From positions 3,038 to 67,037 of the forward strand of contig JAISGO010000038.1 of the NCBI GenBank assembly GCA_031263025.1: 64,000 nt of DNA, written 5' to 3'. The stretch comes from Coriobacteriales bacterium. Its GTDB lineage: Bacteria > Actinomycetota > Coriobacteriia > Coriobacteriales > UBA8131. The notes beneath the pieces are model-generated. The model was not told the origin of the DNA, made no database searches, and saw nothing but the letters and a program-made list of their open reading frames with translations. A program made the position numbers and the translations under genes. Of this stretch, positions 1 through 64,000 are shown piece by piece; the stretch's first letter is position 1, and the number at the start of each line of letters is the position of its first letter.

Positions 1-291
1 AAGGACAACGTGGTCGCCTGGATGGTGCCGATGGGAGTGGCCTATGTCACCGTAATCGGCGCCCTCATCATCGACTTCTCCAAGATCCGCCCGATCATGA
101 AGAAGGCCGCCCGCTCAAACGGCAGCCTTTCCCCCAAGCAGCTCAAGCACGAACAGGAAAAACAAGCCCAAGCCGCCGCCATCCAGGCCGAAAAGAAGGC
201 CCATCACCGCCGCCGCAGCAAGCAGGCGACCAAAGATCGGATGCGGGCCTTAGGTAAGGCAGCCGAGACGAAAGACAAGGCGGATCAATGA
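1..291 (+). CDS. partial CDS (5' end outside window): membrane protein C-terminus with Lys/Ala/Gln-rich tail
   Basis: frame open to position 1; hydrophobic helix VAWMVPMGVAYVTVIGALII; stop overlaps purS ATG (ATGA at 288). Confidence 0.4.
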   Translation, partial: KDNVVAWMVPMGVAYVTVIGALIIDFSKIRPIMKKAARSNGSLSPKQLKHEQEKQAQAAAIQAEKKAHHRRRSKQATKDRMRALGKAAETKDKADQ

Positions 292-530
292 AAGACTTCA
301 ACATCTACGTTACCGCCAAGGCCGGGATCTTCGACCCCGCCGGCGCCCAAGCCGAGGGCGCCTTGCACAACCTCGACCTGAAGATGATCGAACAAGTCAA
401 GATCGGTAAGTTCATCCAGTTGCGCTGCGACGATTCGACAAGCCTCGACAATGTCCGTCAAGCCTGCGACAAGCTGTTAGCCAATCCGGTGATCGAGGAC
501 TACCGGATCGAGCCTGTCTCCGAGGACTGA
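288..530 (+). CDS. purS: phosphoribosylformylglycinamidine synthase subunit PurS
   Basis: 80 aa, N-terminus MKDFNIYVTAKAGIFDPAG typical of PurS; directly upstream of purQ. Confidence 0.85.
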   Translation: MKDFNIYVTAKAGIFDPAGAQAEGALHNLDLKMIEQVKIGKFIQLRCDDSTSLDNVRQACDKLLANPVIEDYRIEPVSED

Positions 531-537
531 GCAAAGC

Positions 538-1185
538 ATGGCCACGCGCTACGGGATCCTCCGTTTTCCCGGCTCCAACTGTGAACAGGATGTGATGGGG
601 GCCCTCCAGGCCCTGGGCCGCAAAGCCGACTACGTCTGGCATGGTGAACTCGACATCAGCCGTTTCGATGCCCTCATCTTACCCGGCGGCTTCTCCTATG
701 GCGACTATCTACGCTGCGGCGCGATCGCCGCTTTCGCCCCGGTCATGCAGGCGGTCAAGGAATTCGCCGACCGTGGCGGCTATGTGATGGGGATCTGCAA
801 CGGTTTCCAGATCCTGACCGAGGCCCATCTCCTACCCGGCGCCCTGATCGCCAACCGCGCCCTCAAGTTCATTTGCGAAGACGTGCGCCTGCGCCTGGAC
901 AGCAATCGCTGTGCCTGGCTCAGCGATGAGGTGGGCAGCCTCTACACCATCCCCATCAACCACAACGAGGGCAATTTCATCTGTGACCCCCACACCCTCG
1001 CCGACCTCCAAGAACATGACCAGATCGTCTTACGTTACCTGGACAGCGCTCCCAATGGCGCCCTCGACGACATCGCCGGCATCTGCAATCGCGCCGGTAA
1101 CGTCTTCGGGTTGATGCCCCATCCGGAAAGGGTCAGCGAAGGTCTGGGGGGCAATGCTGACGGGGCGGCTTTTTTCAGGCTCTAG
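538..1185 (+). CDS. purQ: phosphoribosylformylglycinamidine synthase glutaminase subunit PurQ
   Basis: GATase1 motifs GFSYGDYLRCG, GICNGFQIL (Cys nucleophile), MPHPER. Confidence 0.9.
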   Translation: MATRYGILRFPGSNCEQDVMGALQALGRKADYVWHGELDISRFDALILPGGFSYGDYLRCGAIAAFAPVMQAVKEFADRGGYVMGICNGFQILTEAHLLPGALIANRALKFICEDVRLRLDSNRCAWLSDEVGSLYTIPINHNEGNFICDPHTLADLQEHDQIVLRYLDSAPNGALDDIAGICNRAGNVFGLMPHPERVSEGLGGNADGAAFFRL

Positions 1186-1227
1186 GCTTTTGTAGCCAGC
1201 TTAGGCCCAACGTTTGTCCACTCATGC

Positions 1228-1854
1228 ATGCTTCGGCTAAAAAATGAAGGGACGACTGTGACTAGGCAATCAGCCCAACTCACTTACTATGGCGATGGCG
1301 TGATCGGCCTTGACGAGGTCGGTCGCGGCCCCTTGGCCGGCCCCCTCTGCGTAGCTGCGGTGATGCTGCCCGACGGCGCATTAATCGAGGGCCTGAACGA
1401 CTCCAAGAAGGTTAGCCCAAAACGCCGTCTCGTCTTGGCTGAGCAAATCGCCGACCTCGCCACCGCGATTGGCTTAGCCTACGTCGCAGCTGGCGATATC
1501 GACCGCTACGGCATCGGGGCCTGCCTACGCAAATGCTTCAGGGGCGCACTCGACCAAGCCCTTGCCGGATATGGTGGAAGCTGCTCCCAGGTGCTCGTCG
1601 ACGGCCGGCCCCTTGGCATCGATTCCCGCGAGGAGGCCGTCGTCAAGGGCGACGCTACGATCGCCTGCATCGCTGCCGCCAGCATCTATGCCAAGGTCCA
1701 CCGTGACGCTCTGATGGTCAAATACGCCGAGGAGTATCCGGAATACGGTTTTGAACATAACAAAGGCTATGGCACCGCTGCCCACATCGCTGCCATCAAG
1801 GCCCATGGGCTTACCCCCATCCACCGGCGTAGTTTCTGCGGGCATTTTATATGA
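1228..1854 (+). CDS. rnhB: ribonuclease HII
   Basis: GLDEVGRGPLAGP and DSKK active-site motifs, ~200 aa. Confidence 0.9.
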   Translation: MLRLKNEGTTVTRQSAQLTYYGDGVIGLDEVGRGPLAGPLCVAAVMLPDGALIEGLNDSKKVSPKRRLVLAEQIADLATAIGLAYVAAGDIDRYGIGACLRKCFRGALDQALAGYGGSCSQVLVDGRPLGIDSREEAVVKGDATIACIAAASIYAKVHRDALMVKYAEEYPEYGFEHNKGYGTAAHIAAIKAHGLTPIHRRSFCGHFI

Positions 1855-1866
1855 TACAATAGCCCT

Positions 1867-2739
1867 ATGCCTGAGCAACAGACTCCTACAGCATCGCAAA
1901 GTAGCAACGACGAGTTCATCGACTTCCTCCTAAGCGACCAAAAGACCCCCGAGCACACCCTTAAGCAGCAGGCCCAGGCCGTCAAAGCAGCCAGGCATGC
2001 CGCTACCGGCAGACAGCAGGCAAGCTTTCGACCAGCCGCTAAACCGGCCATCGTCTTTGACCGGGTAACCAAGGTCTACCAAGCCCAACCGGGCAAACCC
2101 GCCCTCAACAAGGTGACCCTGCAGATTGCTTTCGGCGAGTTCGTTTTCCTGGTCGGCCACTCCGGCTCAGGTAAATCGACTTTCATCCGCCTGCTCAACC
2201 GCGAGCTTACCAGCACGCGCGGCACTATCTTGGTTGGTGGTGAGAACCTCTCTACCATTAAGAAATGGCGCATTCCCTACCTCCGTCGCAACGTCGGCTG
2301 CGTCTTCCAGGACTTCAAACTCCTGCCCAAGAAGACCGCTTTCGAAAACGTCGCTTTCGCCCTCCAGGTGATCGGCAAGTCCAAAGCAGTCATCCGCAAT
2401 CAAGTCCCTGAGGTGCTCCGCCTGGTCGGCCTTGGTGATAAGCAGCATAAGCGCCCTGACCAGCTTTCTGGCGGCGAACAGCAGCGGGTCAGCATCGCCC
2501 GTGCCATTGTCAACCGCCCGCCCATGCTGATCTGCGACGAGCCCACCGGCGACCTTGACCCCCAGACCTCGCTCGGCATCATGAAACTACTCGAACGCAT
2601 CAATCACACCGGCACCACCGTAGTGGTCGCCACCCACGATAAGCAGATGGTCAACGCCATGCGCAAACGGGTGATTACCCTCGAAGGCGGCTATCTGGTG
2701 CGCGATGAGGCCGAAGGAGAGTATTCGCTCAATGCGTAG
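1867..2739 (+). CDS. ftsE: cell division ATP-binding protein FtsE (with ~70-aa N-terminal extension)
   Basis: Walker [10 protein letters not shown], signature LSGGEQQR, Walker [10 protein letters not shown]; overlaps ftsX. Confidence 0.9.
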
Positions 2740-3646
2740 CATCGTCTACTTCATCAAAGAGGCCCTGGTCAACTCCCGGCGCAATATCGGCACTGCGATC
2801 GGCGCGATCATCACCATCTTCCTCTCCCTGCTCATCGTCGGGGTCTTCTCCATTACTTCCTTGATCATCAATAACGTGGTCAACGAAGTCGAACAAGAAG
2901 TCAACATCTCTTTCTACCTGAGTGACAACGCCGCTAACGCCAATGTCCAAGCTATGGAGGCCCAACTACGCTCCAACCCCCTGGTCTCCTCGGTGACCTA
3001 TCTGAGCAAAGACCAAGCCCTGCAGAAGTTCAAATCCATGCCTGGACAGGACAACCAGAACTTCGTCAATGAGCTCTCTGGCAACCCCCTACCGGCCTCC
3101 CTTGAGATCAACCTAGTCGATCCCGAGAACGTCCAGCAGGTCGTCGACAGTATCGAGCAAAACCCGCTCTTCACTAAGATCGCCCAAGAGCCGACCAAGC
3201 CAGACAACAGTCTGCTTTACGGCCAGGAGATCGTACCCAAGCTCTTCGCCGCCTCCAACATCATCCGGGTGGTCAGTGCGATCCTGGTGCTAATGATGGT
3301 GATCGTGGCCCTAATCTTCATCTACAACACCATCCGTCTGGCAATCACCGCGCGCAAGACCGAGATTGAGATCATGCGCCTAGTCGGCGCTTCCAACCGC
3401 TTCATCCGCGGCCCTTTCCTGATGGAGGGCGCCATCCAAGCCTTGGTCGCCGCTGTCTTGGCCATCCTAGCCATCCAGTTCTTGGTTGATTTCGGCCTCC
3501 CCCTGATCAGTAACATGATTCCCTGGCTGCCCGTCAGCATCGCTGGTGGCACGGTTACCCTGGTTTGTTTCGCCCTCTTAGTGGTCGGCCTCATCATCGG
3601 CGTGCTCGGGTCATGGTTAGCCATGCGCAAACACCTGCGAGTCTGA
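2732..3646 (+). CDS. ftsX: cell division permease FtsX
   Basis: N-terminal IKEALVNSRRN, extracellular loop, three C-terminal TM helices; ATG 2732 overlaps ftsE stop (ORF-track start 2705 less likely). Confidence 0.85.
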   Translation: MRSIVYFIKEALVNSRRNIGTAIGAIITIFLSLLIVGVFSITSLIINNVVNEVEQEVNISFYLSDNAANANVQAMEAQLRSNPLVSSVTYLSKDQALQKFKSMPGQDNQNFVNELSGNPLPASLEINLVDPENVQQVVDSIEQNPLFTKIAQEPTKPDNSLLYGQEIVPKLFAASNIIRVVSAILVLMMVIVALIFIYNTIRLAITARKTEIEIMRLVGASNRFIRGPFLMEGAIQALVAAVLAILAIQFLVDFGLPLISNMIPWLPVSIAGGTVTLVCFALLVVGLIIGVLGSWLAMRKHLRV

Positions 3647-3833
3647 TTTCCTCTTTATTCGGCACATTCGGGCTTTACCGTACCCCTCGATACCGCCAAG
3701 GTAACTTCGGCGCACGGCAAAGGCCCGACTGCACTCGAATAAAGAGGAAATCGCGCAATGGTTTATTCGGCACATTCGGGCTTTACCGTACCCCTCGATA
3801 CCGCCAAGGTAACTTCGGCGCAGGGCAAAGGCC
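3645..3833. repeat. 72-bp direct repeat (3654-3725 and 3762-3833, 1 mismatch). The first copy is enclosed by a perfect 17-bp inverted repeat (3645-3661 / 3736-3752).
   Basis: read directly: TTTATTCGGCACATTCGGGCTTTACCGTACCCCTCGATACCGCCAAGGTAACTTCGGCGCA(C/G)GGCAAAGGCC twice; GATTTCCTCTTTATTCG pairs with CGAATAAAGAGGAAATC. Confidence 0.9.
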
Positions 3834-3847
3834 TGGTAGCGACCCTG

Positions 3848-4678
3848 ATGATTGATTCTTCGCAACAAGCTCCACAGATCGAAGTCGCCGCCAAAGCCGG
3901 CGCTTGCTATGGCGTGCAACGCGCCCTTGATCTGACTGACCAAGCCCTCGCCGAAGCCGATGGCAGCAAGGTTTACAGCCTCGGCCCCCTCATTCATAAC
4001 CCCCAAGTCATCGCCGAGCTGGAGACCCGTGGCGTCAAGGTGATCGACCGGCTTGACGCAGCCGGCCCGGGCCGGCTAATCGTACGCACCCACGGCGTCC
4101 CCCCCGACCTCGCGCTCCCCCCTCACACCATTGATGCGACTTGCCCTTATGTCAAGATCGCCCAGCGCAAGACCGCCGAACTCGCCGCTTCCTGCGACCA
4201 AGTGGTAATCGTGGGTGATGACGGGCATCCCGAAGTCGAGGGGCTCAAGGGCTACGCCGGCGACAAGGGGGTAGTCGCCGCTGATACCAAGGCCGCCCGG
4301 CAGATCAAGCAGACCGGCAGCGTCGGCATCGTCGTCCAAACCACCCAAAGCCAAGCTGCCTTAAACGAAGTAGCGGCTTGCTTCGAGGCGCCTCGGATCG
4401 CCAACACTATCTGCCGGGCCACCGCCGAACGTCAACAAGCCGCAGTCGAACTTGCCCAGCGCGCCGACTCCATGCTCGTGGTCGGCGGACGCAACTCCGG
4501 CAACACCAAACGTCTGGCCGACCTCTGCGCTGCGGTCTGTCCCAACACTCATCTGATCGAAGGGGCCTCCGAGATCGACCCATCCTGGCTAGTAGGCTCC
4601 CAGCTCGTCGGCATCAGCGCTGGCGCCTCTACCCCACTCGCTCAAATCGAGGAGGTAAGGCATGCGCTTACCGACTGA
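3848..4678 (+). CDS. ispH: 4-hydroxy-3-methylbut-2-enyl diphosphate reductase
   Basis: LytB/IspH N-terminus GACYGVQRAL, HNP motif, conserved Cys positions. Start moved to ATG 3848 because 3758-3847 lies inside the 72-bp repeat. Confidence 0.88.
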   Translation: MIDSSQQAPQIEVAAKAGACYGVQRALDLTDQALAEADGSKVYSLGPLIHNPQVIAELETRGVKVIDRLDAAGPGRLIVRTHGVPPDLALPPHTIDATCPYVKIAQRKTAELAASCDQVVIVGDDGHPEVEGLKGYAGDKGVVAADTKAARQIKQTGSVGIVVQTTQSQAALNEVAACFEAPRIANTICRATAERQQAAVELAQRADSMLVVGGRNSGNTKRLADLCAAVCPNTHLIEGASEIDPSWLVGSQLVGISAGASTPLAQIEEVRHALTD

Positions 4679-5843
4679 AGTCGACGGACATCCCATCCGC
4701 GACCTAATCGACTGGCGTTGGTGGACCGACCAAGCGCGTTTCTGCGTAAGCTACGCTGACGGTAGCACCGAAGAAGTCGAGCGCGATCCCCAGACAGGTT
4801 TGTTACCCGCTCGTTTCGAGCAACTGCCGCCGATCTTCGACCAAGTAAGGCACTGCGTCAACGACTGCAACTTCTGTTTCGTCAAACAATTGCCCCCGGG
4901 GATGCGTGATTCGCTCTATGTCAAAGATGACGACTATCGGCTCTCTTTCTTGGAGGGCAACTTCGCTACCCTCTCCAATCTCTCAGAGGCCGACCTGGAG
5001 CGCATCGTAGAGATGAGCCTCTCGCCCCTCTACGTCTCCCTGCACAGCCTCGATCCGGATCTGCGCCAGACAATGCTAGGCCAAAACGCGGCTCGGGGCT
5101 TAGCCAACCTTAAGCGCTTGCTGGCAGCGGGGATCACCTTTCACCTTCAGGTGGTCTTAGTACCGGGTTATAACGATGGCGCAGACCTAGAGCAAACCAT
5201 GGCCTGGGCCGAGCAACAGACAGGGGCTTTAAGCCTGGGTGTAGTGCCTTTTGGCTATACCCGTTGGTCGAAACTGGCCAAAGAAGCTGGCGTCACCAGA
5301 CCGAAGCGGGTCAGTGGTTGTGGACTAGCAGAAAACGACCAGGTCAAAACAGCCTTACAGATCATCCGCCAGGCCCAACCCTTTGCCAAGACGATGCTGG
5401 CTGATGAGTTCTTCCTCAAGGCTTATGGCGCCGCTGCCACAGACAAACTGCCGCCAGCGGCCTACTACCATAACTACTGTCAGTACGAAAACGGCATCGG
5501 TATGCTGCGTTACTGGCTTGACCAACAGCAGCTGACAGATGATGACGGAGACTCGATCTTATACATCACCGGCGAAGCCTTTGCCGGGATCTTAAAGCGT
5601 TACCATAAGCGAGTCTTAGCGGTGCGCAACGATTTCTTCGGCGGCAACGTCAACGTGGCCGGCCTTTTGACCGGCCAGGACGTGATCGCTCAAGCCAGGC
5701 CGGTGCTTGCTGCAGAATCGGCCGATACGCTGGTCTTACCGGCCCAGATGTTCAATGACGATGGCCTGACCTTGGATGGCATGAGCTTAGCTGAGATCAG
5801 CCAAGCGCTGGCGGTGTCGGTTGAGTTAGCCAATGAAGGTTGA
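4662..5843 (+). CDS. DUF512 family (radical-SAM-like Fe-S) protein
   Basis: CVNDCNFCFV and KDDDYRLSFLEGNFATLSNL are characteristic of DUF512. Confidence 0.75.
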   Translation: MRLPTEVDGHPIRDLIDWRWWTDQARFCVSYADGSTEEVERDPQTGLLPARFEQLPPIFDQVRHCVNDCNFCFVKQLPPGMRDSLYVKDDDYRLSFLEGNFATLSNLSEADLERIVEMSLSPLYVSLHSLDPDLRQTMLGQNAARGLANLKRLLAAGITFHLQVVLVPGYNDGADLEQTMAWAEQQTGALSLGVVPFGYTRWSKLAKEAGVTRPKRVSGCGLAENDQVKTALQIIRQAQPFAKTMLADEFFLKAYGAAATDKLPPAAYYHNYCQYENGIGMLRYWLDQQQLTDDDGDSILYITGEAFAGILKRYHKRVLAVRNDFFGGNVNVAGLLTGQDVIAQARPVLAAESADTLVLPAQMFNDDGLTLDGMSLAEISQALAVSVELANEG

Positions 5844-5901
5844 TCAATCCTCATCGCTCGGGAAACGGACAGATGGGCACAGGAAGGAAAACATGTGAAC
5901 T

Positions 5902-6014
5902 TTCCATTCGACACTGCTTCGGATGCGAATTCTGCAGCCGCGCAAACGTTTGCGATAAGTTTGGATTCCATGCGGCGAAACCTGTCTGAGCAGGCGAAGC
6001 AGTGTCGAATGGAA
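5902..6014. repeat. perfect 20-bp inverted repeat enclosing 73 nt, upstream of obg
   Basis: TTCCATTCGACACTGCTTCG (5902-5921) / CGAAGCAGTGTCGAATGGAA (5995-6014); inner palindrome CGCAAACGTTTGCG. Confidence 0.85.
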
Positions 6015-6057
6015 CAGCCTGAACGACTTGGCAACGGCTTCCCTCTTACCCTTATAA

Positions 6058-7410
<1,353 letters not shown>

Positions 7411-7413
7411 GTT

Positions 7414-8013
7414 TTGCCCAGGAACAGAATCTATCGACGCTATCGCTTAGAGGCCTCTGGAATAAACGCAGAAGTGAGCGAGAAACCGGTGCGCAACCTC
7501 AACCTCAGGATCCTGCCTCCGGACGGGAGAGTGGTACTCTCCTGTCCGCCCGGCACCCCCGAAGCGCAAGTGGCCGAGATGATCGAAGGCCATCTCGCTT
7601 TGATCAAAAGGGCCAGAGACCGTTTGCAAGAAGCTGGCAGGCGCGAGTTCATCCCGCTCGACCAAGCCCGCCCTGTCCTGGCCGAGCTCCTCGAATCCAT
7701 CGCGCCGGCCCTGCTCACCCGCTGCCGCGAAACCTTTCCCAAACAAAAGGGTTATCGTCAAGCCCCACGCCTGCGCATCAAACAGATGTCATCACTTTGG
7801 GGCTCCTACAGTCGAACAAGCCATGCCATTTCCCTTAACTCCGAGCTCGCCGGGCTCGCACCTCGCTACAGTGAATATGTGTTGGCCCACGAGCTTGCCC
7901 ATGTGATGGCAAGCGGCCATGGAGCGCCTTTCCACGCCGCCCTGGATAAGATTTTGCCGCTCTGGCGCCCTGTCGAGAATGACCTTAGACATAAGCGCCT
8001 ACCTCTGCGATGA
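7414..8013 (+). CDS. DUF45/YgjP-like zinc metallopeptidase
   Basis: HELAHV zinc motif in DUF45-like context (FHAALDKILPLWR); TTG start. Confidence 0.65.
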   Translation: MPRNRIYRRYRLEASGINAEVSEKPVRNLNLRILPPDGRVVLSCPPGTPEAQVAEMIEGHLALIKRARDRLQEAGRREFIPLDQARPVLAELLESIAPALLTRCRETFPKQKGYRQAPRLRIKQMSSLWGSYSRTSHAISLNSELAGLAPRYSEYVLAHELAHVMASGHGAPFHAALDKILPLWRPVENDLRHKRLPLR

Positions 8014-10007
8014 GCACGCCAGCTACCCGATATGTCACGGTGCTGCCTGACGTCAACGCCCAGGCGCTCGATCATCCCTTCAGCTATAGTTGGCCGTCTG
8101 CGCTGGGCACGCCCCGAGTCGGCCAGGTGGTCAAGGTTGAGCTAGGCCGACGCCAGGTGACTGGCTTCCTCCTCGACGACGCCGCCGTAGTCGAAGCTGA
8201 CACGCGCGACAAGCTAAAAGCAGTGCTCTCCCTACGCGATGATGCCTGTTTGAGCGCGGGCAACATTGCCCTGGCAAAATGGATCGCCAGCGAATACCTC
8301 TGTCCTCTAGCGGCCGCCCTCCATCTCTTCCTGCCCATCACCGAAAAACCCAAACGCCCGCGTCGGGTCGAGCCTGCAACAGTCCCACCCGACCAGCCCA
8401 AGCTCCTCAACGACGAGCAGCAACAGGCATTAGAGACGATTTGCGCAGCCCTTGATGTCTCCTCCCGTCCCATCCTCCTTGACGGGGTCACCGGTAGCGG
8501 TAAGACCGAAGTCTACTTGCAGGCGATCGCGACGGTGTTGGCCCGCGGCGGTGGGGCGATCTGCCTGGTACCAGAGATCTCGCTCACGCCACAGACGGTG
8601 AGCCGCTTCCGGGCGCGTTTTGGCGACAAGGTGGCAGTGCTGCACTCCCGCATGTCCAAAGGCGCCCGCTACAGCGAATGGCAGCGCTTACGCTGCGGCC
8701 AGGCCCGCGTGGCAGTTGGTCCGCGCTCGGCCCTGTTCGCACCGGTGGCCGACTTAGGCCTTGTGATTATCGACGAAGAGCATGAATACTCCTATAAACA
8801 AGGCAACGCCCCACGCTATGTCAGCCGCGACGTCGCCGAACAGCTTTGCCGGATTGAAAGCGCTGGACTGGTCTTAGGCTCGGCCACACCATCGCTTGAG
8901 ACTCTCAGTCGCGCCGCCCAAGGCCACTACCAGCATCTTCGCCTGAGCAAACGTGCCACTGGAGCGACCGCCCCCCAGGTGCGTATAGTCGACCTCTCCC
9001 TAGAGTTCAAACAGGGCAACAAGACCATGATCTCAGTGGCCTTGGCCGAAGCCCTGCGCCAGACCATGGCCCGTCGACGCAAGGCCATCCTCCTGCTCAA
9101 CCGCCGTGGTTTTGCCTCTTTTCTGCTCTGCCGCGACTGTGGCTTCGTCCCTACCTGTGCCAACTGCTCAACCTCCCTCACCCTCCATCAAGCCACCGGA
9201 CACCTCGAATGCCATACCTGCGGCCTACAATACCCGATTCCACCACGCTGTCCTGAGTGCGGCTCGCGCTATATCGCCCGCTTCGGCAAGGGCACCGAGT
9301 TCGCTGAGGCCGACCTGCATCAACTACTCGGCCCCGACCTGCCGCTCATCCGCATGGACGCTGACTCGACCCGCCGGAGAGACGGTCACGAGCAACGCTT
9401 AAGGGAGTTCGCCGAGGCTCCCTACGGCATCCTGCTCGGCACCCAGATGATTGCCAAGGGACTGGACTTCCCCGAGGTGAGCCTGGTTGGGGTGTTGCTC
9501 GCGGACACCGGGCTGAAGATCCCGGACTTCCGAGCCGCCGAGCGCAGCTACGACCTCTTCGAGCAGGTGGCTGGGCGCAGCGGCCGCGCCGGCGACGTCC
9601 AGGGCCAAGTCATCATCCAAACCTACGAGGCCCAGCACATCGCCGTCAAGGCGGTCAAAGCCGGCAAACGCAGCCTTTTCACCGAGGGCGAGCTCACGCT
9701 GCGCCAAAGCTTGGGTTACCCTCCCTTCAGCCGTCTCTGCAACATTGTCTTCGACGGGCGTACGGAAGCAGAGGTGCAAGAACAGGCCCAAGCATTCTGT
9801 GCCAGCCTACACGCCGACGCCGCTTACGCCGATCAGGGGATTGCCGTCCTCGGCCCGGCAGCCTGCACCATTGCCCGTATCAAAGGACGCTATCGCTGGC
9901 ACGTTCTGCTCAAGGCACCACTGGGATATCATTTCAGGAGCTTCGGCTTCAAGCCGCCACGCACGGTGCGCATGACCGTCGATGTCGACCCCTATGACCT
10001 AATGTAG
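8010..10007 (+). CDS. priA: primosomal replication-restart helicase PriA
   Basis: Walker A GVTGSGKTE, DEEH box, Cys cluster CRDCG..CANCS..CHTCG..CPECGS. Confidence 0.9.
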   Translation: MSTPATRYVTVLPDVNAQALDHPFSYSWPSALGTPRVGQVVKVELGRRQVTGFLLDDAAVVEADTRDKLKAVLSLRDDACLSAGNIALAKWIASEYLCPLAAALHLFLPITEKPKRPRRVEPATVPPDQPKLLNDEQQQALETICAALDVSSRPILLDGVTGSGKTEVYLQAIATVLARGGGAICLVPEISLTPQTVSRFRARFGDKVAVLHSRMSKGARYSEWQRLRCGQARVAVGPRSALFAPVADLGLVIIDEEHEYSYKQGNAPRYVSRDVAEQLCRIESAGLVLGSATPSLETLSRAAQGHYQHLRLSKRATGATAPQVRIVDLSLEFKQGNKTMISVALAEALRQTMARRRKAILLLNRRGFASFLLCRDCGFVPTCANCSTSLTLHQATGHLECHTCGLQYPIPPRCPECGSRYIARFGKGTEFAEADLHQLLGPDLPLIRMDADSTRRRDGHEQRLREFAEAPYGILLGTQMIAKGLDFPEVSLVGVLLADTGLKIPDFRAAERSYDLFEQVAGRSGRAGDVQGQVIIQTYEAQHIAVKAVKAGKRSLFTEGELTLRQSLGYPPFSRLCNIVFDGRTEAEVQEQAQAFCASLHADAAYADQGIAVLGPAACTIARIKGRYRWHVLLKAPLGYHFRSFGFKPPRTVRMTVDVDPYDLM

Positions 10008-10020
10008 CAAAATCGCAAAA

Positions 10021-10046
10021 CGGGGACAGCTTATAAGCTGTCCCCG
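10021..10046. terminator. perfect 26-bp palindrome between convergent priA and clpX (bidirectional terminator candidate)
   Basis: CGGGGACAGCTTATAAGCTGTCCCCG, flanked by an A/T run (AAAA on plus = UUUU for clpX). Confidence 0.7.
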
Positions 10047-10068
10047 AACAATGCAGAGTTGCGGGATC

Positions 10069-11352
10069 CTAAGCGGCAGCCAGGCCTGAGCTGCCGTTTT
10101 TCACATAGGTGAGCTTGGCCTTGCCCTCCACCGCCTTGGCCGTGACGATGATCTTGTCAACCTCATGGGTACCCGGCAACTCGAACATCGCGTCCATCAA
10201 GAGCGCCTCGGTGATAGAGCGTAGGCCCCGTGCGCCCGTGCCGTGCTTAATCGCCTTCTGAGCAATCGCAGTCAGCGCCGTCGGTTTGAACTCGATTGCG
10301 ATCCTTTCATAGCCGAAGACCCTTTGATACTGTTTGACCAGGGCGTTCTTTGGCTGGGTCAGGATGTGCACGAGGTCGGACTGCTCGAGCTCATTGAGAG
10401 CGCTGATCACCGGAATGCGCCCGATCAACTCGGGGATCAGCCCGAAAGTATTCAGATCCTCTGGCTCCACCTGGGCAAACAGCTCACCGATGTTTCTATT
10501 ATCGCGCGACTTGACCTCAGAAGCGAAGCCAACGCCCTTATTACCCAGACGGCGGGCGATGATCTTGTCCAGGCCAACGAAAGCACCGCCTAGGATAAAG
10601 AGGATATTGGTGGTATCTATCTTCATCAGCTCCTGGTCGGGATGCTTGCGCCCACCCTTGGGCGGCACATTGGCCACCGTCCCCTCGATGATCTTAAGCA
10701 GGCCCTGCTGCACTCCTTCACCGGAGACGTCACGGGTAATGGAAACGTTTTCGCCCTTGCGGGTGATCTTGTCGATCTCATCGATATAGATGATTCCGAC
10801 CTGGGCCCGTTCGATGTCCTCGTCGGCAGCCAGATAGAGCTTGAGCAGGATACTCTCGACGTCTTCCCCGACATAACCAGCCTCGGTCAAAGAGGTAGCG
10901 TCTGCGATAGCGAAGGGCACGTCCAGAATGCGGGCCAGGGTCTCAGCCAAAAGGGTCTTACCCGAGCCGGAGGGCCCGAGCAACATGATGTTGCTCTTGG
11001 CGATCTCGACCTCGTTACCCTTCCAGGGTTGCTGCGCATCACCGGCGCTGGCATTGAGGAAGATCCGCTTGTAGTGGTTGTAGACTGCCACCGAAAGGGC
11101 TTTCTTGGCCTGGTCTTGACCGACTACATAATCTGAGAGCTGCTGGTAGATCTGCTTCGGCGAAGGTGGGTCGCGGAAAAGCTCGCGCCGCCTCGCTCCC
11201 TTTTTCTGCTCTACAGGGGCCTCCGGCTGGGATCCTGACACCATCTGCGCCGCCATCTGCTGCAGGAAAGCATTGAGGGTGTCATCGATCGAGCTGCCCT
11301 CTTTACCACCCTTGTCAGGAGTGTTGTTATGCGGAGTTTTACTTTCGCTCAT
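10069..11352 (-). CDS. clpX: ATP-dependent Clp protease ATP-binding subunit ClpX (no N-terminal zinc-binding domain)
   Basis: Walker A GPSGSGKT, Walker [19 protein letters not shown]; 4-nt overlap with clpP; no Cys in first ~100 aa. Confidence 0.9.
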
Positions 11353-11960
11353 TTTTTATTAGCTACGCGTTTGTAGAAAACATCATCAACCAGCCCATAG
11401 GCCTTAGCCTCTTCGGCGGTCATGTAGTTGTCGCGCTCAGTGTCGCGATTGATCACCTCAAGCGGCTGGCCGGTAGCGTCGGCCAGGATCTGGTTGATGC
11501 GCGCGCGGGTCTTCTTGATTTCCTCAGCTACGATCTCGATCTCGGTCTGCTGGCCCTGGGCACCACCAGAGGGCTGGTGGATCAGGATGCAGGAATTGGG
11601 CAGGGCATAGCGCTTGCCCTTGGTACCGCCGGCCAAAAGCACCGCCCCCATACTAGCGGAAAGCCCCATCGAGATGGTGGAGACGTCGCACTTGATGAAG
11701 TTCATGGTGTCGAGGATGGCGAGCCCGGCCGTGACCGAACCGCCGGGCGAGTTGATGTAAAGCGAGATGTCCTTGTCCGGATCCTCGCTCTCTAGGTGCA
11801 AGAGCTCCGCGACCACTACGTTGGCCACGTTGTCGTCGACCTGTTCACCCAAAAAGATGATGCGGTCGTTGAGCAGGCGGCTATAGATGTCATAGGAGCG
11901 CTCCCCCTTGGGCGATTGCTCGATGACATAAGGAATCAATGCAGCATGGGTACTTTCCAT
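11349..11960 (-). CDS. clpP: ATP-dependent Clp protease proteolytic subunit
   Basis: GLSASMGA (Ser) and ILIHQPSGG (His) motifs. ATG 11960 follows AAAGGGGA. The Arg-rich N-terminal extension in the ORF track overlaps tig and is rejected. Confidence 0.9.
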
Positions 11961-12048
11961 GATAAGGTGACGTCCCCTTTCTTTGGTCGTCCCCGTCCTC
12001 GCTTGAAAGGCTCGGGAAAGGGCGCTAGGATCCTTTCCGCCGGGGTGA

Positions 12049-13230
12049 TTATTTATCCGAGGCCTTACTCGCCGCTGCTTTCTTGGCAGCCGGTTTCTTG
12101 GCTGCGGTCTTCTTCGGCGCAGGCTCCTTGTCAGCTTTATTGTCGGACTTCTTGGCAGCCTTTTTCTTTTCCGGAAGTTTACCGATGTCAAACACCTCAG
12201 CGGTATCGACCACGTGTTTGGTCGCTTTCATGCGCAGGATGCCCTGTTTGATCTCAGCCAGGTTGCCGCGCTTCTCCCAGTTAGCATAGCTCTGCTCCGG
12301 ATCCTCTGCGCCGGCCTTCTTGAACTCTTCTACCACTTCGGACTTAGTGGCCTTGAGTTTGGCCTGGCGGGCCACTGCATCGAGCGCAAGCTCTTCTTTG
12401 ACCTGGCGCAGGGCGCTGTCATGGGTTTGTTCTTTGTACTCGTCGGCGGTCTTGCCCAACTGCTCGAGATAGGAGTCATAGGTGATCTGGTTCTGGTTGA
12501 GCATGCGGTAGAGGTCTTGGAAGATACTGACCTCTTTCTGCTCGACCAGGGCCTTGGGCGGCTCTTGCTCGACCCGCTCGCCCAGGGCGATCACGGCTAG
12601 GTTCTCCTTAAGCTGGGGCAGGGTCTGGGAATTCTGGGCCTTGATGCTGTCAGCGACCCGCTCGCGCAACTCGTCCACGCTCTCGAACTCCAAGGTGTCC
12701 TTGACCCATTGGTCAGTCAACTCAGGGAGCTTCTTCTCCTTTTGCTCGCCTTTGTCGTCTTTGTCATAGACCGCATAGAACTGACGCAGACGGTCGATCT
12801 CCTTGTCGATGTCGGCCGCGCTGGGCTCGTCTGGTGGCAACTCGATCTGGACCGGCCCATAGTCCGGTAGCTCGATCTGTGGTACCACCTCGACCTTGAA
12901 GCCGAAATTGTAATCCTTACCCTCTTCGACCATCCCAGAATCATCGAACTTGGCCTGGTCGATCGCGATGTAATCGGCCCCGTCGACTGCTTGGGGGGCG
13001 TTGCCGTTGACGACCTCGTCAGTGGCCTTAGCCAAAAAATAGTCCTTGCCGCCATAGACGCGGTTGAGGACGGGACGCGGGGCGCGACCGGGGCGGAAAC
13101 CCGGGATGCGCACCTGGGCGGCCTCTTTGTAGACGGACTTGATGGCAGCGTCGACTTCAGCGGCGGGAACAGTGATCTTGAAGACGATTAGGTTGGCCTG
13201 ATCCTTATCAGGCGTATGAGTGACTTTCAC
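12049..13230 (-). CDS. tig: trigger factor with Lys/Ala-rich C-terminal tail
   Basis: N-domain GFRPGRAPR ribosome-binding motif; tig-clpP-clpX order. Confidence 0.9.
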
Positions 13231-13503
13231 AGATAGGAACCCTTATCAGAAACGGGGATAATACCCTCTTAATATAGCATATCGCCCAGGCCGGCTCTCC
13301 CTCGCCGTACCCCATCTGATCCGGTACAGGAAGCGTTTGCATCAGGTGCTAGCTCGGCAGGGCAAAACGATAACCGCGTTGGGAAGCAGACAAAGTGACG
13401 GCGGCTGTTGTCTCGTTAAGATGTTCTTGAAAAAAACCTGAAACGCAACTGAAAAGAATGTTATAATCCCTGCTAACAGCAAAAGGACAATCCGAGGTTC
13501 GAA

Positions 13504-15081
13504 ATGTATGATGACGCTAAGAGCATAAGTCATTTCTCGCGAGCAGCCCAGTTCGGGATTTGTTTGATGTTATCTTTCTTATTAGCTGTGAGCTTGTTGC
13601 AGCTCAACCTGCGTCCTGTTTATGCCCAAACCGGGTCCCCAGTCCTGTATCAGCTCCGGCAAGCAGACGATGGGGCGACCCCGCAGGTTCATAGCAAGGC
13701 TGACATCACGAACTATATCACGGCAAACAACATACAGGTCAACACCCCGGTAAGCTACGCGGTTAGCCCCTCACTTACACCGCCCTACGCGCCGGGCAGC
13801 CTTTCGGACACGACACAGCAGCAGGCGCTCAAGACGCTTAACCTTATGCGCTACATCGCGGGCATCGACCCGGTCTCGCTCGACGACTCCTATGAGGAGA
13901 CGGCACAGGCGGGCGCCATGGTCAACGCCATCAACGGTGTCATCAGCCATTTTCCCACGCGCCCCACTCAGCTCACTGATGATGCGCTCTGGAACCTTGC
14001 CTATACTGGCACTTCCTCGTCCAACCTAGGCCAGGGTTATCCCACCCTTGGTTCTGCCATCATCGATGGCTGGGTCAATGATGGCGACCCCTCCAATATC
14101 ACCATGATCGGCCATCGACGCTGGGTGCTCAACCCGACGATGGCGGCCACCGGCTTCGGCTATGCGGGAGACCAGTCTGCCATGTATTCTTTTGACAGTA
14201 ACCATGCACTTGACTACGCCGATGTCGCATGGCCAGCACGCACCATGCCCTTGGAGTATTTCGGAAATGACTACCCCTGGAGCGTTTCAACGAACACACG
14301 GGAAGACCTGACGCAAGTTAAGGTAAGCCTGGTGCGGCTTTCCGACGGGAAGACCTGGCACTTCTCACAGGCGAGCGCGGACGGCTATTTCAATGTCGAT
14401 AACCAGGGTTATGGTCAGCCGGGCTGTATCATTTTCCGCCCAAGTGGGGTGGACTATAAGATAGGCGACAACTTCAACGTAACCATTTCCGGGCTTTCGG
14501 GCGGTACGCTCTCTTATACTGTCGATTTCGTAAAGCTGGGAATCGGCACCCTTGACGGTCATTCAGTTGGCGTCGATCTTCCGTCTAATACCAGAATTCC
14601 GAACCCGAATCTGACCTGGACGGGCACGCAGATACGGCCGACCACGCTAGAAGCAGGTTCGACAGTTCTCCGGGCTGGCGTCGATTTCACGGCAAGCTAC
14701 AGTGATAACACCGCTATCGGCCGCGCTCGCATGGAGATCACCGGCATCGGCAATTATTCAGGCAGCGGAACTATCTTCTTCAATATCCTTCCTGCGACGC
14801 CGAAGATCAAAAGCCTAAAATCGGGCAAAAAGAAGCTCAAAGTCTCTGTTGCGGGGCTTTACAAAGGAGAAAAGCTCAGCGTATACCAGCTGCGTTATCG
14901 CATCAAGGGCAAAAAAGCCTGGACGAGCAAGACGATTTCCGCAAAAAGTCCGACCTATTGGTTGAAGAAACTCAAATCCCGCAAAGAATACCAAGTCGCA
15001 GTTCGCTGCTGGAAAGCAGTTTCCGGCATCAACTATTACAGCGCCTGGAGCGGGATCAAGGCAAGCAAGCGGATAGGCTAA
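13504..15081 (+). CDS. secreted CAP/SCP-domain protein with C-terminal Ig/FN3-like domains
   Basis: signal-peptide-like N-terminus ending VYAQ; GHRRWVLNP CAP motif; C-terminal LKSGKKKLKVS..YQLRYRIKGKK domain. Confidence 0.7.
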   Translation: MYDDAKSISHFSRAAQFGICLMLSFLLAVSLLQLNLRPVYAQTGSPVLYQLRQADDGATPQVHSKADITNYITANNIQVNTPVSYAVSPSLTPPYAPGSLSDTTQQQALKTLNLMRYIAGIDPVSLDDSYEETAQAGAMVNAINGVISHFPTRPTQLTDDALWNLAYTGTSSSNLGQGYPTLGSAIIDGWVNDGDPSNITMIGHRRWVLNPTMAATGFGYAGDQSAMYSFDSNHALDYADVAWPARTMPLEYFGNDYPWSVSTNTREDLTQVKVSLVRLSDGKTWHFSQASADGYFNVDNQGYGQPGCIIFRPSGVDYKIGDNFNVTISGLSGGTLSYTVDFVKLGIGTLDGHSVGVDLPSNTRIPNPNLTWTGTQIRPTTLEAGSTVLRAGVDFTASYSDNTAIGRARMEITGIGNYSGSGTIFFNILPATPKIKSLKSGKKKLKVSVAGLYKGEKLSVYQLRYRIKGKKAWTSKTISAKSPTYWLKKLKSRKEYQVAVRCWKAVSGINYYSAWSGIKASKRIG

Positions 15082-15136
15082 GACGAAAAAGGGCAAAGCT
15101 TGTTGTCCGCTAGGACCTGGCTCGTTTCCGAAAAGT

Positions 15137-15215
15137 AACGGGGACACTCTAAATCGCTTCGGACAGGCTCAGGCCTAAGTGAGCTTAGCTGGGGCGATTT
15201 AGAGTGTCCCCCGTT
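15137..15215. repeat. long hairpin of the GGGGACACTCTAAAT family between the CAP gene and gltX
   Basis: AACGGGGACACTCTAAATCGC (15137-15157) pairs with GCGATTTAGAGTGTCCCCCGTT (15194-15215), 1-nt bulge. Confidence 0.85.
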
Positions 15216-16624
15216 TAGTCGACCAACTGCAAGGCCCGCTCGATCCGGGTCAGCACCAGGACGCGGTCGAGCAGCGCGATCGACTCGTTCAGCGGCGGCG
15301 AAACCATGTTGCCGCAGACCGCCACCCTGAGCGGTTGCCAAAAGAGCTTCGGCTTTAATGCCAACTTGGCCAATGCATCGTCGAGGGCGGCGGTGATAGG
15401 CTCCAGGGTCCAGTCCGCACTGCCGAGGGCGGCAAGGGCGGCTTTCTGCGCCTCGAGCGCGTTTTTGGCCGCAGCGGCATTGGCGGCGGCATTGTCTCCC
15501 CCGCCGCCGCGCAGTACCTTTTGCACCGACCTCTCATCCATCGCCAAGTGGTCGCCGCTAAAGAAGTAAGCGAGCTTGGGGGCGGCTTCGGCGAGGGTGT
15601 CGATGCGCTCGCAGACGAGCGCATACATCGCCTCGTACCACTCGCGCCGGGCGCTCGGGTCGGGTAGCTGCCAATCCTCAGCGTCGGCCGCCTTGATCAG
15701 ATAGGGCCACCAGGCGTCGACAAAGGCAGACGCCCCCATCTGCTTGATATATTGTTGGTTGACCCAATTCAGTTTCTTAGCGTCGAAAGTGGCTGGGTTC
15801 TTGGAGACATGGTCGAGCTTGAACTTCGCCGCTAAGGTCTCGCGCGCAAACAATGTGGTCTTCCCATCCGGGGCCCAGCCAAGCAGAGCCAGGTAGTTCA
15901 CCATCGCCTCCGGTAGGTAGCCCTCACCGCGGTAGGCCTCGACGCTGGTCGCACCGTGGCGCTTGGAAAGGCGCTTGCCGTCATCGCCTAAGATCATCGA
16001 GAGGTGGGCAAACTCTGGGATACGATAGCCGAGCGCACGGTATAACACGATCTGCTTGGGCGTGTTGGAGAGGTGATCATCGCCGCGGATGACGTGACTG
16101 ATTAACATATTAGCATCGTCGACCACCACCGCGAAATGATAAATCGGCGAGCCGTCGGAACGTTTGATGATGAAGTCCTCGACCTGGTCGCGTTCGACCA
16201 CGATGTGCCCGAAGACCAAGTCGTCGAACTCGATGGTGCGCTCCGGCCAGGCCCGGCGCACATCGAAGCGCCAAGCCGCGCTGTCGCCCTCGGGGTAGAC
16301 CAGGCCGGCATCTTGGAGTTTCTTGAACTCGCGCTCATAGAGCTCAGCCCGCTCGGTCTGGAGGTAAGGGCCAAAGTCCCCCCGGCTGCTACCATCCAAG
16401 GTCGGTCCCTCATCCCAGTCAAGGCCGAGCCAGGCCAGAGAGCGCAGGATCTGCTGGGTGTTCTCCGGGGTCGAGCGCTGCGCGTCGGTGTCCTCGATGC
16501 GCAGGAGAAATTTACCCCCGTGGGCACGGGCGAAAGCCCAGTTGTATATTGCGGTACGGGCCCCTCCTACGTGCAAATAGCCGGTCGGCGAGGGCGCAAA
16601 ACGCACCCGAATCTGATCAGACAT
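15215..16624 (-). CDS. gltX: glutamate--tRNA ligase
   Basis: HIGH-type PSPTGYLHVGGARTA, KMSKS-type RLSKR; ATG 16624 after GGAGGA. Confidence 0.9.
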   Translation of the reverse strand: MSDQIRVRFAPSPTGYLHVGGARTAIYNWAFARAHGGKFLLRIEDTDAQRSTPENTQQILRSLAWLGLDWDEGPTLDGSSRGDFGPYLQTERAELYEREFKKLQDAGLVYPEGDSAAWRFDVRRAWPERTIEFDDLVFGHIVVERDQVEDFIIKRSDGSPIYHFAVVVDDANMLISHVIRGDDHLSNTPKQIVLYRALGYRIPEFAHLSMILGDDGKRLSKRHGATSVEAYRGEGYLPEAMVNYLALLGWAPDGKTTLFARETLAAKFKLDHVSKNPATFDAKKLNWVNQQYIKQMGASAFVDAWWPYLIKAADAEDWQLPDPSARREWYEAMYALVCERIDTLAEAAPKLAYFFSGDHLAMDERSVQKVLRGGGGDNAAANAAAAKNALEAQKAALAALGSADWTLEPITAALDDALAKLALKPKLFWQPLRVAVCGNMVSPPLNESIALLDRVLVLTRIERALQLVD

Positions 16625-16695
16625 GGTTTCCTCCAATTCTCACCCGTTTATTCTAACCCGCTTTGCGAACCACCTCAAAGGAGGTCAAACTTTTT

Positions 16696-16719
16696 AGGGA
16701 CACCCTATAGAGTGTCCCT
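16696..16719. repeat. short hairpin version of the same repeat family
   Basis: AGGGACACCCTATAGAGTGTCCCT between gltX start and GNAT stop. Confidence 0.7.
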
Positions 16720-16726
16720 GCCCCAA

Positions 16727-17305
16727 CTAGGCTGCTAGGGCACGGCCCACGATCAGGACCTCGTCCGAGCTGATGCCAGCCATGGCATGAGCCCCCCACT
16801 CGACCCTTTTTCTGCCGATCAGGGAAAAACCCTGGGCCAGGTAATTACGATAACTCGCTTGGTTAGGCTCAAGCATGCTACTGATGGCGTAGTCATAACC
16901 ACGCCGGGCTAATTCATCCAGCCGATAGCGGATCATCAGTGCTTGCAGGCCACGCCGCCGAAATCGCGGATGCACCAAGTCGCCGCCCAAACTGGCCCAG
17001 CGCCTACCGCGCATGATCGAATCGGCCACCGCACCCGCGCCCAACCATTCCCCAAGGACAGGCTCGAGGTTGAGCAGGCTGCGCGCCGCCACTTCTGTCC
17101 CCACCAGGCACGCCAGGCTAAGGCGCTCCCCCATCCCATGCAGCGTCGCCGTCTCAGCGTCCAGGTCGCGGCGGAAGCTGACCATGATTGGATTGTCTTT
17201 TTCAAGACCGAAGATTACTTCCTGGTCGAAGAGCTCGACTGCCGCCGCGAGCGCGCTGTCGCTCCCATCCACTACCACCAAGCGTGGGTCAAACGTATCG
17301 TCCAT
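16727..17305 (-). CDS. GNAT family N-acetyltransferase
   Basis: acetyl-CoA motif A HPRFRRRGLQALM; ATG 17305 lies 4 nt after the KAP gene stop (ORF-track start 17344 alternative). Confidence 0.7.
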   Translation of the reverse strand: MDDTFDPRLVVVDGSDSALAAAVELFDQEVIFGLEKDNPIMVSFRRDLDAETATLHGMGERLSLACLVGTEVAARSLLNLEPVLGEWLGAGAVADSIMRGRRWASLGGDLVHPRFRRRGLQALMIRYRLDELARRGYDYAISSMLEPNQASYRNYLAQGFSLIGRKRVEWGAHAMAGISSDEVLIVGRALAA

Positions 17306-17309
17306 GACC

Positions 17310-19373
17310 TTATTTCTCGGCGTAGACATAAGCTGGATAAGCAATGGTTTGCGGGTGGAGTTGCTGGCAAAGCTCGAGGAAGCGTTCTTCGATCTGGGCG
17401 CGCAGGGGTTTGTCGATGGCGACGCCGAAAAGCTCGAGATAGCTCTGGGCGTTGGTCATGGCATAGTCTTGATAGAGCAGCTCCGGGGCAATCGTGTCGT
17501 CCTGCTCGATCTGCACTTTCAGGCTTGTACCCTTAAAACCACAATCAGCTAAAACCTGCTTTAAGCCCGCCTCGTCATAGAGATAGAAAGGCTCTGGTTT
17601 GCTTGCCAAGTCGAAGCCGAACTCCTCCATGACCTGGGCCAGCACCTGGCGCATGGCCTGATAGGTGCCCTTACTGCTCTGCTCGACCAAGAGTTTGCCA
17701 CCGGCCTTGAGCGCCGCATAGGCCTTCATATAGAAGACCTGCCCGGCCCAATGCGCCCCGGTGGTAGAGAAGACCGCGTCGAATTTTTGATCGTAGGCCA
17801 GCTGGTCGATACGCAGCTGCTCAAGTTTGACCCGTTTATCATCGATATCCGGCGCCTCATCGAGGGCTTTCTGGAAGGCCTGCAATAGATTGACCTCCGC
17901 GCTCACCGCCGTCACCTGGATCTTTGGATAGCGGCGCAAAAGCTCTAGGGTAAGCTGGCCATCGGCCGGTGTCAAATGCAGGATCCGGCCCTTTTCCGGT
18001 AACTCATATTTGTCGAGCAGCACCCGACCATAGGCCACCGTGGTCTGTACGTTCTCGGCGTAATCCTGGGCTTTCATACCGACGTTATTGCCATAGTTGG
18101 TGTTGACAAAACCGGACAGCCCGAGCACCTGGCTAAAGAGGATGTTGCGGTCGTTCTCGAGACCTTGGTTGATCTCCATCAGGGCTTGCATGATCTGGTC
18201 GACCTGGCCTTTGAAGGGCGAATGGGAAAGCGCCTGGCGGTACAGCTCGGCCCAGTTGCGGCGCAGGTCAAGGGCAGCACTTTTCTTCTCCGGCGTCTGG
18301 GCCAGAGCGTCCAAGACCAGCTGGGTCGGATGCCAGAACTCCGGAAAACGGCAGAGTTGGAGCACGAAATCAGGGCAGACCACCTTGAGGGCGATCACCA
18401 ATGCATTGACCAGTTTCTGTTCCTCTGAGCCTTGGGCCAGGAAATCATGGTTGTAGTGATCTTGCAGGACGCAGAAGCGCAGCGAGGTCAAGAAGCGCTT
18501 GAGCTTACGTGGGTTGGAGCCCACGATCCCTGCGACCGCGTCGCAGAGCCGCTCCAGCAAGGTCGGGTCGGCCTTGTCCAGGTACCCGATATCGGCCAAG
18601 CCCCGGGTCAGCATCTGTTTGCTGCGTTCCACCTGCACTGGCACGATGTAGGAGAACTGGAACAGCTTGTCGAAGTAATCACGGTAGATATGTTCGTCGC
18701 CCAGCGCCCCCGCGCCGTACTTTTGGGCCAGGCCGCGCGCAACCACGTTGAAGTCGATCGCGATCACGAAGACACAGTGCTCGATGAAGAAGACGTTCTT
18801 GAGGATCTCCAGGATATCCACCGCCACCTTTGGTTCGAGCCGGTCGAGGTCGTCGACGAAGAAGACGAAGGTCTTGCCCCCACCGCGTTTGACCAGGTCG
18901 GCGACCGCCTGGCGCAGTTGCTCGGCGGTATTGGCGGAGCTAGCCAGCGAAGCAGTCACGTTCTCCCCGTCACCACCCTGGAGACTGGCCATCACCCCCG
19001 CCCCTTTGGCGAGGAAGTCGCGCAGGTTGTGGCTAATCTTGTCCTTCAACTTGTCCTGCAGGCCGCATTTCTGCATAATCGACTGTACCAGGGAGGCGAT
19101 GATCCTTTGGGTGCCCTGTTCGCTGTCGCCGCTTACAAAATACTCCCAGGAATCGAGGTCGATCTCTTGGATGTCAGGCTCTGCCGCCAGTTTCTCGGCG
19201 ACCAGGCGCATCAGCGAGGTCTTACCGGATCCCCACTCGCCCTGGATAGAGAGGGTGAAAGGGGTGTCGACCGAGACGATCAGGTCGGCCAAAGCCTGGG
19301 CGTCGGCAGCGATGCCCAGATTGTCGTCGGCGCTGTCACAGATTGGGATATCATGGGTATAAAGGCTGCTCAT
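17310..19373 (-). CDS. KAP-family P-loop NTPase fused to a class-I-methyltransferase-like C-terminal domain
   Basis: Walker A GEWGSGKTS and Walker B FVFFVDDLDR. C-terminal ~220 aa carries FDAVFSTTGAHW and LKAGGKLLVEQ, but motif I reads ILHLTPADGQ instead of GxGxG. Confidence 0.75.
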   Translation of the reverse strand: MSSLYTHDIPICDSADDNLGIAADAQALADLIVSVDTPFTLSIQGEWGSGKTSLMRLVAEKLAAEPDIQEIDLDSWEYFVSGDSEQGTQRIIASLVQSIMQKCGLQDKLKDKISHNLRDFLAKGAGVMASLQGGDGENVTASLASSANTAEQLRQAVADLVKRGGGKTFVFFVDDLDRLEPKVAVDILEILKNVFFIEHCVFVIAIDFNVVARGLAQKYGAGALGDEHIYRDYFDKLFQFSYIVPVQVERSKQMLTRGLADIGYLDKADPTLLERLCDAVAGIVGSNPRKLKRFLTSLRFCVLQDHYNHDFLAQGSEEQKLVNALVIALKVVCPDFVLQLCRFPEFWHPTQLVLDALAQTPEKKSAALDLRRNWAELYRQALSHSPFKGQVDQIMQALMEINQGLENDRNILFSQVLGLSGFVNTNYGNNVGMKAQDYAENVQTTVAYGRVLLDKYELPEKGRILHLTPADGQLTLELLRRYPKIQVTAVSAEVNLLQAFQKALDEAPDIDDKRVKLEQLRIDQLAYDQKFDAVFSTTGAHWAGQVFYMKAYAALKAGGKLLVEQSSKGTYQAMRQVLAQVMEEFGFDLASKPEPFYLYDEAGLKQVLADCGFKGTSLKVQIEQDDTIAPELLYQDYAMTNAQSYLELFGVAIDKPLRAQIEERFLELCQQLHPQTIAYPAYVYAEK

Positions 19374-19384
19374 GGCCTGCCTCC

Positions 19385-20926
19385 TTAGGCTTGCCCCTCG
19401 AAAGCGGCCGCCTCGGCGGTGATCATACTAGCTAGGCAGACCCCGTCGTGATAACCGCTGAAGACACTTTGTCCGCTGGCCCGCACGTGGCTGCCCACGA
19501 ACTCACCCCTCACACAGAAAAGCCCGGTCAGGGTGTTAAAACTACTGAGATGATCCTGTTGGTCGGCCGCGAAGGGCGGACGCAGGGCGAGGTTTTCGGT
19601 CTGGGGCTGTCTCACGAAACGCTGCGCCAGGTAGTCGGTGTCCGCGCATTCGCGTAGGAGCTGCTCCCATTCGCTTGCCCCATAGTCACGCCCGGCATAG
19701 ACCCCGGCCGAGGCGTAGCCCTCGCAGGGCTTGATGATCCAGCGCTCCCGATGTTCAGTCAAACGCTCCAAGCTGAGCTCGTCTTCGGACAGGCGCGCGG
19801 TCAGGGGCACGTGGCGGTGCACGAAGCGGCGCTCCGAGGGGGTCAAAAGCTCGAATGTCTCAGGCAGATGCAGAACCCTGAACATCATCTTGCTGTGCGC
19901 TACTTGACTGGCGAAATGGCCGACCAGGCAGACCCGGCGGGCCCTGACCGCCTCGACCAGGGCTTGCTCACCTTTGCCAGCGCTCGCGAGCCCGTCGGCG
20001 AACTCGCTAGTCACGCAGCGCCGATAGACCAGATCGAGCGGTCGCTCGATCGCCAGGGGATCTGCCGCTAGCGCCTCGGCGCTCGGCGCCACCCAGAGCT
20101 GTTCATCGTGATAGCGCAGCTGGCCGACATCAGCTACCAGACAGGGATAGCCAGCTTCCTCGAAGCGCTGGCGGAATTGCTCGAACTCGGCCACGGTGCC
20201 GCGCTCCAGGTAGTCGATGATGGCGATGCGCGGCTTAGCGGGATGGTCGTGGACGGAATGGTCGCAGGCCCCACCATCAGCGTCTACTCCCTGCTCAGCT
20301 CGGGCCTCATCGTGGCCATGGTCTGGGCTTAGTAGCTTTGACTCCAGGTAGCAGCGCAGGATACCCGCGATGAAAGGCTGGAAGAGCTCCTGGGCACAAA
20401 GTGGGGTCTCGCCGACGAAACGCCGGTAGGCCGCGCTCTCCACCAGAGCGGCCGCACACTCGCGGTCCTCGTTCATCGCGCTGGCCCCGTCGGTATTGAT
20501 CTCACAAAAACGGAAATCACGTTTGCGGTCGTCGTAGAAGATATCAAAACGTCCGACCGGGATAGTACAGTTGTAGGTCACCGGCAGACAGATCAGCTGC
20601 TCGATGGTATCGGAGAAACCGAATAGCTTGCGGTAGTCGGGATTATCAAGATACTCCCTGGTACACTTGTCCAGGATCTGCCACATCTGGTCGATGACCT
20701 GGGCAAAGTAGAGTCGGTCGGTCAGGTCGTAAATCTTGGGCAAAAAGCCCATCTCCACCGGCTCACCGTGATAGATCGCAGTGGAATGTTGGATCTGCTG
20801 GTAAAAACGCCGTTGCGAGGTCAAATCGCCGTCCAGCTGGTAGAAGATCTCCTGATAACGTTGTTCGAGAGTATACATGGCAAAATTGTAGCTGACTTGG
20901 GACTTAGCCTTAGCGGGGACACTCAA
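19385..20926 (-). CDS. glutathionylspermidine-synthase-like ATP-grasp amide ligase
   Basis: VGRFDIFYDD..DFRFCEINTDGASAMNED pattern recalled from GspS-type ATP-grasp proteins; start uncertain (TTG 20926 or ATG 20878). Confidence 0.6.
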   Translation of the reverse strand: MSVPAKAKSQVSYNFAMYTLEQRYQEIFYQLDGDLTSQRRFYQQIQHSTAIYHGEPVEMGFLPKIYDLTDRLYFAQVIDQMWQILDKCTREYLDNPDYRKLFGFSDTIEQLICLPVTYNCTIPVGRFDIFYDDRKRDFRFCEINTDGASAMNEDRECAAALVESAAYRRFVGETPLCAQELFQPFIAGILRCYLESKLLSPDHGHDEARAEQGVDADGGACDHSVHDHPAKPRIAIIDYLERGTVAEFEQFRQRFEEAGYPCLVADVGQLRYHDEQLWVAPSAEALAADPLAIERPLDLVYRRCVTSEFADGLASAGKGEQALVEAVRARRVCLVGHFASQVAHSKMMFRVLHLPETFELLTPSERRFVHRHVPLTARLSEDELSLERLTEHRERWIIKPCEGYASAGVYAGRDYGASEWEQLLRECADTDYLAQRFVRQPQTENLALRPPFAADQQDHLSSFNTLTGLFCVRGEFVGSHVRASGQSVFSGYHDGVCLASMITAEAAAFEGQA

Positions 20927-20932
20927 AATTGC

Positions 20933-22227
20933 CTAACCCCCGACCTGATAGGGCAGGTACGTATCCTGCAAAAGCAGCGGCACCCGCAGGCTCATCAGGA
21001 TACCATCCTCGCGGTAGGTCTTGGCCAGCACCTTGCATTGTTCATAGGCGAGATGCTCAAGCTGACCTTGGGCATAAGGGATACATACTGTCAGGAGTTT
21101 GCTCAAACGGTCGGCCTCCTCCTCTAGGGCCCGAAGCAGGAGCTCCATCCCCTGGCCGCTCTCCGCCGAGATCAAGACCGCCTCGGGATAGGCCACTTGC
21201 AGGTCGGCCCGCTCCGCCGCCGCAAGCAAGTCGCATTTATTGAAGGCCAAAAGAATAGGAATGTCCTTAGCCCCGATCTGGGCCAAGGTGGCATCGACCG
21301 CCTTGATCTGACCTTCGCGCAATGACGAGGAAGCGTCCACTAGATGCAGGACCAAATCGGCCTGGGTGATTTCCTCCAAGGTGGAGTTGAAAGCTTGGAT
21401 CAGGGTAGTGGGGAGCTTCTGGATGAAGCCGACCGTGTCGCTTAGGGTAAAACGCCGCCCATCGGGGAAAGCGGCCTTACGAGTGGTCGAGTCAAGGGTG
21501 GCGAAAAGCTTGTCATCAGCATAAGCCACGCCTTTGGTCAAGGTGTTGAGCAAGGTAGACTTGCCGGCGTTGGTATAGCCAGCCAGCGCCACCTTAAAGA
21601 CCCCCGAGGCCAGGCGGCCTCGACGCTGCTGGGCACGTTCTGCCGCCACCCGGGCAAGTTCTATCTTGGTGCGGTCGATACGCCGGTGCACCATCCGCCG
21701 GTCAACCTCGAGCTGGCTCTCACCCTCGCCGAAGCGCCCGCCTACACCGCCGCCCATGTGGCCAGAGGCCAAGTGGCTCCACATTCCGCGCAGCCGGGGT
21801 AGCAGGTATTGGTCTTGGGCCAAACGCACCTGCAGGCGCCCCTCGCGGTCTGGGCCCGCATCCCAAAGATATCTAGGATCAGGGCGGTGCGGTCAAGCAC
21901 TTTGGGAGCGCCGAGCTCGCGCTCGAGGTTGTCCTGTTGGGTCGGCGACAGCTCGTCGTCGAAGATCACCAGATCGGCATCGTGGCGCAGGACTGCCGCC
22001 GCCACTTCGCGCACCTTACCGGAGCCGATGAAAGTGGCGCCATTGGGGCGTTCCAGAGCCTGGCTGAACTCCCCCACCACCTCAGCGCCGGCGGTCTCAG
22101 TCAAACGGGCCAGCTCGGCCAGGGAATCCTCTACCGGCAGCAGCTGTCCACGCTGCTTCACCCCGACCAAGATCGCACGCTCGCGCGGCGCCGCCGTCTC
22201 CTGCAGCCTTGTCCTACTTTTTGCCAT
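20933..22227 (-). pseudogene. hflX: GTPase HflX, interrupted by a 1-nt frameshift (or sequencing error)
   Basis: The N-domain ORF (21742..22290) and the GTPase ORF (20933..21829: GYTNAGKSTL, DTVGF, NKCD) overlap. Restoring one C in CAGACC^GCGAGGGG (plus 21847-21848) gives the canonical RAQTREGRLQVRLAQ. Confidence 0.8.
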
Positions 22228-22249
22228 ACCGCTATAGTAGACTAAAAAC

Positions 22250-22828
22250 ATGCGTGAATTGCTTTTCGAGACTTCTACGCCCATGGCCAACGTAATCCCG
22301 CCCTACCAGGGTCTACAGGCAGAAGAGCTAAAAGGCCATCTCGCTCCCCAGCGCTCACCCTTGCTCAACCTCTGCATGAACCTGACCTCGGATTTCAACA
22401 AGGCCCAGCTGATCCGAGCCAGCAACGCTTTCCTAGCCCGGGCGGTCTGGCTGATCGGCACACGCAAGCTCGATTGCCGGGGGGCGGTCGGGATGCAATT
22501 TCTAGAGAAGGTCTGGGAATGTTCTAGCCTCGACGAAGCCGCAGCCGTGCTTGAGGCCGAAGACTATGTCCTCTTTGCCATCGACAACCAGCCCGAGCAA
22601 CACCCACGCTCGATTCACCAAGTCGAGCTGCCCCTACGCAGCGCCTTCCTTTACGGTGAGGAACGCCTCGGCCTTAGCGCCGGAGCGGTCGCCCGTTGCG
22701 GCGGCGGTATGCTCTGCATCCCCCAGCGCGGTGCCATCGCCAGCTTAAACGTCGCCCAAGCCGCCGCCGTGGCCATGGCCGAATACAACCGCCAACACCC
22801 ACTCAAGCAATCCAACGGGGACACTTAA
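22250..22828 (+). CDS. SpoU/TrmH-family RNA 2'-O-methyltransferase
   Basis: LYGEERLGLS and IPQRGAIASLNVAQAAAVAMAEY C-terminal knot motifs. Confidence 0.7.
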   Translation: MRELLFETSTPMANVIPPYQGLQAEELKGHLAPQRSPLLNLCMNLTSDFNKAQLIRASNAFLARAVWLIGTRKLDCRGAVGMQFLEKVWECSSLDEAAAVLEAEDYVLFAIDNQPEQHPRSIHQVELPLRSAFLYGEERLGLSAGAVARCGGGMLCIPQRGAIASLNVAQAAAVAMAEYNRQHPLKQSNGDT

Positions 22829-22908
22829 AATTGCCTGGCTAAAGCTGGCACAAATGCTACAATCTGTATCAGTTGCCCAAAAGCCAGAAGAAAAGTGAGG
22901 AAAACCCT

Positions 22909-23355
22909 ATGGCCAAGATCATCAATGTCACTGCTGACACCGTCTCGATCGGACTCGACGACGGCAGCCTTAAAGACGTGCCGCGCAATGTCTTTAACTT
23001 CGAGCCCGTGATCGGCGACCAAGTCGACTATTTCGAGAGCGCCGACCATGTGGTCATCAACAAGGTCAACAACGTCCAGGCCCAGGTCATCAACAACCCT
23101 GACGCCAAGTCAAAGCTGGCCGCTGGCCTGCTCGGCATTTTCTTAGGCGAGCTCGGCATCCACAATTTCTATCTCGGCTTCACCACCAAGGCTTTGATCC
23201 AGCTCTTGGTCACCATCATCGGCGGCGTTTTCACCTTGGGCCTGGCTTCTTTCGGCATGTGGGTCTGGGGCTTGGTCGAGGGCATCATGATCTTGTCCAG
23301 CAAACCCGGCAACAAGTGGCACCAAGACGCCACCGGTCTTGAGCTCAACGACTAG
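22909..23355 (+). CDS. TM2-domain membrane protein
   Basis: GIFLGELGIHNFYLG.. two-helix TM2 pattern; ATG 22909 after GAGGA. Confidence 0.7.
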   Translation: MAKIINVTADTVSIGLDDGSLKDVPRNVFNFEPVIGDQVDYFESADHVVINKVNNVQAQVINNPDAKSKLAAGLLGIFLGELGIHNFYLGFTTKALIQLLVTIIGGVFTLGLASFGMWVWGLVEGIMILSSKPGNKWHQDATGLELND

Positions 23356-23360
23356 AAGAG

Positions 23361-23831
23361 CTAAGCCAGCGGGTCAATCCGCAGAACCTGACCAGCCAAA
23401 GCCGCCTGAGCGATCTCTGCGAGGGCGGCTTTTTTCGTGCAGAGTTCTAGATAGAAATAATCCTCCTGGTTCGCCGCCCGGCAAAGCGCTGCGTCCTCTG
23501 CCACGAAAAGCGCTCCCGAGCGCGAGATCAGGAAAACCTCTCCGCCTGGCACCTCGAGCAGCCGCCAAGCGAGGCAGCGCTCTTCTGCCACTTCGCATAC
23601 CCGTGTAAAACGCAAACCCAAGCCCTCCCCGCCATAGGCTGGCTGGTAGTCACGCACCCGGTACTCGAGGCCAGCGATTCCCTGGTTCTGCGCGGATTTG
23701 GCAAAATCCCGGCCGAACTCGGCCAGGCCCAAGCGGAAGTCACGCCGCTGCGCCTCGGCCTCAAGCTGGTTGGCTTTGGCGATGATCTCGGCCTCGGTTG
23801 GGTTGGGGCTGTCGAAGGGCGGTTTGGGCAT
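23361..23831 (-). CDS. hypothetical protein
   Basis: 156-aa ORF with normal composition; TACAAT 7 nt upstream of the ATG (possible leaderless transcript). Confidence 0.45.
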   Translation of the reverse strand: MPKPPFDSPNPTEAEIIAKANQLEAEAQRRDFRLGLAEFGRDFAKSAQNQGIAGLEYRVRDYQPAYGGEGLGLRFTRVCEVAEERCLAWRLLEVPGGEVFLISRSGALFVAEDAALCRAANQEDYFYLELCTKKAALAEIAQAALAGQVLRIDPLA

Positions 23832-23942
23832 GACCTGATTGTAGCAGAGGGGTTGCCTTAGAAACTATCGGAGACGCTTAAAACGCCCACAATCATAAAC
23901 TTCTTCTGCCCTGTATGCATTTGTTTTGTCTAGGATAGGTTT

Positions 23943-25205
23943 ATGACAAGACAACATCTGCTTCCCCTCACGGTCGCCATGCGCCGGCGCTGGCTTTACC
24001 TCGTCCTGGCCATGCTGGCCCTGCTCTTCCTCGGTTTTATCTATGGTTGGTCTATCCTCTCCGAACCGCTCGCTGGCGAGTTCGGCTGGAACGCCACCCA
24101 GCTCTCCGTCCCTTTCACCATCTGCACCAGTTGTTACTGCATCAGCGGCGTGGTCGGGGCCTACTTGACCCGGGCGACCTCGCTGCGCGTGACCATGTTA
24201 GCTGCCGCCGTACTCGGCCTAGCCGGTTATGGCCTCTGTAGCGGGCTCAATGCGAACGGCCTGCCGCTGCTCTATGTCGCCTACGGGGTGGGGGTCGGCT
24301 TTTGTTCCGGTATGGCTTATAACGCCATCCTGGGCTCTGTTAACCGTTGGTTTCCTGACCACGTGGGTTTGTCCTCCGGCCTCTTGATGATGGGCTTTGG
24401 GCTATCCAACTTGGTCCTCGGCTCACTAGTAGGTTGGCTGATCGAGGTGCTCGGCTGGCGTCCCAGTTTCCTTGCCCTCGGCATCGTCACCGCAGTGGTG
24501 CTTTTCTTGGTCTCACTGGTCTTGCGTGCCCCCGATGAAGGCCAGGAGCTCCCCCCGGTGATCAAGAGCGACGACGCGGAGGGACAGGCGAAAGCCCGCA
24601 AATGGGGTTACAGCGGCCTTGAGATCGACAGCCGCGGGATGCTCAAACGCCTACAATTCTGGCTGATCTTCATCTTCGCCACTTTCTGCGCACTTTGTTA
24701 TCTGGCCGTGGTCGGCCATGCTTCGCAGATCTCGGTGGACTCCGGTACGCCCTTTGCCTGGGCGGCCTTTACCGTGGGGATCTTGGCTTTGGCGGACAGC
24801 GTCACCCGGATCGTGGGCGGCATCGTCTTTGACCGTTTCGGCTACCGGGTGAGCCTCTTGATCAGCCCGATCGGTTTTGGGGTTGCCGCGCTCTGCCTCT
24901 TCGGCGCGCTGGTCTTACACTCCCCTGCCCTCACTATCATCGGCTTTATCGGCACCGGGGTCGGCTTTGGCAACTGGTCGACCATCTACTCGGCGATCCT
25001 GATCCGTTTCTTCGGTGGACGCTACTACGGCACCAATGTCTCCATCGCCTATCTGGACTTCGTCCCGGCATCGATCGCTGGGCCGCTTCTGCTTGGCGCC
25101 GTCGACACTGCCAGCGGCAGTTTTGCCTGGGCTTTCCCGGCGCTTTTCCTGCTTTGCGTGGCAGCTTTGATCTTTAGCCGTTTCGTGCACCCACCTAAGC
25201 GGTAG
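23943..25205 (+). CDS. MFS transporter (oxalate/formate-antiporter-like)
   Basis: ~12 hydrophobic helices with a central loop, MFS-like. Confidence 0.8.
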   Translation: MTRQHLLPLTVAMRRRWLYLVLAMLALLFLGFIYGWSILSEPLAGEFGWNATQLSVPFTICTSCYCISGVVGAYLTRATSLRVTMLAAAVLGLAGYGLCSGLNANGLPLLYVAYGVGVGFCSGMAYNAILGSVNRWFPDHVGLSSGLLMMGFGLSNLVLGSLVGWLIEVLGWRPSFLALGIVTAVVLFLVSLVLRAPDEGQELPPVIKSDDAEGQAKARKWGYSGLEIDSRGMLKRLQFWLIFIFATFCALCYLAVVGHASQISVDSGTPFAWAAFTVGILALADSVTRIVGGIVFDRFGYRVSLLISPIGFGVAALCLFGALVLHSPALTIIGFIGTGVGFGNWSTIYSAILIRFFGGRYYGTNVSIAYLDFVPASIAGPLLLGAVDTASGSFAWAFPALFLLCVAALIFSRFVHPPKR

Positions 25206-25212
25206 GAAGAGA

Positions 25213-25239
25213 AAGGGGACGCCTTATAAGGTGCCCCCC
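25213..25239. terminator. imperfect palindrome between convergent MFS and adenylation genes
   Basis: AAGGGGACGCCTTATAAGGTGCCCCCC. Confidence 0.55.
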
Positions 25240-25247
25240 GATGGTTT

Positions 25248-26801
25248 CTAGATCTGGGGTTCGCGGAGGACGAGGGGGAGGGCTTTGAGGTCGACTTTGC
25301 CGGAGGAGCCCTTGGGGAGTTCGGCGAGCTGGACGAAGAACTCGGGGACCATGAAGGCGGCCAGGTAGCTCGCGGCGTGGCTGCGCAGCGCGACCACGTC
25401 GAGCGGGGTGTCGGCGTCTTCTGCCACCACGTAGGCGGTCAGATAAGCCAGGTTGGCGGCGTCGAAATGGGCGCAGACCACCGCCTCGCGCACGGCCGGA
25501 TGGCGCTCGATCACGGCCGCCACCTCGCCGGGCTCGACCCGGCGGCCGAGGATCATCACCTGGGCGTCAGCCCGGCGCAGGAAAGCCAGGTTACCGTCAG
25601 GTAGGAGGTAGCCGAGGTCGCCGGAGGTGTAGAAGCGGCTGCCGTCCGCCGCCTCCTTGAAGGCCGTCGCGCTGGCAGGGTTGCCGACGTAGCCGAGTCC
25701 GACACCGCCGCCGTAGATGTAGATCTCGCCGGCGTCGCCCGCGGGGACCTCATGCCCGGCATTATCCATCACCTTGATCTCAGTGCCGAGGATCGGGCGA
25801 CCGACCGGGTAGCTGCCGTCTTCGAGCTCGGTGTCAGGGCGACAGTGGAAGTAACTGCAGCAGACCGTGGTCTCGGAGGGGCCGTAGGTGTTGTAGACGG
25901 CGATGCGGCCGACCAGGCGGTCGACGTAGGAGGCGCGCACGACATCGCCGCCGCTGATCAGCAAACGCAGGGAGCGGGGCAGGTCGGTGGCGACCTCGGA
26001 GGCGTTGAACTCGCGGATGAAATAGGGGAAGCCGGTGACGATGGTCACGCCATAGGCGGTGATGAAGTCGAGCAGGCGGGCGAAGTCGGCTTTGCTTTGC
26101 GGGCCCGGGATGGCGAGGCTGCCGCCGTGCAGGAGCACCGGGAAGACCTCCTCGGTGAAGATGTCGAAGCTGCAGACGGAGTATTGCAGCATCACGTCCG
26201 CTGGTCCCGGCGCGAACTCGTGGGCGAAAGCATTGACATAATGGAGCACGTTGCCCTGGCTGATCTGCACGCCCTTGGGGGCGCCGGTCGAGCCGGAGGT
26301 GTAGAGGATGTAGGCGCGGTCTGCGGCGGAGGCGTCGGCCGGGGCGGCGGTCAGCTCGAGCTCGGAGGCGGCGTCTGCATCTGAACCGTCCGCGATCCGG
26401 CGCATCTTGGCGAGCAGCTTCTCCGGCCCCAGGAAATAGAGCGGGCCGCTCTCGAAAAGGTCGGCGTACTCGTGCTGAGTGATTGAGAGGGTGCTGTCGC
26501 TTTGCGCCATCATGTTGCGGATGCGCTCGGCGGGGAAGCTCGGCTCGGCCGGGACGTAGGCGGCGCCGGTCTTGAGGACGGCGAGGATCGCGGCGATCAG
26601 CATGACCGTGTGGTCGAGCACCAACCCGATGCACTCGCCGCGGTGCTCCCAGCCGATCTCGGCGGCAATCAGGTCGCTGAGTAGGTCAAGTTCTTTGAAA
26701 GTCAACTGGCAGCGCTCATCGCTGAGCGCGATGGCCTCAGGCGTAGCCTGGGCCTGGGCCCTATAGGCGCCTGCGATACTCTGAAAATCCGAACTCTGCA
26801 T
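25248..26801 (-). CDS. stand-alone AMP-dependent adenylation enzyme (NRPS A-domain / DltA-like)
   Basis: YTSGSTGAPKG, YGPSETT, YTSGDLGY, SSGKVD core motifs; ATG 26801 after GGGGAAG; no carrier or condensation domain nearby. Confidence 0.8.
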   Translation of the reverse strand: MQSSDFQSIAGAYRAQAQATPEAIALSDERCQLTFKELDLLSDLIAAEIGWEHRGECIGLVLDHTVMLIAAILAVLKTGAAYVPAEPSFPAERIRNMMAQSDSTLSITQHEYADLFESGPLYFLGPEKLLAKMRRIADGSDADAASELELTAAPADASAADRAYILYTSGSTGAPKGVQISQGNVLHYVNAFAHEFAPGPADVMLQYSVCSFDIFTEEVFPVLLHGGSLAIPGPQSKADFARLLDFITAYGVTIVTGFPYFIREFNASEVATDLPRSLRLLISGGDVVRASYVDRLVGRIAVYNTYGPSETTVCCSYFHCRPDTELEDGSYPVGRPILGTEIKVMDNAGHEVPAGDAGEIYIYGGGVGLGYVGNPASATAFKEAADGSRFYTSGDLGYLLPDGNLAFLRRADAQVMILGRRVEPGEVAAVIERHPAVREAVVCAHFDAANLAYLTAYVVAEDADTPLDVVALRSHAASYLAAFMVPEFFVQLAELPKGSSGKVDLKALPLVLREPQI

Positions 26802-26887
26802 CTTCCCCTGCTTTCCACTTTTTTCGCAACGCAACATAGTGTAGTGCAAGGATGCTCCACCATAGTGGGGACTGGTACTCTTCTCAC

Positions 26888-26943
26888 TTGACAGCATAAC
26901 ATTGTTGCGATATTATTGTAAAACATTGTTTCGTAACATTGTT
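26888..26943 (+). promoter_or_regulatory. promoter (TTGACA-17-TATTAT) plus three copies of the 9-bp palindrome AACATTGTT
   Basis: TTGACA 26888-26893, TATTAT 26911-26916; AACATTGTT at 26898, 26922 and 26935. Confidence 0.55.
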
Positions 26944-26972
26944 TTGTCGAATGCTGGAAGAAAGGAGAAGCA

Positions 26973-27356
26973 ATGGTCAAAAAGCGAGACGCCGGCGGAG
27001 ACGAGCCTTGGATCTCGAAGAAGCAGCTGCTGGCCGAGACCGGCATCTCCTACGGGCAACTCTATCGCTGGAAACGCGAGGGGTTGTTGCCCGAGGCGTG
27101 GTTTCACAAACGGTCGGCGCCGACCGGGCAGGAGACTTATTTTCCGCGGGAGGCGGTGCTCGCGCGCATCAAGCGCATCAAGGAGCTGAAGAACGACAAG
27201 TCCCTGGAAGAGATCGCCGAGGTGCTACCCACTCCCCTCTCATACGAGGCCGAGAAGGTGGCGACGGAGCTCGCGCAGAACCAGGATTTCATCAAGCGGG
27301 TGGCCACAGCCGTCGCGGCGTTAAGGGTCCCAGCGGACCCGGACAAGGAGGCGTGA
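26973..27356 (+). CDS. MerR-like HTH protein (YhbD/DUF4004-like)
   Basis: ISKKQLLAETGISYGQLYRWKREGLLP HTH; RBS AAAGGAG. Confidence 0.65.
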   Translation: MVKKRDAGGDEPWISKKQLLAETGISYGQLYRWKREGLLPEAWFHKRSAPTGQETYFPREAVLARIKRIKELKNDKSLEEIAEVLPTPLSYEAEKVATELAQNQDFIKRVATAVAALRVPADPDKEA

Positions 27357-27358
27357 GC

Positions 27359-28108
27359 ATGTTCGAGAACGAACAACAGAAGGCCAGCTGGAAGGCGGCC
27401 AAAGCCAAGATCAAGGCCGACAAGAAGGCCTTCAAACAGGGACTGCACGTCGAGACCGGCTACGAGGGCGGCGTCGGCAACATCAACGACCAGGGCGCAG
27501 ACCGCCTGGTCGAAGGCGTCATTAACATGGCTGGCGGCGATTTCCGGCGTGTCTTCGTCGAAGGCGTCCTGAACACGAGCGGCGCGCTCACCGCCGAGCT
27601 GCTCGACGTCTCCGGCGTGGCCAATTTCAACGGCGACCTCAAGGTCGGCGATTTCGCCTGCGAGGGCACCATCAACATCCGAGGCGACGTCAAGGCCGAG
27701 CAAGTCGGCATCGAGGGCGTGGTGAATGTGAATAGTGGCAAGCTCGAGGCCACCGAAATCAACTGCGACGGCGTACTGCGCGTCAAGCAGGGCGAGGTCT
27801 CGGCGGACCGGATCGACGCCGAAGGCAGCATCTGGGCGAGCCAGATCGTGGGCGACCAGGTGCGGATCTGCAATAAGTACAAGTCCAGCTTCTGGACGAG
27901 CCTGCTCAACTCTTTCGGCCCGACCAAGGTCGACCTGATCGAGGCCACCGATATCCACCTGGAGAAGGTGGTCGCGAACCAGGTCAACGGCGAGCACATC
28001 GAAATCGGCCCGAAATGCGAAATCGACCACGTCGACTGCTCCGGCACCCTCCACGTCGACCCCTCCGCCACCGTCGGGAGCATCACTGGTGACTGCCGGA
28101 CGGTGTGA
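27359..28108 (+). CDS. bactofilin-like (polymer-forming beta-helix) protein
   Basis: repeated V.G.(I/V)...G beta-helix rungs. ATG 27359 lies 3 nt after the upstream stop. The first 140 codons of ORF-track 26939..28108 are an out-of-frame overlap. Confidence 0.7.
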   Translation: MFENEQQKASWKAAKAKIKADKKAFKQGLHVETGYEGGVGNINDQGADRLVEGVINMAGGDFRRVFVEGVLNTSGALTAELLDVSGVANFNGDLKVGDFACEGTINIRGDVKAEQVGIEGVVNVNSGKLEATEINCDGVLRVKQGEVSADRIDAEGSIWASQIVGDQVRICNKYKSSFWTSLLNSFGPTKVDLIEATDIHLEKVVANQVNGEHIEIGPKCEIDHVDCSGTLHVDPSATVGSITGDCRTV

Positions 28109-28159
28109 GCTGAGTTTTGCTAAGATGGGGCGAGTAGCCCGCAAGAGAAAGTGTGTGCC

Positions 28160-28489
28160 ATGAGTGAGAAAGTCACGGCCGGACACGACCAGCTGGGTGC
28201 CTTCGCGCCGAAATTCGCCGAGCTCAACGACGACGTCCTGTTCGGGGAGGTGTGGAGCCGCGAGAGCGAACTGGGCGCGCGCGACCGCAGCTTCGTCACG
28301 ATCAGCGCGCTGATCGCCCAGGGCGCCTTCGAGCAGCTGCCCTTCCACATGGCCAAGGCCAAGGCGAACGGCCTCACGGCGACGGAGGTCAGCGAGGCCA
28401 TCACCCATCTGGCCTTCTACGTGGGCTGGCCCAAGGCCTGGAGCGCCTTCACGATCGCCCAAGACGTCTACGGCGAGGAGGCGAAGTGA
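28160..28489 (+). CDS. carboxymuconolactone decarboxylase (AhpD-like) family protein
   Basis: RDRSFVTISALIAQG, ITHLAFYVGWP. Confidence 0.8.
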   Translation: MSEKVTAGHDQLGAFAPKFAELNDDVLFGEVWSRESELGARDRSFVTISALIAQGAFEQLPFHMAKAKANGLTATEVSEAITHLAFYVGWPKAWSAFTIAQDVYGEEAK

Positions 28490-28490
28490 G

Positions 28491-28931
28491 ATGACCGATC
28501 TTAAGACCCTACAATGCGCACAGCCATCCGGACGGTCCACCGAGAGCGGCGGCCTCTTCGGACTAGGTGAGCCGAACAGCGCCTTCGGGCAGTACTTCAT
28601 CGGCCAGAGCTATCTGAAACCGCTGGCCTCGAGCCTGGGCGTCTCCAACGTCACCTTCGAGCCCGGTTGCCGCAACAACTGGCACATCCACCACGGCGGC
28701 GGTCAGATCCTGCTGGTCACCGACGGACGCGGCTGGTACCAGGAATGGGGCAAACCCGCCCGCGAGCTCAAGCCCGGCGACACGGTCGACATCCCGCCCG
28801 AGGTCAAACACTGGCACGGCGCCGCCAAGGACAGCTGGTTCTGCCACGTCGCCATCGCCGTCCCCGGCCCAGACGCCTCGAACGAATGGCTCGAAGCGGT
28901 CAGTGACGCAGAGTACGACAAGCTGGACTGA
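28491..28931 (+). CDS. cupin-domain protein
   Basis: NNWHIHHGGGQILLVTDG..PPEVKHWHGA cupin barrel motifs. Confidence 0.8.
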   Translation: MTDLKTLQCAQPSGRSTESGGLFGLGEPNSAFGQYFIGQSYLKPLASSLGVSNVTFEPGCRNNWHIHHGGGQILLVTDGRGWYQEWGKPARELKPGDTVDIPPEVKHWHGAAKDSWFCHVAIAVPGPDASNEWLEAVSDAEYDKLD

Positions 28932-28942
28932 ACTTGCGGAGT

Positions 28943-29024
28943 CAAACGGGGACACTCTAAATAGCCTCGCCACCGTTTACTCGCTTGTGGCCATATCCAA
29001 GGCTATTTAGAGTGTCCCCGTTTG
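28943..29024. repeat. perfect 24-bp-stem hairpin of the GGGGACACTCTAAAT family
   Basis: CAAACGGGGACACTCTAAATAGCC (28943-28966) / GGCTATTTAGAGTGTCCCCGTTTG (29001-29024). Confidence 0.9.
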
Positions 29025-29027
29025 TTA

Positions 29028-29066
29028 GAACCGATCAGTGACGAAGAGTACGCCAAACTAGACTAA
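29028..29066 (+). pseudogene. 39-bp remnant of a second cupin-gene 3' end
   Basis: [12 protein letters not shown] versus the intact gene end EAVSDAEYDKLD* (28893-28931), 32/39 nt identical. Confidence 0.6.
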
Positions 29067-30394
29067 TCCAACTCCGCGAACTTAGCCTTCATGGTCTTGT
29101 TGCCACGGGTGAGCTTCTTCACGGTCAGGTCCTCGGCCTTGTTATTAGCTAAGCGCAGGTTGTTCTCCGATTTGGTCAGGGCATCCTTAATCTTCTGCAG
29201 GTGGTCGATGGACTTGTCGATCTCGAGGATCGCGGTGTCGAACTGGTTGCTGGCCAGCTCGAAGTTACGCGCGAAGCCGGTCTTGAACTTCTCTATTTTG
29301 TCCTCGAAGTTCGTCACGTCGATGTTCTGCTGACGAACCAGGGCCAGTTCCTGTTTGGCGCCAAAGGAGTTCTTGGCAACGTTCCGCAGGATGCCGATCA
29401 GCGGGATGAAGAACTGCGGCCGGATGAAATACATCTTGCCATATTCGTAGGACAGGTCCAGGATGCCCTGATTATAAAGGTCGCTCTCCTGCTCGAGCAT
29501 CGACACCAGCACCGCGTACTCGCATTTCTTCGCCCGTCTGTCCTTGTCCAGTTTGGCCAGGAAATCCTCGTTCCTATGCTTAGTGGCCGTCGTGTCGTTC
29601 TCGTTCTTCATCTCGAACATGATGGAGATCAGCTCGACCCCGTCCTCGTCGCACTCGCGGAAGATGAAATCGCCTTTGCTCCCCTCCGAGGCGTCATTAT
29701 CCTTACCGAACTCCGCCCGCGGGAAGGCCGTCGCCCGGATCTTGTTGAACTCGTCCTGGCAATAACGCTCCAGGCTCTCCCCCACCATCTTGGTCGAGAG
29801 GCTCTGCCGGTATTCCTTCAGCTGCTCGATCTGCTCGTCCTTGAGTTTGAGCGCGCCCTCGTACTTGTCGCGCTGCGCCCGCTGCGCCAGCTCGGCCTCG
29901 CTCTGCTGGGCCTTGATCTGCGCCTCCGTCGTCGCCGCCTGCTTGTCGAGCTCAGCCCGCGCCTGGTCGCGCTCTTTCTCGACGTCTTTGATGGCCTCCG
30001 CCACCGCCAACTTCTGCGCGCTCGCCCCCTCCTTCACCTGCGAGCGCAACTCTGCCAGCTCCGCCTCCCGCCGACTGATCTGTTCCTGCAATTCCTGTTT
30101 GGTTTGAATAGTGGCGAGTTCGACCTGGGCGGCTTGCCTCTTCTGATTCTCCTCCAAGGTGGTCTGGAGCTTCGACAACTCGGCCTGAAGTTGGGCATTC
30201 TCCTTTTGTGCAGCCGCCTTGGCCTCGGCTACCGCCGTCTCCTGCTGGCTTGCGGCGACTTTCGCCAGCTCAGCCTCGCGGTCTTTGACCGCCTGCTGGA
30301 ATTCCTTGTCATGCACCTGCTTGACGATGTCGGCGTAGCCGCTCTCGTCTACCGTGAACACCGTCCCGCACTTCGGACATCTTATCTCGCTCAT
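29063..30394 (-). CDS. DUF2130 family protein (Zn-ribbon, coiled coil, nuclease-like C-terminus)
   Basis: [12 protein letters not shown] zinc ribbon, ~200-aa Gln/Glu/Ala coiled coil, C-terminal [10 protein letters not shown].. region. Confidence 0.7.
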
Positions 30395-30490
30395 CTGCGC
30401 ACTCCTTTGTCTTGCTTCATGCTTTTGTACCTGTTAGTCTAGCAGTGTCTGTGTCCCATTATTAGCGCGCAGAACGGGGACAATCCTTAC

Positions 30491-30530
30491 TTGACATAGA
30501 GAAGAATCGTGTATATACTATAGTATATAC
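30491..30530 (+). promoter_or_regulatory. mazEF promoter TTGACA-17-TATACT overlapped by a perfect 20-bp palindrome
   Basis: TTGACA 30491-30496, TATACT 30514-30519, GTATATACTATAGTATATAC 30511-30530. Confidence 0.6.
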
Positions 30531-30539
30531 ACTAGGAAA

Positions 30540-30836
30540 GTGAGCACCGTTATGACCACTGCCACATTGACCCGTTGGGGCAACAGCCAAGGCATCCGTC
30601 TCCCCAAAGAACTCTGCCGCGCATGCGGGCTCCGTGTCGGCGCTAAGATCGCGATTAGCCGGGAACGCGATGACAGCATCGTGCTCAAAGCAGTCAAGGA
30701 TCCCGCGCGACCTCACTATCAGCGCAGAAGGATCATGACTACAGAAGAACTGTTCAAAGATTGGCATCCTAGCTCTGCCTCCAAGATCAAGGAAATGGAT
30801 TGGGGCGAAGACGTCGGCAGCGAGGTGGTCGAATGA
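30540..30836 (+). CDS. mazE: MazE/AbrB-type antitoxin
   Basis: LTRWGNSQGIRLPKEL swapped-hairpin motif; GTG 30540 (ATG 30552 alternative). Confidence 0.8.
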   Translation: MSTVMTTATLTRWGNSQGIRLPKELCRACGLRVGAKIAISRERDDSIVLKAVKDPARPHYQRRRIMTTEELFKDWHPSSASKIKEMDWGEDVGSEVVE

Positions 30837-31168
30837 GCGGTTATCGCCAAGGGGAGCTGATCGAGGTGAACTTCTCCCCCAGCCGGGGCCACGAGCCGCT
30901 CAAGACCCGGCCGGCCGTGGTCGTGAGCGCCGATGCCCACAACGCCATGTCCAGCCTCGTCTGCGTCTGCCCGATCACCAGCCTGGATAACGGCTACCCC
31001 CTCCATGTGAAATTGCCCAAAGGTAGCTACGCTCATGGGGCGATTTGCGTCGAACAGCTCCGTTCCGTCGACCTCGTCGCCAGGGGGGCCATCTCTTCTG
31101 GCGAGTTCCTTGACGAAGACACGATGGATCAAATCCTCGAGCGCGTTGGTGCTATCTTTAGCATCTAG
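30833..31168 (+). CDS. mazF: MazF/PemK endoribonuclease toxin
   Basis: GELIEVNFSPSRGHE, TRPAVVVS, VCPITS; ATGA overlap with mazE. Confidence 0.85.
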   Translation: MSGYRQGELIEVNFSPSRGHEPLKTRPAVVVSADAHNAMSSLVCVCPITSLDNGYPLHVKLPKGSYAHGAICVEQLRSVDLVARGAISSGEFLDEDTMDQILERVGAIFSI

Positions 31169-31332
31169 CCGCTAAGAGCGAAGCGGAGGGGTATTACAAG
31201 TTGGCAACCTACGGAAACACATCATGACAGCAGGCGCACCGCCATCCCGCGCCGTATTGCCACTTTTCGTAGAGGCGGCATGCTGCTGTATAATGGGCAC
31301 GATTTGAACGGACGATATGCGAAGGACGCACC

Positions 31333-31755
31333 ATGAAACGACAGATCATTTGCCCGAATTGTAAGACGAAGCTCGAGGTGGAACTCCAAGACGATGCGGC
31401 GACCGGCGCCACTTGCGCCACGACCTGCCCCGAATGCCAGCATGATTTCGCCTTCACGATCGACGACACGACCGAGGACCCAACAGAGCAAGCCTCCGCG
31501 TCCGATTCAACGCCCCAGGCCGCTTCCAGGAATTCCGCAAACAGCGCTTATTATTACTGCGATGACGACGATGACGATTTCGGCTACGACACGGACGAAG
31601 ATGATACAGGCGGCGCCGACTCATTCGGCTACGGCTCCTCCCAACCGGACCAACTCGACCCCAACTCCGTCAATACCACGCTGAACGCCGCCACCCTGAA
31701 CACCCTCGCCGGCAGCCCCATCCCACCCGGCGCCCCCACCTGGTCGGCGGCGTGA
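31333..31755 (+). CDS. zinc-ribbon protein with Asp-rich acidic tail
   Basis: CPNC..(22)..CPEC then DDDDDDFGYDTDEDD low-complexity region. Confidence 0.5.
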   Translation: MKRQIICPNCKTKLEVELQDDAATGATCATTCPECQHDFAFTIDDTTEDPTEQASASDSTPQAASRNSANSAYYYCDDDDDDFGYDTDEDDTGGADSFGYGSSQPDQLDPNSVNTTLNAATLNTLAGSPIPPGAPTWSAA

Positions 31756-31904
31756 GCATGGGCGAATGCAACAATGTACCAAGTACCTCGTTACATGCGA
31801 AACTTAGCGTGAGTAGCGTCTGACAAGTTTGGGAATTTTTCACAGATTATTTGCGAAGCAGCTCGGGGAGTAGAAACGGATGTTGCTTGCTGTAAAATCC
31901 AGTC

Positions 31905-32156
31905 ATGGGACCTAATGATATTCAGATATTGAAAGCACGAAGATCGGATGATTCGCCCGATTCCAGCGTGTTAGTGGTATCAGACAACCTGCTAAAGCTA
32001 AATGACGGACAGGAAGTTTATGCCTTTACTAATAGGCACGGCGGTATAACTATTATCACGGACGCAAACCAAGCAGCTGAGGCAAAGTTCTATGACAGGA
32101 ATCCAGTTGACGCGTGGCCCCCTGATGCGGCAGCGATGGCTAGGGCGGCGTGGTAA
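31905..32156 (+). CDS. hypothetical 83-aa protein, first gene of the Mrr-like operon
   Basis: stop lies 3 nt before the Mrr-like ATG; lower GC than core. Confidence 0.4.
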   Translation: MGPNDIQILKARRSDDSPDSSVLVVSDNLLKLNDGQEVYAFTNRHGGITIITDANQAAEAKFYDRNPVDAWPPDAAAMARAAW

Positions 32157-32159
32157 TTT

Positions 32160-33605
32160 ATGTATTACTATAGGCTGCCAAATCCATTTATTCAGCATTG
32201 CTACAAATGCGGCAAGAAGATCAACACTGAACATGGCCATGGTGAAAAATTTGTTTTCATGGCTGAGCTTGCAGATTATTTTAGCGATTGGGATGACTTT
32301 TTAAAGGCCAATCCAAAGGCAGCTACAAAAGAAGGACGGCATTATATCTTTTGCAAATCTTGTGCAAACCTGCTTGGCTGGCGCAGCGAAACCCAGATAG
32401 CTAAAGCACAAGAGAAAGAAAGATTGAGGGCCGTTAAGCAAGCCGAAAAGGTTGCTGTCAAAGAGGAAAAAGAACGACTGGCACAAGAAAAAATTGAGCA
32501 AGCTACTAAAGACCACAAAGCATACATTCAAGAAAACGCACCGAATTTTGAAGTTTTAGATCACTATCCAAAATTATTTGAACGGATTGAAGCAGAATGG
32601 CGGAATCCGGAATTAGCTACTTTTCTGGCGTTGAAAAATCACGGCAGAGCAACCGCAGATGAAGATAGTAAATTGTTCCCAGATATTTGCGTTATTCCAC
32701 AGGGAATTAGTTATAAGTGCGACTGCAACGATGAAAATAATATTGCAGTTATTGACATAGATTTACCTGATAGGGACTCAGTACCAAATATTCTTGGATT
32801 CCGATCGGCTGGGAACCACTTACCATTAAAAATGAATAAGTCTGAAACGAGAAAATTCTACGATGAAACCGTCTCGTGCCAAATATTGCTTGGAACAAAG
32901 ATTGCAATCGAACAAAATCTTAGTTCCAAAACAGTCGTTGCAAATGGCATAGTCAATTATGTTGACGGGGCAACTGGCCAAGATAAGCGCACATGTATTT
33001 TGTCCGTCGAAATTCCGCGTGAAAAATTTGAACGGATTAATTTCGATCGCATTGATCCTTATGAGTGCGTAAAGAGCTTTAAACCGATAATGGCAGGAGT
33101 ACTGCAAAATCTAACGCCTGTAAAACCGATTTTGACTTTTGACAAAAATGATCATCGTTTTATTGAATCTTCTGAAATCGTTGATAATTTAAGTGAAAAT
33201 CAAAACCTCGCGACTATGCTTTGGGAAGATTTTGAGCACTTGGTACGCGAGCTCTTCGAGCGTTATTTTGAGGGTGATGGAACCGAAGTAAGGGTTACGC
33301 AAGCCAGCCGCGACGGCGGAGTTGACGCGATAGCTTTTGATCCGGATCCGATCAGGGGCGGCAAGTTTGTGATACAGGCTAAGCGTTACAACAACGTGGT
33401 TCCGGTTTCTGCTGTGCGTGATTTATACGGCACAATGATTAATGAAGGCGCAACAAAAGGCATTCTTGTTACGACGGCCTATTACGGACCCGAAACCTAC
33501 GATTTTGCCAAAGATAAACCTATTTCGCTAATTGCCGGCTCCAATCTGGTTTATATGCTGGAACAGTATGGATATCACTTTCGAGTGGATTTAAAGGAAG
33601 AATAA
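32160..33605 (+). CDS. Mrr-like restriction endonuclease domain protein with ~340-aa N-terminal region of unknown function
   Basis: C-terminal WEDFEHLVRELF, DGGVDAIAF, FVIQAKRY, GILVTT (PD-(D/E)xK Mrr_cat). N-terminal CYKCG..CKSC pairs and a Lys/Glu coiled coil. Confidence 0.75.
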   Translation: MYYYRLPNPFIQHCYKCGKKINTEHGHGEKFVFMAELADYFSDWDDFLKANPKAATKEGRHYIFCKSCANLLGWRSETQIAKAQEKERLRAVKQAEKVAVKEEKERLAQEKIEQATKDHKAYIQENAPNFEVLDHYPKLFERIEAEWRNPELATFLALKNHGRATADEDSKLFPDICVIPQGISYKCDCNDENNIAVIDIDLPDRDSVPNILGFRSAGNHLPLKMNKSETRKFYDETVSCQILLGTKIAIEQNLSSKTVVANGIVNYVDGATGQDKRTCILSVEIPREKFERINFDRIDPYECVKSFKPIMAGVLQNLTPVKPILTFDKNDHRFIESSEIVDNLSENQNLATMLWEDFEHLVRELFERYFEGDGTEVRVTQASRDGGVDAIAFDPDPIRGGKFVIQAKRYNNVVPVSAVRDLYGTMINEGATKGILVTTAYYGPETYDFAKDKPISLIAGSNLVYMLEQYGYHFRVDLKEE

Positions 33606-33607
33606 AA

Positions 33608-33670
33608 ATGAAACTTTATCATTATACCTCTGCCGATGCAGCTTTAAATATTCTTGAGCACGGATTGTAA
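33608..33670 (+). pseudogene. 5' fragment (17 codons + 3 foreign codons) of the DUF2971 gene split by the 29.3-kb insertion
   Basis: MKLYHYTSADAALNILE|HGL*; continues in frame at 62955 (see findings). Confidence 0.65.
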
Positions 33671-33871
33671 AACGAACTGTCACATCCCTCCTCAACGCCC
33701 TCATGCGACTATTCCGTTGTAAATTCGAGGCATTTTGCCGCCTCGTTGCGTTAAGTATAGCGCTTATTTTTGATTTGTCAAGGCACGTATTATTTTCCGT
33801 TATGAATAACGGTGTAGTGTGGCGGTTGTTTGTATAAAGCGCCAGGTTTCGCATAATCGAAAGTCGTTTAT

Positions 33872-33920
33872 GAAGCATATTTTATACTAGCATAGTATAA
33901 GCTAGTATAAAATATGCTTC
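33872..33920. repeat. perfect 20-bp inverted repeat spanning the 3' end of the left transposase gene
   Basis: GAAGCATATTTTATACTAGC (33872-33891) / GCTAGTATAAAATATGCTTC (33901-33920). Confidence 0.8.
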
Positions 33921-35053
33921 AACTCTTCTAAGAACTTCTCCTTAGCGCTTCGATAACCAAGAGACTTGCGCCATTTGTTGTTGACCTTTTCGGTAGCCCG
34001 CGCCACGCCTTCGGCCCCGTATTCTGCGATGTTGTGGCCCTTCCTTATCCCCGCCTGGCGCAGTAGTCCGTTGCAGTTCTCGTTCGACCCTCTCTCCCAA
34101 GAATGATAAGCATGCGCATAGTAACAGCGCGTCCGGCACATGTGGATAAAGCCGAGTAGCTCGTACACGGAGGTCTCAAAGTCGTCTGGCCTCGTGAACT
34201 CGGTTCCGTTATCCCAAGTGATGCTCTTGAATATCGCCTGGAATAGCTTACTTCCGATGGTAAGCTCTAAATCATCGAACCATGCGACGACATTCTCATG
34301 GTCTTTTGATTCCAGGTAGGCAGTCAGGTATATGCGGGTCTTGCGCTCAAGTAGGGTCAAGACGACCTCTTTCCTGCCGCCGCGCTTACCGACCACTAGA
34401 TCTCCCTCCCAATGACCGAACTCCTCTCGCGCTTCTACCTCGGCCGGCCGCTCGTCGATGGATTCGCCTCGGGTATACACCTGCTTGTAGGTGTACTTCT
34501 TATGCTTCGCCTTGCGCCTCATCTCGGCCATCGGCAATTTGTCTGCCGAGTAGCCGAGCTTACCATTGTTGGCGTAGTTGTAGATGGTCTTCGTGCAGAC
34601 CGTCTCCGGCAGCTTCCCTTCCATCCTGGCCCGGCCGCAAGCCTCATCAGGCGAGCGCCTGTTCTCGATTATCTCTTGCGCGTACCAAAGCATCGCCTTT
34701 CGGTGCTGCGGTCTTTCGAGTTTGAGCTTCGGTCCCTTTCTCGCCCAACGCGCTTCTGCTCTTCTTTGCGCCACGTCCTCATGATAATAAGGAACCTCCT
34801 CCAACGCTTCACCATCTGACCGGCGTACCCGCCGCACTTCGAGGATTGAACCGCGTTCTATCTCGCGATAGATGGTCTTGCGGCACCTACCTAAGATCTT
34901 GGCGATCCTTGCCACCGGAAGATGAAGCCGGTTCAGAAACAAGTCCAGCGCGTTACGTTCCTTGTCGTTGAAGTACTTACCTTTTCGCTTTCGAACGCCT
35001 TCTTCATCGAGTCCGTCAAGGTACTCCTCCGCAAGTCCGTATATCTTGGGCAA
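33902..35053 (-). CDS. IS30-family DDE transposase (left)
   Basis: HWEGDL, TWDNGTEF, WERGSNENCNGLLR catalytic motifs; N-terminal HTH; TTG start. Confidence 0.85.
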   Translation of the reverse strand: MPKIYGLAEEYLDGLDEEGVRKRKGKYFNDKERNALDLFLNRLHLPVARIAKILGRCRKTIYREIERGSILEVRRVRRSDGEALEEVPYYHEDVAQRRAEARWARKGPKLKLERPQHRKAMLWYAQEIIENRRSPDEACGRARMEGKLPETVCTKTIYNYANNGKLGYSADKLPMAEMRRKAKHKKYTYKQVYTRGESIDERPAEVEAREEFGHWEGDLVVGKRGGRKEVVLTLLERKTRIYLTAYLESKDHENVVAWFDDLELTIGSKLFQAIFKSITWDNGTEFTRPDDFETSVYELLGFIHMCRTRCYYAHAYHSWERGSNENCNGLLRQAGIRKGHNIAEYGAEGVARATEKVNNKWRKSLGYRSAKEKFLEELKHILY

Positions 35054-35173
35054 ATCAGTTCGTTCCTTTCAATGCATAGTATATGCTTTGCTATACTATG
35101 CGGCTATCCGTTTCTTCTATCAGTTTGTCGATAAGATTTTACCCCTGCGGCGCACACCTTTAGCGTTTTCCGC

Positions 35174-35208
35174 TTGACAATAGTATAGTATATGCTATAC
35201 TATACTAT
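35174..35208 (+). promoter_or_regulatory. parA(L) promoter TTGACA-16-TATACT overlapped by the palindrome ATAGTATAGTATA-TGC-TATACTATACTAT
   Basis: TTGACA 35174-35179; IR 35180-35192 / 35196-35208; related IR GCATAGTATA/TATACTATGC at 35074-35101. Confidence 0.6.
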
Positions 35209-35269
35209 GTTAGGCTACTATAGAATAGTCTTCAATGTACTATGCTATGCGTGAGAAAGAGAGGTATGT

Positions 35270-35818
35270 ATGAAAACCGTTTTGTTGGTGAACCAAAAGG
35301 GAGGAAGCGGCAAGACCACCATCGCTGATGAGTTGGTCTTCAACCTGGAGCGAAAAGGCCACAAGGTGACCTTCCAATCGCTTGACGCCCAAGGCGGTTC
35401 TATACACTATGGCAGTATGCCAGACGAGGACACCGAGTACCGCGTGATCGACTCGCCCGGCGCCATGCCGAAAGAGTTCAAGAACTGGTGTTCGGCGGCT
35501 GACATCATCATCATCCCGACCAAACCCGGGATTCCCGACCTTGCGCCTTTCAATCGTACCTACTCCGCCGCCCGGCAGGCCGCGCCGAAAGCGCACATCG
35601 GCATCGTCGTCAATTTCTACGACGCCAGGCGGGTGGTCGATCGCAACTTCGTGGAGGAGTTCGTTAAGCCGCTCATGTTAGACGTCTTTGCCTATATCCC
35701 TTCCACCACCCAGGTGGCCCGCGCCCAGGCTGAACAGATCTCCGTCTTTGACTATGACCGCAACTCGGAAGTGGCTAAGGCGTTTGACGCTCTCGCAGAC
35801 AAGGTGTTGTCTCTATAG
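35270..35818 (+). CDS. parA: ParA/Soj-type partition ATPase (left)
   Basis: deviant Walker A NQKGGSGKTT; ~45% identical to 60782..61333. Confidence 0.85.
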   Translation: MKTVLLVNQKGGSGKTTIADELVFNLERKGHKVTFQSLDAQGGSIHYGSMPDEDTEYRVIDSPGAMPKEFKNWCSAADIIIIPTKPGIPDLAPFNRTYSAARQAAPKAHIGIVVNFYDARRVVDRNFVEEFVKPLMLDVFAYIPSTTQVARAQAEQISVFDYDRNSEVAKAFDALADKVLSL

Positions 35819-35879
35819 CAAATACTATACTTTGCTATACTATGCTATTATATAATATGCTAAGAAAGGAATATGCTAA

Positions 35880-36224
35880 ATGAGTACAGACATTTTCGCA
35901 GAGTCGGCGCAAGCTGCTTTAGACGCACAAGACGAAGCGATGTACGCACCGGTCCCTATGGATAAGCCCGATACGAGCAAGCGCCCGAAACGTGCCTCCC
36001 ACAAGACCTCAAAGCCGACGACTTCCGCCAGGAAAGCGGACACCGCACCCGGCGAGTATCACGTCAAGCCTGCGAACGAGCGACGCGACTGTAAGGTGCT
36101 CGTTGGGTTCACTCCGTCCGAGCGCGAGCTACTCGAGCTCATTAAGACCGCCGAGGAACGTCCGCTCACACAGGTGATCGTCCGGGCGGTCAAGGAATAC
36201 TATAAGAACCACTACCAAGCCTAG
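35880..36224 (+). CDS. ribbon-helix-helix (CopG-like) protein
   Basis: C-terminal RRDCKVLVGFTPSERELLELIK..VIVRAVKEYYKNHY; ~50% identical to 60170..60385. Confidence 0.6.
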   Translation: MSTDIFAESAQAALDAQDEAMYAPVPMDKPDTSKRPKRASHKTSKPTTSARKADTAPGEYHVKPANERRDCKVLVGFTPSERELLELIKTAEERPLTQVIVRAVKEYYKNHYQA

Positions 36225-36240
36225 TTGAAGGAGGGGCAGC

Positions 36241-37644
36241 ATGAGACATAAGTCTCGCGAGAAGATAACCACCTATACCCTCATGAACAAGAACACCCCT
36301 GTTCTTGAGTTCGAGTATGCTCTTGCTTCCTCCACTATAACTGCTATCACCGCTCTGATTAACCCGGCGTATGCGCCTCTCGACGCATCACGCGCTTATA
36401 GCGATGGCGTGATAACCGAGGAATCCCTCAACGAGTGGTGGAGGAAGCGGGGCATCCCCTCTTCCCGTCAACATTTAGCAAACGCAGAAGACGTACTGCC
36501 GGCTTCGATGATGGAGCTACTTGAACACAACTATGGTCTATCGCTTTCCGATCAGTATTGGCTCAACGATTCGCGCTCGCCCAAGAGATGGGCCGAAGTG
36601 AACTTCTTCACCAATCCTTTTAGTGTCGACATCGGCCGTGCGCTTTTCGGCGGGGTGTCTTCGGAGGAGGCATTAAGCAACGACTTTTCCCTTATCTCAC
36701 CCGACGTTACCACCGGCGGGGTCTTACAAAAGAAGTGGATTATCGACGAAGGCCAACGCGTTCTCGTCAAAGGCGCCGAGGGCCAAGATCGCCAACAGGT
36801 CTTTAACGAGGTGATTGCCACCGAGCTGTATAGCAGATTGCTACCGCCAGATGAATACGTTACTTATAAGCTTATCAAAGAGGGCCATAAAGTCTATTGC
36901 GCATGCGGGGACATGATAGACATTGACGAAGAACTTGTAAGCGCAAAAGCGATTCGGCTGCATTTCGCCCGAGAGGAGAAAACGAGCGACTACGAACATC
37001 TCGTAAATTCTTACGAAAAGCTCGGCGTCAGCCATGCGGTTACAGCTACTGCCTTTTCCAAAATGCTTGTCTGCGACGCGCTTATGGCAAACGAGGATAG
37101 GCATACGGGTAACTTCGGCGTCATTAGGGACGTGAACAGTCTGGAGATCAAACGCATCGCCCCCCTTTGGGATACCGGTAACTCTCTCTTCTTCGACAAT
37201 GCCAGTCTTCTTTTGACACCTGGCTACGAATGGGAGTTCCGTTCAAAACCGTTTGCGGCGCGTATGAAGACCCAACTGGAATATGTGGACGATTATTCTT
37301 GGTATGACCCCAAATCCCTCAAAGGGTTCAGAGATTACGTGGCAGAGAAACTTTCGGAGATCGCACTTTATAAATCGTCTGGCCTAGACGTAGCGATTGC
37401 CGCTAGTGTCGATTGCCGCCGCGACTATATAGACAAGCAAGCTCGCGAATGGCAACTGAATCACAGCCGGAATCATATGTACAACGAAGCCCAAATCGCT
37501 AAACCCAGCGACGGGAAAAATCAAGTTCAACCGAACCTCGGTCCGCACCACATGGAGGACCTTGTTGCCCAAACGACAAGGGTTTCCGAAGCCCGCGAAG
37601 AGACGCGCGGAGGGCATGGCGGGCACGAAGAACCTAAACGCTAG
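36241..37644 (+). CDS. HipA-like Ser/Thr kinase toxin homolog with portable C-terminal tail
   Basis: HipA_C catalytic loop MANEDRHTGNFGVI; RBS GGAGGGG; tail NLGPHHMEDLVAQTTRVSEA. Confidence 0.7.
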   Translation: MRHKSREKITTYTLMNKNTPVLEFEYALASSTITAITALINPAYAPLDASRAYSDGVITEESLNEWWRKRGIPSSRQHLANAEDVLPASMMELLEHNYGLSLSDQYWLNDSRSPKRWAEVNFFTNPFSVDIGRALFGGVSSEEALSNDFSLISPDVTTGGVLQKKWIIDEGQRVLVKGAEGQDRQQVFNEVIATELYSRLLPPDEYVTYKLIKEGHKVYCACGDMIDIDEELVSAKAIRLHFAREEKTSDYEHLVNSYEKLGVSHAVTATAFSKMLVCDALMANEDRHTGNFGVIRDVNSLEIKRIAPLWDTGNSLFFDNASLLLTPGYEWEFRSKPFAARMKTQLEYVDDYSWYDPKSLKGFRDYVAEKLSEIALYKSSGLDVAIAASVDCRRDYIDKQAREWQLNHSRNHMYNEAQIAKPSDGKNQVQPNLGPHHMEDLVAQTTRVSEAREETRGGHGGHEEPKR

Positions 37645-37656
37645 AAGGAAACGGTG

Positions 37657-38460
37657 ATGACGACCCAAGACCTCATAAACGCGCTACTGGAGCAACGCAG
37701 GTTGCAGATAAACGGTAACGTCTACTGGCAGACCCAGATCGACCTGGCCTATAACTCGAATAGGATCGAGGGTTCCCAACTCACCCACGAACAGACCCGC
37801 TACATCTTCGAGACACAGACGATCTCCGGCGAAAACGTTCCCGTAGACGACGTGGTGGAGATGAAGAATCACTTCCGCATGTTCTATTACATGCTGGACC
37901 ATTTCAAGGAACCCGTGAGCGTCGAGACCATCCAAAGCTATCAGGCAATCCTCAAGGCCGGCACCTTTATGTCGGAGGACCCGAAGATGAACGTGGGGGG
38001 ATGGAAGCTCATCCCGAACGCGGTCGGCAACACCACTACGTCGCTACCGGGACAAGTCGATAACGACGTGAGGGCGCTCCTCGCCGCCTATAACAGGCAC
38101 GTCGAATCCGGCCACGAGGTGACGCTCACGCAGATCGCCGCCTTCCATGCACAGTTCGAGGCGATCCACCCCTTCCTCGACGGCAACGGGCGTACCGGTC
38201 GCATCATCATGTTCCACCAATGTCTCCAGGCGGGACTTATCCCGCCCATCGTCATGGACAAGACCAAGGCGGCCTACTACGCCGGCCTCGACCGCTGGCA
38301 GAACCATAACGACAGCAAACCGCTTCTGGACTATCTCGAAGAATGTCAGGCTGATTATCGCTCAGAATGCGAGTTCCTCCTTGAGGGCAAAGGCAAAGAT
38401 TTGAGTGGCCGCAAACCAGCCGATGTTGGCTACGAGGACATCTTCAAGGCGGACGAATAA
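37657..38460 (+). CDS. Fic-domain AMPylase, class II (N-terminal inhibitory motif)
   Basis: HPFLDGNGRTGR canonical Fic motif; SNRIEG matches (S/T)xxxE(G/N); starts 9-12 nt after the HipA-like stop. Confidence 0.85.
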   Translation: MTTQDLINALLEQRRLQINGNVYWQTQIDLAYNSNRIEGSQLTHEQTRYIFETQTISGENVPVDDVVEMKNHFRMFYYMLDHFKEPVSVETIQSYQAILKAGTFMSEDPKMNVGGWKLIPNAVGNTTTSLPGQVDNDVRALLAAYNRHVESGHEVTLTQIAAFHAQFEAIHPFLDGNGRTGRIIMFHQCLQAGLIPPIVMDKTKAAYYAGLDRWQNHNDSKPLLDYLEECQADYRSECEFLLEGKGKDLSGRKPADVGYEDIFKADE

Positions 38461-38477
38461 GCTTTAGAAACTCCTTG

Positions 38478-38497
38478 ACGCCGCCTGCGGGCGGCGT
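38478..38497 (+). terminator. rho-independent terminator candidate after fic
   Basis: ACGCCGCC-TGCG-GGCGGCGT followed by TTCCTTT. Confidence 0.6.
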
Positions 38498-38537
38498 TTC
38501 CTTTGGCGGCTTTAGCCGCCTCATGACGTTCTTTCCA

Positions 38538-38590
38538 TTACCGTCTCAAGGTTGTATAATCACATTTAACGGTAACGCTGAATAGCCCGT
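38538..38590 (+). other. oriT candidate (left module): 7-bp IR with 24-nt loop followed by GGTAACGC
   Basis: TTACCGT (38538-38544) / ACGGTAA (38569-38575) then CGCTGAATAGCCC; same layout as the right module; upstream of mobC. Confidence 0.4.
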
Positions 38591-38810
38591 TGGTGACAAA
38601 TTAACTCCGCTAATTTTCTCCAACGGCATTCACTCCGAGTCCTGCCAGACTCGGAGAGGCAAACCGCCCGAGGCTTCGCCACCCGGTCGGTTTCGCACAA
38701 AAGACGCAGACTTTGTGCGGGCGTGTCGGCCTGAGCCGCCAACGTCAGGGGGAGACCCCTGAGACCCCTGGTAATGGAGTCCGCAACGACCGAAAGGAGT
38801 TGCGGACATA

Positions 38811-39242
38811 ATGGCAAGACCTCACTTGAAAGATAACGGCAGAAGCCGGAGGGTTCACTTCGCTGTCACTCCAAAGGAGTATTCGAAGATAAAGGTTCAG
38901 GCTAAAAGTCTGAACCTTACCATCTCCGCCTATATTCGTCAGCGTGCCCTCTCAGATGTTACTGTCTTTTACGCCGGTGACGACGAAGGTCTCGCTAAGA
39001 TCCGTTCACAGCTACTCCGCGCTTTCGCAAGGAACAATCAAGCGGTAAAGGCAATCAACTACATTAGTAACGGTCTTCGCGAAAACTACTTTCCAGATTC
39101 GATTAGGGAAGACCTCAAGAATTTCGCAAACGAGAACGCTCCTTATTTCTCCGATACCGCGAATCAAATCAGCGATTGCCTTGCCGGTATTTCTGACTTC
39201 TATCATTCATTCAACAAGCTTCTTAAAGAAGGGAGAATCTAA
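38811..39242 (+). CDS. mobC: MobC-type relaxosome accessory protein (left)
   Basis: RRVHFAVTPKEYSKIK..ISAYIRQRAL RHH; TAATG overlap with next gene. Confidence 0.65.
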   Translation: MARPHLKDNGRSRRVHFAVTPKEYSKIKVQAKSLNLTISAYIRQRALSDVTVFYAGDDEGLAKIRSQLLRAFARNNQAVKAINYISNGLRENYFPDSIREDLKNFANENAPYFSDTANQISDCLAGISDFYHSFNKLLKEGRI

Positions 39243-39742
39243 TGCTAGACATTTGCGCTAAAAGGGATACGCCTTACGTGTATCCAAGCCTGCGTAGTCT
39301 CATTTCCGAGGACTGTCGTTTCAGTCTCTTCAAGGCGGATAGTCTGCTTAAAGGAGACATAATCGGCGAGTATCATGCTAAACTTTGCGGTCTATTCTGG
39401 GGGAGGCAACCTCGTAGCGGTCGAGCTACGCCTCTAGTCGCCTGTCTCTTCCTTATCTATACGGCAGACGAAAATAACAAAATCGTTGAACTTGAAAATA
39501 AGTTCATTACCGCTTCCGCTTGGGATAATAACCTTCATAAACCTCTTTTCGACTCGCCTTCGGCACCGCCACCAGACGACACTCTAGCTTATTCTGATTG
39601 GCTCGCTTCATTGCATATTGACGAATCCGCAGAACCGCAAAAATATCTTGCACTTAGGAGCATCCCCATCGGTAGTTATATCACTTGCACATTCGCCCTC
39701 AACCGTAACGGGCATGGGGTACTTCGCGACTGGATCGTCTGA
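39242..39742 (+). CDS. hypothetical protein (left module only)
   Basis: translationally coupled on both sides (TAATG, TGATG); no counterpart between mobC and relaxase on the right. Confidence 0.5.
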   Translation: MLDICAKRDTPYVYPSLRSLISEDCRFSLFKADSLLKGDIIGEYHAKLCGLFWGRQPRSGRATPLVACLFLIYTADENNKIVELENKFITASAWDNNLHKPLFDSPSAPPPDDTLAYSDWLASLHIDESAEPQKYLALRSIPIGSYITCTFALNRNGHGVLRDWIV

Positions 39743-41244
39743 TGCCTGAACTCCGTCTTCAAGCCGCACACCGTAAATGCTTTGGCGTTGCTGAGTATCT
39801 ACGTTACGGGAAAGGCGAAAGCTACTTTACGAACAAACGTGAAGGAAAGACTCGTGTTCGCGCCTTCGGTGGTTTTAACCTTGCCGGCGACATCTTCGAC
39901 TGGGATCAGCAGATGGACGAAACTCGAGAGATGGCCGGAAACGACCTCCCGTATCGTGGGCGCCGGGCACGGACTTACAATCACTTCGTCCTCTCGCCCG
40001 ATCCTGCGGACGGGCTTTCCTATGAAGATGTCCTAGCCCTCGCGGAAGAATACGCCGCGCACTTCTTCGGCGACGGTGAAGTCCGTGGTACCATTGGCCA
40101 GTTTGAGAGCGCCATTATCATACATGACGACGGAACGAACAATGTGGTACATGCGCATGTGATTGTGAACAATACCGATCTCGATACCCTCAAGCGTATT
40201 CATCGTGACCGCAGAGACATCAAGGAAATGTATGACTTCGCGGAAGAGCTTGCGAAATCGCATGGGTATCATTCTTTTACGGAGACACATGAGTCTGTTC
40301 CTGCTAAGGTCGGCGAGTTCGAGATGGGAACAAGGATATTCTCCAAGCCTAGACCGATTAGTTTTGCCGAGCGTCACGCGATGGAAGCGCATGAAGGCTA
40401 CTCCTGGAAGGAGGATCTCGCCCAGCGTGTCCGGGTCGCCTATGAATGCGCGAGCGACATGAAGGGTTTCGTCCTTGCCTGCAAGGACCTCGGGGTGACG
40501 GTGGAGAAGTCGAAGGCGAAAAACTACGCCGGCGACTTCCTCTACCGTATGGCCGACGAGCCCACGCATTGCTGTCGTGCCAACAAGCTCGGCACAGACT
40601 ACCGCTCCGGCAACCTCACCCGCCACTTCGCCCGAAACGAGAAGCGTGGCCTCTGGAAGCCACGCGATGGCCAGGCGGCCGAAGTCGCGAAGGTGTTCTG
40701 GCCGAAGGGTATCCGCCGGGTCGGCAACATCGAGAAGGGAAGCGGTATCAGCCTCCACGAGGCCTTCCAGGTGATTGACTTCATGCGCGAAGTGCATGTG
40801 AGCGACTACACGCAGATAAAGCGGATTAGACCCTCTTCCGAGGACATGCGCGAGCGTCTGGAACGTTTCGCCTACGTCGCCGAACACGCCCACCTCAAGG
40901 TCAGGGACACCACGAAACCGGCCGCGAAGCCGCAGGCAAAGCAAAGCGCACCTATCGTCGAGGACGGCAAGATCGTCGGCACGGCGGACGCGAAGACCAA
41001 GGCGCTGTTCGCCACCGTGAACAAACAAGCGGCCGCAAGAAAGAAACAGATTGCAGCTATGACACCATCGGAGCGTGCTGCCGCAGCAGTCGCAGCACAA
41101 CGAAACGCACAACGAAGCCGGCCACAGCAAGCACAGCGCCGCGCCGCGCCTCAGCCACAACGTCCCGCGCCGCGACCCCAAGCGAGACCGCAACCGCAGC
41201 CACAGCGCAGCCGTCCGCCTACCCGCCACTCTCCGCAACGCTAA
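39742..41244 (+). CDS. MOBQ/MobA-VirD2-type relaxase (left)
   Basis: IHDDGTNNVVHAHVIVNNTD (HxDx..HxH), N-terminal Tyr region AEYLRYGKG; Pro/Gln/Arg-rich tail. Confidence 0.8.
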   Translation: MPELRLQAAHRKCFGVAEYLRYGKGESYFTNKREGKTRVRAFGGFNLAGDIFDWDQQMDETREMAGNDLPYRGRRARTYNHFVLSPDPADGLSYEDVLALAEEYAAHFFGDGEVRGTIGQFESAIIIHDDGTNNVVHAHVIVNNTDLDTLKRIHRDRRDIKEMYDFAEELAKSHGYHSFTETHESVPAKVGEFEMGTRIFSKPRPISFAERHAMEAHEGYSWKEDLAQRVRVAYECASDMKGFVLACKDLGVTVEKSKAKNYAGDFLYRMADEPTHCCRANKLGTDYRSGNLTRHFARNEKRGLWKPRDGQAAEVAKVFWPKGIRRVGNIEKGSGISLHEAFQVIDFMREVHVSDYTQIKRIRPSSEDMRERLERFAYVAEHAHLKVRDTTKPAAKPQAKQSAPIVEDGKIVGTADAKTKALFATVNKQAAARKKQIAAMTPSERAAAAVAAQRNAQRSRPQQAQRRAAPQPQRPAPRPQARPQPQPQRSRPPTRHSPQR

Positions 41245-41270
41245 TCGCAAAAGACAGAAAGGAACCTACC

Positions 41271-42014
41271 ATGCAAGTCAAGATCTACTACCAATCCGGT
41301 CGGGTCGCCGTCTTCGATACGGCGAACTTCACCATGCCCGAGCCTTTCGGTCCCAAGGACAAGAACATCCTCACCAACTTCGAGCTGAACCTCGACAGCT
41401 GCCAGAACGAGGATTCGCTCGGCCTTTACATCGACGTCTATTACTACGACATCGACCCTGGTGTCGGTAAACGACCGGAAACCGCCACAGCCCTCCGGGC
41501 CGGGAGGAAGGAATCGAAACTCACCTTTCCGAGCATCCGATCCGGCTACCGCTTGCTTTTAACTGACAAGGAGGGACTTGCGGACGTCGGTTATATCGAA
41601 GTCGATGGAAAGATAGTAATGTGGCGCCAAGGCGACGACCTCATCAACGCCAACAAGTTCGAGATCCAGCAGTTCATCTGCTACAACTCCACAACGGCGG
41701 AATCTTATAACACTAAGGTCTTAGACCTCTTCCGCTACGTCAGGAACGCCGAGGGCGGACGCGAAGAACACGGACCGACCGATAAGCAGATCGCCGAACG
41801 TCTCGGTTACACCGAGGCGGCGCTTTACAAGGCCATGCGCGACGAGGCCGCGAACGTCGATACTATCGAAGACGAGGACATGGCAGGAGTAGGGGAGGAA
41901 GATGAGAGCGAAAGCGATACTCCCGAGCCACCAAGTCCGCAAGAACAGCCCCAGGAAGCCCCCTCAGAGGCCATTGAGGGCCTTGCAGACGAATACCTAG
42001 CCAATCTCTCGTAG
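41271..42014 (+). CDS. conserved hypothetical protein with HTH-like segment and acidic tail (paralog of 56026..56742)
   Basis: MQVKIYYQSGRVAVFDT vs MKVNVYFENGRVNIFDT; TDKQIAERLGYTEAALYKAMRDE; follows the relaxase in both modules. Confidence 0.6.
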   Translation: MQVKIYYQSGRVAVFDTANFTMPEPFGPKDKNILTNFELNLDSCQNEDSLGLYIDVYYYDIDPGVGKRPETATALRAGRKESKLTFPSIRSGYRLLLTDKEGLADVGYIEVDGKIVMWRQGDDLINANKFEIQQFICYNSTTAESYNTKVLDLFRYVRNAEGGREEHGPTDKQIAERLGYTEAALYKAMRDEAANVDTIEDEDMAGVGEEDESESDTPEPPSPQEQPQEAPSEAIEGLADEYLANLS

Positions 42015-42053
42015 AACCCGTCAGGACGCCCCGAGAAGCCCTCTGGGCGTCCT

Positions 42054-42339
42054 CCTGCCCTCTTCTCTCGTTACCCTTCCCCAATTTTCCAGTCAACTTT
42101 TACCTCTCCGCTTTTCCCGCTACCTCCTCCACACCGCATTTCCTAACCCGTCACCTGCACCACCTCCTCCTTCGGACTTCCCCTCTGCCTACTCCTCCAT
42201 CTAGCCACAGGACCCGCCTACGGTCAAGGGCCGCTCGGGGCCATCACGGTTACCGCTGGACGCGCGCATACGCCCGCGCCTCAGCTCCCTAAGACGTGAT
42301 CGCCCCTGCGCTTGAACCCTTGACCGTAGGCGGGTCCTG
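42054..42339 (+). other. non-coding module: ~150-nt polypyrimidine tract plus 132-nt long-stem hairpin (left)
   Basis: perfect 23-bp stem CAGGACCCGCCTACGGTCAAGGG (42208-42230) / its complement (42317-42339); conserved loop GGTTACCGCTGGACG...CCTCAGCTCCCTAAG. Confidence 0.7.
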
Positions 42340-42397
42340 CGGCGTCATGCCGGCGTAGACAAAGGGACGAAGTCCCAAGATCAGAAAGGAGCCTCAC

Positions 42398-42817
42398 ATG
42401 CAGGCGACACAGGAAAAGCGGATGGTGAATCTGGAGGACAAGCGGACAATCGAGCAGGCAAAAGTCATTGCCATCAAATACCTGGAGAAAGGTAACTTCA
42501 AGATCGTCGCGCAGGATTACACCTCGACGGCGGGCGTCGCTGATTACGTCTTCTACGAGAAAGACGATTTGGTATTCGCAAGCGTCGGCCTCGGGGACAA
42601 CGAGGGGAACTTCCCGGAGCATGATTGCTCTAGCGAACGCAAGGCGGCCGAGAGGATCGCCCTCGACTATTTCACCTCCCACCCCCACATCAACTCCTGC
42701 CGCGTCCGCTTCGATAACATCGACGTCTGCTTCGCAGGCCCCTCCGGCCAGCAGGCGATGGTGAAGCACCACCGTGACGCCTACTCCACAGACGACGACT
42801 ACTCGCCCATCGGGTAG
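42398..42817 (+). CDS. YraN/UPF0102-like (endonuclease fold) protein, catalytic residues apparently lost
   Basis: layout AKVIAIKYLEKGNFKIVAQ..GVADYVF..LVFASVG..RFDNIDV parallels YraN; paralog of 55250..55660. Confidence 0.55.
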   Translation: MQATQEKRMVNLEDKRTIEQAKVIAIKYLEKGNFKIVAQDYTSTAGVADYVFYEKDDLVFASVGLGDNEGNFPEHDCSSERKAAERIALDYFTSHPHINSCRVRFDNIDVCFAGPSGQQAMVKHHRDAYSTDDDYSPIG

Positions 42818-42882
42818 CGCCGCCGGTGAGGGGGCGTTTCGCCCCCTCACCTTTCCTGCGCGTTTGTCGACGCTCGCTTCCA

Positions 42883-43145
42883 GGTAGAATAGGGGAGCGA
42901 GTTAGCGTTTCGCCGGGTGCGCCTAATCTTCCCGTGGGGAGAGGAGGTGATGCCCTTATGGATGTCTTACAGCTGATAACCGCAGCGATCCGGCTTTTAC
43001 TGGTCGTGGCGAAACTGCCGAAAGCGTTCAGGCGTTTACGCCAGGAAAGGAAGAAGCGTCCATAAAGGACGCTTCCTAATCTTAATCGGCGCACCCGGCG
43101 TCAGTCACAACCACGGGGCGCTAACTCGCTTGATTATACCACGGC
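42883..43145. repeat. 263-bp direct repeat, copy 1 (copy 2 = 53466-53728)
   Basis: read directly, ~93% identical, same orientation in both copies. Confidence 0.9.
42958..43065 (+). CDS. 35-aa hydrophobic/basic peptide (type-I-toxin-like candidate), copy 1
   Basis: MDVLQLITAAIRLLLVVAKLPKAFRRLRQERKKRP; SD GGAGAGGAGGTG; identical peptide in copy 2 despite 6 nt changes. Confidence 0.5.
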   Translation: MDVLQLITAAIRLLLVVAKLPKAFRRLRQERKKRP

Positions 43146-43157
43146 TTGAATAAGGAA

Positions 43158-43379
43158 AAGGCCGGGCACACTACGGCCCGGTCTTATTCGGTTGATGAAA
43201 CGTTTCAATCCACGTGCCTACTGAGGATAGACACGACGAGGCTATTATACGTCGTCTTCTCTGCCTACACCGCGCTGATTATTCCTATTCTGCTTTTGAA
43301 GGGTTCGGCCTGCTTGCGCGGCGCTCGCCCTTGTCGCTCCGGCGACTGTATCATCCATCTTTCGAGGACCGAGGTGAGG
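43158..43379. repeat. ~220-bp direct repeat, copy 1 (copy 2 = 43858-44077): tail-coding segment plus terminator
   Basis: read directly; contains hairpin CCGGGC..GCCCGG followed on the minus strand by a U-rich run. Confidence 0.85.
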
Positions 43380-43409
43380 ATAGCCTTTTTGGCTTTTTTG
43401 CTCGACACG

Positions 43410-43832
43410 CTACATCCTCGTTAAGACGTTATTTGACACATAGAGGTTGCGGCGTCTGAACTCCGGAGGACTGTCGTCTCGCATGACTTTCACGAGTTCT
43501 GGCCTCAGCTCCCCTATAGGCCTTCCAGCGAGCAAAGGCCGATCAAGGAAATACTGCGGCTTCTCGGTCCAAGTGGGTACGCGCAGGTTAAAATCATGTG
43601 CGAGCTTTTCGGCCTCTGCGGCATATTCCGCCATGTCGTCGCATGAAACGTCATAGCCATCTTGCGGGATAGGTTCATACTCGATGAACGACTGTCGCTG
43701 TCTCGGTTTGGCCGCGTAAAAAGCATCGAGGAAATTGCCGTTTGCAGTTGCCGGATCCACGCCTAATGCGCGTTGTGCCATCACTTCACGGAAGTTCAGC
43801 GGTCGCCTATGTAGCAAATCCCTCATTCGCAT
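43410..43832 (-). CDS. hypothetical 140-aa protein ending at a TAG that is in frame with a 54-codon shared tail
   Basis: ORF ..NNVLTRM-TAG-RVEQKSQKGYPHLGPRKMDDTVAGATRASAAQAGR..REDDV* (43409-43245). Confidence 0.5.
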   Translation of the reverse strand: MRMRDLLHRRPLNFREVMAQRALGVDPATANGNFLDAFYAAKPRQRQSFIEYEPIPQDGYDVSCDDMAEYAAEAEKLAHDFNLRVPTWTEKPQYFLDRPLLAGRPIGELRPELVKVMRDDSPPEFRRRNLYVSNNVLTRM

Positions 43833-43942
43833 ATTTTACCACGGCATCAAGAAAGACAAGGCCGGGCACTACGGCCCGGTCTTATTCGGTTGATGAAACG
43901 TTTCAATCCACGTGTCTACTGAGGATAGACACGACGAGGCTA

Positions 43943-44788
43943 TTATACATCGTCTTCTCTGCCTACACCGCGCTGAGGGTTCCTGTTTTGTCCTTGGAAG
44001 TCCCTTCCTGCTTGCGCGGCGCTCGCCCTTGTCGCTCCGGCGACTATATCATCCATCTTCCGAGGACCGAGGTGAGGTACAGCCGGCTTAGATTTATCCT
44101 CGTTAATTTTCTGTCCCGTTCTCTCTTTCGAGAAGTCAGTACCGACAAGGCAATCCTCATAAAGGAATAGCTTCAAGGGGGTCGGTTCGTTCGTTTCGTA
44201 GAAGTCCGTGAGCGCTTTCCTGAACCGGCTTAACTTGTTCTCCGCGATAGCGAGGATGCCGAACCCCTGAGAAATGAGGTAATGATTCGCTGCGAGTTGC
44301 GCCGTCCGTTTATTGCCGTCGAAGAAAAGCTGCTTACGACAGACCCAGCACATTATGTCGAGGCCCTTCTCGGGGCCTTCGGGTCCACGTAACATGCTCT
44401 CGAACCCTTCCTTATCCATCTGTTCGTTTGGAATGTCGGGTCGCCATGTCGTGCCGCCGATCCTCACGTCCACCGTCCTGACTTTCCCAGGTTCCCTCGT
44501 AACCCCGGCCTCGCCGATAAGCTGGTTGAACTCTTTCAGCATCCGGAAATCAAGTGGCACCTCGATTTCCTGCAAGCAATACTCCCAAGCGTGTTTGAGG
44601 TTGTTGATGGCGATGGTCTCGTTTACGGAGAGACCTGACACGGTTCTCCCCTCGAAGATCTCGGCGGTGTCCGGAAAAGTTACGTTGATTCCCTCTAGCC
44701 TGGCCTCTTTCCATATACTATCGACCACAAGACGCTTGGCGTACCAAACGTTCTCCTCTTGCGTCATATCGAACTTGTTCTCGAACAT
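43943..44788 (-). CDS. Fic/Doc-family protein with non-canonical motif (Gln in place of catalytic His) and portable C-terminal tail
   Basis: CRKQLFFDGNKRTAQLAANHYL aligns to HxFx(D/N)(A/G)NKR; N-terminal ARLEGINVTF. Confidence 0.7.
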   Translation of the reverse strand: MFENKFDMTQEENVWYAKRLVVDSIWKEARLEGINVTFPDTAEIFEGRTVSGLSVNETIAINNLKHAWEYCLQEIEVPLDFRMLKEFNQLIGEAGVTREPGKVRTVDVRIGGTTWRPDIPNEQMDKEGFESMLRGPEGPEKGLDIMCWVCRKQLFFDGNKRTAQLAANHYLISQGFGILAIAENKLSRFRKALTDFYETNEPTPLKLFLYEDCLVGTDFSKERTGQKINEDKSKPAVPHLGPRKMDDIVAGATRASAAQAGRDFQGQNRNPQRGVGREDDV

Positions 44789-44814
44789 TATCTTTCCTAG
44801 CTTATTCTAACAGC

Positions 44815-46497
44815 TCATTTAGTCTTGGCCGACTTGGTGGCCGAGGTCGCCGAGAGGGCGGCTTTGACGCCATCGGGTCCGCTATGGTAGACGACGACCT
44901 TCACGGCGTACTTCTTCTTGTTCGCGAGCTTCAGGGTCGCCTTGTGGGTGGAGTTTGCCTGGTAGGTCTTGTGAGACCATTTGGAGGAGCCGGACTTCTT
45001 GTAGCAGACCTGGTAGTAGGAGACGTTGCCTCCGCTGGTGGAGTAGTCTTTCCAGGAGACGGAGAGCTTGTTGTTACCGGCTTTGAGCTTCAAGGAAGAG
45101 ACCTTATGCGGGTAGACCACGAAGACACCGATGGCGAGCTTCGTTACCGGCTTGTAGATGCTGCTACCGGCGCAACTCACGGAGAGGGTGTAGCGGCCGA
45201 CCTTGGTGGGCGTTGTGGCAGAGCCGTTGTAATAGACGGTGAGCTTACCGACGGGAGCGACAAGGGCGGACACGTTCGCCGAGAGCGCCTTCTTGTCAAA
45301 GGTCGCTTTATGGCTGTAGCCGAAGCAAGAGGGCGTGAGGGCCTTCTTGGCCACCGTCGGCGTAGGCGTAGGGGTTGGCTCGGGCGTCGGATCCGGAGTC
45401 GGGCCAGGCGTCGGCGTAGGGTCGGGAGTAGGGGTCGGGGTCGGGTCGACGTCTGACGAGGAAACCGGCTTGTAGTAAGCGCAGAGCGCGAGGCTGCCGT
45501 CGCTTGCGACGGTGCCGGAGAGCTTGTTTGCGGCATTCGCCGCGTCGAAGGTGTAACCGCTGAAGGACGCGCTCGGGTTCCCGCTCGTGTCCTCGGGGAC
45601 GCTCACGGTCGCACCGACCGTGCCGCTAAGGGTGCCGCCGTTGCCTAAGATGGTGCCGTCGTCCGCATAGTAGGTGACGCTATAGGCGGCGGTCGCCGCT
45701 GGTGTCGGGGTGGGAGTGGGATCGGGTGTAGGGGTAGGCGTAGAATCGTCTGCTGGATCCTTCGAGATCCAGGCGTGGAGATCTGCGGGTTGGTCGGCAT
45801 AGGGCGCAGAACTCCAGGCTTCGCCATCGGGTTGGCATTGACCGGCGGCTACCTCGTCGGCCACGAAGTCGTAATAGCCGTCCGCCGTATCGGTCGGGGT
45901 AGCGGTTGTGCCACCGCACAGGCTTTGAAGCGAGCATGAACCAAAAGGAACGTCCGACCCCTTAATTACGTACCCGTCCGGGTCGGCTTTCGCCGCCAGG
46001 GCGTCCTTCTCGGAGATGGTGGCTGATCCAGCGGTTTGGTCTACCTCGTCGATTTCAGGGATAATTTCGCCGTTCTGGTCATGTAGACCAGAGATGGGGC
46101 AGTTCCAGTTATTGGGGCGCTGATCACCCAGGAAACCCATAGAGGGGTCTGCGACGTCTGCTTCTGTCGACCATGTTCCAACGTCTTCGCCTGGATGTGC
46201 TTGTATCTCAGGCAGATGTTCTTTGATGTACTTGATGGTGACCTCTGACATGTACGCCCAAGGATAAGGAGGATTCCAGATATTAGGGTCGTTTGTACCT
46301 TTATAGTAAAGGCCTATTATGGGATACCAATCATGTACATCTTGCCAATGCAAGGTATAAACCCAGTGACCTGATTCCGACCCGCTGTCATCTGCGAAAG
46401 CCGGCTGGCTCGGTTTGCCGAGAAGCGAAGCGGCGAGGAGGAATGTCAAAGCGACTGCTAGGGCGATTCCTGCGATATGTAAGAGTTTCCTTGTCAT
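44815..46497 (-). CDS. secreted surface protein with Pro/Thr linkers and C-terminal Ig/FN3-like domains (paralog of 53728..54993)
   Basis: signal peptide MTRKLLHIAGIALAVALTFLLAASLL..AFA; PTPTPDPTPTP linkers; ATG 46497 lies 2 nt after the upstream stop. Confidence 0.7.
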   Translation of the reverse strand: MTRKLLHIAGIALAVALTFLLAASLLGKPSQPAFADDSGSESGHWVYTLHWQDVHDWYPIIGLYYKGTNDPNIWNPPYPWAYMSEVTIKYIKEHLPEIQAHPGEDVGTWSTEADVADPSMGFLGDQRPNNWNCPISGLHDQNGEIIPEIDEVDQTAGSATISEKDALAAKADPDGYVIKGSDVPFGSCSLQSLCGGTTATPTDTADGYYDFVADEVAAGQCQPDGEAWSSAPYADQPADLHAWISKDPADDSTPTPTPDPTPTPTPAATAAYSVTYYADDGTILGNGGTLSGTVGATVSVPEDTSGNPSASFSGYTFDAANAANKLSGTVASDGSLALCAYYKPVSSSDVDPTPTPTPDPTPTPGPTPDPTPEPTPTPTPTVAKKALTPSCFGYSHKATFDKKALSANVSALVAPVGKLTVYYNGSATTPTKVGRYTLSVSCAGSSIYKPVTKLAIGVFVVYPHKVSSLKLKAGNNKLSVSWKDYSTSGGNVSYYQVCYKKSGSSKWSHKTYQANSTHKATLKLANKKKYAVKVVVYHSGPDGVKAALSATSATKSAKTK

Positions 46498-46499
46498 AG

Positions 46500-46892
46500 C
46501 TAGGCCCACCCTTCCGGAGCGATTACGGTGGCGATTTCCTCGCCGCTCTGGTAGATGTTCCACATGCCGCCCGGCGTTCCCGGCAGGTCTTTCAGGTCGT
46601 CGTTCCTATCGTAGATGAGGTTGATGCCGCCGGGCAGCTTCCCGTTTTCCATTGCGAGCCAGGCGCCGATGTCTTGTAGCCAGGGAGATTCGGTCGCGGT
46701 GAAGGTCTCATGAAGTCCAATGAGGGTAATGCCGAGCGGGTCAAGTCTCGGGAGGCCGTCTATAGACGACCAATTGCCGATAATCGCCTCGGCACCGTCC
46801 ATACTGCCCCCGAGACTCGTGACGCCATAGACGATGATTCCGCTCTCCTGCCCGGTGAGTTCCTGTAATGAGCTGTACTCCGTCATGTTCAT
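46500..46892 (-). CDS. hypothetical 130-aa protein
   Basis: ATG 46892 after GGAGAT; ATGA overlap with upstream ORF. Confidence 0.5.
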   Translation of the reverse strand: MNMTEYSSLQELTGQESGIIVYGVTSLGGSMDGAEAIIGNWSSIDGLPRLDPLGITLIGLHETFTATESPWLQDIGAWLAMENGKLPGGINLIYDRNDDLKDLPGTPGGMWNIYQSGEEIATVIAPEGWA

Positions 46893-47110
46893 ATCTCCTT
46901 TTCTTTGCCAGTATAGTCCTTGTTTCCGTTTTGCGCTACATATGCGGCATACGCCGCCCGCCATTCCTTCTGAGTGCAACGCTCGAGGTTTTTGCGGTAC
47001 TCGCCACGTTCGTAGTACTTCATACCGCGACGGACGAAGGTGTTGAAGCAGTCGTAACTGTCACCTTCATAGATGAAGTGACTATCCTTTGTTCTCTCTA
47101 GCCGTTCCAC
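46889..47110 (-). CDS. hypothetical 73-aa protein (first gene of operon)
   Basis: GTG 47110 preceded by AAAGGAG; promoter directly upstream. Confidence 0.45.
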   Translation of the reverse strand: MERLERTKDSHFIYEGDSYDCFNTFVRRGMKYYERGEYRKNLERCTQKEWRAAYAAYVAQNGNKDYTGKEKEI

Positions 47111-47132
47111 AGTCTGCTCCTTTCTTTAATAT

Positions 47133-47161
47133 AGTATAGTATATACTATGCTATATGTCAA
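47133..47161 (-). promoter_or_regulatory. promoter TTGACA-17-TATACT with left-module operator motif
   Basis: minus strand TTGACA (47161-47156), TATACT (47138-47133); spacer CATAGTATATAC resembles the parA(L) operator. Confidence 0.55.
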
Positions 47162-47191
47162 GTGAGAAATGCGGATTCTTACGATAAAGTG

Positions 47192-47215
47192 GGGGCCGGA
47201 CTTGCGTCCGGCCCC
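47192..47215 (-). terminator. terminator candidate after 47241..48326
   Basis: GGGGCCGGAC-TTGC-GTCCGGCCCC. Confidence 0.6.
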
Positions 47216-47240
47216 GTCTGCTTCGGCACTCCTCGCGAGG

Positions 47241-48326
47241 TCACTTCCTCGACCCCAGCTTCTTCATGCCGATGCTGGCGTAGTAGTTGTAGGCCGGCGT
47301 GAACTTGTAGTAGAGCTTCTTGTACTTCGAGCCTGAGCGGTACTTGCTCGGCACCTTGTAGTACTTATAGACGTAGCCCGCCGTCAAGGTCTTCACCTTC
47401 TTGCTCTTGTAGTATAGGGTGAGCTTTCCTTTGGGGCAGTTGTCCGTGTAGTAGATCACCTCGTGCATGGAGCGGTCGTACTTCGCGTAGAGCGCCGCCG
47501 AGTACTTCGGCGGGTTCGAGGTGAAGCTGTAGGTGAAACCTTCGTTCCAAGTCGAGGGGTTGACCACGACCTTTACGCTATAAGTTTGCGTAAGGTCACT
47601 CGCGTAAGCGTCATAGACAACCCCGTCCTGGTCCGAGAAAGGCTTCGCGTTCACGCTACTCTTCTTGTGCCAGGCACCGCCGTAGTAGAGATAGAGGTCG
47701 ATGGCGGAACCATAGATACCTGAGATGTCGATGGTCTTATCGAAGTCGTAGAAGCTGGAATAACGGGTGTAGGTGGTAGCCTTCGCCGAATAGGTCGGCG
47801 TTCCCCGGTAGAAGGTGACGTTAAACAGGATACTTTCGTATCCTCTAAGACTGGGCACCGCATCATTATCGGCGATCCCGTAGTTCACCTCGTTATCCCA
47901 GAACTCGTTATCGTTCACGTAGGCGAGCTTGATGACCGTCCCCGGCGTCCAAGCGGGATTGAAGTCGAAGGGTACGACTTTTTGCGAGGTGGCGTCGGCG
48001 GTGATGTCGGTATCGCTTCCGCTGAAGTAGTCCCCGTTCTGATAGCTCGGCGCTTCGTTCGGCAGATACCAGGCCCCGCCGTCGTAGACGACCAGGTCGT
48101 ACTCCTTTCCCACCGTAAAGCCGGATATGTTGAGGGCCGTGCCTGCCGCCTTTGCGCTAGGCACCTGAAGCTCTTGTGCTGTAAGTGACCCGGAAGCGGC
48201 ATAAGCCTCCTTGTTCCCTCTCGTCAGGCCGGCCAGATTGAGGAGACCCGCCGCCAGCGCTACCGCGAGTAGGCAGGCGACGACCCATCTCCCTGTTTTC
48301 CTTGTAAAACCCTTGCTTTCCATCAT
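47241..48326 (-). CDS. secreted protein of unknown function (Tyr/Lys-rich C-terminus)
   Basis: ATGATG 48326 after AAGGAG; signal/TM segment WVVACLLAVALAAGLL. Confidence 0.6.
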   Translation of the reverse strand: MMESKGFTRKTGRWVVACLLAVALAAGLLNLAGLTRGNKEAYAASGSLTAQELQVPSAKAAGTALNISGFTVGKEYDLVVYDGGAWYLPNEAPSYQNGDYFSGSDTDITADATSQKVVPFDFNPAWTPGTVIKLAYVNDNEFWDNEVNYGIADNDAVPSLRGYESILFNVTFYRGTPTYSAKATTYTRYSSFYDFDKTIDISGIYGSAIDLYLYYGGAWHKKSSVNAKPFSDQDGVVYDAYASDLTQTYSVKVVVNPSTWNEGFTYSFTSNPPKYSAALYAKYDRSMHEVIYYTDNCPKGKLTLYYKSKKVKTLTAGYVYKYYKVPSKYRSGSKYKKLYYKFTPAYNYYASIGMKKLGSRK

Positions 48327-48391
48327 GTACTCCTTAGTCGTTAAACCGTTTGCGTAAAACCTTCGTGTCGTCCATAGGCTCCTTTCTTTCT

Positions 48392-51358
48392 TCACCGTCT
48401 CCCCGTATTGCCCTTTGCCGGCATCTTGCGCTTTTTGCGTGATACGCGGATAAGCGCGGCCCCCGCGCAGAGCGCTGCTAAGACGGCGGCGATGAGCAGG
48501 GTGGCGAGCCGCTCTCCGGTCTGCGGCAGGTTGCCGTAAGTGCCTTCCGCCGAGCCGTCCTCGCCGAAGCTCACCTGGCGGTTCGACTGGGTGAGGTTCA
48601 GGTTGAAGGTGTCCATGAAGGCGGTCGGCGAAGTCGCGGTCGCCTGTTTGGTGAGCGCGGGATCGCCGTTCTTGGAGACCTCGGCGTGTACGGTCTGTAT
48701 CGGCGTATTGACGTTACCGGCGGCGTCGTGTGTCCAGAAACCTTTCGTGCCATACATCTCGACGTAGTTGGTGTAATTCTCGGTGTAAAGGCCACCGTCG
48801 ACCTGTACGCCGTTGGTGTGGTCGCCGTCCACGTAGGGAGCCTTCTCGTAAGGAGAGTGGTTCTGCGGCTGTTCGCTGTAGCTCTTATAGGTGCCATAGT
48901 CGTGCGACGGGTTCACGCCGTAAGGGGTGACCCCACTAGAGGTGTCCTTGAACTCACCCGGGATCATGCCGGCCGGGTTCGCGATTGTCCCCGGGTTCGT
49001 ACCTGTGAGTGTCTGATAGTGGCCGATGTAGAAACCCTCCGCGACTGCGCCGAACACGTACTTGATGGAGGTGATGTACTCCCCGGGTTGTAGGTTGAGG
49101 TCGCTCGCGTAAAGCTCGTGCGGCACCAGGGTGGAAAGCCCGTCCTCCCATACCCGGTAGCCCGCTGGGTAGGAGATCTGGCTGGTCTTCGCCGCGGGTG
49201 TGGCGATGTCGGGGTTCGCCGGATTGTCGGCGAGCGGATCGACCTTGTAGTCCGGTTTCACGTCGGGGTTTCCGGCGGTGAGATTCGTCGCATAAAGCAC
49301 CGCGAAGGTATTGTCGAAGTCAAGGCCGGGTTCCACGGTGTAGGTACGCAGCATTTTCACGCGCAGACCCCATTCGGCGCCGAAGAGGTCGTTCGTGAGC
49401 GTGAACTCGTCGACCGCCGCGTTCGTCTCGTTCCTGCCGGCGAAGAAGGTCTGGAGGTACTGGCTTCCGACCTGATTCGGCTCCCCGTAGGCGCGACCGT
49501 CGAAGGCGACGTTCGAGTTGTCTACCGTGTCCGAAAAACAGGCCACGGCATCTGATACCGCCTTATCCTGGTAAGCCGCGATCACGGTATCGGCGGTCGG
49601 TGCGGTGACCGCGTTCGCGGTCTGGGAGTCGACGATGTAGTAAGTGGCGTCCTTTCTGCCGCACTCATGCGGCAGCAGGTACGCCGGGTTCGACTTCACC
49701 TCCACGACTTTATAGATGCCAAAGGGCAGGTCGGTGAAGGTGCAGGTGCCGTCCGCACCGGTGGTGAGGTCGTCAGTCAGGGGAGTAAGCCCTGCGCTGC
49801 CGTCGTTTGCGACCACGTTTCCGGCCGCGTTATAGGCAAGCGCGGCGGAAACCCGCTCCCAGCTCGCGTTCTCCTTCATCGCGGACGAGATCCTCGTAGT
49901 CACCCGGCCCTCTGCGACTTGCGCATGGACGTCGGTGTAGAGCTGGAACTCGGTATCGGGCACCGCCGCCTTGGTGTCGGCGTCGGTCTTTTGCACCTTG
50001 ATGGACTTCAGGGTGTAATCCTGGTAAGGCGCCGCCACGGTGTCCTTCACGGTCGAACTTGAGTTCGCGGTCTTGTCGACCACGTAATAATGCGCCGACG
50101 GGAAGCCGGCTTGCTCCTGGGACTGGTAGGAGGTGTTCGGCGTCACCTCCAAGGCCATGTAATAGCCGAAGGGCAAGTCCTCAAAAGTGCAAGTTCCGTC
50201 CGGGCCGGTTTCGAGGTCGTCGGTAAGCGGCTTCAAGTTACCTTTGCTACCGATGAGCGCGACGTTTCCGTTCTTGTCGTAGCCGTAATATGCGGAAACC
50301 CTTACCCAGTTGCCGCCGGTAGAGCTATCGACTTCCCCATCTTTAACGGTAACGCCGCTCTTGACGTAGAGCTGGAAACGGGTATCGGGCACCGCAACTC
50401 CCGTGTCGGCGTCGGACTTCTCGACCCGCACCTGCTTTAGGGTGTAGTCGGCGAAGGGAACCTCCACGGTGTCCTTGTAGGCAGAAGCCGAGTTCGCGGT
50501 CTTATCGACCACGAAGAAGTGTCCGCCGGGGTTTCCGGCTTGCGCCTGCGACTGGTAGCCTTTGGTAGGCGTCACCTCGATGGCCTCGTAAAGCCCGAAG
50601 GGCAGATCCTTGAAGGTGGCCGAGCCGTCCGGCAGCGTGGTGGTGTCGTCGGATAAGGGGGTAAGACCCGCCGAGCCGTCGTTTGTAACGACGTTTCCGG
50701 CCGTGTCATAGGCGTATGCCTTCGAGACCTTGACCCAACCCGCGCTATCCGCCTGGGCGGTGGCCAGCTCGGTGGTAACGGAGCCGTCTGCTACCTTAGC
50801 CGCGGGGTAGACCATGAGCTTAAACTCGGTGCCGGCGATCGCTACCTTGGTGTCGGCGTCTGACTTCTCGACCCGCACCTGCTTTAGGGTGTAGTCGGCG
50901 TATTGTTTGGTGATTATGTTCGTGGTCTTATCCACGGTAAAGTACTGCGCTGCCTCCTGGCCTTCCTGGGCACGGGACTGATAGGCTACGTTCGGGGTCG
51001 TCTCCACGATCTTGTAAGCGCCGACGGCGACCGGCGAGAAGAGGCATTTACCGGTAGACAAGGTGGCGTGGGTAGTGGTAAGCTTCCAGTCGCCTGCCAC
51101 AGTCGCTTCCAGGTCGGTTTCTGTCGGGTTCTCGATCTGACCGGTGTATTTGTAAAGCGTGTAGGTAGTGTTCGCGACCATGACGCTAGTGTCGATGTCG
51201 GACTTCTGCACCACTAGCTCGTGCGGCGGTTCGTCATAGGTGATGGTGACGTTATCGACATCATGGTTTCCTGGCGTTACCTGCATCACCGTCGGGGTGT
51301 TATCTTTCGGGAGCTGATAGCCGACGGGTGGGTTCGTTTCCTGGATTACCAAGGTACC
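48392..51358 (-). CDS. LPXTG-anchored adhesin with >=4 tandem SpaA/Cna-B-like domains, 5'-truncated (no signal peptide)
   Basis: LPQTG (48529-48515) + hydrophobic helix + RKKRK tail; ~130-aa repeats ending DLPFG.Y..(I/V)EV.P..(G/S)YQSQ; homology stops at 51358. Confidence 0.7.
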   Translation of the reverse strand, partial: GTLVIQETNPPVGYQLPKDNTPTVMQVTPGNHDVDNVTITYDEPPHELVVQKSDIDTSVMVANTTYTLYKYTGQIENPTETDLEATVAGDWKLTTTHATLSTGKCLFSPVAVGAYKIVETTPNVAYQSRAQEGQEAAQYFTVDKTTNIITKQYADYTLKQVRVEKSDADTKVAIAGTEFKLMVYPAAKVADGSVTTELATAQADSAGWVKVSKAYAYDTAGNVVTNDGSAGLTPLSDDTTTLPDGSATFKDLPFGLYEAIEVTPTKGYQSQAQAGNPGGHFFVVDKTANSASAYKDTVEVPFADYTLKQVRVEKSDADTGVAVPDTRFQLYVKSGVTVKDGEVDSSTGGNWVRVSAYYGYDKNGNVALIGSKGNLKPLTDDLETGPDGTCTFEDLPFGYYMALEVTPNTSYQSQEQAGFPSAHYYVVDKTANSSSTVKDTVAAPYQDYTLKSIKVQKTDADTKAAVPDTEFQLYTDVHAQVAEGRVTTRISSAMKENASWERVSAALAYNAAGNVVANDGSAGLTPLTDDLTTGADGTCTFTDLPFGIYKVVEVKSNPAYLLPHECGRKDATYYIVDSQTANAVTAPTADTVIAAYQDKAVSDAVACFSDTVDNSNVAFDGRAYGEPNQVGSQYLQTFFAGRNETNAAVDEFTLTNDLFGAEWGLRVKMLRTYTVEPGLDFDNTFAVLYATNLTAGNPDVKPDYKVDPLADNPANPDIATPAAKTSQISYPAGYRVWEDGLSTLVPHELYASDLNLQPGEYITSIKYVFGAVAEGFYIGHYQTLTGTNPGTIANPAGMIPGEFKDTSSGVTPYGVNPSHDYGTYKSYSEQPQNHSPYEKAPYVDGDHTNGVQVDGGLYTENYTNYVEMYGTKGFWTHDAAGNVNTPIQTVHAEVSKNGDPALTKQATATSPTAFMDTFNLNLTQSNRQVSFGEDGSAEGTYGNLPQTGERLATLLIAAVLAALCAGAALIRVSRKKRKMPAKGNTGRR

Positions 51359-52533
51359 CCTACGAGACTGTCGTGGCTTTCGACGGGAGGCAGTGGGGCG
51401 ATGAAGACTTACGCGGCAAAGAGGAGCTGCCACTTTGGTTTGCTGGGCGAAATGAATCAAACTCAGGAGTAGACGAGTTCAGCCTGACAGAAGACTTGAA
51501 TACGCTGGCTGATACTTGGGGTATGCGGCTAGAACGTTTCAAGACTTATCCAGTTGAACCAGGTCTTGACCTGGATGGCAAGTTCGCAGTTATCTATGAG
51601 ACGAACCTCACCCGTGGCAATGTCGATATAAGACCACAATATACGACTGCACCTCTAGCCGGTAATCCCGAGAACCCCACGAACCCAGATAAGCAGAGTC
51701 TGATTTCGTACCCTGTCGGCTACAGGGTATGGCAGGACGGTTTAGATACTAGCAAAGTATATGATCTCAAGGCGAGCGCGCTGGCTTTGCAAGCAGGTGA
51801 GTACATCACCGGCGTGAAAGTTGTATATGGTGCAGTCGCCGAGGGTTTCTATGTGGGGCACTACCAGCCGCTTACTGGTCAAAATCCTGGAACCCTGGAT
51901 AATCCTGGGGGTATGGCGCCAGGACAGTTTAAAGATACTAGCGACGGCACTAAGAGCAGTGGGCTAAACCCAAGCCATAATTGGAGGGACTATGACGAAC
52001 TGCCGAATGAGGTCTTCGGTGATAAGGTATTCCCTTTCCAGGCTTATACCCACAAAGTCGATCCGATATATAACGGGCAAGTATACAATCCTGACATCTA
52101 CACGACCCGGGAAAGCCTGACCATGCGCGGCACCACAGACGGAGGTCTGCACAACGAACAATATAATCCAACGCTTTTCTTGACTTGCGTCAAGTCCTGG
52201 AACAATATCGACGACGCGGGTAATCACCAGGTGGCAACGCAGACGGTTCATGCGGAAGTGTCGAAGAACGCCTCTGAGAGTTTGACCAAACACGCAGACG
52301 CCACTTCCGATACTACGTTTTTCTCAGGCTTTAGGATTTGGACGAAGAATTATGAGGATGACGTAGCTGACACCTCCATTTATGGGAGCGAGGACGGCGC
52401 CGTACAAACAGCGGCAAACGCGAAAAGTCCTCTTTATAGCCTAATCACGATGGCGGTGATAATGATGGCGCTTGCAGCCGCGACCGGCGCGGTCGCATAC
52501 ACCAAGAAGCGAAAAGGTGGCAGTAAGAAGTAG
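51328..52533 (+). CDS. C-terminal fragment of a paralogous adhesin (no signal peptide, non-LPXTG tail); likely gene remnant
   Basis: ~55% identical to the last ~400 aa of 48392..51358 (VAFDGR..FAGRNE(S/T)N..VDEF(S/T)LT..); ends in TM helix + KKRKGGSKK. Confidence 0.55.
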   Translation: MGSFPGLPRYPYETVVAFDGRQWGDEDLRGKEELPLWFAGRNESNSGVDEFSLTEDLNTLADTWGMRLERFKTYPVEPGLDLDGKFAVIYETNLTRGNVDIRPQYTTAPLAGNPENPTNPDKQSLISYPVGYRVWQDGLDTSKVYDLKASALALQAGEYITGVKVVYGAVAEGFYVGHYQPLTGQNPGTLDNPGGMAPGQFKDTSDGTKSSGLNPSHNWRDYDELPNEVFGDKVFPFQAYTHKVDPIYNGQVYNPDIYTTRESLTMRGTTDGGLHNEQYNPTLFLTCVKSWNNIDDAGNHQVATQTVHAEVSKNASESLTKHADATSDTTFFSGFRIWTKNYEDDVADTSIYGSEDGAVQTAANAKSPLYSLITMAVIMMALAAATGAVAYTKKRKGGSKK

Positions 52534-52534
52534 C

Positions 52535-53305
52535 GTGGTTAGAGAGAGCGCCAAAAATAGAAGTACCGCAATAAAGATGGCGTTAATAGCTGCGAGCGTA
52601 TTGTTTGCGCTCGCAGCTATTCTGCTTCTATATAAGGTATGGGCGTACTGGAAGCAAACACCAGAAGGTGTGTATGCGCCTTATCAAGAGGACACTGTTG
52701 GAAACACTGAGGACACAGATAAGATGCCAAACCCAGACTGGGTGAAGTTGAAGCAGGCGAACTCTGCATGTATCGGCTGGATCTGCATACCCGGAACGAA
52801 AATCAACTATCCCATTGTCAAAGGTGGAAATGCAAACAAAGGAGAGCGGGAGTGGTGGCTACATCATGATTTCGAGGGACATCAATCAAGTTATGGGGCA
52901 ATCGCCACTGACCTTGACGGAGGCCTCGATGAAGCGAACAATTTCATATACGGTCATAACATGGCCGATGGCTCGATGTTCCACGACCTCAATAAGTACT
53001 TGGAGGGCTCTTATCTGAAAGACCACGCATACGCATATATTGTTACACCTGACAGGAGCATGAGGCTTGTAATAACCAGCGTGAGTTTAGTGCCGGGGAA
53101 TAAATCGCGGTTCTGGCTGCGTAACGACTTCGGCGATAAAGCAGAGCTAAGGCGTTATCTCGAGGAGTTCTACAAAAACTCTGAGGTGAAGTCTGCGGAT
53201 GGGAAAAACGTGATCAGGGGCAAAGGACAGAACTTCTGCTTGTACACATGTTACGGGGCAGATGATAGATACCGCGTCCTCGTGATGGCACAGCAAGAGC
53301 ACTAG
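52535..53305 (+). CDS. srtB: class-B-like sortase
   Basis: IPGTKINYPIV, IYGHNMADGSMFHDL, Cys in LYTCY, N-terminal TM anchor; start GTG 52535 or ATG 52577. Confidence 0.75.
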   Translation: MVRESAKNRSTAIKMALIAASVLFALAAILLLYKVWAYWKQTPEGVYAPYQEDTVGNTEDTDKMPNPDWVKLKQANSACIGWICIPGTKINYPIVKGGNANKGEREWWLHHDFEGHQSSYGAIATDLDGGLDEANNFIYGHNMADGSMFHDLNKYLEGSYLKDHAYAYIVTPDRSMRLVITSVSLVPGNKSRFWLRNDFGDKAELRRYLEEFYKNSEVKSADGKNVIRGKGQNFCLYTCYGADDRYRVLVMAQQEH

Positions 53306-53312
53306 AAAAGAA

Positions 53313-53334
53313 CTAGCCGCCCGAAGGCGGCTAG
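53313..53334 (+). terminator. terminator candidate after the sortase gene
   Basis: CTAGCCGCC-CGAA-GGCGGCTAG. Confidence 0.55.
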
Positions 53335-53540
53335 AAGATGAGCGCCAGAAATCAATAGTGAGTTGAGTTTGGCAGGCTCAAAATTAAAAGGTGATATAAA
53401 TATAGCACTAATTCAGAAAAAGTCAAACGAGAAGGATTAAGTCCTAGAGCCGCCGGGGACTACCAAGTAGAATAGATAAACGAGTTAGCGTTTCGCCGGG
53501 TGCGCCTAATCTTCCCGTGGGGAGAGGAGGTGATGCCCTC

Positions 53541-53648
53541 ATGGATGTCTTACAGCTGATAACCGCAGCGATCCGGCTTTTGCTGGTCGTGGCGAAGCTG
53601 CCGAAAGCGTTCAGACGTTTGCGCCAGGAAAGGAAGAAGCGCCCGTAA
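53541..53648 (+). CDS. 35-aa hydrophobic/basic peptide, copy 2
   Basis: identical peptide to 42958..43065; same SD; lies in the 263-bp repeat 53466-53728. Confidence 0.5.
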   Translation: MDVLQLITAAIRLLLVVAKLPKAFRRLRQERKKRP

Positions 53649-53727
53649 AGGACGCTTCCTAATCTTAATCGGCGCACCCGACACCAGTTACAACCACGGG
53701 GCGCTAACTCATTTGATTATACCACGG

Positions 53728-54993
53728 CTATTTGGTTTTGGCCGTTTTAGTGGCACTAGTGGAGCTTACGCCAGCGCGGACGACAGAGACCTTGACTGTG
53801 TACTTCTTCTTGTCCCTAAGCTTCAAAGTTACCTTGTGTGCAGAGCTTGATTTGAGCGATTTGGTCTTCCAAGTTGTCCCTTTGGTCTTATAGGAGACCT
53901 TATAGGAGGAGGCGTTGGCTTTACTTGACGAGAAGTTCTTCCAGGAGACAATCAGCTTGTTGTTACCTGATTTGACTTTGAGAGCGGAGACCTTATGCGG
54001 GTAAATGGTGTATGTACCAAGCTCCAGCATCATAGCCGCGTTATAAGCGTCGGATCCCGTACAAGAGACCGAGACGGTGTACTTTCCGGCCTTGGTCGGA
54101 CGTTTCGTTGACTGGTTGTAGTAGACCTTTATCTTGCCAGCTGCGACCGATGATTTGACGTCAGAGGATTGAGTTTTCTTGTTGTACGTGTCAGAGGTCT
54201 CGAAGGTGAAATCTGAAGCGCTGAGGTCGGCTTTAGTGATACCGGCAGGTTCTTCGGGAACGACTGGGACGATTGGGGCAACTGGAGTGTTCGGAGAAGG
54301 CTCAGGCTCTGGTTGTGGATTAGGATTAGGGACGGGATTAGCCGGTGTAGGCTTAGGATTAGGGGTCGGCTGAGGGTTAGCGACCCATTCACTTGTAATG
54401 TAACCGCCTTTGTCGCCGCAAGTATTAAGGCAGTTCCAACCAAGTGGATCGGGGAACATGAAAAGCTCATCGGGGTTAGCTTCAGCTTGCAGGGCTAGGT
54501 CTTCGGGTATCACAACTTCGCCGGCAGTTTGGTAAACCTGGACAATTTCGGGGATGATGTCGCCGTTCTGATCCGGAAGACCAGAGATTCTAGCGTCTAC
54601 ATTTGAGTGTTCATTAAGCTCCGATAGCAAACCCATCGAGGGGTCATTTATGTCTTCTTCAGTTGACCAACAAAGAACATCAGTAGACGTGTCTTTAAGG
54701 ATTTCGTCCATGTGTTTGTTGATGTATTTTACGGTAACTACCGACATACGCTTCCAGGGATAAGGTGGGTCGAATTGATAAGGGTCATTTGCAGCCGAAA
54801 AGTATGTTCCCCGCAGAGGAGTCGATGTTGACGCTTCCGAGTAGTGCAGGGTATAGACATAATGACCAGATTCGCTTTCGTTTGCAAAAGCAGAATGGGC
54901 GGTTTTACCAAGAAGAGCGAGAGAAAGGACAAGGGAAAGGGCGATGCAAAAGGCGGCTTTAATCGCCGTTGTACGAGCGGTGTTCTTGTTCAT
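53728..54993 (-). CDS. secreted surface protein (paralog of 44815..46497)
   Basis: signal peptide ..LLGKTAHSAFA; shared ESGH(W/Y)VYTLH, DPSMG, QNG(E/D)IIPEI; RBS AAGGAGG. Confidence 0.7.
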   Translation of the reverse strand: MNKNTARTTAIKAAFCIALSLVLSLALLGKTAHSAFANESESGHYVYTLHYSEASTSTPLRGTYFSAANDPYQFDPPYPWKRMSVVTVKYINKHMDEILKDTSTDVLCWSTEEDINDPSMGLLSELNEHSNVDARISGLPDQNGDIIPEIVQVYQTAGEVVIPEDLALQAEANPDELFMFPDPLGWNCLNTCGDKGGYITSEWVANPQPTPNPKPTPANPVPNPNPQPEPEPSPNTPVAPIVPVVPEEPAGITKADLSASDFTFETSDTYNKKTQSSDVKSSVAAGKIKVYYNQSTKRPTKAGKYTVSVSCTGSDAYNAAMMLELGTYTIYPHKVSALKVKSGNNKLIVSWKNFSSSKANASSYKVSYKTKGTTWKTKSLKSSSAHKVTLKLRDKKKYTVKVSVVRAGVSSTSATKTAKTK

Positions 54994-55038
54994 AGTAGCC
55001 TCCTTAAAGCTTTATAGATTTTATATAAGAAAGTACGG

Positions 55039-55078
55039 TATATACAAGCTATAAATATTTATTTATAGCTTGTATATA
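55039..55078. promoter_or_regulatory. perfect 19-bp inverted repeat (right-module operator type) upstream of 53728..54993
   Basis: TATATACAAGCTATAAATA-TT-TATTTATAGCTTGTATATA. Confidence 0.6.
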
Positions 55079-55249
55079 ATTATAGCATTTATATCACTTC
55101 GCGTCAACTACACTACGCTTCCAAGATTACTCGCGTCCGGGCGCTCTTCGCTGGGGGCCGTCCCCGGCACCCACGCAACATTCAGTTGGTGGCAGGCTTT
55201 CAGTTGTCAAGGTGCAAATACCCAAGTCCTGGAAAGGACGGCGGGAGAT

Positions 55250-55660
55250 TTAATCTCCCGCCGAGTAGGCATCTCGGTGATGACGAAGAAAGGCCTTACT
55301 TTTACCTAAGAGGCCAACGGCGATGATGTCGAAACGGATACGGCAGGATTCGTAGTTATGAGTGGAGAGGTAGTCGATGACGAGCTTCTCAGCGGCTTTG
55401 CGTCCTGCCCTGATCTCCTCGTTAGTCTCCTCCGGTAGCTCTCCGGTAGTGGAGGCTCTCACATCCGCGAAAACGAGTTCGTTGTCTTCTTTGTAGATGA
55501 GGTCGGCTTGACCCGATCCTGAACGCCAGTCTTTCTCTAAGACTTCGATTCCCTGCCTTTTAAGGTAAATGGTAGCTACCTCTTCTGCCTTGTTCAATTG
55601 CTCTTCAAACTCTTCTTTCCTTGCCACCCTGCTGTCAATCTGGTTTGCTACTGCCTGCAT
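55250..55660 (-). CDS. YraN/UPF0102-like protein (right)
   Basis: GQADLIYKEDNELVFADVR retains D..(D)xR positions; paralog of 42398..42817. Confidence 0.6.
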   Translation of the reverse strand: MQAVANQIDSRVARKEEFEEQLNKAEEVATIYLKRQGIEVLEKDWRSGSGQADLIYKEDNELVFADVRASTTGELPEETNEEIRAGRKAAEKLVIDYLSTHNYESCRIRFDIIAVGLLGKSKAFLRHHRDAYSAGD

Positions 55661-55715
55661 TTCAGGCTCCTTTCCTTTGGGGTCTTCCTGGCCCCGTTGT
55701 CAATGCCGATGTGAA

Positions 55716-55835
55716 GCCACGGCGCAAGTGGTTGCGTCAAGGGGACAAGGCCTCGCTTTAAGGAGCTGAGGCGATGGCCAGCCATCGTCCAGCGGTAATC
55801 GAGGTCGGCCCTTGCGCGGCCGCTCGCGCCGTGGC
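55716..55835 (-). other. 120-nt long-stem hairpin (right-module counterpart of 42208-42339), followed toward 56025 by a polypyrimidine (minus-strand) tract
   Basis: GCCACGGCGC (55716-55725) / GCGCCGTGGC (55826-55835); minus-strand loop ATTACCGCTGGACG..CCTCAGCTCCTTAAAG. Confidence 0.65.
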
Positions 55836-56025
55836 AAAACGTGAGGCTTGACAGCGGAGGCAGGAAAAGAGGGAAAGGTCTAAAAGATTGCAGGCGAACA
55901 AGATTATCGGTTCATGCAGCGGGTGTAAGAGGTTTGAAGCTGGGCGGGGAAAAGGGAGAGAGAGAGATTTGAAACCTCCCTCCCAACAGGGCAAAGTGAA
56001 GACAATGGTAATGCGTTCAGGTGGC

Positions 56026-56742
56026 TTAAAGCTGACTCTCCAGGAAGGAAGTCACGCCATCCTCGTCGGTGGAGGTCTCATCTACTGGGGCTTCAGGAGA
56101 AAGATCATCGGGGGACTTGGCCAAGATGTAGTTCTCAGGAAGGACGGGCCCGTCCTCGGCATCTGCTTCTTCCGTTGCGAGGTTTGCCTCTTCGTCGGCT
56201 AAGGCTTTCTGCAGGGCTTTCGGAGTGTAGCCGAGCTTGTCGGCGATCTCCTCGTCGCTTATGCCAAGATTGGCTTGTTGTAGATAGCGGAAGAGCTCCG
56301 CCACTTTCGCGTTGTAGGAGGCGACTGCCGGGCTCGAGTAACAGAGAAGCTCCTGGGCCTTGAATTTATTGGCGTTGATAAGCTCTCCACCTTGTTTCCA
56401 CAAGACGAGTTCGTCGTCTACGGTTACTTGTGTGATGTAGTCAACCTCGTCTTTACCGACAAGTGCGGTACGGCAGCAGAGCAGGTTGTTCGAGTAGGGG
56501 ATTTTGGTAAAGCGTCCTGGGGTGTGCTCCACTTCCGCATAATGGGGAGACTCACCTCCGCTACCGCCAGGGGCGTCGTGGAAGTAGACGTCGAGGCAAA
56601 GCCCGGTCTCGTGAATGGTGTCGAGGGTTAGCTGAAACTCAGTCACAACGTTCTGCTCGCCCTTGATCGGGTCTTTAGTCGTATAACAGTCTGTGTCGAA
56701 GATATTGACACGACCGTTCTCGAAATAGACATTGACTTTCAT
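56026..56742 (-). CDS. conserved hypothetical protein (paralog of 41271..42014)
   Basis: same position after the relaxase; SDEEIADKLGYTPKALQKALADE. Confidence 0.6.
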   Translation of the reverse strand: MKVNVYFENGRVNIFDTDCYTTKDPIKGEQNVVTEFQLTLDTIHETGLCLDVYFHDAPGGSGGESPHYAEVEHTPGRFTKIPYSNNLLCCRTALVGKDEVDYITQVTVDDELVLWKQGGELINANKFKAQELLCYSSPAVASYNAKVAELFRYLQQANLGISDEEIADKLGYTPKALQKALADEEANLATEEADAEDGPVLPENYILAKSPDDLSPEAPVDETSTDEDGVTSFLESQL

Positions 56743-56763
56743 GGTCGTTCCTTTCTCTTTGGA

Positions 56764-58185
56764 TTAACGGGCACCTCGAGAAGGCGAGCTGCGGCCTCTC
56801 GATTGCGGACTATGTTGCTGCGGCCGAGAACCGGAGGAGCTGTGGTGCCTTCCACTACCGCTTCCAAACATCTCGCGTTCCCTGTCCCGAGCCGTGCCTT
56901 TCTCATATTTGCCGACCCCTCTAGCCTTATTGCGGGCTGCAATGTCCCGAGCCTGTTCTCCAAGAGGCGATAACGGACGCTGGCTAACAGAGCGCGCCGG
57001 TAGCATCTTCGCTTCACTCGCGACTTTCTGGATGTTGGCAAGTTCGGCTTTCGCCGCCGGGTTCCGCACTTCGAGCTTGTCGAAGCCGGCAAGCGAGCAG
57101 ATACCGAAAGTGTTTATGAAGGATAGTGCTCGGGAGATGTCTTTAAGGCTGTAATTCGCACCAGGAGCGACTGTCGCGACCTTTCTTGCACCTCTAGGCC
57201 AAAGTTGTCCCGCGATGGCCGCAGCGGCGCTCTCAGGGCTCTTCTGACGCTTTATCTGGGCGTCGCGAGAGAAGTATCGTTTGATATTGCCCGAGCGAAA
57301 GTCATTGCCGAGTTTCCAGGCGCCGACCTGGCGGCTCGGCTGGTCGGTCAAGCGATAGATGAAGTCTCCCGCGTGTGCTTTCGAGGTTGAATAGTCGAGG
57401 CTTATGCCCATCACGTTCAAGGAGCGGACGTAGCCGGACATATCCTTGGCCGTCTCGTAGGCGATCCGTACCCGGTCAGCGATGTCCGACTTCCAGGAGT
57501 AGGTTCCGGTGCCTTCTGCACGTATCTCCGCGAAGCTGCGGTTACGCGGTGTCGTGAAGGCTTCCCGCTCGGGCTCCGGCACCTGGTAGTGTTCATCTCT
57601 TTCCTCCTCGGTACGTGAGAGCGTGCTCGCATAATCGTTGTTGAAATAGTGCAAGTGATGTGCGCGGGCGAGGTCGTTTAGGCTATGCCGGAGACTGCGG
57701 TTCGAGGCGTCGGAGATCTGTAGCCTCTTGCCGTTTGTGAGGTCTGTGTTGTTCACGATAACGTGGGCGTGGGCAACACCGTGGCTGCCGTCGTCATGGA
57801 CTATCACCACCCATTCGTAAAGCCCGAGGCTACCAGTATGTCCATCTGAGCCGAACCAAACCCGGCAATACTCATTCGCAAGCTCCAGCACATCATGGGT
57901 AGACAGCTTGTCGGCGGGATCAGGCGAGAGCAGGAGATGATTCGCCCTTACGCACTTACGTCCCCGCCATCCGGTATCGTTTCCGGCGGCCTTGCGGCTT
58001 GCGTCCATCTCTTTGTCCCAGCTGTCAAGGGGGTTGAGTGAGACCATGTTCTCCGCGTGAAAGGCACGGACGCGGTTACGGCCGAGGGCGAGGTTCTTGC
58101 GGTAGGCTTCCCCTTTGCCGAAGAGCAGGTAGTTGCGCACTCCAACGATAGAGCGATGCACCCTTCTTGCCCCGAACTTCGGCAT
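56764..58185 (-). CDS. MOBQ/MobA-VirD2-type relaxase (right)
   Basis: VHDDGSHGVAHAHVIVNNTD; N-terminal VRNYLLFGKGEAY. Confidence 0.8.
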   Translation of the reverse strand: MPKFGARRVHRSIVGVRNYLLFGKGEAYRKNLALGRNRVRAFHAENMVSLNPLDSWDKEMDASRKAAGNDTGWRGRKCVRANHLLLSPDPADKLSTHDVLELANEYCRVWFGSDGHTGSLGLYEWVVIVHDDGSHGVAHAHVIVNNTDLTNGKRLQISDASNRSLRHSLNDLARAHHLHYFNNDYASTLSRTEEERDEHYQVPEPEREAFTTPRNRSFAEIRAEGTGTYSWKSDIADRVRIAYETAKDMSGYVRSLNVMGISLDYSTSKAHAGDFIYRLTDQPSRQVGAWKLGNDFRSGNIKRYFSRDAQIKRQKSPESAAAAIAGQLWPRGARKVATVAPGANYSLKDISRALSFINTFGICSLAGFDKLEVRNPAAKAELANIQKVASEAKMLPARSVSQRPLSPLGEQARDIAARNKARGVGKYEKGTARDREREMFGSGSGRHHSSSGSRPQQHSPQSRGRSSPSRGAR

Positions 58186-58187
58186 GG

Positions 58188-58628
58188 CTAAAATCCTGCC
58201 TTCCGAAGCTTCGCGTCAACCGCGAACTGGAGAGCGACGACCCTCTGTTTCGCTTCCTTGATCTCTTGTTGGGTGGCGATGATCAGAGGCTTGGTGTCGC
58301 TTACGAAGTGGGCGAGGTCTTCGCTGATGGTTTCTACGGAGAAGCCCTCTTCGAGTCCGTAGGCGATCCGGTTGAGTGCTTTGATCCCTTGGGAGTTACG
58401 ATTGCCGGCAAGGGTGATGGCGTTTGACAGCTCCCTCATCGCCGCGATTAGCTGTCCCGATCCGAGTGGGTAATAATCGCCAGCGACATCGAGCGCGGAG
58501 GAACGCAGGAACTCGGAAAGAGACACGCCAGAAGCCGCTGCCGCAGCCTTTATCGCCTGGCGCTCAGCGACCGTCAAGCGAACAGCGAGGGGTGCCGTCT
58601 TAGGGGTGACTGTCTTGGGTCTCGCCAT
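58188..58628 (-). CDS. mobC: MobC-type relaxosome accessory protein (right)
   Basis: MARPKTV..LAVRLTVAERQAIK..LSEFLRSSAL; start set to ATG 58628 (both MobC copies start MARP). Confidence 0.65.
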   Translation of the reverse strand: MARPKTVTPKTAPLAVRLTVAERQAIKAAAAASGVSLSEFLRSSALDVAGDYYPLGSGQLIAAMRELSNAITLAGNRNSQGIKALNRIAYGLEEGFSVETISEDLAHFVSDTKPLIIATQQEIKEAKQRVVALQFAVDAKLRKAGF

Positions 58629-58920
58629 ATGTCTTGAAGCGACCTTTCCGTATCGTTTGCTACAAACGAACGGTCGGTCGCCAACTGGCGAGAGCTGGGC
58701 CGAATGTCTTTTGAGGGGTGTGGGGTCTCCCCCACGAAGCGCTAGGCGCTTTCCTCGGGGCGGCAAACCCGGCAGGGTTTTCAAAGCCCCCACGGCAGGA
58801 CTGCCGTGGAACCGGTCAGGGTTGCGTAGGCCCTCTCCGGTTCGCCTCCCGAGCTTTAAGCTCGAGCCAGTGGTATAAGCCGAGACGAAAACGCAGTTTT
58901 CGTATTCGGTTTATACGGTG

Positions 58921-58969
58921 CTGGGCGCGTTACCGCATAAGGGATTTTAACATAGAAATAGCGGTAACG
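58921..58969 (-). other. oriT candidate (right module): 9-bp IR + GCGGTAACGCGCCCAG
   Basis: CGTTACCGC (58928-58936) / GCGGTAACG (58961-58969). On the minus strand the IR is followed by TAACGCGCCCAG, which resembles the RSF1010/R1162 nick region GGTAAGTGCGCCCT (from memory). Confidence 0.5.
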
Positions 58970-58981
58970 TTGGTCAAGAGA

Positions 58982-59011
58982 AGAAAAAATAAACCGCCCA
59001 AAGGGGCGGTT
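58982..59011 (-). terminator. rho-independent terminator after abiEii
   Basis: minus strand AACCGCCC-CTTT-GGGCGGTT followed by TATTTTTTCTT. Confidence 0.7.
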
Positions 59012-59023
59012 CTAAGATGCTTT

Positions 59024-59779
59024 TTATATCTCTGGTGGGTCTTGAATCGGTGGGTCTACAAAGAACCCGTCGTCATCGCGGTCAGGTTGATAGTGCGCTA
59101 CGATTCTGACTTCATCTGCTCTGGCGCTAAGGCGCGAGGGCTGCATTAAGCCGACCTTATCGTAGGCGGAAAGAAAGCGTGTCTCGAGAAGGGAATTGTC
59201 GATTAGTGGGTCGTCCTGGGTTCTCACTAGATAGTCGAACTCGTTTAGGCCCTTGTATTCAAAGGCGTTGCGGACGACCTCAACAGAGGCCTTCTCGAGG
59301 TCATCAAAATACTTTGCACAAATGAACGTCAGGTCGTAGAGGTCGCGGATACGGTCGCGGTGCAGATAGGCCGAGGCCTTCATCTTGCAAAGCTCGTCAA
59401 TAGAGTAGACGAGTATCCCGTTTATGGTTCTCGTATCGGTATCAAAGTCAATATCGCGGCGGCGATAGGAAAGCTCGACTTTAAGGGGGGTCGAAGGATC
59501 GCCATAGTTGATGAGTGCGCGCTTGACAGTATTGGTGTCCTTTCCGATGCGGTAATCATAGCTACTCTTCTCGCAGAATGTTGAAACAATCTTAAAAAGG
59601 GCGTCAGAGGACTTTTCATATCTCTCCCCCTCTCCGTCCAGGTCTATGTCAACGGAGTTGCGGTCGAGATCGTAGCAGAACATCAAAGCCGTGCCGCCCT
59701 TCAAAACGAAGCGGCTTGGATCGGCGTTGATGGCCGCGACAAGTTCCCTCATCACCGAAACATGTTTATCGAAGTCCAT
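59024..59779 (-). CDS. AbiEii/DUF1814-type nucleotidyltransferase toxin
   Basis: FVLKGGTALMFCY..RNSVDIDLD motifs. Confidence 0.75.
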   Translation of the reverse strand: MDFDKHVSVMRELVAAINADPSRFVLKGGTALMFCYDLDRNSVDIDLDGEGERYEKSSDALFKIVSTFCEKSSYDYRIGKDTNTVKRALINYGDPSTPLKVELSYRRRDIDFDTDTRTINGILVYSIDELCKMKASAYLHRDRIRDLYDLTFICAKYFDDLEKASVEVVRNAFEYKGLNEFDYLVRTQDDPLIDNSLLETRFLSAYDKVGLMQPSRLSARADEVRIVAHYQPDRDDDGFFVDPPIQDPPEI

Positions 59780-60167
59780 GATTCCCCTTGAAGTCTAGCC
59801 AAGTGCAGCCATATTCCTTGCCGACGGCACGGTCTATCTTGTCCCAGTTCGGCGACTGCCTGAGCGAAGTGAGCTTGTCGAAGAAAAGCGGCGTGTACCT
59901 CTCATTGCCGATGAAGTATTCACGGGTACCCTGGAAGGAGGAATAATAGCCCTCCTGTAAGAGGTCGATCGCGGCGCGGACGTGGTTGGCGACGGGAAGT
60001 CCGCAGGGGTTGTCGATTCCGTAGTTGATTCCCCATTTGCCGAGCGGAGACTCCGTGGTGTCGAAGACGTTAGGCTTGTCCCAATGCAGGGCTGGATAAT
60101 GCCAGTCTTGGAAGGTGTCCAAGGTATCCGGCAGGTTGAAGGCGAATGTCCCGGTGAGGTACTTCAT
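59766..60167 (-). CDS. hypothetical 133-aa protein overlapping abiEii by 14 nt (not AbiEi-like)
   Basis: coupled to abiEii; no recognisable wHTH; Trp/Tyr/Gly-rich. Confidence 0.5.
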   Translation of the reverse strand: MKYLTGTFAFNLPDTLDTFQDWHYPALHWDKPNVFDTTESPLGKWGINYGIDNPCGLPVANHVRAAIDLLQEGYYSSFQGTREYFIGNERYTPLFFDKLTSLRQSPNWDKIDRAVGKEYGCTWLDFKGNHGLR

Positions 60168-60169
60168 CT

Positions 60170-60385
60170 CTAATCGGCTATATCCTGCTCATGATGATTT
60201 TGATAATACTCACGAAGCGAACGCACGATGATACGCGTCATGGGTCTATCTTCCTCCGCACTTAGGGTGTCAAGCATATCGCGTTCCTCCGGAGTGAATC
60301 CCATCGTGATCTTCGAGTCACGCCGCTCGCTCGCAGGCTTCTTGCGATGATCGCGGGGTTTGTCCTGGCTTGCAACTTGCGACAT
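60170..60385 (-). CDS. ribbon-helix-helix protein (homolog of 35880..36224)
   Basis: RRDSKITMGFTPEERDMLDTL..IIVRSLREYYQNHH. Confidence 0.6.
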   Translation of the reverse strand: MSQVASQDKPRDHRKKPASERRDSKITMGFTPEERDMLDTLSAEEDRPMTRIIVRSLREYYQNHHEQDIAD

Positions 60386-60525
60386 TACCGGCCTTTCAGT
60401 TAATAGCTTCTATTCAATCATAGTCTATCATAGAATAGTAGCTAATTTTATAGCAAGCTATAAAAGATATGTTTATTGCAAAGATATAAAAGCAATAATT
60501 ATATAAATATAGCTAAGGAGTCTTA

Positions 60526-60789
60526 CTAATCTTTCCTTATCAGGTCAGCGATGATTAGGTCGCGGACATAAGCCGAGAAAGAAGAATGGAGTTTCGCTGC
60601 CTTTGCCTTCGCCTGCCATTTGAGCTTATCAGGCATCCTTAGAATGACCGAGACATTCTCCTCTTTCGTGCCGTCCGGGGGCAGGGGCAGGCGTACCCGA
60701 CTCCCTTCCACTTTCTGATACTTGCGTTTCTGCTCTGTGGCGGCTTTCGTGAATATCTCAGCAGATTTCTTCTCAGCCATTTCAACCAA
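60526..60789 (-). CDS. ParG-like RHH partition protein
   Basis: overlaps the parA(R) stop by 8 nt; VSVILRMPDKLKWQAKAKAAKLHSSFSAYVRDLI. Confidence 0.55.
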   Translation of the reverse strand: MVEMAEKKSAEIFTKAATEQKRKYQKVEGSRVRLPLPPDGTKEENVSVILRMPDKLKWQAKAKAAKLHSSFSAYVRDLIIADLIRKD

Positions 60790-61333
60790 CCTCCTTGATT
60801 ATCCTGTCGCAAAGCTCCTCGAAAGCAGCTGCGGCCTTATTCTTCTTGTTGAACTCATATATTGACATCTGAGCGGCCTGTGCCTGGACGATAGCTGTCG
60901 TGGTAGGAATAGTCGTCCATACCGGCATCTCGCAGTTAGCGAGGTAACGGAGGAAGTCGCTATCAGCGAGGCGCCGTTTATCGTAGAAGTTCACGGCTAT
61001 GCCAAGGTGGGCTTTAGTCTTGGACTTCACTGCCTTGTCCCAGCAGCGCATAAGCGGAATCTGGTCTAAGGTGGACGCCCGTGTCGGCATCACGATGAGA
61101 TCAGCCGCGCGGCACCACTCAGCAAAGTCTTTGTGGAGTGTAGGCGGAGTATCTACGATCAAAAAATCATCGTCGTCTTTGGGGAGGGTTGGCGCATGTA
61201 GGACGCCACCTTGCGGGTCGAGGTTTTGGAAGCTCACCTTGTAGCCCCGGCGTTCCAGGGCAAACGCGATCTCATCAGAGACTGTGGTTTTCCCTACCCC
61301 ACCTTTTTGATTGGCTACAAGAACCGTCTTCAT
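60782..61333 (-). CDS. parA: ParA/Soj-type partition ATPase (right)
   Basis: NQKGGVGKTT deviant Walker A. Confidence 0.85.
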   Translation of the reverse strand: MKTVLVANQKGGVGKTTVSDEIAFALERRGYKVSFQNLDPQGGVLHAPTLPKDDDDFLIVDTPPTLHKDFAEWCRAADLIVMPTRASTLDQIPLMRCWDKAVKSKTKAHLGIAVNFYDKRRLADSDFLRYLANCEMPVWTTIPTTTAIVQAQAAQMSIYEFNKKNKAAAAFEELCDRIIKEVG

Positions 61334-61526
61334 GTCCGCTCCTCACGTGCAGATATGTATAAAAGAATAATTATATCATTTATAGAATTATAAAGAAGAT
61401 ATACATGAGTGTCAAACATGCAGGAAAAGACAAAATAATTTCAAAAATTATATAATTGCAATAAATATAGAATTATTACAATTATATAAAGCTAATAAAA
61501 TCCACTACGAACAGAGGAGGCGAACA

Positions 61527-62672
61527 TTGGCCGGACTTACCATAGAACTTGAGCAATATCTTGACGAAGGAAGCTGCAATCGTCCAGGTAAATACCTTAA
61601 CGCGCTCGACCGGCATTTCATAGACATAGCCCTAAATGAATTGAAAATGCCGGTTTCCAAAATCGCGAAGACCTTGGAACGCAGCCGACGGACAATCCAG
61701 AGGGAGATTAGGAGAGGTTCCACTTGGGAAGCGGCCGAAAAAAATACTTATGCTATTGGCAGAAAAAGTAAACAAGATAGGGTGCTGAAGTACCACTGGG
61801 AGGCAGCGGAACGCCTTTTTCGTAAAAGGCAGAAAAATAAAGGATATGGTCTGAAACTAGCCGACGAGAAGTACATGGACGCTGCCGTTTGGTATCACAA
61901 GATGATAGTCGTTGAAGGCCGGTCGCCTGATGAAGTGTGCGGTCGGGCCCGAATTGAAGGGAAGTTGTCGGCGTATGTGTGTTTTAAGACGCTTTACAAC
62001 TACTCGCATAACGGCGTACTTGGGTACAGCGATAAGAACCTGCCGATGGCAGAAATCGAGCGGAAAGCTCAAAAGAAAAGATATACCTATAAGCAGAAGT
62101 ATGTCCGAGGGGAGTCGATTGAGTTCAGGTCGGATGCGGTAAACAAAAGACAGGAGTTCGGGCACTGGGAAGGTGATTTGATTGTAGGTAAGCGTGGCGG
62201 GAAGAAGGAGGTAATCTTAACCTTGGTCGAAAGGAAGACCCGCTATCTTATCGCGGTAGTCCTCGCTTCAAAGGAACATGAGAATGTAGCCGCGTGGTTT
62301 GATCAAGTGGAGCTTATCATCGGGGAAGAGCGCTTCGCCAATATTTTCCGCTCTGTCACCTGGGACAATGGATCGGAGTTCGCCCGTCCGATTGACTTTG
62401 AGACGTCGATATTCGAGCTCCTCGGCATAAGCGGTTCATATCGCACTAGATGTTTCTATGCTCATGCCTACACGTCCTGGGAAAGAGGCTCTAACGAGAA
62501 CTGCAATGGTCTTATTCGCAGGAACGGCATTAAGAAAGGCCATGACATAGAAGAATATGGACAAGAAGTTGTAAGACAGGTTGCTGAGAAGATTAACAAC
62601 AAATGGCGCAAGATCCTAGGGTATCATTCAGCAAAGGAGTATTTCGCAAGAGAAATGAAACTTATAGAATGA
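61527..62672 (+). CDS. IS30-family DDE transposase (right)
   Basis: HWEGDL, TWDNGSEF, WERGSNENCNGLIR; TTG start after AGAGGAGG; ~60% identical to the left copy. Confidence 0.85.
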   Translation: MAGLTIELEQYLDEGSCNRPGKYLNALDRHFIDIALNELKMPVSKIAKTLERSRRTIQREIRRGSTWEAAEKNTYAIGRKSKQDRVLKYHWEAAERLFRKRQKNKGYGLKLADEKYMDAAVWYHKMIVVEGRSPDEVCGRARIEGKLSAYVCFKTLYNYSHNGVLGYSDKNLPMAEIERKAQKKRYTYKQKYVRGESIEFRSDAVNKRQEFGHWEGDLIVGKRGGKKEVILTLVERKTRYLIAVVLASKEHENVAAWFDQVELIIGEERFANIFRSVTWDNGSEFARPIDFETSIFELLGISGSYRTRCFYAHAYTSWERGSNENCNGLIRRNGIKKGHDIEEYGQEVVRQVAEKINNKWRKILGYHSAKEYFAREMKLIE

Positions 62673-62963
62673 TTGGAAATATAGCTTTATTTCTTTTCAT
62701 AAAAGTAATAATTATATAATTATAAAGAATATATACTTGCGATAAGTATATACAATCTCGCAGTAACTGCTACCTATATTGTCGTTTTTTCTTTACCAGA
62801 AAATTTTACAAAAAACCGTCTAAACGGTTGACATGTTTTCAAAAATCAGGTAAAGTACTCCGTAAATAGTGAGTTTTAATGAGCTTGGCAAAGGTATTTG
62901 AAAATTAAAGGGTAAGGTTCCGGCTGCGCCAGTTTCTTTTACAATATTCTTGAGAAACAAGAA

Positions 62964-63920
62964 ATGTGGATGACAGATACCCAATTTATGAGCGACAAGT
63001 CAGAATTTCTATACGGTAGAAGATTGGCTTTTAATCATTTTAAACCGAAACTTGAAAATTTCAGGAATCGCAAAGGAAACTGGGACGATGATTTCATATA
63101 TTTTTTAGACCGCGATTATTGCTTATATAAAAGTATTGATGAAATAGTTGATGATTTTAACTCTCAGGCAGATGTGGCCCGGCGCAGATATTTCGTAATT
63201 AGTTTTTGTGAACGCCCCGATTTACTTTCCATGTGGCGTGGATATTCGAATGATGGTGTCTGTTTAGAATTTGAGATAAACGATAGTATAGTTTCACAGC
63301 TTTGGCGGTCTAAAGATTTTATAAAAAACTATAAAGATATATATCCACAAAAGAGCTGCTTTGGCTGCTTTTTAGCTGACGCTAATTTTTGGTTATCGAA
63401 GGTAGTTTATTCGTTGAACGAGCAGAAGGCAAAGTTGGATAATTTTGCAAATAGCTTTACAAATGACTTAGATTACCCTAGCAATAAAAGAACTCCTCAG
63501 TTTGAGGTTTTTAAAGAGTATTATGAATTATTACTTTCGTTCAAAGATCATCACTTTGCTGAAGAAAAAGAATATAGATTAATCTTTGCCACGGGAAATT
63601 CAGAGTTCGGTAAAGCTCCAGCAACTGAAATAAATGAAGAAACAGTTAATAGTCATAGCTTCAATCTAGAAGTACGCTCAACTAATCATGGGGTTAAGCC
63701 ATATTTTCCAATGCCAATCGAAACTTTTGGCAAAATTACGGGAATCTTCATTGGGCCCGGACAAAATCAAGAAAATAATTTTGCAGCAATGAGACTGGCT
63801 AAAATCACTAATCATCTTGACATTCAAATTTCATCAATTCCCCTAAACGGCAGCATGAAACATGTCAGTGGCCTGCACAATCTGAAGAACCAAAGCTTCG
63901 CGACTATTGAATCATTTTAA
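62964..63920 (+). CDS. DUF2971 family protein, 3' portion of the interrupted gene (frame open back to 62916)
   Basis: FVISFCERPDLLSMWRGYSNDGVCLEF DUF2971 signature; upstream in-frame codons YNILEKQE match the fragment at 33608. Confidence 0.7.
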   Translation: MWMTDTQFMSDKSEFLYGRRLAFNHFKPKLENFRNRKGNWDDDFIYFLDRDYCLYKSIDEIVDDFNSQADVARRRYFVISFCERPDLLSMWRGYSNDGVCLEFEINDSIVSQLWRSKDFIKNYKDIYPQKSCFGCFLADANFWLSKVVYSLNEQKAKLDNFANSFTNDLDYPSNKRTPQFEVFKEYYELLLSFKDHHFAEEKEYRLIFATGNSEFGKAPATEINEETVNSHSFNLEVRSTNHGVKPYFPMPIETFGKITGIFIGPGQNQENNFAAMRLAKITNHLDIQISSIPLNGSMKHVSGLHNLKNQSFATIESF

Positions 63921-64000
63921 GCTGCCGAACCTGCTGAATTCCCCAGTTTCTTAAACCCGCACCGATCCGCTCCATTTCCGAACCAGCGGAACGGCCACAG

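Follow-up and report, generated by a model that had tools for sequence, protein, structure and literature searches.

A core ATP-grasp gene and a putative inserted KAP NTPase-methyltransferase-like/GNAT cassette between hflX and gltX of a Coriobacteriales bacterium

We analysed a block of three genes in a 64,000-nt stretch of a Coriobacteriales contig (the window). The block is very probably a composite, in which a core ATP-grasp gene is followed by an unrelated, inserted cassette encoding a fusion (KAP-MT) of a KAP P-loop NTPase with a methyltransferase-like domain, and a GNAT acetyltransferase. We are more confident still that KAP-MT and the GNAT make up one functional unit. As an overall best explanation we tentatively favor a core ATP-grasp gene joined by a conflict-type, NTPase-gated KAP-MT/GNAT cassette. 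No description of the cassette was found in PADLOC 2.0, NCBIfam or the literature searched, and it might represent an undescribed conflict or defence module.

Layout of the block and its boundaries

Three co-directional minus-strand ORFs, for the ATP-grasp, KAP-MT and GNAT proteins in that order, lie between hflX and gltX (Table 1). The ATP-grasp stop codon (19385-19387) is separated by 11 nt from the KAP-MT ATG (19373), and the AAGGAGG Shine-Dalgarno sequence of KAP-MT overlaps this stop. The KAP-MT stop codon (17310-17312) precedes the GNAT ATG (17305) by 4 nt; an alternative GNAT start, TTG 17344, gives a 35-nt overlap with KAP-MT. All of these spacings agree with the original prediction. 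ATG 17305 is the best placement of the GNAT start, as it aligns with the N-termini of homologues. The first gene had been proposed to start 6 nt past the hflX stop, at TTG 20926. ATG 20878, 54 nt past that stop, is more likely, because the N-termini of homologues align there and the identical protein is publicly annotated as 497 aa. By Pfam, one of the two hflX ORFs carries GTP-bdg_N and the other carries GTP-bdg_M and MMR_HSR1. The base composition of the cassette is that of the flanking genes, and no recognisable scar of cassette insertion was seen at this locus.

The hairpin directly 3' of the GNAT stop has a GGGACAC/GTGTCCC core and a 10-bp stem (-16.9 kcal/mol). It has no U-tract and was therefore not called by the terminator scan, which found no terminator-like structure in the three-gene stretch ahead of 16718. 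The 3' end of the transcription unit probably lies at this hairpin, which is followed by a promoter-like site for gltX (16678-16650). The block had been described as bounded by GGGGACACT repeats. The hairpin and a half-site at 20915-20934 are indeed present, but the half-site belongs to a palindromic repeat family also found at 15136-15215, 22817-22836 and 28945-29022. Such repeats occur as general elements of intergenic DNA, with no specific tie to the edges of the block.

Table 1. Features of the block and its flanks (positions in the window)
Feature	Position	Strand	Remarks
hflX, upstream flank	20933..22290	-	two ORFs, -1 frameshift near 21846
ATP-grasp ligase, glutathione-synthetase/glutathionylspermidine-synthetase fold	19385..20878	-	497 aa; alternative TTG 20926 gives 513 aa
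KAP P-loop NTPase + Tam/BioC-type methyltransferase-like fusion, cassette gene 1	17310..19373	-	687 aa
KAP NTPase domain, aa 1-300	18474..19373	-	Walker A GEWGSGKT 19218-19241; Walker B FFVDDLDR 18840-18863
All-helical middle region, aa about 300-440	18054..18473	-	common to KAP-only relatives
Class I methyltransferase-like domain, aa 441-687	17313..18053	-	degenerate motif I ILHLTPADGQ 17955-17984
GNAT acetyltransferase, cassette gene 2	16727..17305	-	192 aa from ATG 17305
Hairpin directly 3' of GNAT stop	16697..16718		RNAfold
gltX, glutamyl-tRNA synthetase, downstream flank	15215..16636	-	Pfam tRNA-synt_1c, E 1e-83

The ATP-grasp gene and its GCS2 partner

The ATP-grasp protein scored 27.8 bits against Pfam CP_ATPgrasp_2, below threshold, and many of its homologues carry PF14403 or PF03738. 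The top Foldseek PDB matches of its AF2 model (pLDDT 84.7) were human and yeast glutathione synthetase, 3n6x and E. coli GspS. The fold resembles 8fbz, 2hgs, 1m0w, 3n6x and 2io7 (E 1e-15, TM about 0.6-0.68), but the sequence identity to solved glutathione-synthetase-type structures is 10-14%.

In relatives, the ATP-grasp gene always has a GCS2 glutamate-cysteine ligase gene (PF04107) beside it or as its fusion partner. The fused homologues are about 850 aa long, and GCS2 lies immediately upstream in all six loci examined (L009-L012, L093, L094). In two of these (L011 and L093) gltX follows immediately downstream, giving the order GCS2-ATPgrasp-gltX, and gltX is the conserved direct downstream neighbour in related Coriobacteriales. 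The ATP-grasp gene is a core-genome housekeeping ligase outside the KAP-MT/GNAT cassette, which sits inserted between it and gltX. Judged from this pairing, GCS2 and the ATP-grasp ligase may make a gamma-glutamyl peptide or thiol in two steps. The likeness to eukaryotic glutathione synthetase, GspS, GshA-GshB and GshF concerns this gene only, and it extends to the partnership or fusion of its relatives with a glutamate-cysteine ligase family protein. Unlike GshA of the GshA/GshB pathway, however, the partner is GCS2, and none is present within the 64-kb window.

The three genes had been read as a single unit, and lack of co-conservation had been named beforehand as grounds for refuting it. An ATP-grasp or GCS2 gene was found at none of the 32 other KAP-MT loci, and KAP-MT at none of the six ATP-grasp loci. 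Furthermore, the longest contig listed for P0002 and that listed for P0166 both measure 113,253 bp and are probably one and the same, yet no ATP-grasp gene occurs within 8 kb of P0002. A joint three-enzyme pathway or sensing module is thus largely refuted and scarcely credible, although the genes are co-directional with short gaps and no terminator-like structure between them, are probably co-transcribed here, and include an ATP-grasp gene whose usual GCS2 partner is absent locally. What survives of the proposed unit is the pairing of KAP-MT with the GNAT; the ATP-grasp gene belongs with GCS2.

The KAP-methyltransferase fusion and its GNAT partner

KAP-MT matched Pfam KAP_NTPase with 119.6 bits (E 2e-34). 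All three motifs originally pointed out in it were located (Table 1), and Walker A and Walker B are essentially invariant across 26 fusions. In the AF2 model (pLDDT 79) the middle region is helical, and KAP-only relatives align with the fusion up to about residue 430-445. The fusion is real and rare, as about 30 full-length clusters were found among 1.84 billion representative proteins, with a sharp drop in score from these to the KAP-only proteins.

The profiles of PifA, PDC-S20 and QatA in PADLOC cover only the N-terminal half of KAP-MT. The PADLOC, NCBIfam and tblastn matches show homology of the KAP domain with its counterparts in two defence proteins, PifA and QatA, in line with the predicted link to conflict proteins. 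PifA, a KAP-family NTPase, mediates phage T7 exclusion by the F plasmid; its profile matched residues 5-301 (1e-28), and plasmid pifA genes matched by tblastn with 27.6% identity over residues 10-330. PifA is soluble and has none of the transmembrane helices found in many other members of the KAP family (PMC13001434). The fusion is likewise predicted to be soluble: the KAP domain has no credible transmembrane segment, and the most hydrophobic run of 19 residues in it is a core beta-strand with E, H and D. However, only about the first 316 of 720 positions of the PifA profile match the fusion, and PifA is plasmid-borne, with neither a methyltransferase domain nor a GNAT partner, whereas searches found the cassette on no phage or plasmid. 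QatA of the anti-phage system QatABCD has the KAP core in common with the fusion (NCBIfam, 77-86 bits), but the equivalog cut-off, 600 bits, is far higher, and fusion loci have no QatB, QatC or QatD neighbours. The PADLOC candidate PDC-S20 also has the KAP NTPase core, but it is a single gene of about 450 aa without methyltransferase domain or GNAT.

The C-terminal domain matched Methyltransf_11 weakly (23.2 bits, cut-off 21.2) and Methyltransf_25 just short of its cut-off (26.5 bits, cut-off 27). Its modeled structure has the fold of the Tam/BioC small-molecule methyltransferases, with 3ccf as the top Foldseek match (TM 0.75-0.80), followed by JHAMT, PMT, BioC, RebM and TleD. Clade-B relatives have the 'FSNA-LHW' and 'LAVHQGG' motif pattern in common with Tam/BioC and match their profiles (BioC 1e-20, Tam 2e-16). 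These scores are nevertheless all below the curated cut-offs, and the domain is joined to an NTPase. The reported replacement of the SAM-binding loop applies to this window but not to the family. The canonical motif I, LDVGCGNG, and the post-I acidic residue are kept in 21 of the 26 fusions and are lost only in five Coriobacteriia-clade sequences, of which the one in this window is the most degenerate. In a neighbour-joining tree the fusions are monophyletic and the degenerate clade is nested inside. The degenerate motif is a derived feature of this small Coriobacteriia clade.

In contrast to Tam/BioC, both the GxGxG loop and the acidic residue after motif I are replaced here, which makes SAM binding in this window doubtful. 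Four members of the clade, with about 40% identity, conserve the altered motif H-L-x-C-Q-D-G, which argues for a retained, changed function, and the family-specific residues S536, H541, W542, Q565 and Y571 are retained despite the motif loss. In this clade the domain probably acts as a scaffold or binds a ligand, and the GNAT would then be the only catalytic effector. Could the cassette instead be a decaying relic, functionless in this genome, with an inactivated methyltransferase in a rearranged region? The lost motifs, the frameshift in neighbouring hflX and the missing GCS2 partner fit this reading. It is quite improbable, since both cassette ORFs are intact, a strong Shine-Dalgarno sequence precedes KAP-MT, the clade motif is conserved, and none of the 48 columns invariant across the 26 fusions, among them the Walker motifs and residues of the methyltransferase domain, is altered.

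The GNAT scored 20.2 bits against Acetyltransf_1, just below the threshold of 20.7, and 34%-identical partners in L004 and L007 were above it (25.6-26.1 bits). Of 27 genome or Logan loci, 25 have a GNAT beside the fusion, as do all five informative metagenome loci (30 of 32 informative loci in total); the GNAT is absent in L013 and L024. None of about 130 KAP-only relatives has an adjoining GNAT, except L039. That locus looks like a frameshifted fusion. The partners comprise two GNAT subfamilies without demonstrable specific kinship beyond the GNAT fold (hhalign probability 6.5%), and neither matched a PADLOC model. No other neighbour is conserved at fusion loci.

The fusion and GNAT reading frames often overlap by 4 nt across loci, and the two genes would be translationally coupled, or nearly so. 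Such tight coupling, and the sporadic insertion of the pair among unrelated genes, might indicate a toxin-antitoxin-like addiction module without a primary defence role, in which the GNAT would arrest growth, e.g. by acetylating aminoacyl-tRNA or a translation factor, and KAP-MT would neutralise or gate it. TacAT/AtaRT-type systems are established examples with GNAT toxins of similar size. We regard this as improbable, given that no TacT, AtaT, KacT or ItaT structure appeared in PDB profile searches with both GNAT subfamilies, no RHH or DUF1778 antitoxin is present, it is atypical for the large protein to be encoded first and for the partner to measure 687 aa, and two fusion loci have no GNAT.

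Distribution and candidate role of the cassette

The cassette is rare and sporadic, occurring in Clostridia, Izemoplasmatales and Coriobacteriia, and the pair moves between unrelated genomic contexts. In a Lachnospiraceae subset its neighbours include TIR, TIR-HD, TPR and Tubulin_2 genes; these TIR-rich loci are not independent, because they are probably orthologous regions of related species. Most cassette loci, this window included, have housekeeping neighbours rather than defence islands. The translation-related flanks here, together with RimI and N-alpha-acetyltransferases among the weak best matches of the GNATs, could point to a housekeeping modifier of the translation apparatus, made up of a RimI-like GNAT and a PrmA-like methyltransferase. 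This is very improbable: the hflX/gltX setting is unique to this genome, with unrelated neighbours elsewhere, a housekeeping family should be far less rare and sporadic, and the RimI scores, about 20 bits, fall well short of the cut-off of 86.

On the reading that ranks highest, the cassette would be a modification module switched by an NTPase, comparable to PifA and QatA. As proposed from the analogy to these two and to STAND-type NTPases, KAP would act as an NTP-dependent switch or sensor controlling two transferases, of which the fused domain would methylate carboxyl groups and the GNAT would acetylate amines, on a small molecule, peptide or protein. The most probable role would be in inter-genomic conflict (anti-phage or anti-mobile-element) or other stress-triggered protection. 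This conflict-type NTPase-gated mechanism, drawn by analogy, is possible, and we put it forward with some doubt. Like the STAND-type defence NTPases (Avs and similar), which combine sensor, NTPase and effector in one protein, the fusion has a P-loop switch with accessory domains, and the cassette is sporadic, with some loci beside TIR and TPR genes. However, the NTPase clade is KAP, and the candidate effectors are transferases, one of them separately encoded, rather than nucleases, proteases or NADases.

The modeled methyltransferase fold, of a small-molecule biosynthetic or detoxifying type, would fit a metabolic role equally well. In detoxification, antimetabolite resistance or accessory metabolism, the GNAT would N-acetylate and the Tam/BioC-like domain O-methylate a toxic amino-acid analogue or carboxylic acid, with KAP in a regulatory or assembly role only. 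The matches to Tam (trans-aconitate detoxifying), BioC, JHAMT and natural-product methyltransferases are consistent with this, as are the best weak GNAT matches, which include phosphinothricin acetyltransferases, ArsN1, aminoglycoside acetyltransferases and YqjY, and the mostly housekeeping or metabolic neighbours. We nevertheless consider it unlikely. No transporter or regulator is conserved beside the cassette, all profile matches are far under the family cut-offs, and we know of no detoxifying transferase that requires a KAP/STAND-like NTPase. Moreover, the Coriobacteriia clade can apparently do without methyltransferase activity and yet retains the fusion.

Gene organization between hflX and gltX

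All genes of the region are carried on the minus strand. As originally predicted, 11 nt separate the ATP-grasp stop (TAA, 19387-19385) from the ATG (19373) of KAP-MT, the gene for a KAP NTPase fused to a Tam/BioC-type methyltransferase-like domain, and 4 nt separate the KAP-MT stop (TAA, 17312-17310) from the GNAT ATG (17305). A ribosome-binding site, AAGGAGG, overlaps the ATP-grasp stop ahead of the KAP-MT ATG, and the GNAT start at 17305 agrees with the alignment of the partners of related fusions. The quoted peptide motifs were also located, GEWGSGKT at 19218-19241, FFVDDLDR at 18840-18863 and ILHLTPADGQ at 17955-17984. The ATP-grasp start, which had been placed 6 nt past the hflX stop, was revised to the ATG at 20878, 54 nt past it, because of the N-termini of homologues and the public 497-aa annotation of an identical protein (P0121). 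The database proteins identical to those of the window stem from a metagenome-assembled genome of Coriobacteriales.

Genes of the region and their coordinates in the window
Gene	Coordinates	Strand	Remarks
hflX	22290-20933	minus	two ORFs
ATP-grasp ORF	20926/20878-19385	minus	alternative starts
KAP-MT, 687-aa ORF	19373-17310	minus	
GNAT ORF	17344/17305-16727	minus	alternative starts
gltX	16636-15215	minus	

The product of hflX is a conserved ribosome-rescue GTPase. In the window, the two hflX ORFs overlap (22290-21742 and 21829-20933), with an apparent 1-nt deletion within 21840-21850, where CAGACC-GCGAGG is read against the expected ACC CGC GAG GGG CGC CTG CAG (T R E G R L Q). The split is either a C-run assembly error or a genuine pseudogene.

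KAP-MT and GNAT form a conserved two-gene module

KAP-MT and GNAT constitute a conserved, autonomous two-gene module that is rare, sporadic and context-independent. The GNAT gene adjoined the fusion gene in 30 of the 32 informative loci (25 of 27 distinct genome/Logan loci and 5 of 5 metagenome loci), compared with none of about 130 close KAP-only loci, whose proteins are relatives without the methyltransferase domain. It lay directly downstream of the fusion, frequently with a 4-nt overlap, or was convergent and adjacent. The GNAT was missing at two fusion loci, L013 (the context of the homologue P0002) and L024. The sole apparent KAP-only locus with a GNAT, L039, looks like a frameshifted fusion. 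Across the fusion loci, no conserved neighbour family besides the GNAT was found.

Eight other full-length fusions were recovered by the word-based search and 22 further ones by the one-genome-per-species scan. When 1.84 billion representative proteins were searched exhaustively with a profile, about 30 fusion clusters scored at least 476 bits, and a sharp fall separated them from the KAP-only proteins, which started at 381 bits; KAP relatives at E <=1e-30 numbered 2,266. The metagenome scan gained extra cassettes (KAP-MT plus GNAT) of clade B, the relatives with a canonical methyltransferase motif I, and no new member of the clade with a degenerate motif. In the phage and plasmid collections there was no copy of the cassette, and KAP-only relatives alone turned up.

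The original prediction had joined ATP-grasp, KAP-MT and GNAT into one operon. This was not supported, as the three genes co-occurred in 0 of 32 fusion loci and 0 of 6 ATP-grasp loci. No fusion locus contained an ATP-grasp gene or a gene of the glutamate-cysteine ligase family GCS2 (PF04107). In all six fetched ATP-grasp loci (L009, L010, L011, L012, L093 and L094), a GCS2 gene was immediately upstream of the ATP-grasp gene, and gltX was the next same-strand gene downstream in L011 and L093. L011 also has a glutaredoxin gene near the ATP-grasp/GCS2 pair. In Coriobacteriia and Lachnospiraceae the ATP-grasp family has numerous members, many of which match PF14403 or PF03738 (GSP_synth); the versions of about 850 aa are ATP-grasp proteins fused to PF04107.

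All family-invariant columns are kept in the window ATP-grasp protein. Its Pfam matches were all sub-threshold and of the circularly permuted type (CP_ATPgrasp_2, 27.8 against a cut-off of 32). By Foldseek, its AF2 model (pLDDT 84.7, pTM 0.86) has the circularly permuted glutathione-synthetase/GspS ATP-grasp fold: the top 49 matches were (homo)glutathione synthetase, GspS, trypanothione synthetase and YgiC/YjfC, plus one ligase, Cp1B. The best PDB matches were the human, yeast and plant glutathione/homoglutathione synthetases, E. coli GspS, YgiC/YjfC, trypanothione synthetase and 3n6x, a putative glutathionylspermidine synthase that was among the closest structures. Because of these PDB matches, the GspS-like label is correct at the superfamily level. 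The protein belongs to another system than the cassette; the simplest assignment is that it performs the second ligation step in a gamma-glutamyl peptide pathway that GCS2 initiates. A tblastn search of the 64-kb window with two GCS2 queries gave no match, and hflX sits where relatives have GCS2. The pairing of GCS2 with a glutathione-synthetase fold may mark an unstudied glutathione-like thiol route in anaerobic Coriobacteriia and Lachnospiraceae.

Given that the ATP-grasp gene directly precedes gltX in related Coriobacteriales, the cassette of the window is best read as an insertion between these two genes. Its upstream junction spans just 11 nt. The GC and GC3 of the cassette match those of its flanks, so the cassette was either not inserted recently or derives from a similar genome.

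Repeats had been thought to bound the block. Six copies of the motif GGGGACACT are present in the window (0.4 expected), and the motif is part of a palindromic intergenic family, with full copies at 15136-15215 and 28945-29022. In each full copy, conserved inverted arms of 17 nt (ACGGGGACACTCTAAAT / ATTTAGAGTGTCCCCGT) flank a variable spacer of about 45 nt. The half-sites at 20915-20934 and 22817-22836 share GGGGACACT[CT]AAAATTGCCT, and a related short hairpin (16697-16718; folding energy -16.9 kcal/mol) lies directly 3' of the GNAT stop. An Rfam scan of 14500-23500 gave zero matches. Its copies are general intergenic elements of this genome and do not delimit the block. We rejected the GGGGACACT repeats as mobile-element ends, because the family is found at several other intergenic sites and there is a mere half-site on the hflX side. 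The repeats may be REP/MITE-like elements or binding sites for a regulator.

Domain anatomy of the fusion and its GNAT partner

Residues 1-300 of the fusion form the KAP P-loop domain (PF07693 match over residues 25-299 at 119.6 bits; cut-off 20). The Walker cores are invariant in 26 fusions (G45, W47, G48, G50 and K51; D174, L176, D177 and R178). A helical region common to KAP-only relatives follows at residues ~300-440. Many KAP members have transmembrane helices. No credible one was found in the fusion: the 19-residue segment of highest hydrophobicity (KD 2.0) is a core beta-strand that carries charges, and the inserted helices 84-163 are polar, so we consider the fusion soluble, like PifA, which is without a transmembrane segment (PMC13001434). 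The NTPases of PifA, QatA and PDC-S20, all defence or candidate-defence proteins, are homologous to that of the fusion. The similarity to PifA was limited to profile positions 5-316 of 720 and did not extend over the full length. Against QatA of QatABCD, KAP-MT scored 77 bits, compared with an equivalog cut-off of 600. QatB, QatC and QatD were not among the window neighbours, as hflX, the ATP-grasp gene, the GNAT gene and gltX were all without a PADLOC match.

Residues 440-687 adopt a class I methyltransferase fold in the predicted structure, which used a 40-sequence alignment (pLDDT mostly 80-96 in this domain). Foldseek matched the domain to many methyltransferases at a probability of 1.0 and TM up to 0.80. 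The nearest structures were 3ccf (Tam-like, TM 0.75-0.80), juvenile-hormone acid methyltransferase, phosphoethanolamine methyltransferases, BioC, RebM and TleD. Methyltransf_11 matched the window fusion at 23.2 (cut-off 21.2). At an E threshold of 0.01, neither of the NCBIfam models Tam and BioC matched the window protein; clade-B relatives did match them (1e-16 to 1e-20), though with scores under the curated cut-offs (BioC, best relatives 73.8 against 185; Tam, 60 against 320). By its fold and profile matches, the domain is therefore of a small-molecule, largely carboxyl-methylating type and is not a DNA/RNA methyltransferase. Membership of MADS through the PADLOC mad2/mad8 matches was rejected, since the match to mad2, the DNA methyltransferase of that system, is generic class I methyltransferase similarity.

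SAM binding needs two features, motif I (E/D-x-G-x-G-x-G) and, following beta-2, an acidic residue. The window protein has LHLTPADG at motif I and Ser at the post-I position, and thus lacks both. The replaced SAM loop noticed in the original prediction is real in the window but lineage-specific, as 21 of 26 fusions have the canonical LD[VI]GCG[NS]G with Asp after beta-2. In the Coriobacteriia clade (n=5, including the window), the motif reads H-L-x-C-Q-D-G (HLTPADG in the window), and the post-I position is occupied by Glu or Asn, with Ser in the case of the window. In a neighbour-joining tree of the KAP region (no bootstrap), the fusions formed one group against KAP-only outgroups. The degenerate clade was nested inside this group, indicating that the loss of the motif is derived. 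The family-specific residues S536, H541, W542, Q565, Y571 and others are still invariant, and the altered loop is conserved between clade members of just ~40% identity. This conservation points to a retained, non-canonical role for the domain rather than decay, and in the clade of the window the domain is probably a scaffold or ligand-binding domain. The active and degenerate clades offer a natural comparison of catalytic and structural roles.

In P0247, a homologue of 981 aa, the methyltransferase domain is tandemly duplicated (KAP-MT-MT), with a canonical GCGNG in both copies. The gene immediately upstream of the fusion in Petrocella sp. FN5 encodes a stand-alone class I methyltransferase of 276 aa (L016 4555-5385; Methyltransf_31, 139 bits), which clusters with the methyltransferase domain of the fusion by BLAST.

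The partner GNATs fell into two subfamilies that follow the two fusion clades. Profile-profile comparison gave a probability of 6.5%, with no link beyond the GNAT fold. The window-type GNAT has a ~45-residue insertion, and its word-based homologue search returned itself alone. It scored 20.2 against PF00583 (cut-off 20.7), whereas partners of 34% identity scored 25.6-26.1 bits and clade-B partners 30-45 bits. Its motif A is R-R-R-G-L-Q, in which the final position is neither the G nor the A of R/Q-x-x-G-x-G/A. The PDB and NCBIfam matches of the partner GNATs were weak and generic (YqjY, N-alpha-acetyltransferases, RimI, phosphinothricin and aminoglycoside acetyltransferases), and no toxin GNAT structure was among the PDB profile matches. 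A toxin-antitoxin system of the TacAT/AtaRT type would be expected to show an adjacent RHH or DUF1778 antitoxin, whereas the cassette GNAT adjoins the 687-aa KAP-MT. The convergent GNAT partner of the fusion P0005 (L007 2642-3643) has an extra ~140-aa C-terminal region without a Pfam match.

Genomic surroundings and proposed role

No model in PADLOC 2.0 or NCBIfam covers the fusion or either GNAT, and the literature searched contained no description of the KAP-MT/GNAT architecture. The cassette is best classed as a putative variant within KAP-NTPase-centred systems, defined by comparative genomics alone. To our knowledge, few P-loop switch families are as poorly understood as the KAP NTPases, with phenotypes for PifA and QatA only and a mechanism for neither. 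A KAP domain hard-wired to two transferases would point directly to what the switch controls, an informative link because acetylated or methylated products are searchable. It would also bring transferase effectors into the repertoire of bacterial conflict systems.

The module couples a presumably active NTPase to two transferase-type domains. We tentatively favour an NTP-switched modification module for conflict or stress. The KAP domain would sense or gate, with the GNAT as effector and, in most lineages, the methyltransferase alongside it; in the clade of the window, the methyltransferase-like domain would instead serve as a scaffold or ligand binder. The main alternative, in which the pair serves detoxification or an accessory metabolic step, is favoured by the Tam/BioC-type fold and by the GNAT matches of phosphinothricin-acetyltransferase-like and ArsN-like kind, and is weakened by the NTPase, which it leaves unexplained. 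A more specific form of the modification module seems rather unlikely to us: an NTPase-switched conflict system whose target would be methyl-esterified and N-acetylated instead of cleaved, with the Coriobacteriia methyltransferase a pseudo-enzyme, possibly a sensor of a ligand or SAM-related metabolites, that gates the GNAT.

TIR, TIR-HD, TPR and Tubulin_2 genes surround the cassette at a group of Lachnospiraceae loci. The region looks like a conflict-gene island conserved over several species; the loci are probably orthologous and so amount to about one observation. The other loci have ordinary neighbours, for example purA, phosphoglucomutase, P-type ATPase, GGDEF-EAL and oxoprolinase; those of the window cassette are hflX, gltX, a SpoU methylase and a TM2 protein. 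The flanks of six Lachnospiraceae loci (L025, L026, L029, L031, L032 and L037) encode large TIR-domain proteins (TIR-HD, TIR-beta-propeller), a TPR protein, a Tubulin_2 protein of 1,135-1,187 aa and an unannotated protein of 730-900 aa. At the KAP-only loci, small conserved same-strand ORFs of ~80-130 aa precede many of the Bacteroidota KAP genes (L034-L092). Several small-ORF families recur at position -1 and may be regulators or partners of these single-gene KAP systems.

What the first reader, a model, noticed from the sequence alone, without database searches (positions are those of the whole stretch)
31905..33670. Small ORF + Mrr-like endonuclease (long novel N-terminus) + DUF2971 operon: a candidate defence locus knocked out by the mobile element
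Three low-GC genes are spaced by 3 and 2 nt:
- 31905..32156, 83 aa.
- 32160..33605, with an Mrr_cat PD-(D/E)xK domain preceded by ~340 aa. That N-terminal region has CxxC pairs, a Lys/Glu coiled coil and an unrecognised middle domain.
- The DUF2971 gene starting at 33608.

The trio sits beside mazEF in an accessory patch. Endonuclease-plus-DUF2971 pairings are the kind of gene pair seen in defence islands.

The third gene is precisely the target of the 29.3-kb mobilizable insertion. The insertion would therefore disable the host locus it landed in.
Basis: partly seen in the sequence, partly recalled or inferred. Interest (0 to 1): 0.6.

Follow-up and report, generated by a model that had tools for sequence, protein, structure and literature searches.

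The report
Two neighbouring defence genes, one broken
A 2.85-kb foreign-looking DNA patch in a Coriobacteriales genome holds a stand-alone Mrr-type restriction nuclease next to a stand-alone DUF2971 (Aristaios-like) gene that a 29-kb mobile element has split, so these are ordinary defence-island neighbours, not a new three-part system.

Summary
The ORFs lie at 31905-32156 (83 aa) and 32160-33605 (481 aa, Mrr_cat at residues 351-467). A DUF2971 gene starts at 33608 and is split after codon 17 by a 29,296-bp insertion flanked by a 12-bp direct repeat. Removing the insertion restores a 338-aa DUF2971 protein with every invariant family residue.

It matches the PADLOC Type IV model PDLC03663 (E 1e-44) over its coiled coil, middle domain and nuclease. 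Only about the first 90 residues are orphan.

In 80 loci from other species, neither DUF2971 nor the 83-aa protein lies nearby (0/80), and no neighbour family recurs. DUF2971 relatives stand alone in the five contexts inspected. Aristaios, a DUF2971 protein, is a published single-gene antiphage system.

The three genes form one low-GC cassette between mazEF and hipBA and are probably co-transcribed. Nothing indicates they depend on each other. The insertion breaks only DUF2971; the nuclease gene is intact.

Verdict: new members of known kinds, low to moderate interest.

The parts
31871..31898 (+). Promoter-like site (TAGAAA-16-TAAAAT) ending 6 nt before the ATG of the 83-aa ORF. It is a possible promoter for all three genes, perhaps giving a leaderless transcript.
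   Evidence: Consensus scan, 9 of 12 matches. This is weak evidence on its own.
31905..32156 (+). 83-aa ORF of unknown function (NCBI tag LBL67_04230), 49% GC.
   Evidence: ORF. The only real homologue is P0124 (82 aa, 67% identity), from another contig of the same MAG. There are no Pfam, NCBIfam, PADLOC or PHROG hits.
32160..33605 (+). Intact 481-aa Mrr-type restriction endonuclease, a putative Type IV enzyme, 41% GC.
   Evidence: Pfam Mrr_cat E 3.8e-29. PADLOC mREase_IV PDLC03663 E 9.8e-45 over residues 87-469. All 8000 candidates scored had E <= 0.001, and the top 120 are 40-57% identical. All invariant family residues are present.
32160..32384 (+). Orphan N-terminal segment (residues 1-75) with C14xxC17 and C65xxC68, a possible zinc ribbon. 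It replaces the family's usual N-terminal module.
   Evidence: Read from the sequence. pLDDT is below 50. No homologue was found for residues 1-92. No frameshifted relic of the family's N-terminus is present. NCBI starts the gene at M34, JGI at M1.
32385..32600 (+). Lys/Glu-rich helical segment, probably a coiled coil (residues about 76-147).
   Evidence: AF2 helices at 91-125 and 127-147. It aligns with the family's helical region.
32685..33194 (+). Family-wide middle domain (residues 176-345) with an unassigned fold. It is the inferred target-recognition module.
   Evidence: It is conserved across 47 aligned homologues. The domain model has pLDDT 84.6 and pTM 0.78. It has no significant PDB match (best E 0.06) and no hit in a profile search of PDB sequences. 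It has one BFVD match at E 4e-6 and matches phrog_38135 at E 7e-5.
33210..33560 (+). Mrr_cat PD-(D/E)xK nuclease domain (residues 351-467). It carries E359, D385/D389 and Q406-x-K408.
   Evidence: Pfam hit. These columns are invariant in A1. Foldseek matches AspBHI, MspJI, EcoT38I and AF1548.
33608..33658 (+). 5' stub of the DUF2971 gene (codons 1-17, MKLYHYTSADAALNILE). It holds the invariant H5-Y6-T7 motif.
33647..33658 (.). Left copy of the 12-bp direct repeat AATATTCTTGAG.
   Evidence: There are exactly two copies in the window.
33659..62942 (.). Inserted mobilizable element. It has two diverged mirror-image modules (IS30-like DDE transposase, ParA, relaxase) around pilus, sortase and toxin cargo.
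   Evidence: Pfam scans. Module comparison. The same junction is seen in an independent Logan assembly of SRR14710920.
62943..62954 (.). Right copy of the 12-bp direct repeat.
62955..63920 (+). 3' part of the DUF2971 gene (codons 18-338, 35% GC). It is annotated as a 318-aa ORF starting at 62964.
   Evidence: It contains W111-x-G-Y114 and E221-x-E223-x-R225, which are invariant in A5.
30540..31168 (+). Context: the mazE/mazF toxin-antitoxin pair at host GC, upstream of the cassette.
   Evidence: Pfam MazE_antitoxin E 2.4e-9 and PemK_toxin E 1.7e-22.

Best explanation
What it is: a roughly 2.85-kb low-GC cassette, acquired horizontally, sitting between the host's mazEF and hipBA loci. It holds three co-oriented, tightly packed genes that are probably transcribed together.

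Gene 2 is an intact single-polypeptide Mrr-type restriction endonuclease from a very large, widespread family. Inferred mechanism:
- the coiled coil makes the protein oligomerise;
- the conserved middle domain recognises foreign, probably modified, DNA;
- the C-terminal PD-(D/E)xK (E...D...QxK) domain cuts it;
- no partner gene or methyltransferase is needed.

Gene 3 is a stand-alone DUF2971 protein, a predicted ADP-ribosyltransferase of the DarT/AbiG-like HYE clade. It is in the same Pfam family as the single-gene abortive-infection system Aristaios. A 29.3-kb mobilizable element inserted after codon 17. That cut the invariant N-terminal HYT motif away from the rest of the catalytic core and most likely inactivated the gene.

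Gene 1 (83 aa) is a lineage-restricted orphan of unknown role.

The three genes are neighbours in a defence island, not one obligate system. The insertion removes one layer (DUF2971) and leaves the nuclease in place.

Shown: the gene structures, family memberships, lack of co-conservation, the clean in-frame repair and the GC boundaries.
Inferred: modification dependence, the ART activity, co-transcription and loss of function.
For: - Family membership of the nuclease: Pfam Mrr_cat and PADLOC mREase_IV E 9.8e-45 over residues 87-469.
At least 596 of 600 matched stretches in GTDB species genomes encode a relative, across bacteria and archaea.
- The nuclease is intact. It keeps every invariant column of the 47-sequence alignment, including E359, D385, D389, Q406 and K408.
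- No conserved partner. All-vs-all clustering of 846 neighbouring ORFs gives a largest neighbour cluster of 6 of 80 loci. Among 117 downstream and 145 upstream neighbours, no Pfam family occurs in more than 5. A DUF2971 profile, an 83-aa profile and tblastn all find nothing in the 80 loci.
- DUF2971 works alone elsewhere. Relatives are monocistronic in five contexts. Aristaios is a 316-aa single-gene DUF2971 antiphage system with an ART fold (PMC11381338). DUF2971 is predicted to be an HYE-clade ART related to DarT and AbiGi (PMC12522546).
- The repair is clean. The repaired protein aligns full-length with relatives, and H5, Y6, T7, W22, W111, G113, Y114, E221, E223 and R225 are invariant.
- The cassette is discrete in GC.
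Against: - The 2-3-nt spacing and a single plausible promoter would also fit a true operon of interacting proteins.
- All three genes fall in one discrete low-GC block, so they may have arrived together.
- No member of this Mrr subfamily has been characterised as far as I could find. The 'Type IV' label is therefore a database prediction.
- The middle domain has no known fold relative, so its role as a DNA reader is inferred.
- The motif I histidine of DUF2971 is reported as poorly conserved family-wide (PMC12522546). A 318-aa N-terminally truncated ORF also remains, so complete loss of function is not proven.
- The only close copies of the locus come from one organism and sample, so co-conservation could be tested only at family level.
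Confidence: 0.68

Rival explanations
1. One reading: the three genes form one integrated defence system. For example, the small protein regulates or senses, the nuclease and the DUF2971 transferase act together, and the insertion therefore disables the whole system.
For: The genes share a strand and are 3 and 2 nt apart. One promoter-like site lies upstream. All three sit in one discrete low-GC block of about 2.85 kb.
Against: DUF2971 and the 83-aa protein co-occur with this Mrr family in 0 of 80 loci, and no neighbour family recurs. DUF2971 stands alone in five other contexts and works as a single gene in Aristaios (PMC11381338). The 83-aa protein has a paralogue elsewhere in the same MAG. 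That MAG contributes no second detectable relative of this DUF2971 and no second Mrr-family protein among the top 120 hits.
Confidence: 0.1
2. The genes are not antiphage defence. The DUF2971 protein would be a toxin or effector used against other cells or the host. The Mrr-like protein would be a selfish or stress-activated nuclease that does not restrict phage.
For: About 18% of DUF2971 proteins are predicted to be secreted effectors (PMC12522546). No member of this Mrr subfamily has been tested, and none surfaced in the literature searches.
Against: No signal peptide or secretion genes were seen next to the locus. The locus lies between toxin-antitoxin pairs. Both proteins match PADLOC defence models. 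The neighbours of family members include integrases, methylases and STAND, HerA and Schlafen-type proteins, which are typical of defence islands.
Confidence: 0.12
3. The insertion is an adaptive counter-defence: the mobile element specifically targets DUF2971 genes to neutralise a barrier to its own spread.
For: The insertion falls precisely inside a defence-type gene, 51 nt after its start.
Against: Only one insertion is known, and the same junction appears in both assemblies of one sample. The target is an AT-rich, partly palindromic 12-mer in a 35% GC gene within a roughly 60% GC genome. That fits a simple AT-rich target preference of IS30-type transposases (my own knowledge, not tested here). 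Metagenome scans found no other occupied or empty site.
Confidence: 0.08

Closest known systems
Putative Type IV methyl-directed restriction enzymes of PADLOC model PDLC03663 (mREase_IV), the large 520-530-aa 'restriction endonuclease' family
   Same: The coiled coil, the conserved middle domain and the C-terminal Mrr_cat all align (E 9.8e-45, residues 87-469; 40-57% identity to the top homologues). Every invariant residue is kept. Members occur as single genes with no conserved partner.
   Different: The first 90-135 residues differ. The family's conserved 'N-x-Y-L...K-x-I-K-A...W' N-terminal module is missing. In its place is an orphan segment with two CxxC pairs. The protein is also about 40-50 aa shorter.
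E. coli Mrr (classic Type IV enzyme)
   Same: It has the same catalytic domain family (Pfam Mrr_cat) with a QxK-type active-site motif. It is a single polypeptide with no cognate methyltransferase.
   Different: There is no Mrr_N winged-helix domain (no Pfam hit). The protein is far longer (481 vs about 300 aa, from my own knowledge) and has a coiled coil and an unrelated middle domain.
MspJI / AspBHI modification-dependent endonucleases
   Same: They are the best full-length structural matches in the PDB (4oc8 E 2e-8, 4f0p E 1e-7). The layout is the same: a recognition domain first, then a PD-(D/E)xK nuclease.
   Different: The match comes from the nuclease half. The middle domain searched on its own matches neither these proteins nor any SRA-like structure (best E 0.06).
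Aristaios (lactococcal plasmid single-gene antiphage system, DUF2971, 316 aa; PMC11381338)
   Same: It is in the same Pfam family (DUF2971) and of similar size (338 aa repaired). Relatives occur as single genes on plasmids and islands. ART-type motifs are conserved.
   Different: Direct similarity to the Aristaios sequence was not tested because I did not have it. The closest relatives found here are only 23-30% identical. The gene here is interrupted.
DarT (DNA ADP-ribosyltransferase toxin of DarTG)
   Same: DUF2971 is reported to resemble DarT and AbiGi and to belong to the HYE ART clade (PMC12522546).
   Different: No DarG-like macrodomain antitoxin is adjacent. A profile search of the PDB found no significant sequence match.
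IS30-family DDE elements, including ICE6013-type mobile elements that use an IS30-like transposase (from my own knowledge)
   Same: The insertion ends in IS30-like transposase genes (HTH_38 + rve) that point outward. It is flanked by a direct repeat of an AT-rich target.
   Different: There are two diverged transposases (55% identity). The 12-bp repeat is longer than the 2-3 bp usual for IS30. Eight extra bases sit between the repeat and the left inverted repeat. No conjugation genes were found, only relaxases.

Membership tests
Mrr-type (Type IV) restriction endonuclease | Mrr_cat PD-(D/E)xK domain above the Pfam threshold | tested here: met
   PF04471 E 3.8e-29, 101.6 bits against a cut-off of 21, residues 351-467.
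Mrr-type (Type IV) restriction endonuclease | Catalytic residues intact (E...D...Q/E-x-K) | tested here: met
   E359, D385, D389, Q406 and K408 are invariant columns in the 47-sequence family alignment, which includes the query. Calling them catalytic rests on general knowledge of the fold.
Mrr-type (Type IV) restriction endonuclease | Mrr_N winged-helix DNA-binding domain, as in E. coli Mrr | tested here: not met
   No Pfam hit other than Mrr_cat, NA-iREase1 and a sub-threshold DUF7168 match. The N-terminal region has a different architecture.
Mrr-type (Type IV) restriction endonuclease | No cognate methyltransferase; the enzyme acts alone | tested here: met
   The cassette holds no methyltransferase. 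In the 80 family loci, DNA methylase domains appear in only 1 of 117 downstream and 3 of 145 upstream neighbours.
Mrr-type (Type IV) restriction endonuclease | Cuts only modified DNA | not testable with these tools
   This needs an enzyme assay. The PADLOC/REBASE-style label is a prediction.
PADLOC mREase_IV model PDLC03663 | Full-length match to the profile | tested here: inconclusive
   E 9.8e-45, but only profile positions 156-525 of 544 are matched. The first 155 or so positions have no counterpart.
MspJI/AspBHI family | SRA-like base-flipping recognition domain N-terminal to the nuclease | tested here: not met
   The middle-domain model (pLDDT 84.6) finds no SRA, MspJI or AspBHI match in the PDB (best E 0.06).
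DUF2971 / Aristaios-like single-gene system | DUF2971 domain above the Pfam threshold | tested here: met
   For the repaired protein: PF11185 E 4.1e-8, 34.9 bits against a cut-off of 22. It also matches PADLOC PDC-S31 at E 1.7e-6 and phrog_1762 at E 1e-23.
DUF2971 / Aristaios-like single-gene system | Conserved ART-type motifs (N-terminal H-Y-T, W-x-G-Y, E-x-E-x-R) | tested here: met
   They are invariant in the 7-sequence alignment A5. The motif assignment follows PMC12522546.
DUF2971 / Aristaios-like single-gene system | Occurs and functions as a single gene | tested here: inconclusive
   Relatives are monocistronic in five contexts, and Aristaios works alone (PMC11381338). Here the gene lies 2 nt after the nuclease gene, so independence is inferred rather than shown.
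DUF2971 / Aristaios-like single-gene system | Sequence similarity to Aristaios itself; antiphage phenotype | not tested
   The Aristaios sequence (pUCCL641_199, PRJNA1086404) was not available to me. The phenotype needs an experiment.
   0 of 80 loci of the Mrr-like family contain a DUF2971 or 83-aa relative within 6 kb. The closest DUF2971 relative has no Mrr neighbour.

The most novel reading that the evidence does not exclude
The three genes could still be a lineage-specific composite system. In that reading, the orphan 83-aa protein and the orphan zinc-ribbon N-terminus of the nuclease adapt a common Type IV-like nuclease to work with a DUF2971 ADP-ribosyltransferase, for example nuclease sensing coupled to ADP-ribosylation of DNA. 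The mobile element would then have inactivated that system.

A separate family-level reading also remains open. The roughly 170-residue middle domain is conserved in at least 596 species and has no solved structural relative. It could be a new kind of reader for modified DNA or another invader signal.
Probability: 0.1. Interest if true: 0.55.

Novelty: new member of a known kind. Interest (0 to 1): 0.25.

Why it matters
For this locus the value is mainly in tidying up the annotation. It shows a defence-island patch, about 2.85 kb at 35-49% GC in a roughly 60% GC genome, wedged between two toxin-antitoxin loci. It also gives one clean example of a mobilizable element inserting into an Aristaios-type gene. 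The element may simply prefer AT-rich islands as landing sites.

The wider point concerns the family. An Mrr-type nuclease family present in at least 596 species has a well-folded middle domain of about 170 residues. That domain has no Pfam model and no solved structural relative. No member appears to have been characterised biochemically. Working out what the domain recognises would annotate thousands of 'restriction endonuclease' genes.

Tried and rejected
- 83-aa protein as an AbrB/MazE-like antitoxin (my guess from its sequence pattern): rejected. hhalign against the window's MazE gives probability 0.15%. There are no Pfam, NCBIfam, PADLOC or PHROG hits and nothing in the PDB by profile. 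Its hits to large repeat proteins in the representative library look like beta-propeller repeat composition, not homology.
- Middle domain as an SRA-like reader, as in MspJI/AspBHI: rejected. The full-length Foldseek hits disappear when the domain is searched alone.
- Middle domain as a degenerate copy of Mrr_cat or another PD-(D/E)xK domain: not supported. Local hhalign gives probability 0.4%. The only structural hints are sub-threshold Foldseek matches (E 0.1-1) to HincII, cap-snatching endonucleases, UL24 and Cas4.
- A frameshifted relic of the family's N-terminal module in other frames: none found.
- Homologues of nuclease residues 1-92: none found. That tool needs shared 5-mers, so this is weak negative evidence.
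- Relatives of the 83-aa gene in JGI metagenomes or IMG/VR: none.
- Empty-site or other occupied-site copies in metagenomes: none.
- Other contigs carrying these proteins: only the same sample with the same insertion.
- Rfam and tRNA scans of the whole window: nothing.
- Literature searches for a characterised member of this Mrr subfamily: nothing specific.
Full report
**Observation.** ORFs lie at 31905-32156 (83 aa) and 32160-33605 (481 aa) on the + strand, with a 3-nt gap between them. Two nucleotides after the second stop, ATG 33608 opens MKLYHYTSADAALNILE. The frame then enters unrelated sequence and stops at 33670. The 12-mer AATATTCTTGAG occurs exactly twice in the window, at 33647-33658 and 62943-62954. 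Deleting 33659-62954 (29,296 bp) joins the stub in frame to 62955-63920 and gives a 338-aa protein. This protein hits Pfam DUF2971 (E 4e-8). Aligned with six relatives, it carries every invariant residue: H5, Y6, T7, I15, W22, D31, E34, W111, G113, Y114, E221, E223 and R225. The junction itself recreates the conserved 'Q-x-[LM]-W' motif. The insertion, and the position at which it splits the gene, are therefore well established.

**Source and context.** The proteins are identical to entries from one 'Coriobacteriales bacterium' MAG on an 86,451-bp contig: MDR1016652 for the 83-aa ORF, MDR1016653 for the nuclease (annotated from M34), and MDR1016683 for the truncated DUF2971. Independent Logan assemblies of run SRR14710920 show the same two junctions. 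That argues against an assembly chimera, but it also means there is only one source organism. GC is 0.55-0.66 in the flanks and drops to 0.49, 0.41 and 0.35 in the three genes. It returns to 0.59 in a hipA/HTH pair that converges on the DUF2971 stop. Upstream lie mazE and mazF (30540-31168) and a zinc-ribbon ORF, all at host GC. The three genes thus form a discrete foreign cassette of about 2.85 kb between two toxin-antitoxin loci. One weak promoter-like site (31871-31898) ends 6 nt before the first ATG, and no terminator-like site on the + strand lies between the three genes. Co-transcription is plausible but not shown.

**The nuclease.** Pfam finds Mrr_cat at residues 351-467 (E 3.8e-29). 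The region in front of it is not as novel as proposed. The PADLOC model PDLC03663 (mREase_IV, Type IV methyl-directed restriction enzyme) matches residues 87-469 at E 9.8e-45. The top 120 are 40-57% identical and mostly 510-590 aa long, and come from Bacillus, Paenibacillus, Geobacillus, Anaerotruncus, Patescibacteria, Gemmatimonadota and others. They span many bacterial phyla plus Methanosarcina and Bathyarchaeia. A 47-sequence alignment shows a shared helical region, a conserved middle domain (query residues about 176-345) and the nuclease domain. The query keeps all invariant columns, including E359, D385, D389, Q406 and K408. The gene therefore looks intact and active.

**The orphan N-terminus.** What is peculiar to this copy is the first 90-135 residues. 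The family's conserved N-terminal module is absent. In its place is a segment with C14xxC17 and C65xxC68. It has no homologue in the search I could run, and no relic of the usual module survives in another frame.

**Structure.** AlphaFold2 with the family alignment gives a confident nuclease domain and middle domain but a disordered N-terminus. The full model's best PDB matches are AspBHI and MspJI (E 2e-8 and 1e-7), followed by EcoT38I and AF1548. To see whether the middle domain contributes, I modelled residues 176-345 alone (pLDDT 84.6, pTM 0.78). That model has no significant PDB match (best E 0.06) and no profile-sequence match in the PDB. It has one BFVD match to an uncharacterised siphovirus protein (E 4e-6) and a PHROG hit (phrog_38135, E 7e-5). 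It is not detectably related to the protein's own Mrr_cat domain (hhalign probability 0.4%). The middle domain is a real, widespread and unassigned fold. Its role as the target-recognition module is inferred from its position in the protein.

**Is the trio a unit?** I fetched 80 loci of the nuclease family from different species with 6-kb flanks and called 846 ORFs. All-against-all clustering gives the nuclease itself in 80 of 80 loci. The next largest cluster appears in 6 loci. One of its members, L002:3179-4309, carries the Pfam Phage_integrase domain. Pfam scans of 117 downstream and 145 upstream neighbours show no family in more than 5 proteins. The mix is typical of islands: integrases, methylases, AAA/STAND, HerA, Schlafen-type helicase, MazG-like, Fic and HTH/M78. 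A DUF2971 profile, an 83-aa profile and tblastn find no relative of either protein in the 816 kb of flanks.

In the other direction, this DUF2971 protein has only two detectable relatives in the large collection (29% and 23% identity). The nearer one sits beside a phage integrase with no nuclease nearby. On plasmids, 173 records carry relatives. In the four I opened, the gene is monocistronic among integrases, IS30 elements and toxin-antitoxin genes.

The 83-aa protein has one true homologue (67% identity), encoded on a different contig of the same MAG. That MAG contributes no second detectable relative of this DUF2971 and no second Mrr-family protein among the top 120 hits.

**What is known about DUF2971.** A survey of ADP-ribosyltransferases places DUF2971 in the HYE clade, with sequence similarity to DarT and AbiGi. 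It reports a strictly conserved Tyr and an ExE motif (PMC12522546). Aristaios, a 316-aa DUF2971 protein from a lactococcal plasmid, is a validated single-gene antiphage system with an abortive-infection phenotype and an ART fold (PMC11381338). PADLOC lists DUF2971-type proteins as single-gene candidates (PDC-S31), and the repaired protein matches them. The gene here is best read as an Aristaios-like stand-alone gene. Direct similarity to Aristaios was not tested.

**The insertion.** It contains two diverged mirror-image modules:
- Left module: IS30-like DDE transposase (33902-35053, minus strand), ParA, a HipA_C-like protein, Fic, a NikA-like protein and a MobA/VirD2 relaxase.
- Right module: IS30-like transposase (61527-62672, plus strand), ParA, AbiEii and a second relaxase.
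- Centre: a SpaA-type pilin, a sortase and adhesin-like genes.

The paired proteins are 55% (transposase), 42% (ParA) and 33% (relaxase) identical. 'Mobilizable' is therefore right. No tyrosine or serine recombinase turned up among the 20 ORFs scanned. The element lies downstream of the nuclease gene, so it cannot affect that gene by polarity. It removes only the DUF2971 function. Even that loss is inferred from the separation of the invariant HYT motif from the rest of the protein, since a 318-aa truncated ORF remains. The target is an AT-rich, partly palindromic 12-mer in the most AT-rich gene of a GC-rich genome. A plain target preference is therefore the simplest explanation for where the element landed. 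I could not test this, because no other copy or empty site was found.

**Verdict.** The locus is a small acquired defence-island cassette that holds two stand-alone, already-known kinds of defence gene plus an orphan small ORF. One of the two has been knocked out by a mobile element. The most interesting residue concerns the family, not this locus: the uncharacterised middle domain of a very common Mrr-type nuclease.

Noticed in passing
window 33659-62954: The 29.3-kb insertion is not one simple element. It is two diverged mirror-image mobilization modules (IS30-like transposase, ParA, relaxase; 55%, 42% and 33% aa identity between the pairs). They enclose a SpaA-type pilin (48392-51460), a sortase (52472-53305) and adhesin-like genes. 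Both transposase genes point outward.
   Followed up: partly
window 33659-33679 and 62930-62942: The right tip (reverse complement GTAAAAGAAACTG) abuts the 12-bp direct repeat directly. The matching left inverted repeat GTAAAACGAACTG starts 8 nt inside the element, leaving CACGGATT between the repeat and the inverted repeat. A 12-bp duplication is also long for an IS30-type element. Neither point is explained.
   Followed up: partly
window 33887, 35071, 35180, 35215, 35815, 47126: Palindromic TATAGTATAG-type repeats of about 30 nt recur near the left transposase and ParA genes and once in the cargo region. They could be transposase-binding, centromere-like or oriT-related sites.
   Followed up: no
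window 42877-43146 / 53460-53729 and 43169-43379 / 43867-44077: Two internal direct repeats lie inside the element: 270 nt at 93% identity and 211 nt at 91% identity. This suggests duplicated or recombined segments next to the two Fic-type and pilus regions.
   Followed up: no
window 36241-38460 and 59024-60167: The element carries its own toxin-type cargo: a HipA_C-like protein next to a Fic protein in the left module, and an AbiEii nucleotidyltransferase with a small upstream ORF in the right module.
   Followed up: partly
L001 1165-2608 (just beyond window 64000): A host-GC hipA (Couple_hipA + HipA_C) and HTH_3 pair converges on the DUF2971 stop codon. The low-GC cassette is therefore bracketed by mazEF on one side and hipBA on the other.
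   Followed up: yes
window 31333-31755: A 140-aa ORF at host GC lies between mazF and the cassette. It has two CxxC pairs (sub-threshold zinc-ribbon hits) followed by a long Asp-rich, low-complexity tail. Its function is unknown.
   Followed up: no
window 32160 vs 32259: The start codon of the nuclease is annotated differently by the two sources. JGI and Logan aa from M1, while NCBI aa from M34. Only the M1 start includes both CxxC pairs and abuts the upstream ORF by 3 nt.
   Followed up: partly
window 29063-30394 (minus strand): A DUF2130 protein (E 6e-85) with an N-terminal zinc-ribbon motif and a long coiled coil lies just upstream of mazEF. It is part of the same accessory-looking neighbourhood.
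   Followed up: no

What the first reader, a model, noticed from the sequence alone, without database searches (positions are those of the whole stretch)
33647..62954. 29.3-kb element interrupts a DUF2971 gene: 12-bp direct repeat, imperfect terminal IRs, ORF restored on excision
Two pieces of one gene flank the element.
- 33608-33658 encodes MKLYHYTSADAALNILE, then runs into foreign sequence (HGL*).
- At 62943 the frame of the DUF2971 ORF reads NILEKQEMWMTDTQFMSDKSEF...

AATATTCTTGAG occurs at 33647-33658 and again at 62943-62954. Deleting 33659-62954 yields one uninterrupted 338-codon ORF with the usual DUF2971 N-terminus (xLYHYTS...L.IL....LW.....F.(N/S)D..EF).

The element ends carry a 16/21 imperfect IR. 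It reads GTAAAACGAACTGTCACATCC at 33667-33687, and GTAAAAGAAACTGGCGCAGCC as the reverse complement of 62922-62942. The left IR is set back 8 nt from the repeat.

A 12-bp duplication is long for IS30-type elements, which usually make 2-3 bp. As far as I recall, a few members such as IS1630 make long variable duplications.
Basis: seen in the sequence. Interest (0 to 1): 0.7.

Follow-up and report, generated by a model that had tools for sequence, protein, structure and literature searches.

The report
Two-headed IS30-type mobilizable element splits gene
A 29.3-kb mobile element has inserted into a DUF2971 gene of a Coriobacteriales chromosome; it consists of two diverged, mirror-image mobilizable modules, each with an IS30-type transposase at its outer end, around a block of cell-surface protein genes, which makes it an unusual but recognisable variant of known mobile DNA.

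Summary
AATATTCTTGAG occurs only at 33647-33658 and 62943-62954. Removing 33659-62954 gives a 338-codon ORF. Its N-terminus has exactly the motif spacing found in more than 120 distant DUF2971 proteins.

The insert is not an IS. It is two diverged modules in mirror orientation: L (33.66-42.85 kb) and R (55.25-62.95 kb). Each runs from an outward-facing IS30-family transposase through ParA, a toxin module, NikA, a MobA/VirD2 relaxase and a conserved hairpin to UPF0102. About 12.4 kb of adhesin, pilin and sortase genes lie between them. There is no type IV secretion system.

The only IR-like ends are the two outer, transposase-proximal tips (19/24 identical). No inner ends are detectable. The best reading is that the whole insert transposed as one unit, as a "two-headed" integrative mobilizable element (IME).

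Single-headed relatives with the same backbone sit in different chromosomal sites elsewhere, so the family is mobile.

The duplication is literally 12 bp, but the right tip is ambiguous (62942 or about 62950). The true duplication may be only about 4 bp next to a target that resembles the element's end.

No empty site or second copy exists in the databases searched. Novelty: a new variant of a known kind. Interest: moderate.

The parts
33608..33658 (+). 5' fragment of the interrupted DUF2971 gene (17 codons, MKLYHYTSADAALNILE)
   Evidence: Translation. The N-terminal motif and its spacing match more than 120 distant DUF2971 proteins.
33647..33658 (.). Left copy of the 12-bp direct repeat AATATTCTTGAG (target duplication; minimal alternative TGAG, 33655-33658)
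   Evidence: Two copies only, 0 expected by chance. Tip analysis.
33659..33687 (+). Left terminus: 5 outer nt (CACGG, 33659-33663) followed by the IR core ATTGTAAAACGAACTGTCACATCC (33664-33687). It lies 243 nt beyond the TnpL stop codon.
   Evidence: The same block-plus-6-nt layout is seen in relatives L082, L083 and L085.
33902..35053 (-). TnpL, an IS30-family DDE transposase (383 aa) facing outward
   Evidence: Pfam HTH_38 + rve. NCBIfam NF033563 at 207 bits, cutoff 80. HWEGD / DNGxEF / WERGSNENCNG motifs are invariant between L and R.
35270..38460 (+). Module L maintenance genes: ParA (35270-35818), orf114 (35880-36224, paralogue of R orf71), HipA_C-like protein (36241-37644), Fic (37654-38460)
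   Evidence: Pfam. Paralogue pairs.
38811..42014 (+). Module L mobilisation genes: NikA-like (38811-39242), orf166, MobA/VirD2-type relaxase (39742-41244), orf247 (41271-42014). The candidate oriT/operator region lies just upstream and outside this span: GGGGGAGACCCC at 38748 and the TTACCG/CGGTAA IR at 38538/38570.
   Evidence: Pfam. Pairing with module R. The 12-mer occurs only twice in the window, each time upstream of a nikA gene.
42175..42817 (+). Conserved ~190-nt branched hairpin (42175-42375) followed by the UPF0102-like gene (42398-42817); inner edge of module L
   Evidence: ssDNA fold -64 kcal/mol, z = -7.8. 15 of 65 pairs show compensatory changes against the R copy. UPF0102 L and R are 37-38% identical.
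42818..55249 (.). Central block. Repeats A'/A (42877-43146 ~ 53460-53729, 93%) and B'/B (43133-43379 ~ 43833-44077, 89%); Fic2 (43943-44788, -); adhesin with fn3 (44815-46563, -); orf159; orf384; SpaA/LPXTG pilin-like protein (48392-51460, -); SpaA-like paralogue (51328-52533, +); class B sortase (52472-53305, +); paralogous MBG adhesin (53728-54993, -)
   Evidence: Pfam, NCBIfam, self-comparisons. Logan contig L107 confirms continuity from 53651 into module R.
55250..58793 (-). Module R: UPF0102 (55250-55660), conserved hairpin (55675-55875), orf238 (56026-56742), relaxase (56764-58185), NikA-like (58188-58793, with GGGGGAGACCCC at 58722)
   Evidence: Pfam. Hairpin fold -52.6 kcal/mol, z = -5.3..
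59024..61333 (-). Module R maintenance genes: AbiEii toxin (59024-59779), orf133, orf71 (60170-60385), orf87, ParA (60782-61333)
   Evidence: Pfam. ParA-R is 65% identical to the ParA of the P0007 element but only 43% to ParA-L.
61527..62672 (+). TnpR, an IS30-family DDE transposase (381 aa) facing outward; 57% identical to TnpL
   Evidence: Pfam. NCBIfam 195 bits. L and R are each other's nearest relatives among 5.8 billion clusters; the next best is 44-46%.
62919..62950 (-). Right terminus: IR core (reverse complement of 62919-62945 reads ATTGTAAAAGAAACTGGCGCAGCC...). The tip is either 62942 (12-bp duplication) or about 62950 (4-bp duplication).
62943..62954 (.). Right copy of the 12-bp direct repeat
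62955..63920 (+). 3' part of the DUF2971 gene (annotated elsewhere as a 318-aa protein starting at M21 of the joined ORF)

Best explanation
The 29.3-kb insert is one transposition unit: a composite, "two-headed" integrative mobilizable element (IME).

**Anatomy**
- It consists of two long-diverged members of one element family, joined tail to tail.
- Each contributes an outward-facing IS30-family DDE transposase about 245-275 nt from its tip, a ParA partition system, a toxin/abortive-infection module, a NikA-like accessory protein, a MobA/VirD2-type relaxase, a conserved hairpin and a UPF0102 nuclease-like gene.
- About 12.4 kb of LPXTG adhesin, pilin and sortase genes lie between them.

**Proposed mechanism (inferred from family knowledge)**
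1. One or both transposases bind the two outer, mutually similar IRs.
2. The element is copied out or excised as a circle, as in the IS30-type copy-out-paste-in pathway.
3. NikA and the relaxase nick an oriT. Candidates lie upstream of each nikA gene.
4. The single strand is exported through the type IV secretion system of a co-resident conjugative element, because the insert has none of its own.
5. In the new cell the circle is maintained briefly (ParA, toxin modules). The transposase then pastes it into AT-rich DNA.

**This insertion**
- It went into codon 14-17 of a DUF2971 gene, in a low-GC toxin-antitoxin/restriction island of a Coriobacteriales chromosome.
- It left a direct repeat that is literally 12 bp.

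**Shown versus inferred**
- Shown: the interruption, the repeat, the IRs, the gene content, the mirror symmetry, the absence of inner ends, and the mobility of single-headed relatives.
- Inferred: movement as a unit, circle formation, mobilisation in trans, and which transposase acts on which end.
For: **Interruption and repeat:**

**Independent assembly:** both junctions and the R-to-centre continuity are reproduced in separate assemblies.

**Mirror symmetry of seven gene pairs plus a structured element**:
- Tnp 57%
- ParA 43%
- orf114/orf71 44%
- NikA 28%
- relaxase 37%
- orf247/orf238 36-38%
- UPF0102 37-38%

**Transposases:** both are bona fide, full-length IS30-family proteins with conserved catalytic motifs.

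**Ends**
- The two tips are each other's only partners. TipL versus tipR scores 14 against a null of 5.7 +/- 1.0. Every comparison of a tip with the interior sits at the null level.
- Both tips lie at the family-typical 207-285 nt beyond a transposase stop codon.

**The backbone is a recurrent, mobile family**
- The P0012 element lies in two different sites (L085/L087 versus L086).
- Element E3 lies in two different sites (L089 versus L090).
- P0007 and P0006 elements have Tnp divergent from ParA.
- L014, from an Eggerthellaceae genome, has Tnp plus relaxase.
- A relative sits at the end of a T4SS-bearing ICE (L084).

**No conjugation pore:** no T4SS or coupling-protein domains in the insert or elsewhere in the window.

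**Target:** GC 0.35-0.36, against 0.59 for the host and 0.54 for the element.

**Literature**
- IS30 elements use copy-out-paste-in and form composite transposons (PMC5821093).
- An IS30-like transposase serves as the ICE recombinase in ICE6013 (PMC7913919).
Against: - No second copy, empty site or circle junction was found. The protein search found no intact allele. Exact look-ups found only the same sample. The metagenome scan for both termini returned only chance hits. Movement as a unit therefore rests on the flanking repeat and the lack of inner ends.
- No complete single-headed relative could be recovered, so the far end of this family is unknown. Inner ends that do not resemble the outer tips cannot be excluded.
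- A 12-bp duplication is atypical for IS30 elements, where 2 bp is typical (PMC5821093).
- The two tips are asymmetric by 8 nt under the 12-bp reading.
- The stretches 35176-53650 (including the L-to-centre link near 42.8-43.4 kb, which holds 93%-identical repeats) and 61430-62786 are supported only by the MAG contig.
- It has not been tested whether a transposase 57% identical to its partner can act on an end that is 19/24 identical.
Confidence: 0.65

Rival explanations
1. Same element, different junction chemistry. The real target duplication is short (about 4 bp, TGAG, or 2-3 bp as in typical IS30 elements). The right tip lies at about 62950. The other 8 nt of the "12-bp repeat" (AATATTCT) belong to the element's right tip, which happens to match, or was selected to match, the target. 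The insertion would then have gone next to a sequence that mimics the element's own end, or the circle junction recombined with a matching 12-mer.
For: - Closely related ends share TTTTACAA followed by about 6 more nt: winL TCCGTG; the P0007 element GTTGCA, with the L082 contig breaking exactly there; L083 CTCCCA at its contig end; L085/L086 diverging after CTCCCAGA.
- By that rule the R tip is TTTTACAA+TATTCT, ending at 62950.
- This removes the 8-nt asymmetry between the ends and gives an IS30-like short duplication (2 bp typical, PMC5821093).
- With one indel, the target's left flank (C)TTTA-AATATTCT matches the R end (C)TTTTACAATATTCT over 12-13 nt (read).
Against: - It needs an 8-nt identity between tip and target, about 1.5e-5 by chance, unless targeting is guided by homology or end-likeness. 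That has not been shown for this family.
- Element E3's tip begins directly with GTCAAAA and has no outer extension, so tips without the extra 8 nt may exist in the family.
- Long duplications do occur in IS30-type IS1630, at 16-26 bp (PMC3317919).
- The joined ORF is identical under both readings, so it cannot discriminate.
Confidence: 0.4
2. Accretion in place. One module inserted first into the DUF2971 gene and made the repeat. The second inserted later into or beside it. Deletions or decay then erased the inner ends, so the structure never moved as a unit.
For: - The modules have discordant histories. ParA-R is 65% identical to the ParA of the P0007 element but 43% to ParA-L, while that element's Tnp is closer to L. 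They therefore began as separate elements.
- Repeats and gene remnants in the centre (A/A', B/B', a Fic 3' remnant) show past rearrangement.
- Accretion of IMEs is common (PMC5704250).
Against: - Both outer junctions are transposase-proximal tips at the family-typical distance, and each directly abuts a repeat copy.
- A first-inserted element would leave its own far end at one junction.
- No far-end remnant is detectable anywhere in the interior.
- The two repeat copies are still identical, 12/12.
Confidence: 0.15
3. Assembly artefact. The metagenome assembler joined two different insertions, or two strains, into one contig, so the 29.3-kb structure does not exist in any one genome.
For: - The source is a MAG.
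- The interior contains 93%-identical 270-bp repeats that can mislead assemblers.
- Logan contigs break at 35175, 53651, 61429 and 62787.
Against: - Both junctions, and 7.8 kb running from ParA-R into the central adhesin, are reproduced by an independent assembler.
- A chimera would require two different elements inserted at exactly the same 12 bp in opposite orientations.
Confidence: 0.05
4. Not an IME family. Two ordinary IS30-family insertion sequences captured a piece of mobilizable plasmid DNA, giving a classical composite transposon with IS arms.
For: - IS30-family ISs do form composite transposons such as Tn6330 (PMC5821093).
- ParA plus relaxase is a plasmid-like backbone.
Against: - There are no IS-sized units. 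No inner IR lies next to either transposase gene.
- The layout of Tnp divergent from ParA, then NikA and relaxase, recurs in at least five unrelated loci, with the transposase always at the element's tip.
- Ordinary IS30 ISs are only 34-41% identical to these transposases.
Confidence: 0.05

Closest known systems
ICE6013 family of Staphylococcus (an ICE that uses an IS30-like DDE transposase as its recombinase)
   Same: - An IS30-type DDE transposase, rather than a tyrosine or serine recombinase, integrates a conjugation-related element.
- It has low target specificity and disrupts genes (PMC7913919, PMC7563843, PMC3175761).
- A relative of TnpL also sits at the end of a T4SS-bearing ICE (L084).
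   Different: - ICE6013 is self-transmissible, with a MobT (Rep_trans) relaxase and its own pore (PMC7563843).
- This insert has MobA/VirD2-type relaxases with NikA and no T4SS.
- It has two transposases and two backbones in mirror orientation.
- Its direct repeat is 12 bp. ICE6013's 3-bp duplication is my recollection and was not checked here.
DDE-transposase IMEs MTnSag1 / tISCpe8
   Same: They are mobilizable elements bounded by about 25-bp terminal IRs and a target duplication, and are integrated by a DDE transposase (PMC5704250).
   Different: - Those use IS1595-family transposases and make 8-bp repeats.
- This insert uses the IS30 family.
- The 2017 review lists those two as the only DDE IMEs known at the time.
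Composite transposons with inverted arms (Tn10/Tn5 type) and the IS30-family composite Tn6330
   Same: Two related transposase-bearing arms flank cargo. The outer ends act together, and a single duplication flanks the whole structure.
   Different: - The arms here are about 9-kb mobilizable modules, not ISs.
- They are only 37-57% identical in protein sequence.
- They have no detectable inner ends.
- Tn6330 has directly repeated ISApl1 copies and 2-bp duplications (PMC5821093).
IS1630 (IS30-type IS of Mycoplasma fermentans)
   Same: It is an IS30-type transposase associated with long flanking duplications of 16-26 bp (PMC3317919).
   Different: - IS1630 is a 1.2-1.4-kb IS.
- According to the title of Calcutt et al. 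1999, cited in that paper, it duplicates inverted-repeat targets.
- The 12-mer here is not an inverted repeat. Only AATATT, and a nearby TTCTTG-N5-CAAGAA, are palindromic (read).
Tyrosine-recombinase IMEs with a NikA-relaxase module (for example the element on L188)
   Same: The closest outside relaxase (30% identical) sits in a NikA-x-relaxase-x module of the same layout.
   Different: That element integrates with a phage-type tyrosine integrase. Here the integration module is an IS30-type transposase.

Membership tests
IS30-family transposable elements | IS30-family DDE transposase (N-terminal HTH plus rve catalytic core) | tested here: met
   NCBIfam NF033563 at 207 and 195 bits, cutoff 80. 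Pfam HTH_38 + rve. HWEGD / DNGxEF / WERGSNENCNG motifs are conserved.
IS30-family transposable elements | Terminal inverted repeats of about 20-30 bp | tested here: met
   19/24 identical; score 14 against a null of 5.7 +/- 1.0.
IS30-family transposable elements | Short (typically 2-3 bp) target duplication | tested here: inconclusive
   The literal repeat is 12 bp. A 4-bp reading is possible if the right tip is at about 62950. 2 bp is typical (PMC5821093) and 16-26 bp occurs in IS1630 (PMC3317919).
IS30-family transposable elements | Simple IS: about 1-1.5 kb, with the transposase as the only gene | tested here: not met
   29.3 kb with about 30 genes. It is a transposon or IME that uses an IS30-type enzyme, not an IS.
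Integrative mobilizable element (IME) | Encodes its own integration/excision enzyme | tested here: met
   Two intact IS30-type transposases at the tips. Their activity was not tested.
Integrative mobilizable element (IME) | Carries a relaxase and/or oriT | tested here: met
   Two PF03432 relaxases, each with a NikA-like partner. oriT is only a candidate: GGGGGAGACCCC at 38748 and 58722.
Integrative mobilizable element (IME) | Lacks a mating-pore (T4SS) and coupling-protein module | tested here: met
   No VirB4, VirD4, TcpA or PrgI domains in any ORF of the insert, nor in window 1-32 kb.
Integrative mobilizable element (IME) | Excises and is transferred with a helper element | not testable with these tools
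   This needs reads showing a circle junction, or mating experiments.
ICE6013 family | IS30-like DDE transposase as the recombinase | tested here: met
   PMC7913919.
ICE6013 family | MobT (Rep_trans) relaxase and its own conjugation module | tested here: not met
   The relaxases are MobA/VirD2 type (PF03432) and there is no conjugation module. The ICE6013 features are taken from PMC7563843.
Classical composite transposon | Two copies of one IS, each with its own pair of ends, flanking cargo | tested here: not met
   The arms are about 9-kb modules that are 37-57% identical in protein. No inner ends are detectable.
Classical composite transposon | One target duplication flanking the whole structure | tested here: met
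DUF2971 (PF11185) protein, the interrupted host gene | PF11185 domain plus the family's N-terminal LYHYT...LW...F.ND..E motif at fixed spacing | tested here: met
   PF11185 at E = 4e-8. Spacing 18 and 27, as in 123 of 129 and 128 of 134 relatives.

The most novel reading that the evidence does not exclude
L and R represent a so far undescribed family of IS30-transposase-driven IMEs and ICEs of Coriobacteriia and Bacillota. The backbone is Tnp, ParA, NikA, a MobA-type relaxase, UPF0102, and a conserved hairpin that may act in the transferred single strand.

This locus would show a new way of building larger elements: two family members fused tail to tail, lost their inner ends, and now transpose as a single two-headed unit. 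Insertion either makes an unusually long (12-bp) duplication or is guided by similarity between the element's tip and the target.
Probability: 0.35. Interest if true: 0.6.

Novelty: new variant of a known kind. Interest (0 to 1): 0.5.

Why it matters
- **Rarity of DDE-driven IMEs.** IMEs are thought to be very common, yet almost all described ones integrate with tyrosine or serine recombinases. A 2017 review listed only two DDE-transposase IMEs, both of IS1595 type (PMC5704250). The known IS30-type case, ICE6013, is a self-transmissible staphylococcal ICE.
- **A recurring backbone.** This locus and the relatives recovered here indicate a backbone that pairs an IS30-type transposase with a plasmid-like ParA/NikA/relaxase set in anaerobic Gram-positives. 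The same transposase clade also serves at least one T4SS-bearing ICE.
- **Growth by fusion.** The two-headed architecture suggests that such elements can fuse, shed their inner ends and carry large cargo between them. Here the cargo is an adhesin, pilin and sortase cluster that could change cell-surface properties.
- **A testable mechanistic question.** The ambiguity between a 12-bp and a 4-bp duplication bears on how IS30-type enzymes choose targets and where they cut.
- **Effect on the host.** The insertion inactivates a DUF2971 gene in a toxin-antitoxin/restriction island. This may or may not matter to the host.

Tried and rejected
1. **Empty site.** Searching 5.8 billion protein clusters with the joined protein found only the truncated protein itself and relatives at 29% identity or less. 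phmmer against 1.84 billion representatives found none above 36%.
2. **Other copies of the element.**
   - Exact-protein look-ups found only contigs of the same sample.
   - A degenerate scan of metagenome contigs for both termini gave nine unrelated chance hits.
   - The genome-contig scan with the Tnp alignment returned only ordinary IS30 elements at 34-41%, plus one Eggerthellaceae element.
   - Plasmid tblastn gave at most 36%.
   - Viral contigs carried IS30-like genes but not the backbone.
3. **Inner ends of L and R.** Three searches were all at chance level: a mismatch scan of the 21-mers, a core-motif scan, and local alignment of 45-nt tips against the inner boundaries and the whole interior, with shuffles.
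4. **Nested insertion leaving the 8 nt CACGGATT as a remnant.** No second copy of that sequence, or of any k-mer of 10 or more from the junction, occurs in the interior.
5. **Far end and duplication length from relatives.**
   - L085 and L086 start at the same internal point, which does not resemble the tip.
   - E3 has no inverted tip within 16 kb.
   - L014's element runs beyond the 10-kb flank.
   - The P0274 relaxase turned out to belong to a tyrosine-integrase IME.
6. **Hairpin in E3.** The shared 11-mer hits were a duplicated GC-rich ORF, not the hairpin.
7. **Known RNA families.** No Rfam family matched in 33-64 kb.
8. **Unnamed ORFs.** NCBIfam gave nothing for ten ORFs.
9. **ICE6013 comparison.** The primary papers and the pSK53 record are not held, so no direct sequence comparison was possible.
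10. **tRNA-linked integration.** There are no tRNA genes in the window.

Full report
**1. The observation**

The 12-mer AATATTCTTGAG occurs exactly twice in the 64-kb window, at 33647-33658 and 62943-62954. None of 100 dinucleotide-preserving shuffles contained any match.

The left copy ends a 17-codon ORF fragment, MKLYHYTSADAALNILE, which then runs into HGL*. The right copy is read in frame as NILE, followed by KQEMWMTDTQFMSDKSEF.... Deleting 33659-62954 yields a 338-codon ORF.

The terminal inverted repeat is 16/21 as reported. It extends to 19/24 when the adjoining ATT is included. Its local-alignment score is 14, against 5.7 +/- 1.0 (maximum 8.5) for shuffles. The left IR is set back 8 nt (CACGGATT) from the repeat.

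Both junctions are reproduced base for base in Logan contigs of run SRR14710920 (L001 and L088). A third contig, L107, covers window 53651-61429.

**2. Is the gene really interrupted?**

No empty site could be found. Among 5.8 billion protein clusters, the only close match to the joined protein is the truncated 318-aa product itself, from a Coriobacteriales MAG.

The family provides an internal test instead:
- A phmmer search of 1.84 billion representative proteins gave 3990 hits. Almost all of the best 150 align from query residue 1-3 in one stretch that runs through the junction.
- Of 149 relatives, 136 carry the [LIVMF][YFW]H[YF][TS] motif near their N-terminus.
- The distance from that motif to the conserved [LIVMF]W is 18 residues in 123 of 129.
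- The distance to [NSD]D..E is 27 residues in 128 of 134.
- The joined ORF, with one copy of the 12-mer, has exactly 18 and 27 (examples).

The gene was split by an insertion that duplicated, or matched, 12 bp.

**3. What the insert is**

ORF listing and Pfam/NCBIfam scans, together with self-comparison, show a mirror-symmetric structure.

| Feature | Module L (33.66-42.85 kb, genes mostly on +) | Module R (55.25-62.95 kb, genes mostly on -) | Identity |
|---|---|---|---|
| IS30-family transposase, outward-facing | 33902-35053 (-) | 61527-62672 (+) | 57% |
| ParA | 35270-35818 | 60782-61333 | 43% |
| Small ORF | orf114 | orf71 | 44% |
| Toxin module | HipA_C-like, Fic | AbiEii | different genes |
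| NikA-like | 38811-39242 | 58188-58793 | 28% |
| Extra ORF | orf166 | none | - |
| MobA/VirD2 relaxase | 39742-41244 | 56764-58185 | 37% |
| Downstream ORF | orf247 | orf238 | 36-38% |
| UPF0102-like | 42398-42817 | 55250-55660 | 37-38% |

The central 12.4 kb holds:
- two paralogous adhesins;
- a 1022-aa SpaA/LPXTG protein and a shorter paralogue;
- a class B sortase;
- a second Fic gene;
- two sets of direct repeats (93% and 89% identical).

No ORF has a T4SS or coupling-protein domain. The rest of the window is ordinary chromosome (Obg, PriA, GltX and others).

GC content is 0.54 for the insert, 0.59 for the host and 0.35-0.36 for the target neighbourhood. That neighbourhood is a low-GC island with MazEF, Mrr, DUF2971 and, beyond the window, HipBA.

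**4. The two heads**

Both transposases pass the NCBIfam IS30 equivalog model at 207 and 195 bits, against a cutoff of 80. Both keep the HWEGD, DNGxEF and WERGSNENCNG motifs. I take these to be the DDE triad regions from my own knowledge of the family.

They are each other's nearest relatives in the large protein database. The next best are 44-46% identical.

The modules are nevertheless not a recent internal duplication. ParA-R is 65% identical to the ParA of another element (the P0007 element), but only 43% to ParA-L. That element's transposase is closer to L (46%) than to R (39%). L and R are therefore two long-separated, mosaic members of one family.

**5. A family of such elements**

The layout of an outward-facing IS30-type transposase, then ParA on the other strand, then NikA and a relaxase, recurs elsewhere:
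- **P0007 element** (L081, and L082 from the same sample as the window) and **P0006 element** (L083).
- **P0012 element** (L085-L087).
- **Element E3** (L089-L096), which also has UPF0102.
- **L014**, in an Eggerthellaceae genome.
- **L084**, where a relative sits at the end of a T4SS-bearing ICE.

Two of these lie in different chromosomal contexts. This fixes their transposase-proximal tips at 230 nt and 207 nt beyond the stop codon. The window's tips lie at 243 nt, and at 270 or 278 nt.

The closest outside relaxase belongs to an IME with a tyrosine integrase. The mobilisation module is therefore exchanged between integrase types.

In the literature held here:
- ICE6013 is the known element that uses an IS30-like transposase as its recombinase. 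It has a MobT relaxase and its own conjugation genes.
- The 2017 IME review lists only two DDE-transposase IMEs, both IS1595-type.
- I found no description of an IS30-type IME.

**6. One unit or two elements?**

Each outer junction is a transposase-proximal tip that directly abuts a copy of the repeat. Neither tip has any partner inside the element. Mismatch scans, core-motif scans and shuffle-controlled local alignments against the inner boundaries and the whole interior all stay at chance level.

A nested-insertion model would make the 8 nt CACGGATT a remnant of R's far end. It finds no support, because no k-mer of 10 nt or more from the junction recurs inside.

The simplest reading is that the two outer tips act as the two ends of one transposon, and that the whole 29.3 kb was inserted in one event.

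Geometrically this resembles an inverted-arm composite transposon. The arms, however, are about 9-kb mobilizable modules without inner ends. I therefore call it a two-headed composite IME rather than a classical composite.

The caveats are:
- I could not recover the far end of any single-headed relative.
- Window 35176-53650 and 61430-62786 are supported only by the MAG assembly.
- No second copy or circle junction is available.

**7. How long is the duplication?**

Read literally, it is 12 bp. That is long for the IS30 family, where 2 bp is typical. There is precedent in IS1630, at 16-26 bp.

Comparison of tips complicates this. Read outward:
- winL is ...TTTTACAA+TCCGTG, then the repeat.
- The P0007 element is ...TTTTACAA+GTTGCA, with contig L082 ending exactly there.
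- L083 ends ...TTCTTAAA+CTCCCA.
- L085 and L086 diverge after ...TTTTTCAA+CTCCCAGA.

By this rule the R tip would be ...TTTTACAA+TATTCT, ending at 62950. The duplication would then be TGAG. The remaining AATATTCT would be an 8-nt identity between the element's tip and the target, or 12-13 nt with one indel.

That is very unlikely by chance (about 1.5e-5). It would make sense if targets resembling the element's end are preferred, or if a circle junction recombined with a matching 12-mer.

Against this, E3's tip starts directly with GTCAAAA, so tips without the extension may exist.

Both readings give the same restored ORF. I put about 60:40 on the literal 12-bp duplication against a short one. 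A circle-junction read or a second insertion site would decide it.

**8. Likely mode of action**

Steps 2-5 below are inferred. The element content is shown.
1. The transposase or transposases bind the outer IRs.
2. A circular copy is made by the IS30-type copy-out-paste-in route.
3. NikA and the relaxase nick an oriT.
4. A helper element's T4SS transfers the strand.
5. ParA and the toxin modules stabilise the circle until it is pasted into AT-rich DNA.

Candidate cis sites upstream of each nikA gene:
- The 12-mer GGGGGAGACCCC occurs only twice in the window (0.008 expected), at 38748 (+) and 58722 (-).
- A TTACCG/CGGTAA inverted repeat has arms starting 32 nt apart, at 38538/38570 and at 58930/58962.

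**9. A side finding: conserved hairpin**

Immediately 5' of both UPF0102 genes lies a branched hairpin of about 190 nt.
- Its loops are conserved: CAAGGGCCG, TTACCGCTGGACG, GCCTCAGCTCCyTAA and CCCTTGAC.
- Its stems have diverged but stay complementary.
- As ssDNA the folds are -64 kcal/mol (z = -7.8) and -52.6 kcal/mol (z = -5.3).
- Of 65 predicted pairs, 15 changed on both sides and none is broken outside an indel.
- No Rfam family matches.

It could be a single-strand promoter, a priming site or origin used after transfer, or a 5'-UTR RNA. With only two sequences, this remains a lead.

**10. Verdict**

Refinements:
- The element is a two-headed composite of two IS30-transposase IMEs carrying surface-protein genes.
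- The IR is 19/24.
- The 12-bp duplication is plausible but not proven.

It is a new variant of known kinds (DDE-driven IMEs and ICEs, and composite transposons), not a new category. Interest is moderate, at about 0.5.

Noticed in passing
window 42175-42375 (+) and 55675-55875 (-): A conserved ~190-nt branched hairpin lies 25-32 nt upstream of the UPF0102 start codon in both modules. The loops are conserved and the stems co-vary: 15 of 65 pairs changed on both sides and none is broken outside an indel. It folds strongly as ssDNA (z = -7.8 and -5.3). There is no Rfam match, and it was not found in any other fetched locus. It may be a single-strand promoter, priming site or origin, or a 5'-UTR RNA.
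   Followed up: partly
window 38748-38759 (+) and 58722-58733 (-); also 38538/38570 and 58930/58962: GGGGGAGACCCC occurs exactly twice in the window (0.008 expected), each time upstream of a nikA-like gene. Both regions also have a TTACCG/CGGTAA inverted repeat whose arms start 32 nt apart. These are candidate oriT or operator sites.
   Followed up: partly
window 33866-33921 and 35065-35244; 61358-61490 and 62690-62770: Module-specific AT-rich iterons bracket each transposase gene, in the Tnp-ParA intergenic region and just after the Tnp stop codon. Module L has GCATAGTATA(T/A)GC and a 24-nt palindrome. Module R has AATTATATAATT-type repeats. The downstream regions of relatives L081 and L083 look similar. 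They may be the centromere or operator of the ParA system, or sub-terminal transposase sites.
   Followed up: partly
window 63936-63956 (-): A 15/21 match to the R terminal IR (GTTTAAGAAACTGGGGAATTC) lies right after the DUF2971 stop codon, at the edge of the low-GC island. Two other 6-mismatch hits occur elsewhere in the window, so this is at chance level.
   Followed up: no
window ~30.5-33.6 kb and 62.95-64 kb (continuing in L088 and L001): The interrupted gene lies in a low-GC (0.35-0.47) island of defence and toxin-antitoxin genes in a 0.59-GC chromosome. The island holds MazE/PemK, an Mrr_cat restriction endonuclease (32160-33605), DUF2971 and, beyond the window, HipA/HTH.
   Followed up: partly
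window 42877-43146 ~ 53460-53729; 43133-43379 ~ 43833-44077: Direct repeats of 270 bp (93% identical) and 247 bp (89% identical) occur inside the central block. The second includes a remnant of a Fic gene's 3' end. The two adhesins (44815-46563 and 53728-54993) are paralogues. These are signs of past duplication or recombination, and a possible source of assembly breaks: Logan contig L107 ends at 53651.
   Followed up: partly
L108-L187 (IMG/VR contigs): Many prophage-like contigs carry an IS30-like transposase gene (36-40% identical to TnpL) within about 0.3-1.5 kb of a contig end. This fits the use of IS30-type enzymes as phage integrases, as reported in bioRxiv 10.1101/214213.
   Followed up: no
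L082 (Logan, SRR14710920): The same metagenome holds a third family member, the P0007 element. Its transposase is 46% identical to TnpL and its ParA 65% identical to ParA-R. The contig ends exactly at the predicted element tip, which suggests several insertion contexts in that community.
   Followed up: partly
L089 3806-4186 and 11770-12150: Element E3 contains two near-identical copies of a GC-rich 126-aa ORF about 8 kb apart. One lies next to its UPF0102 gene.
   Followed up: no
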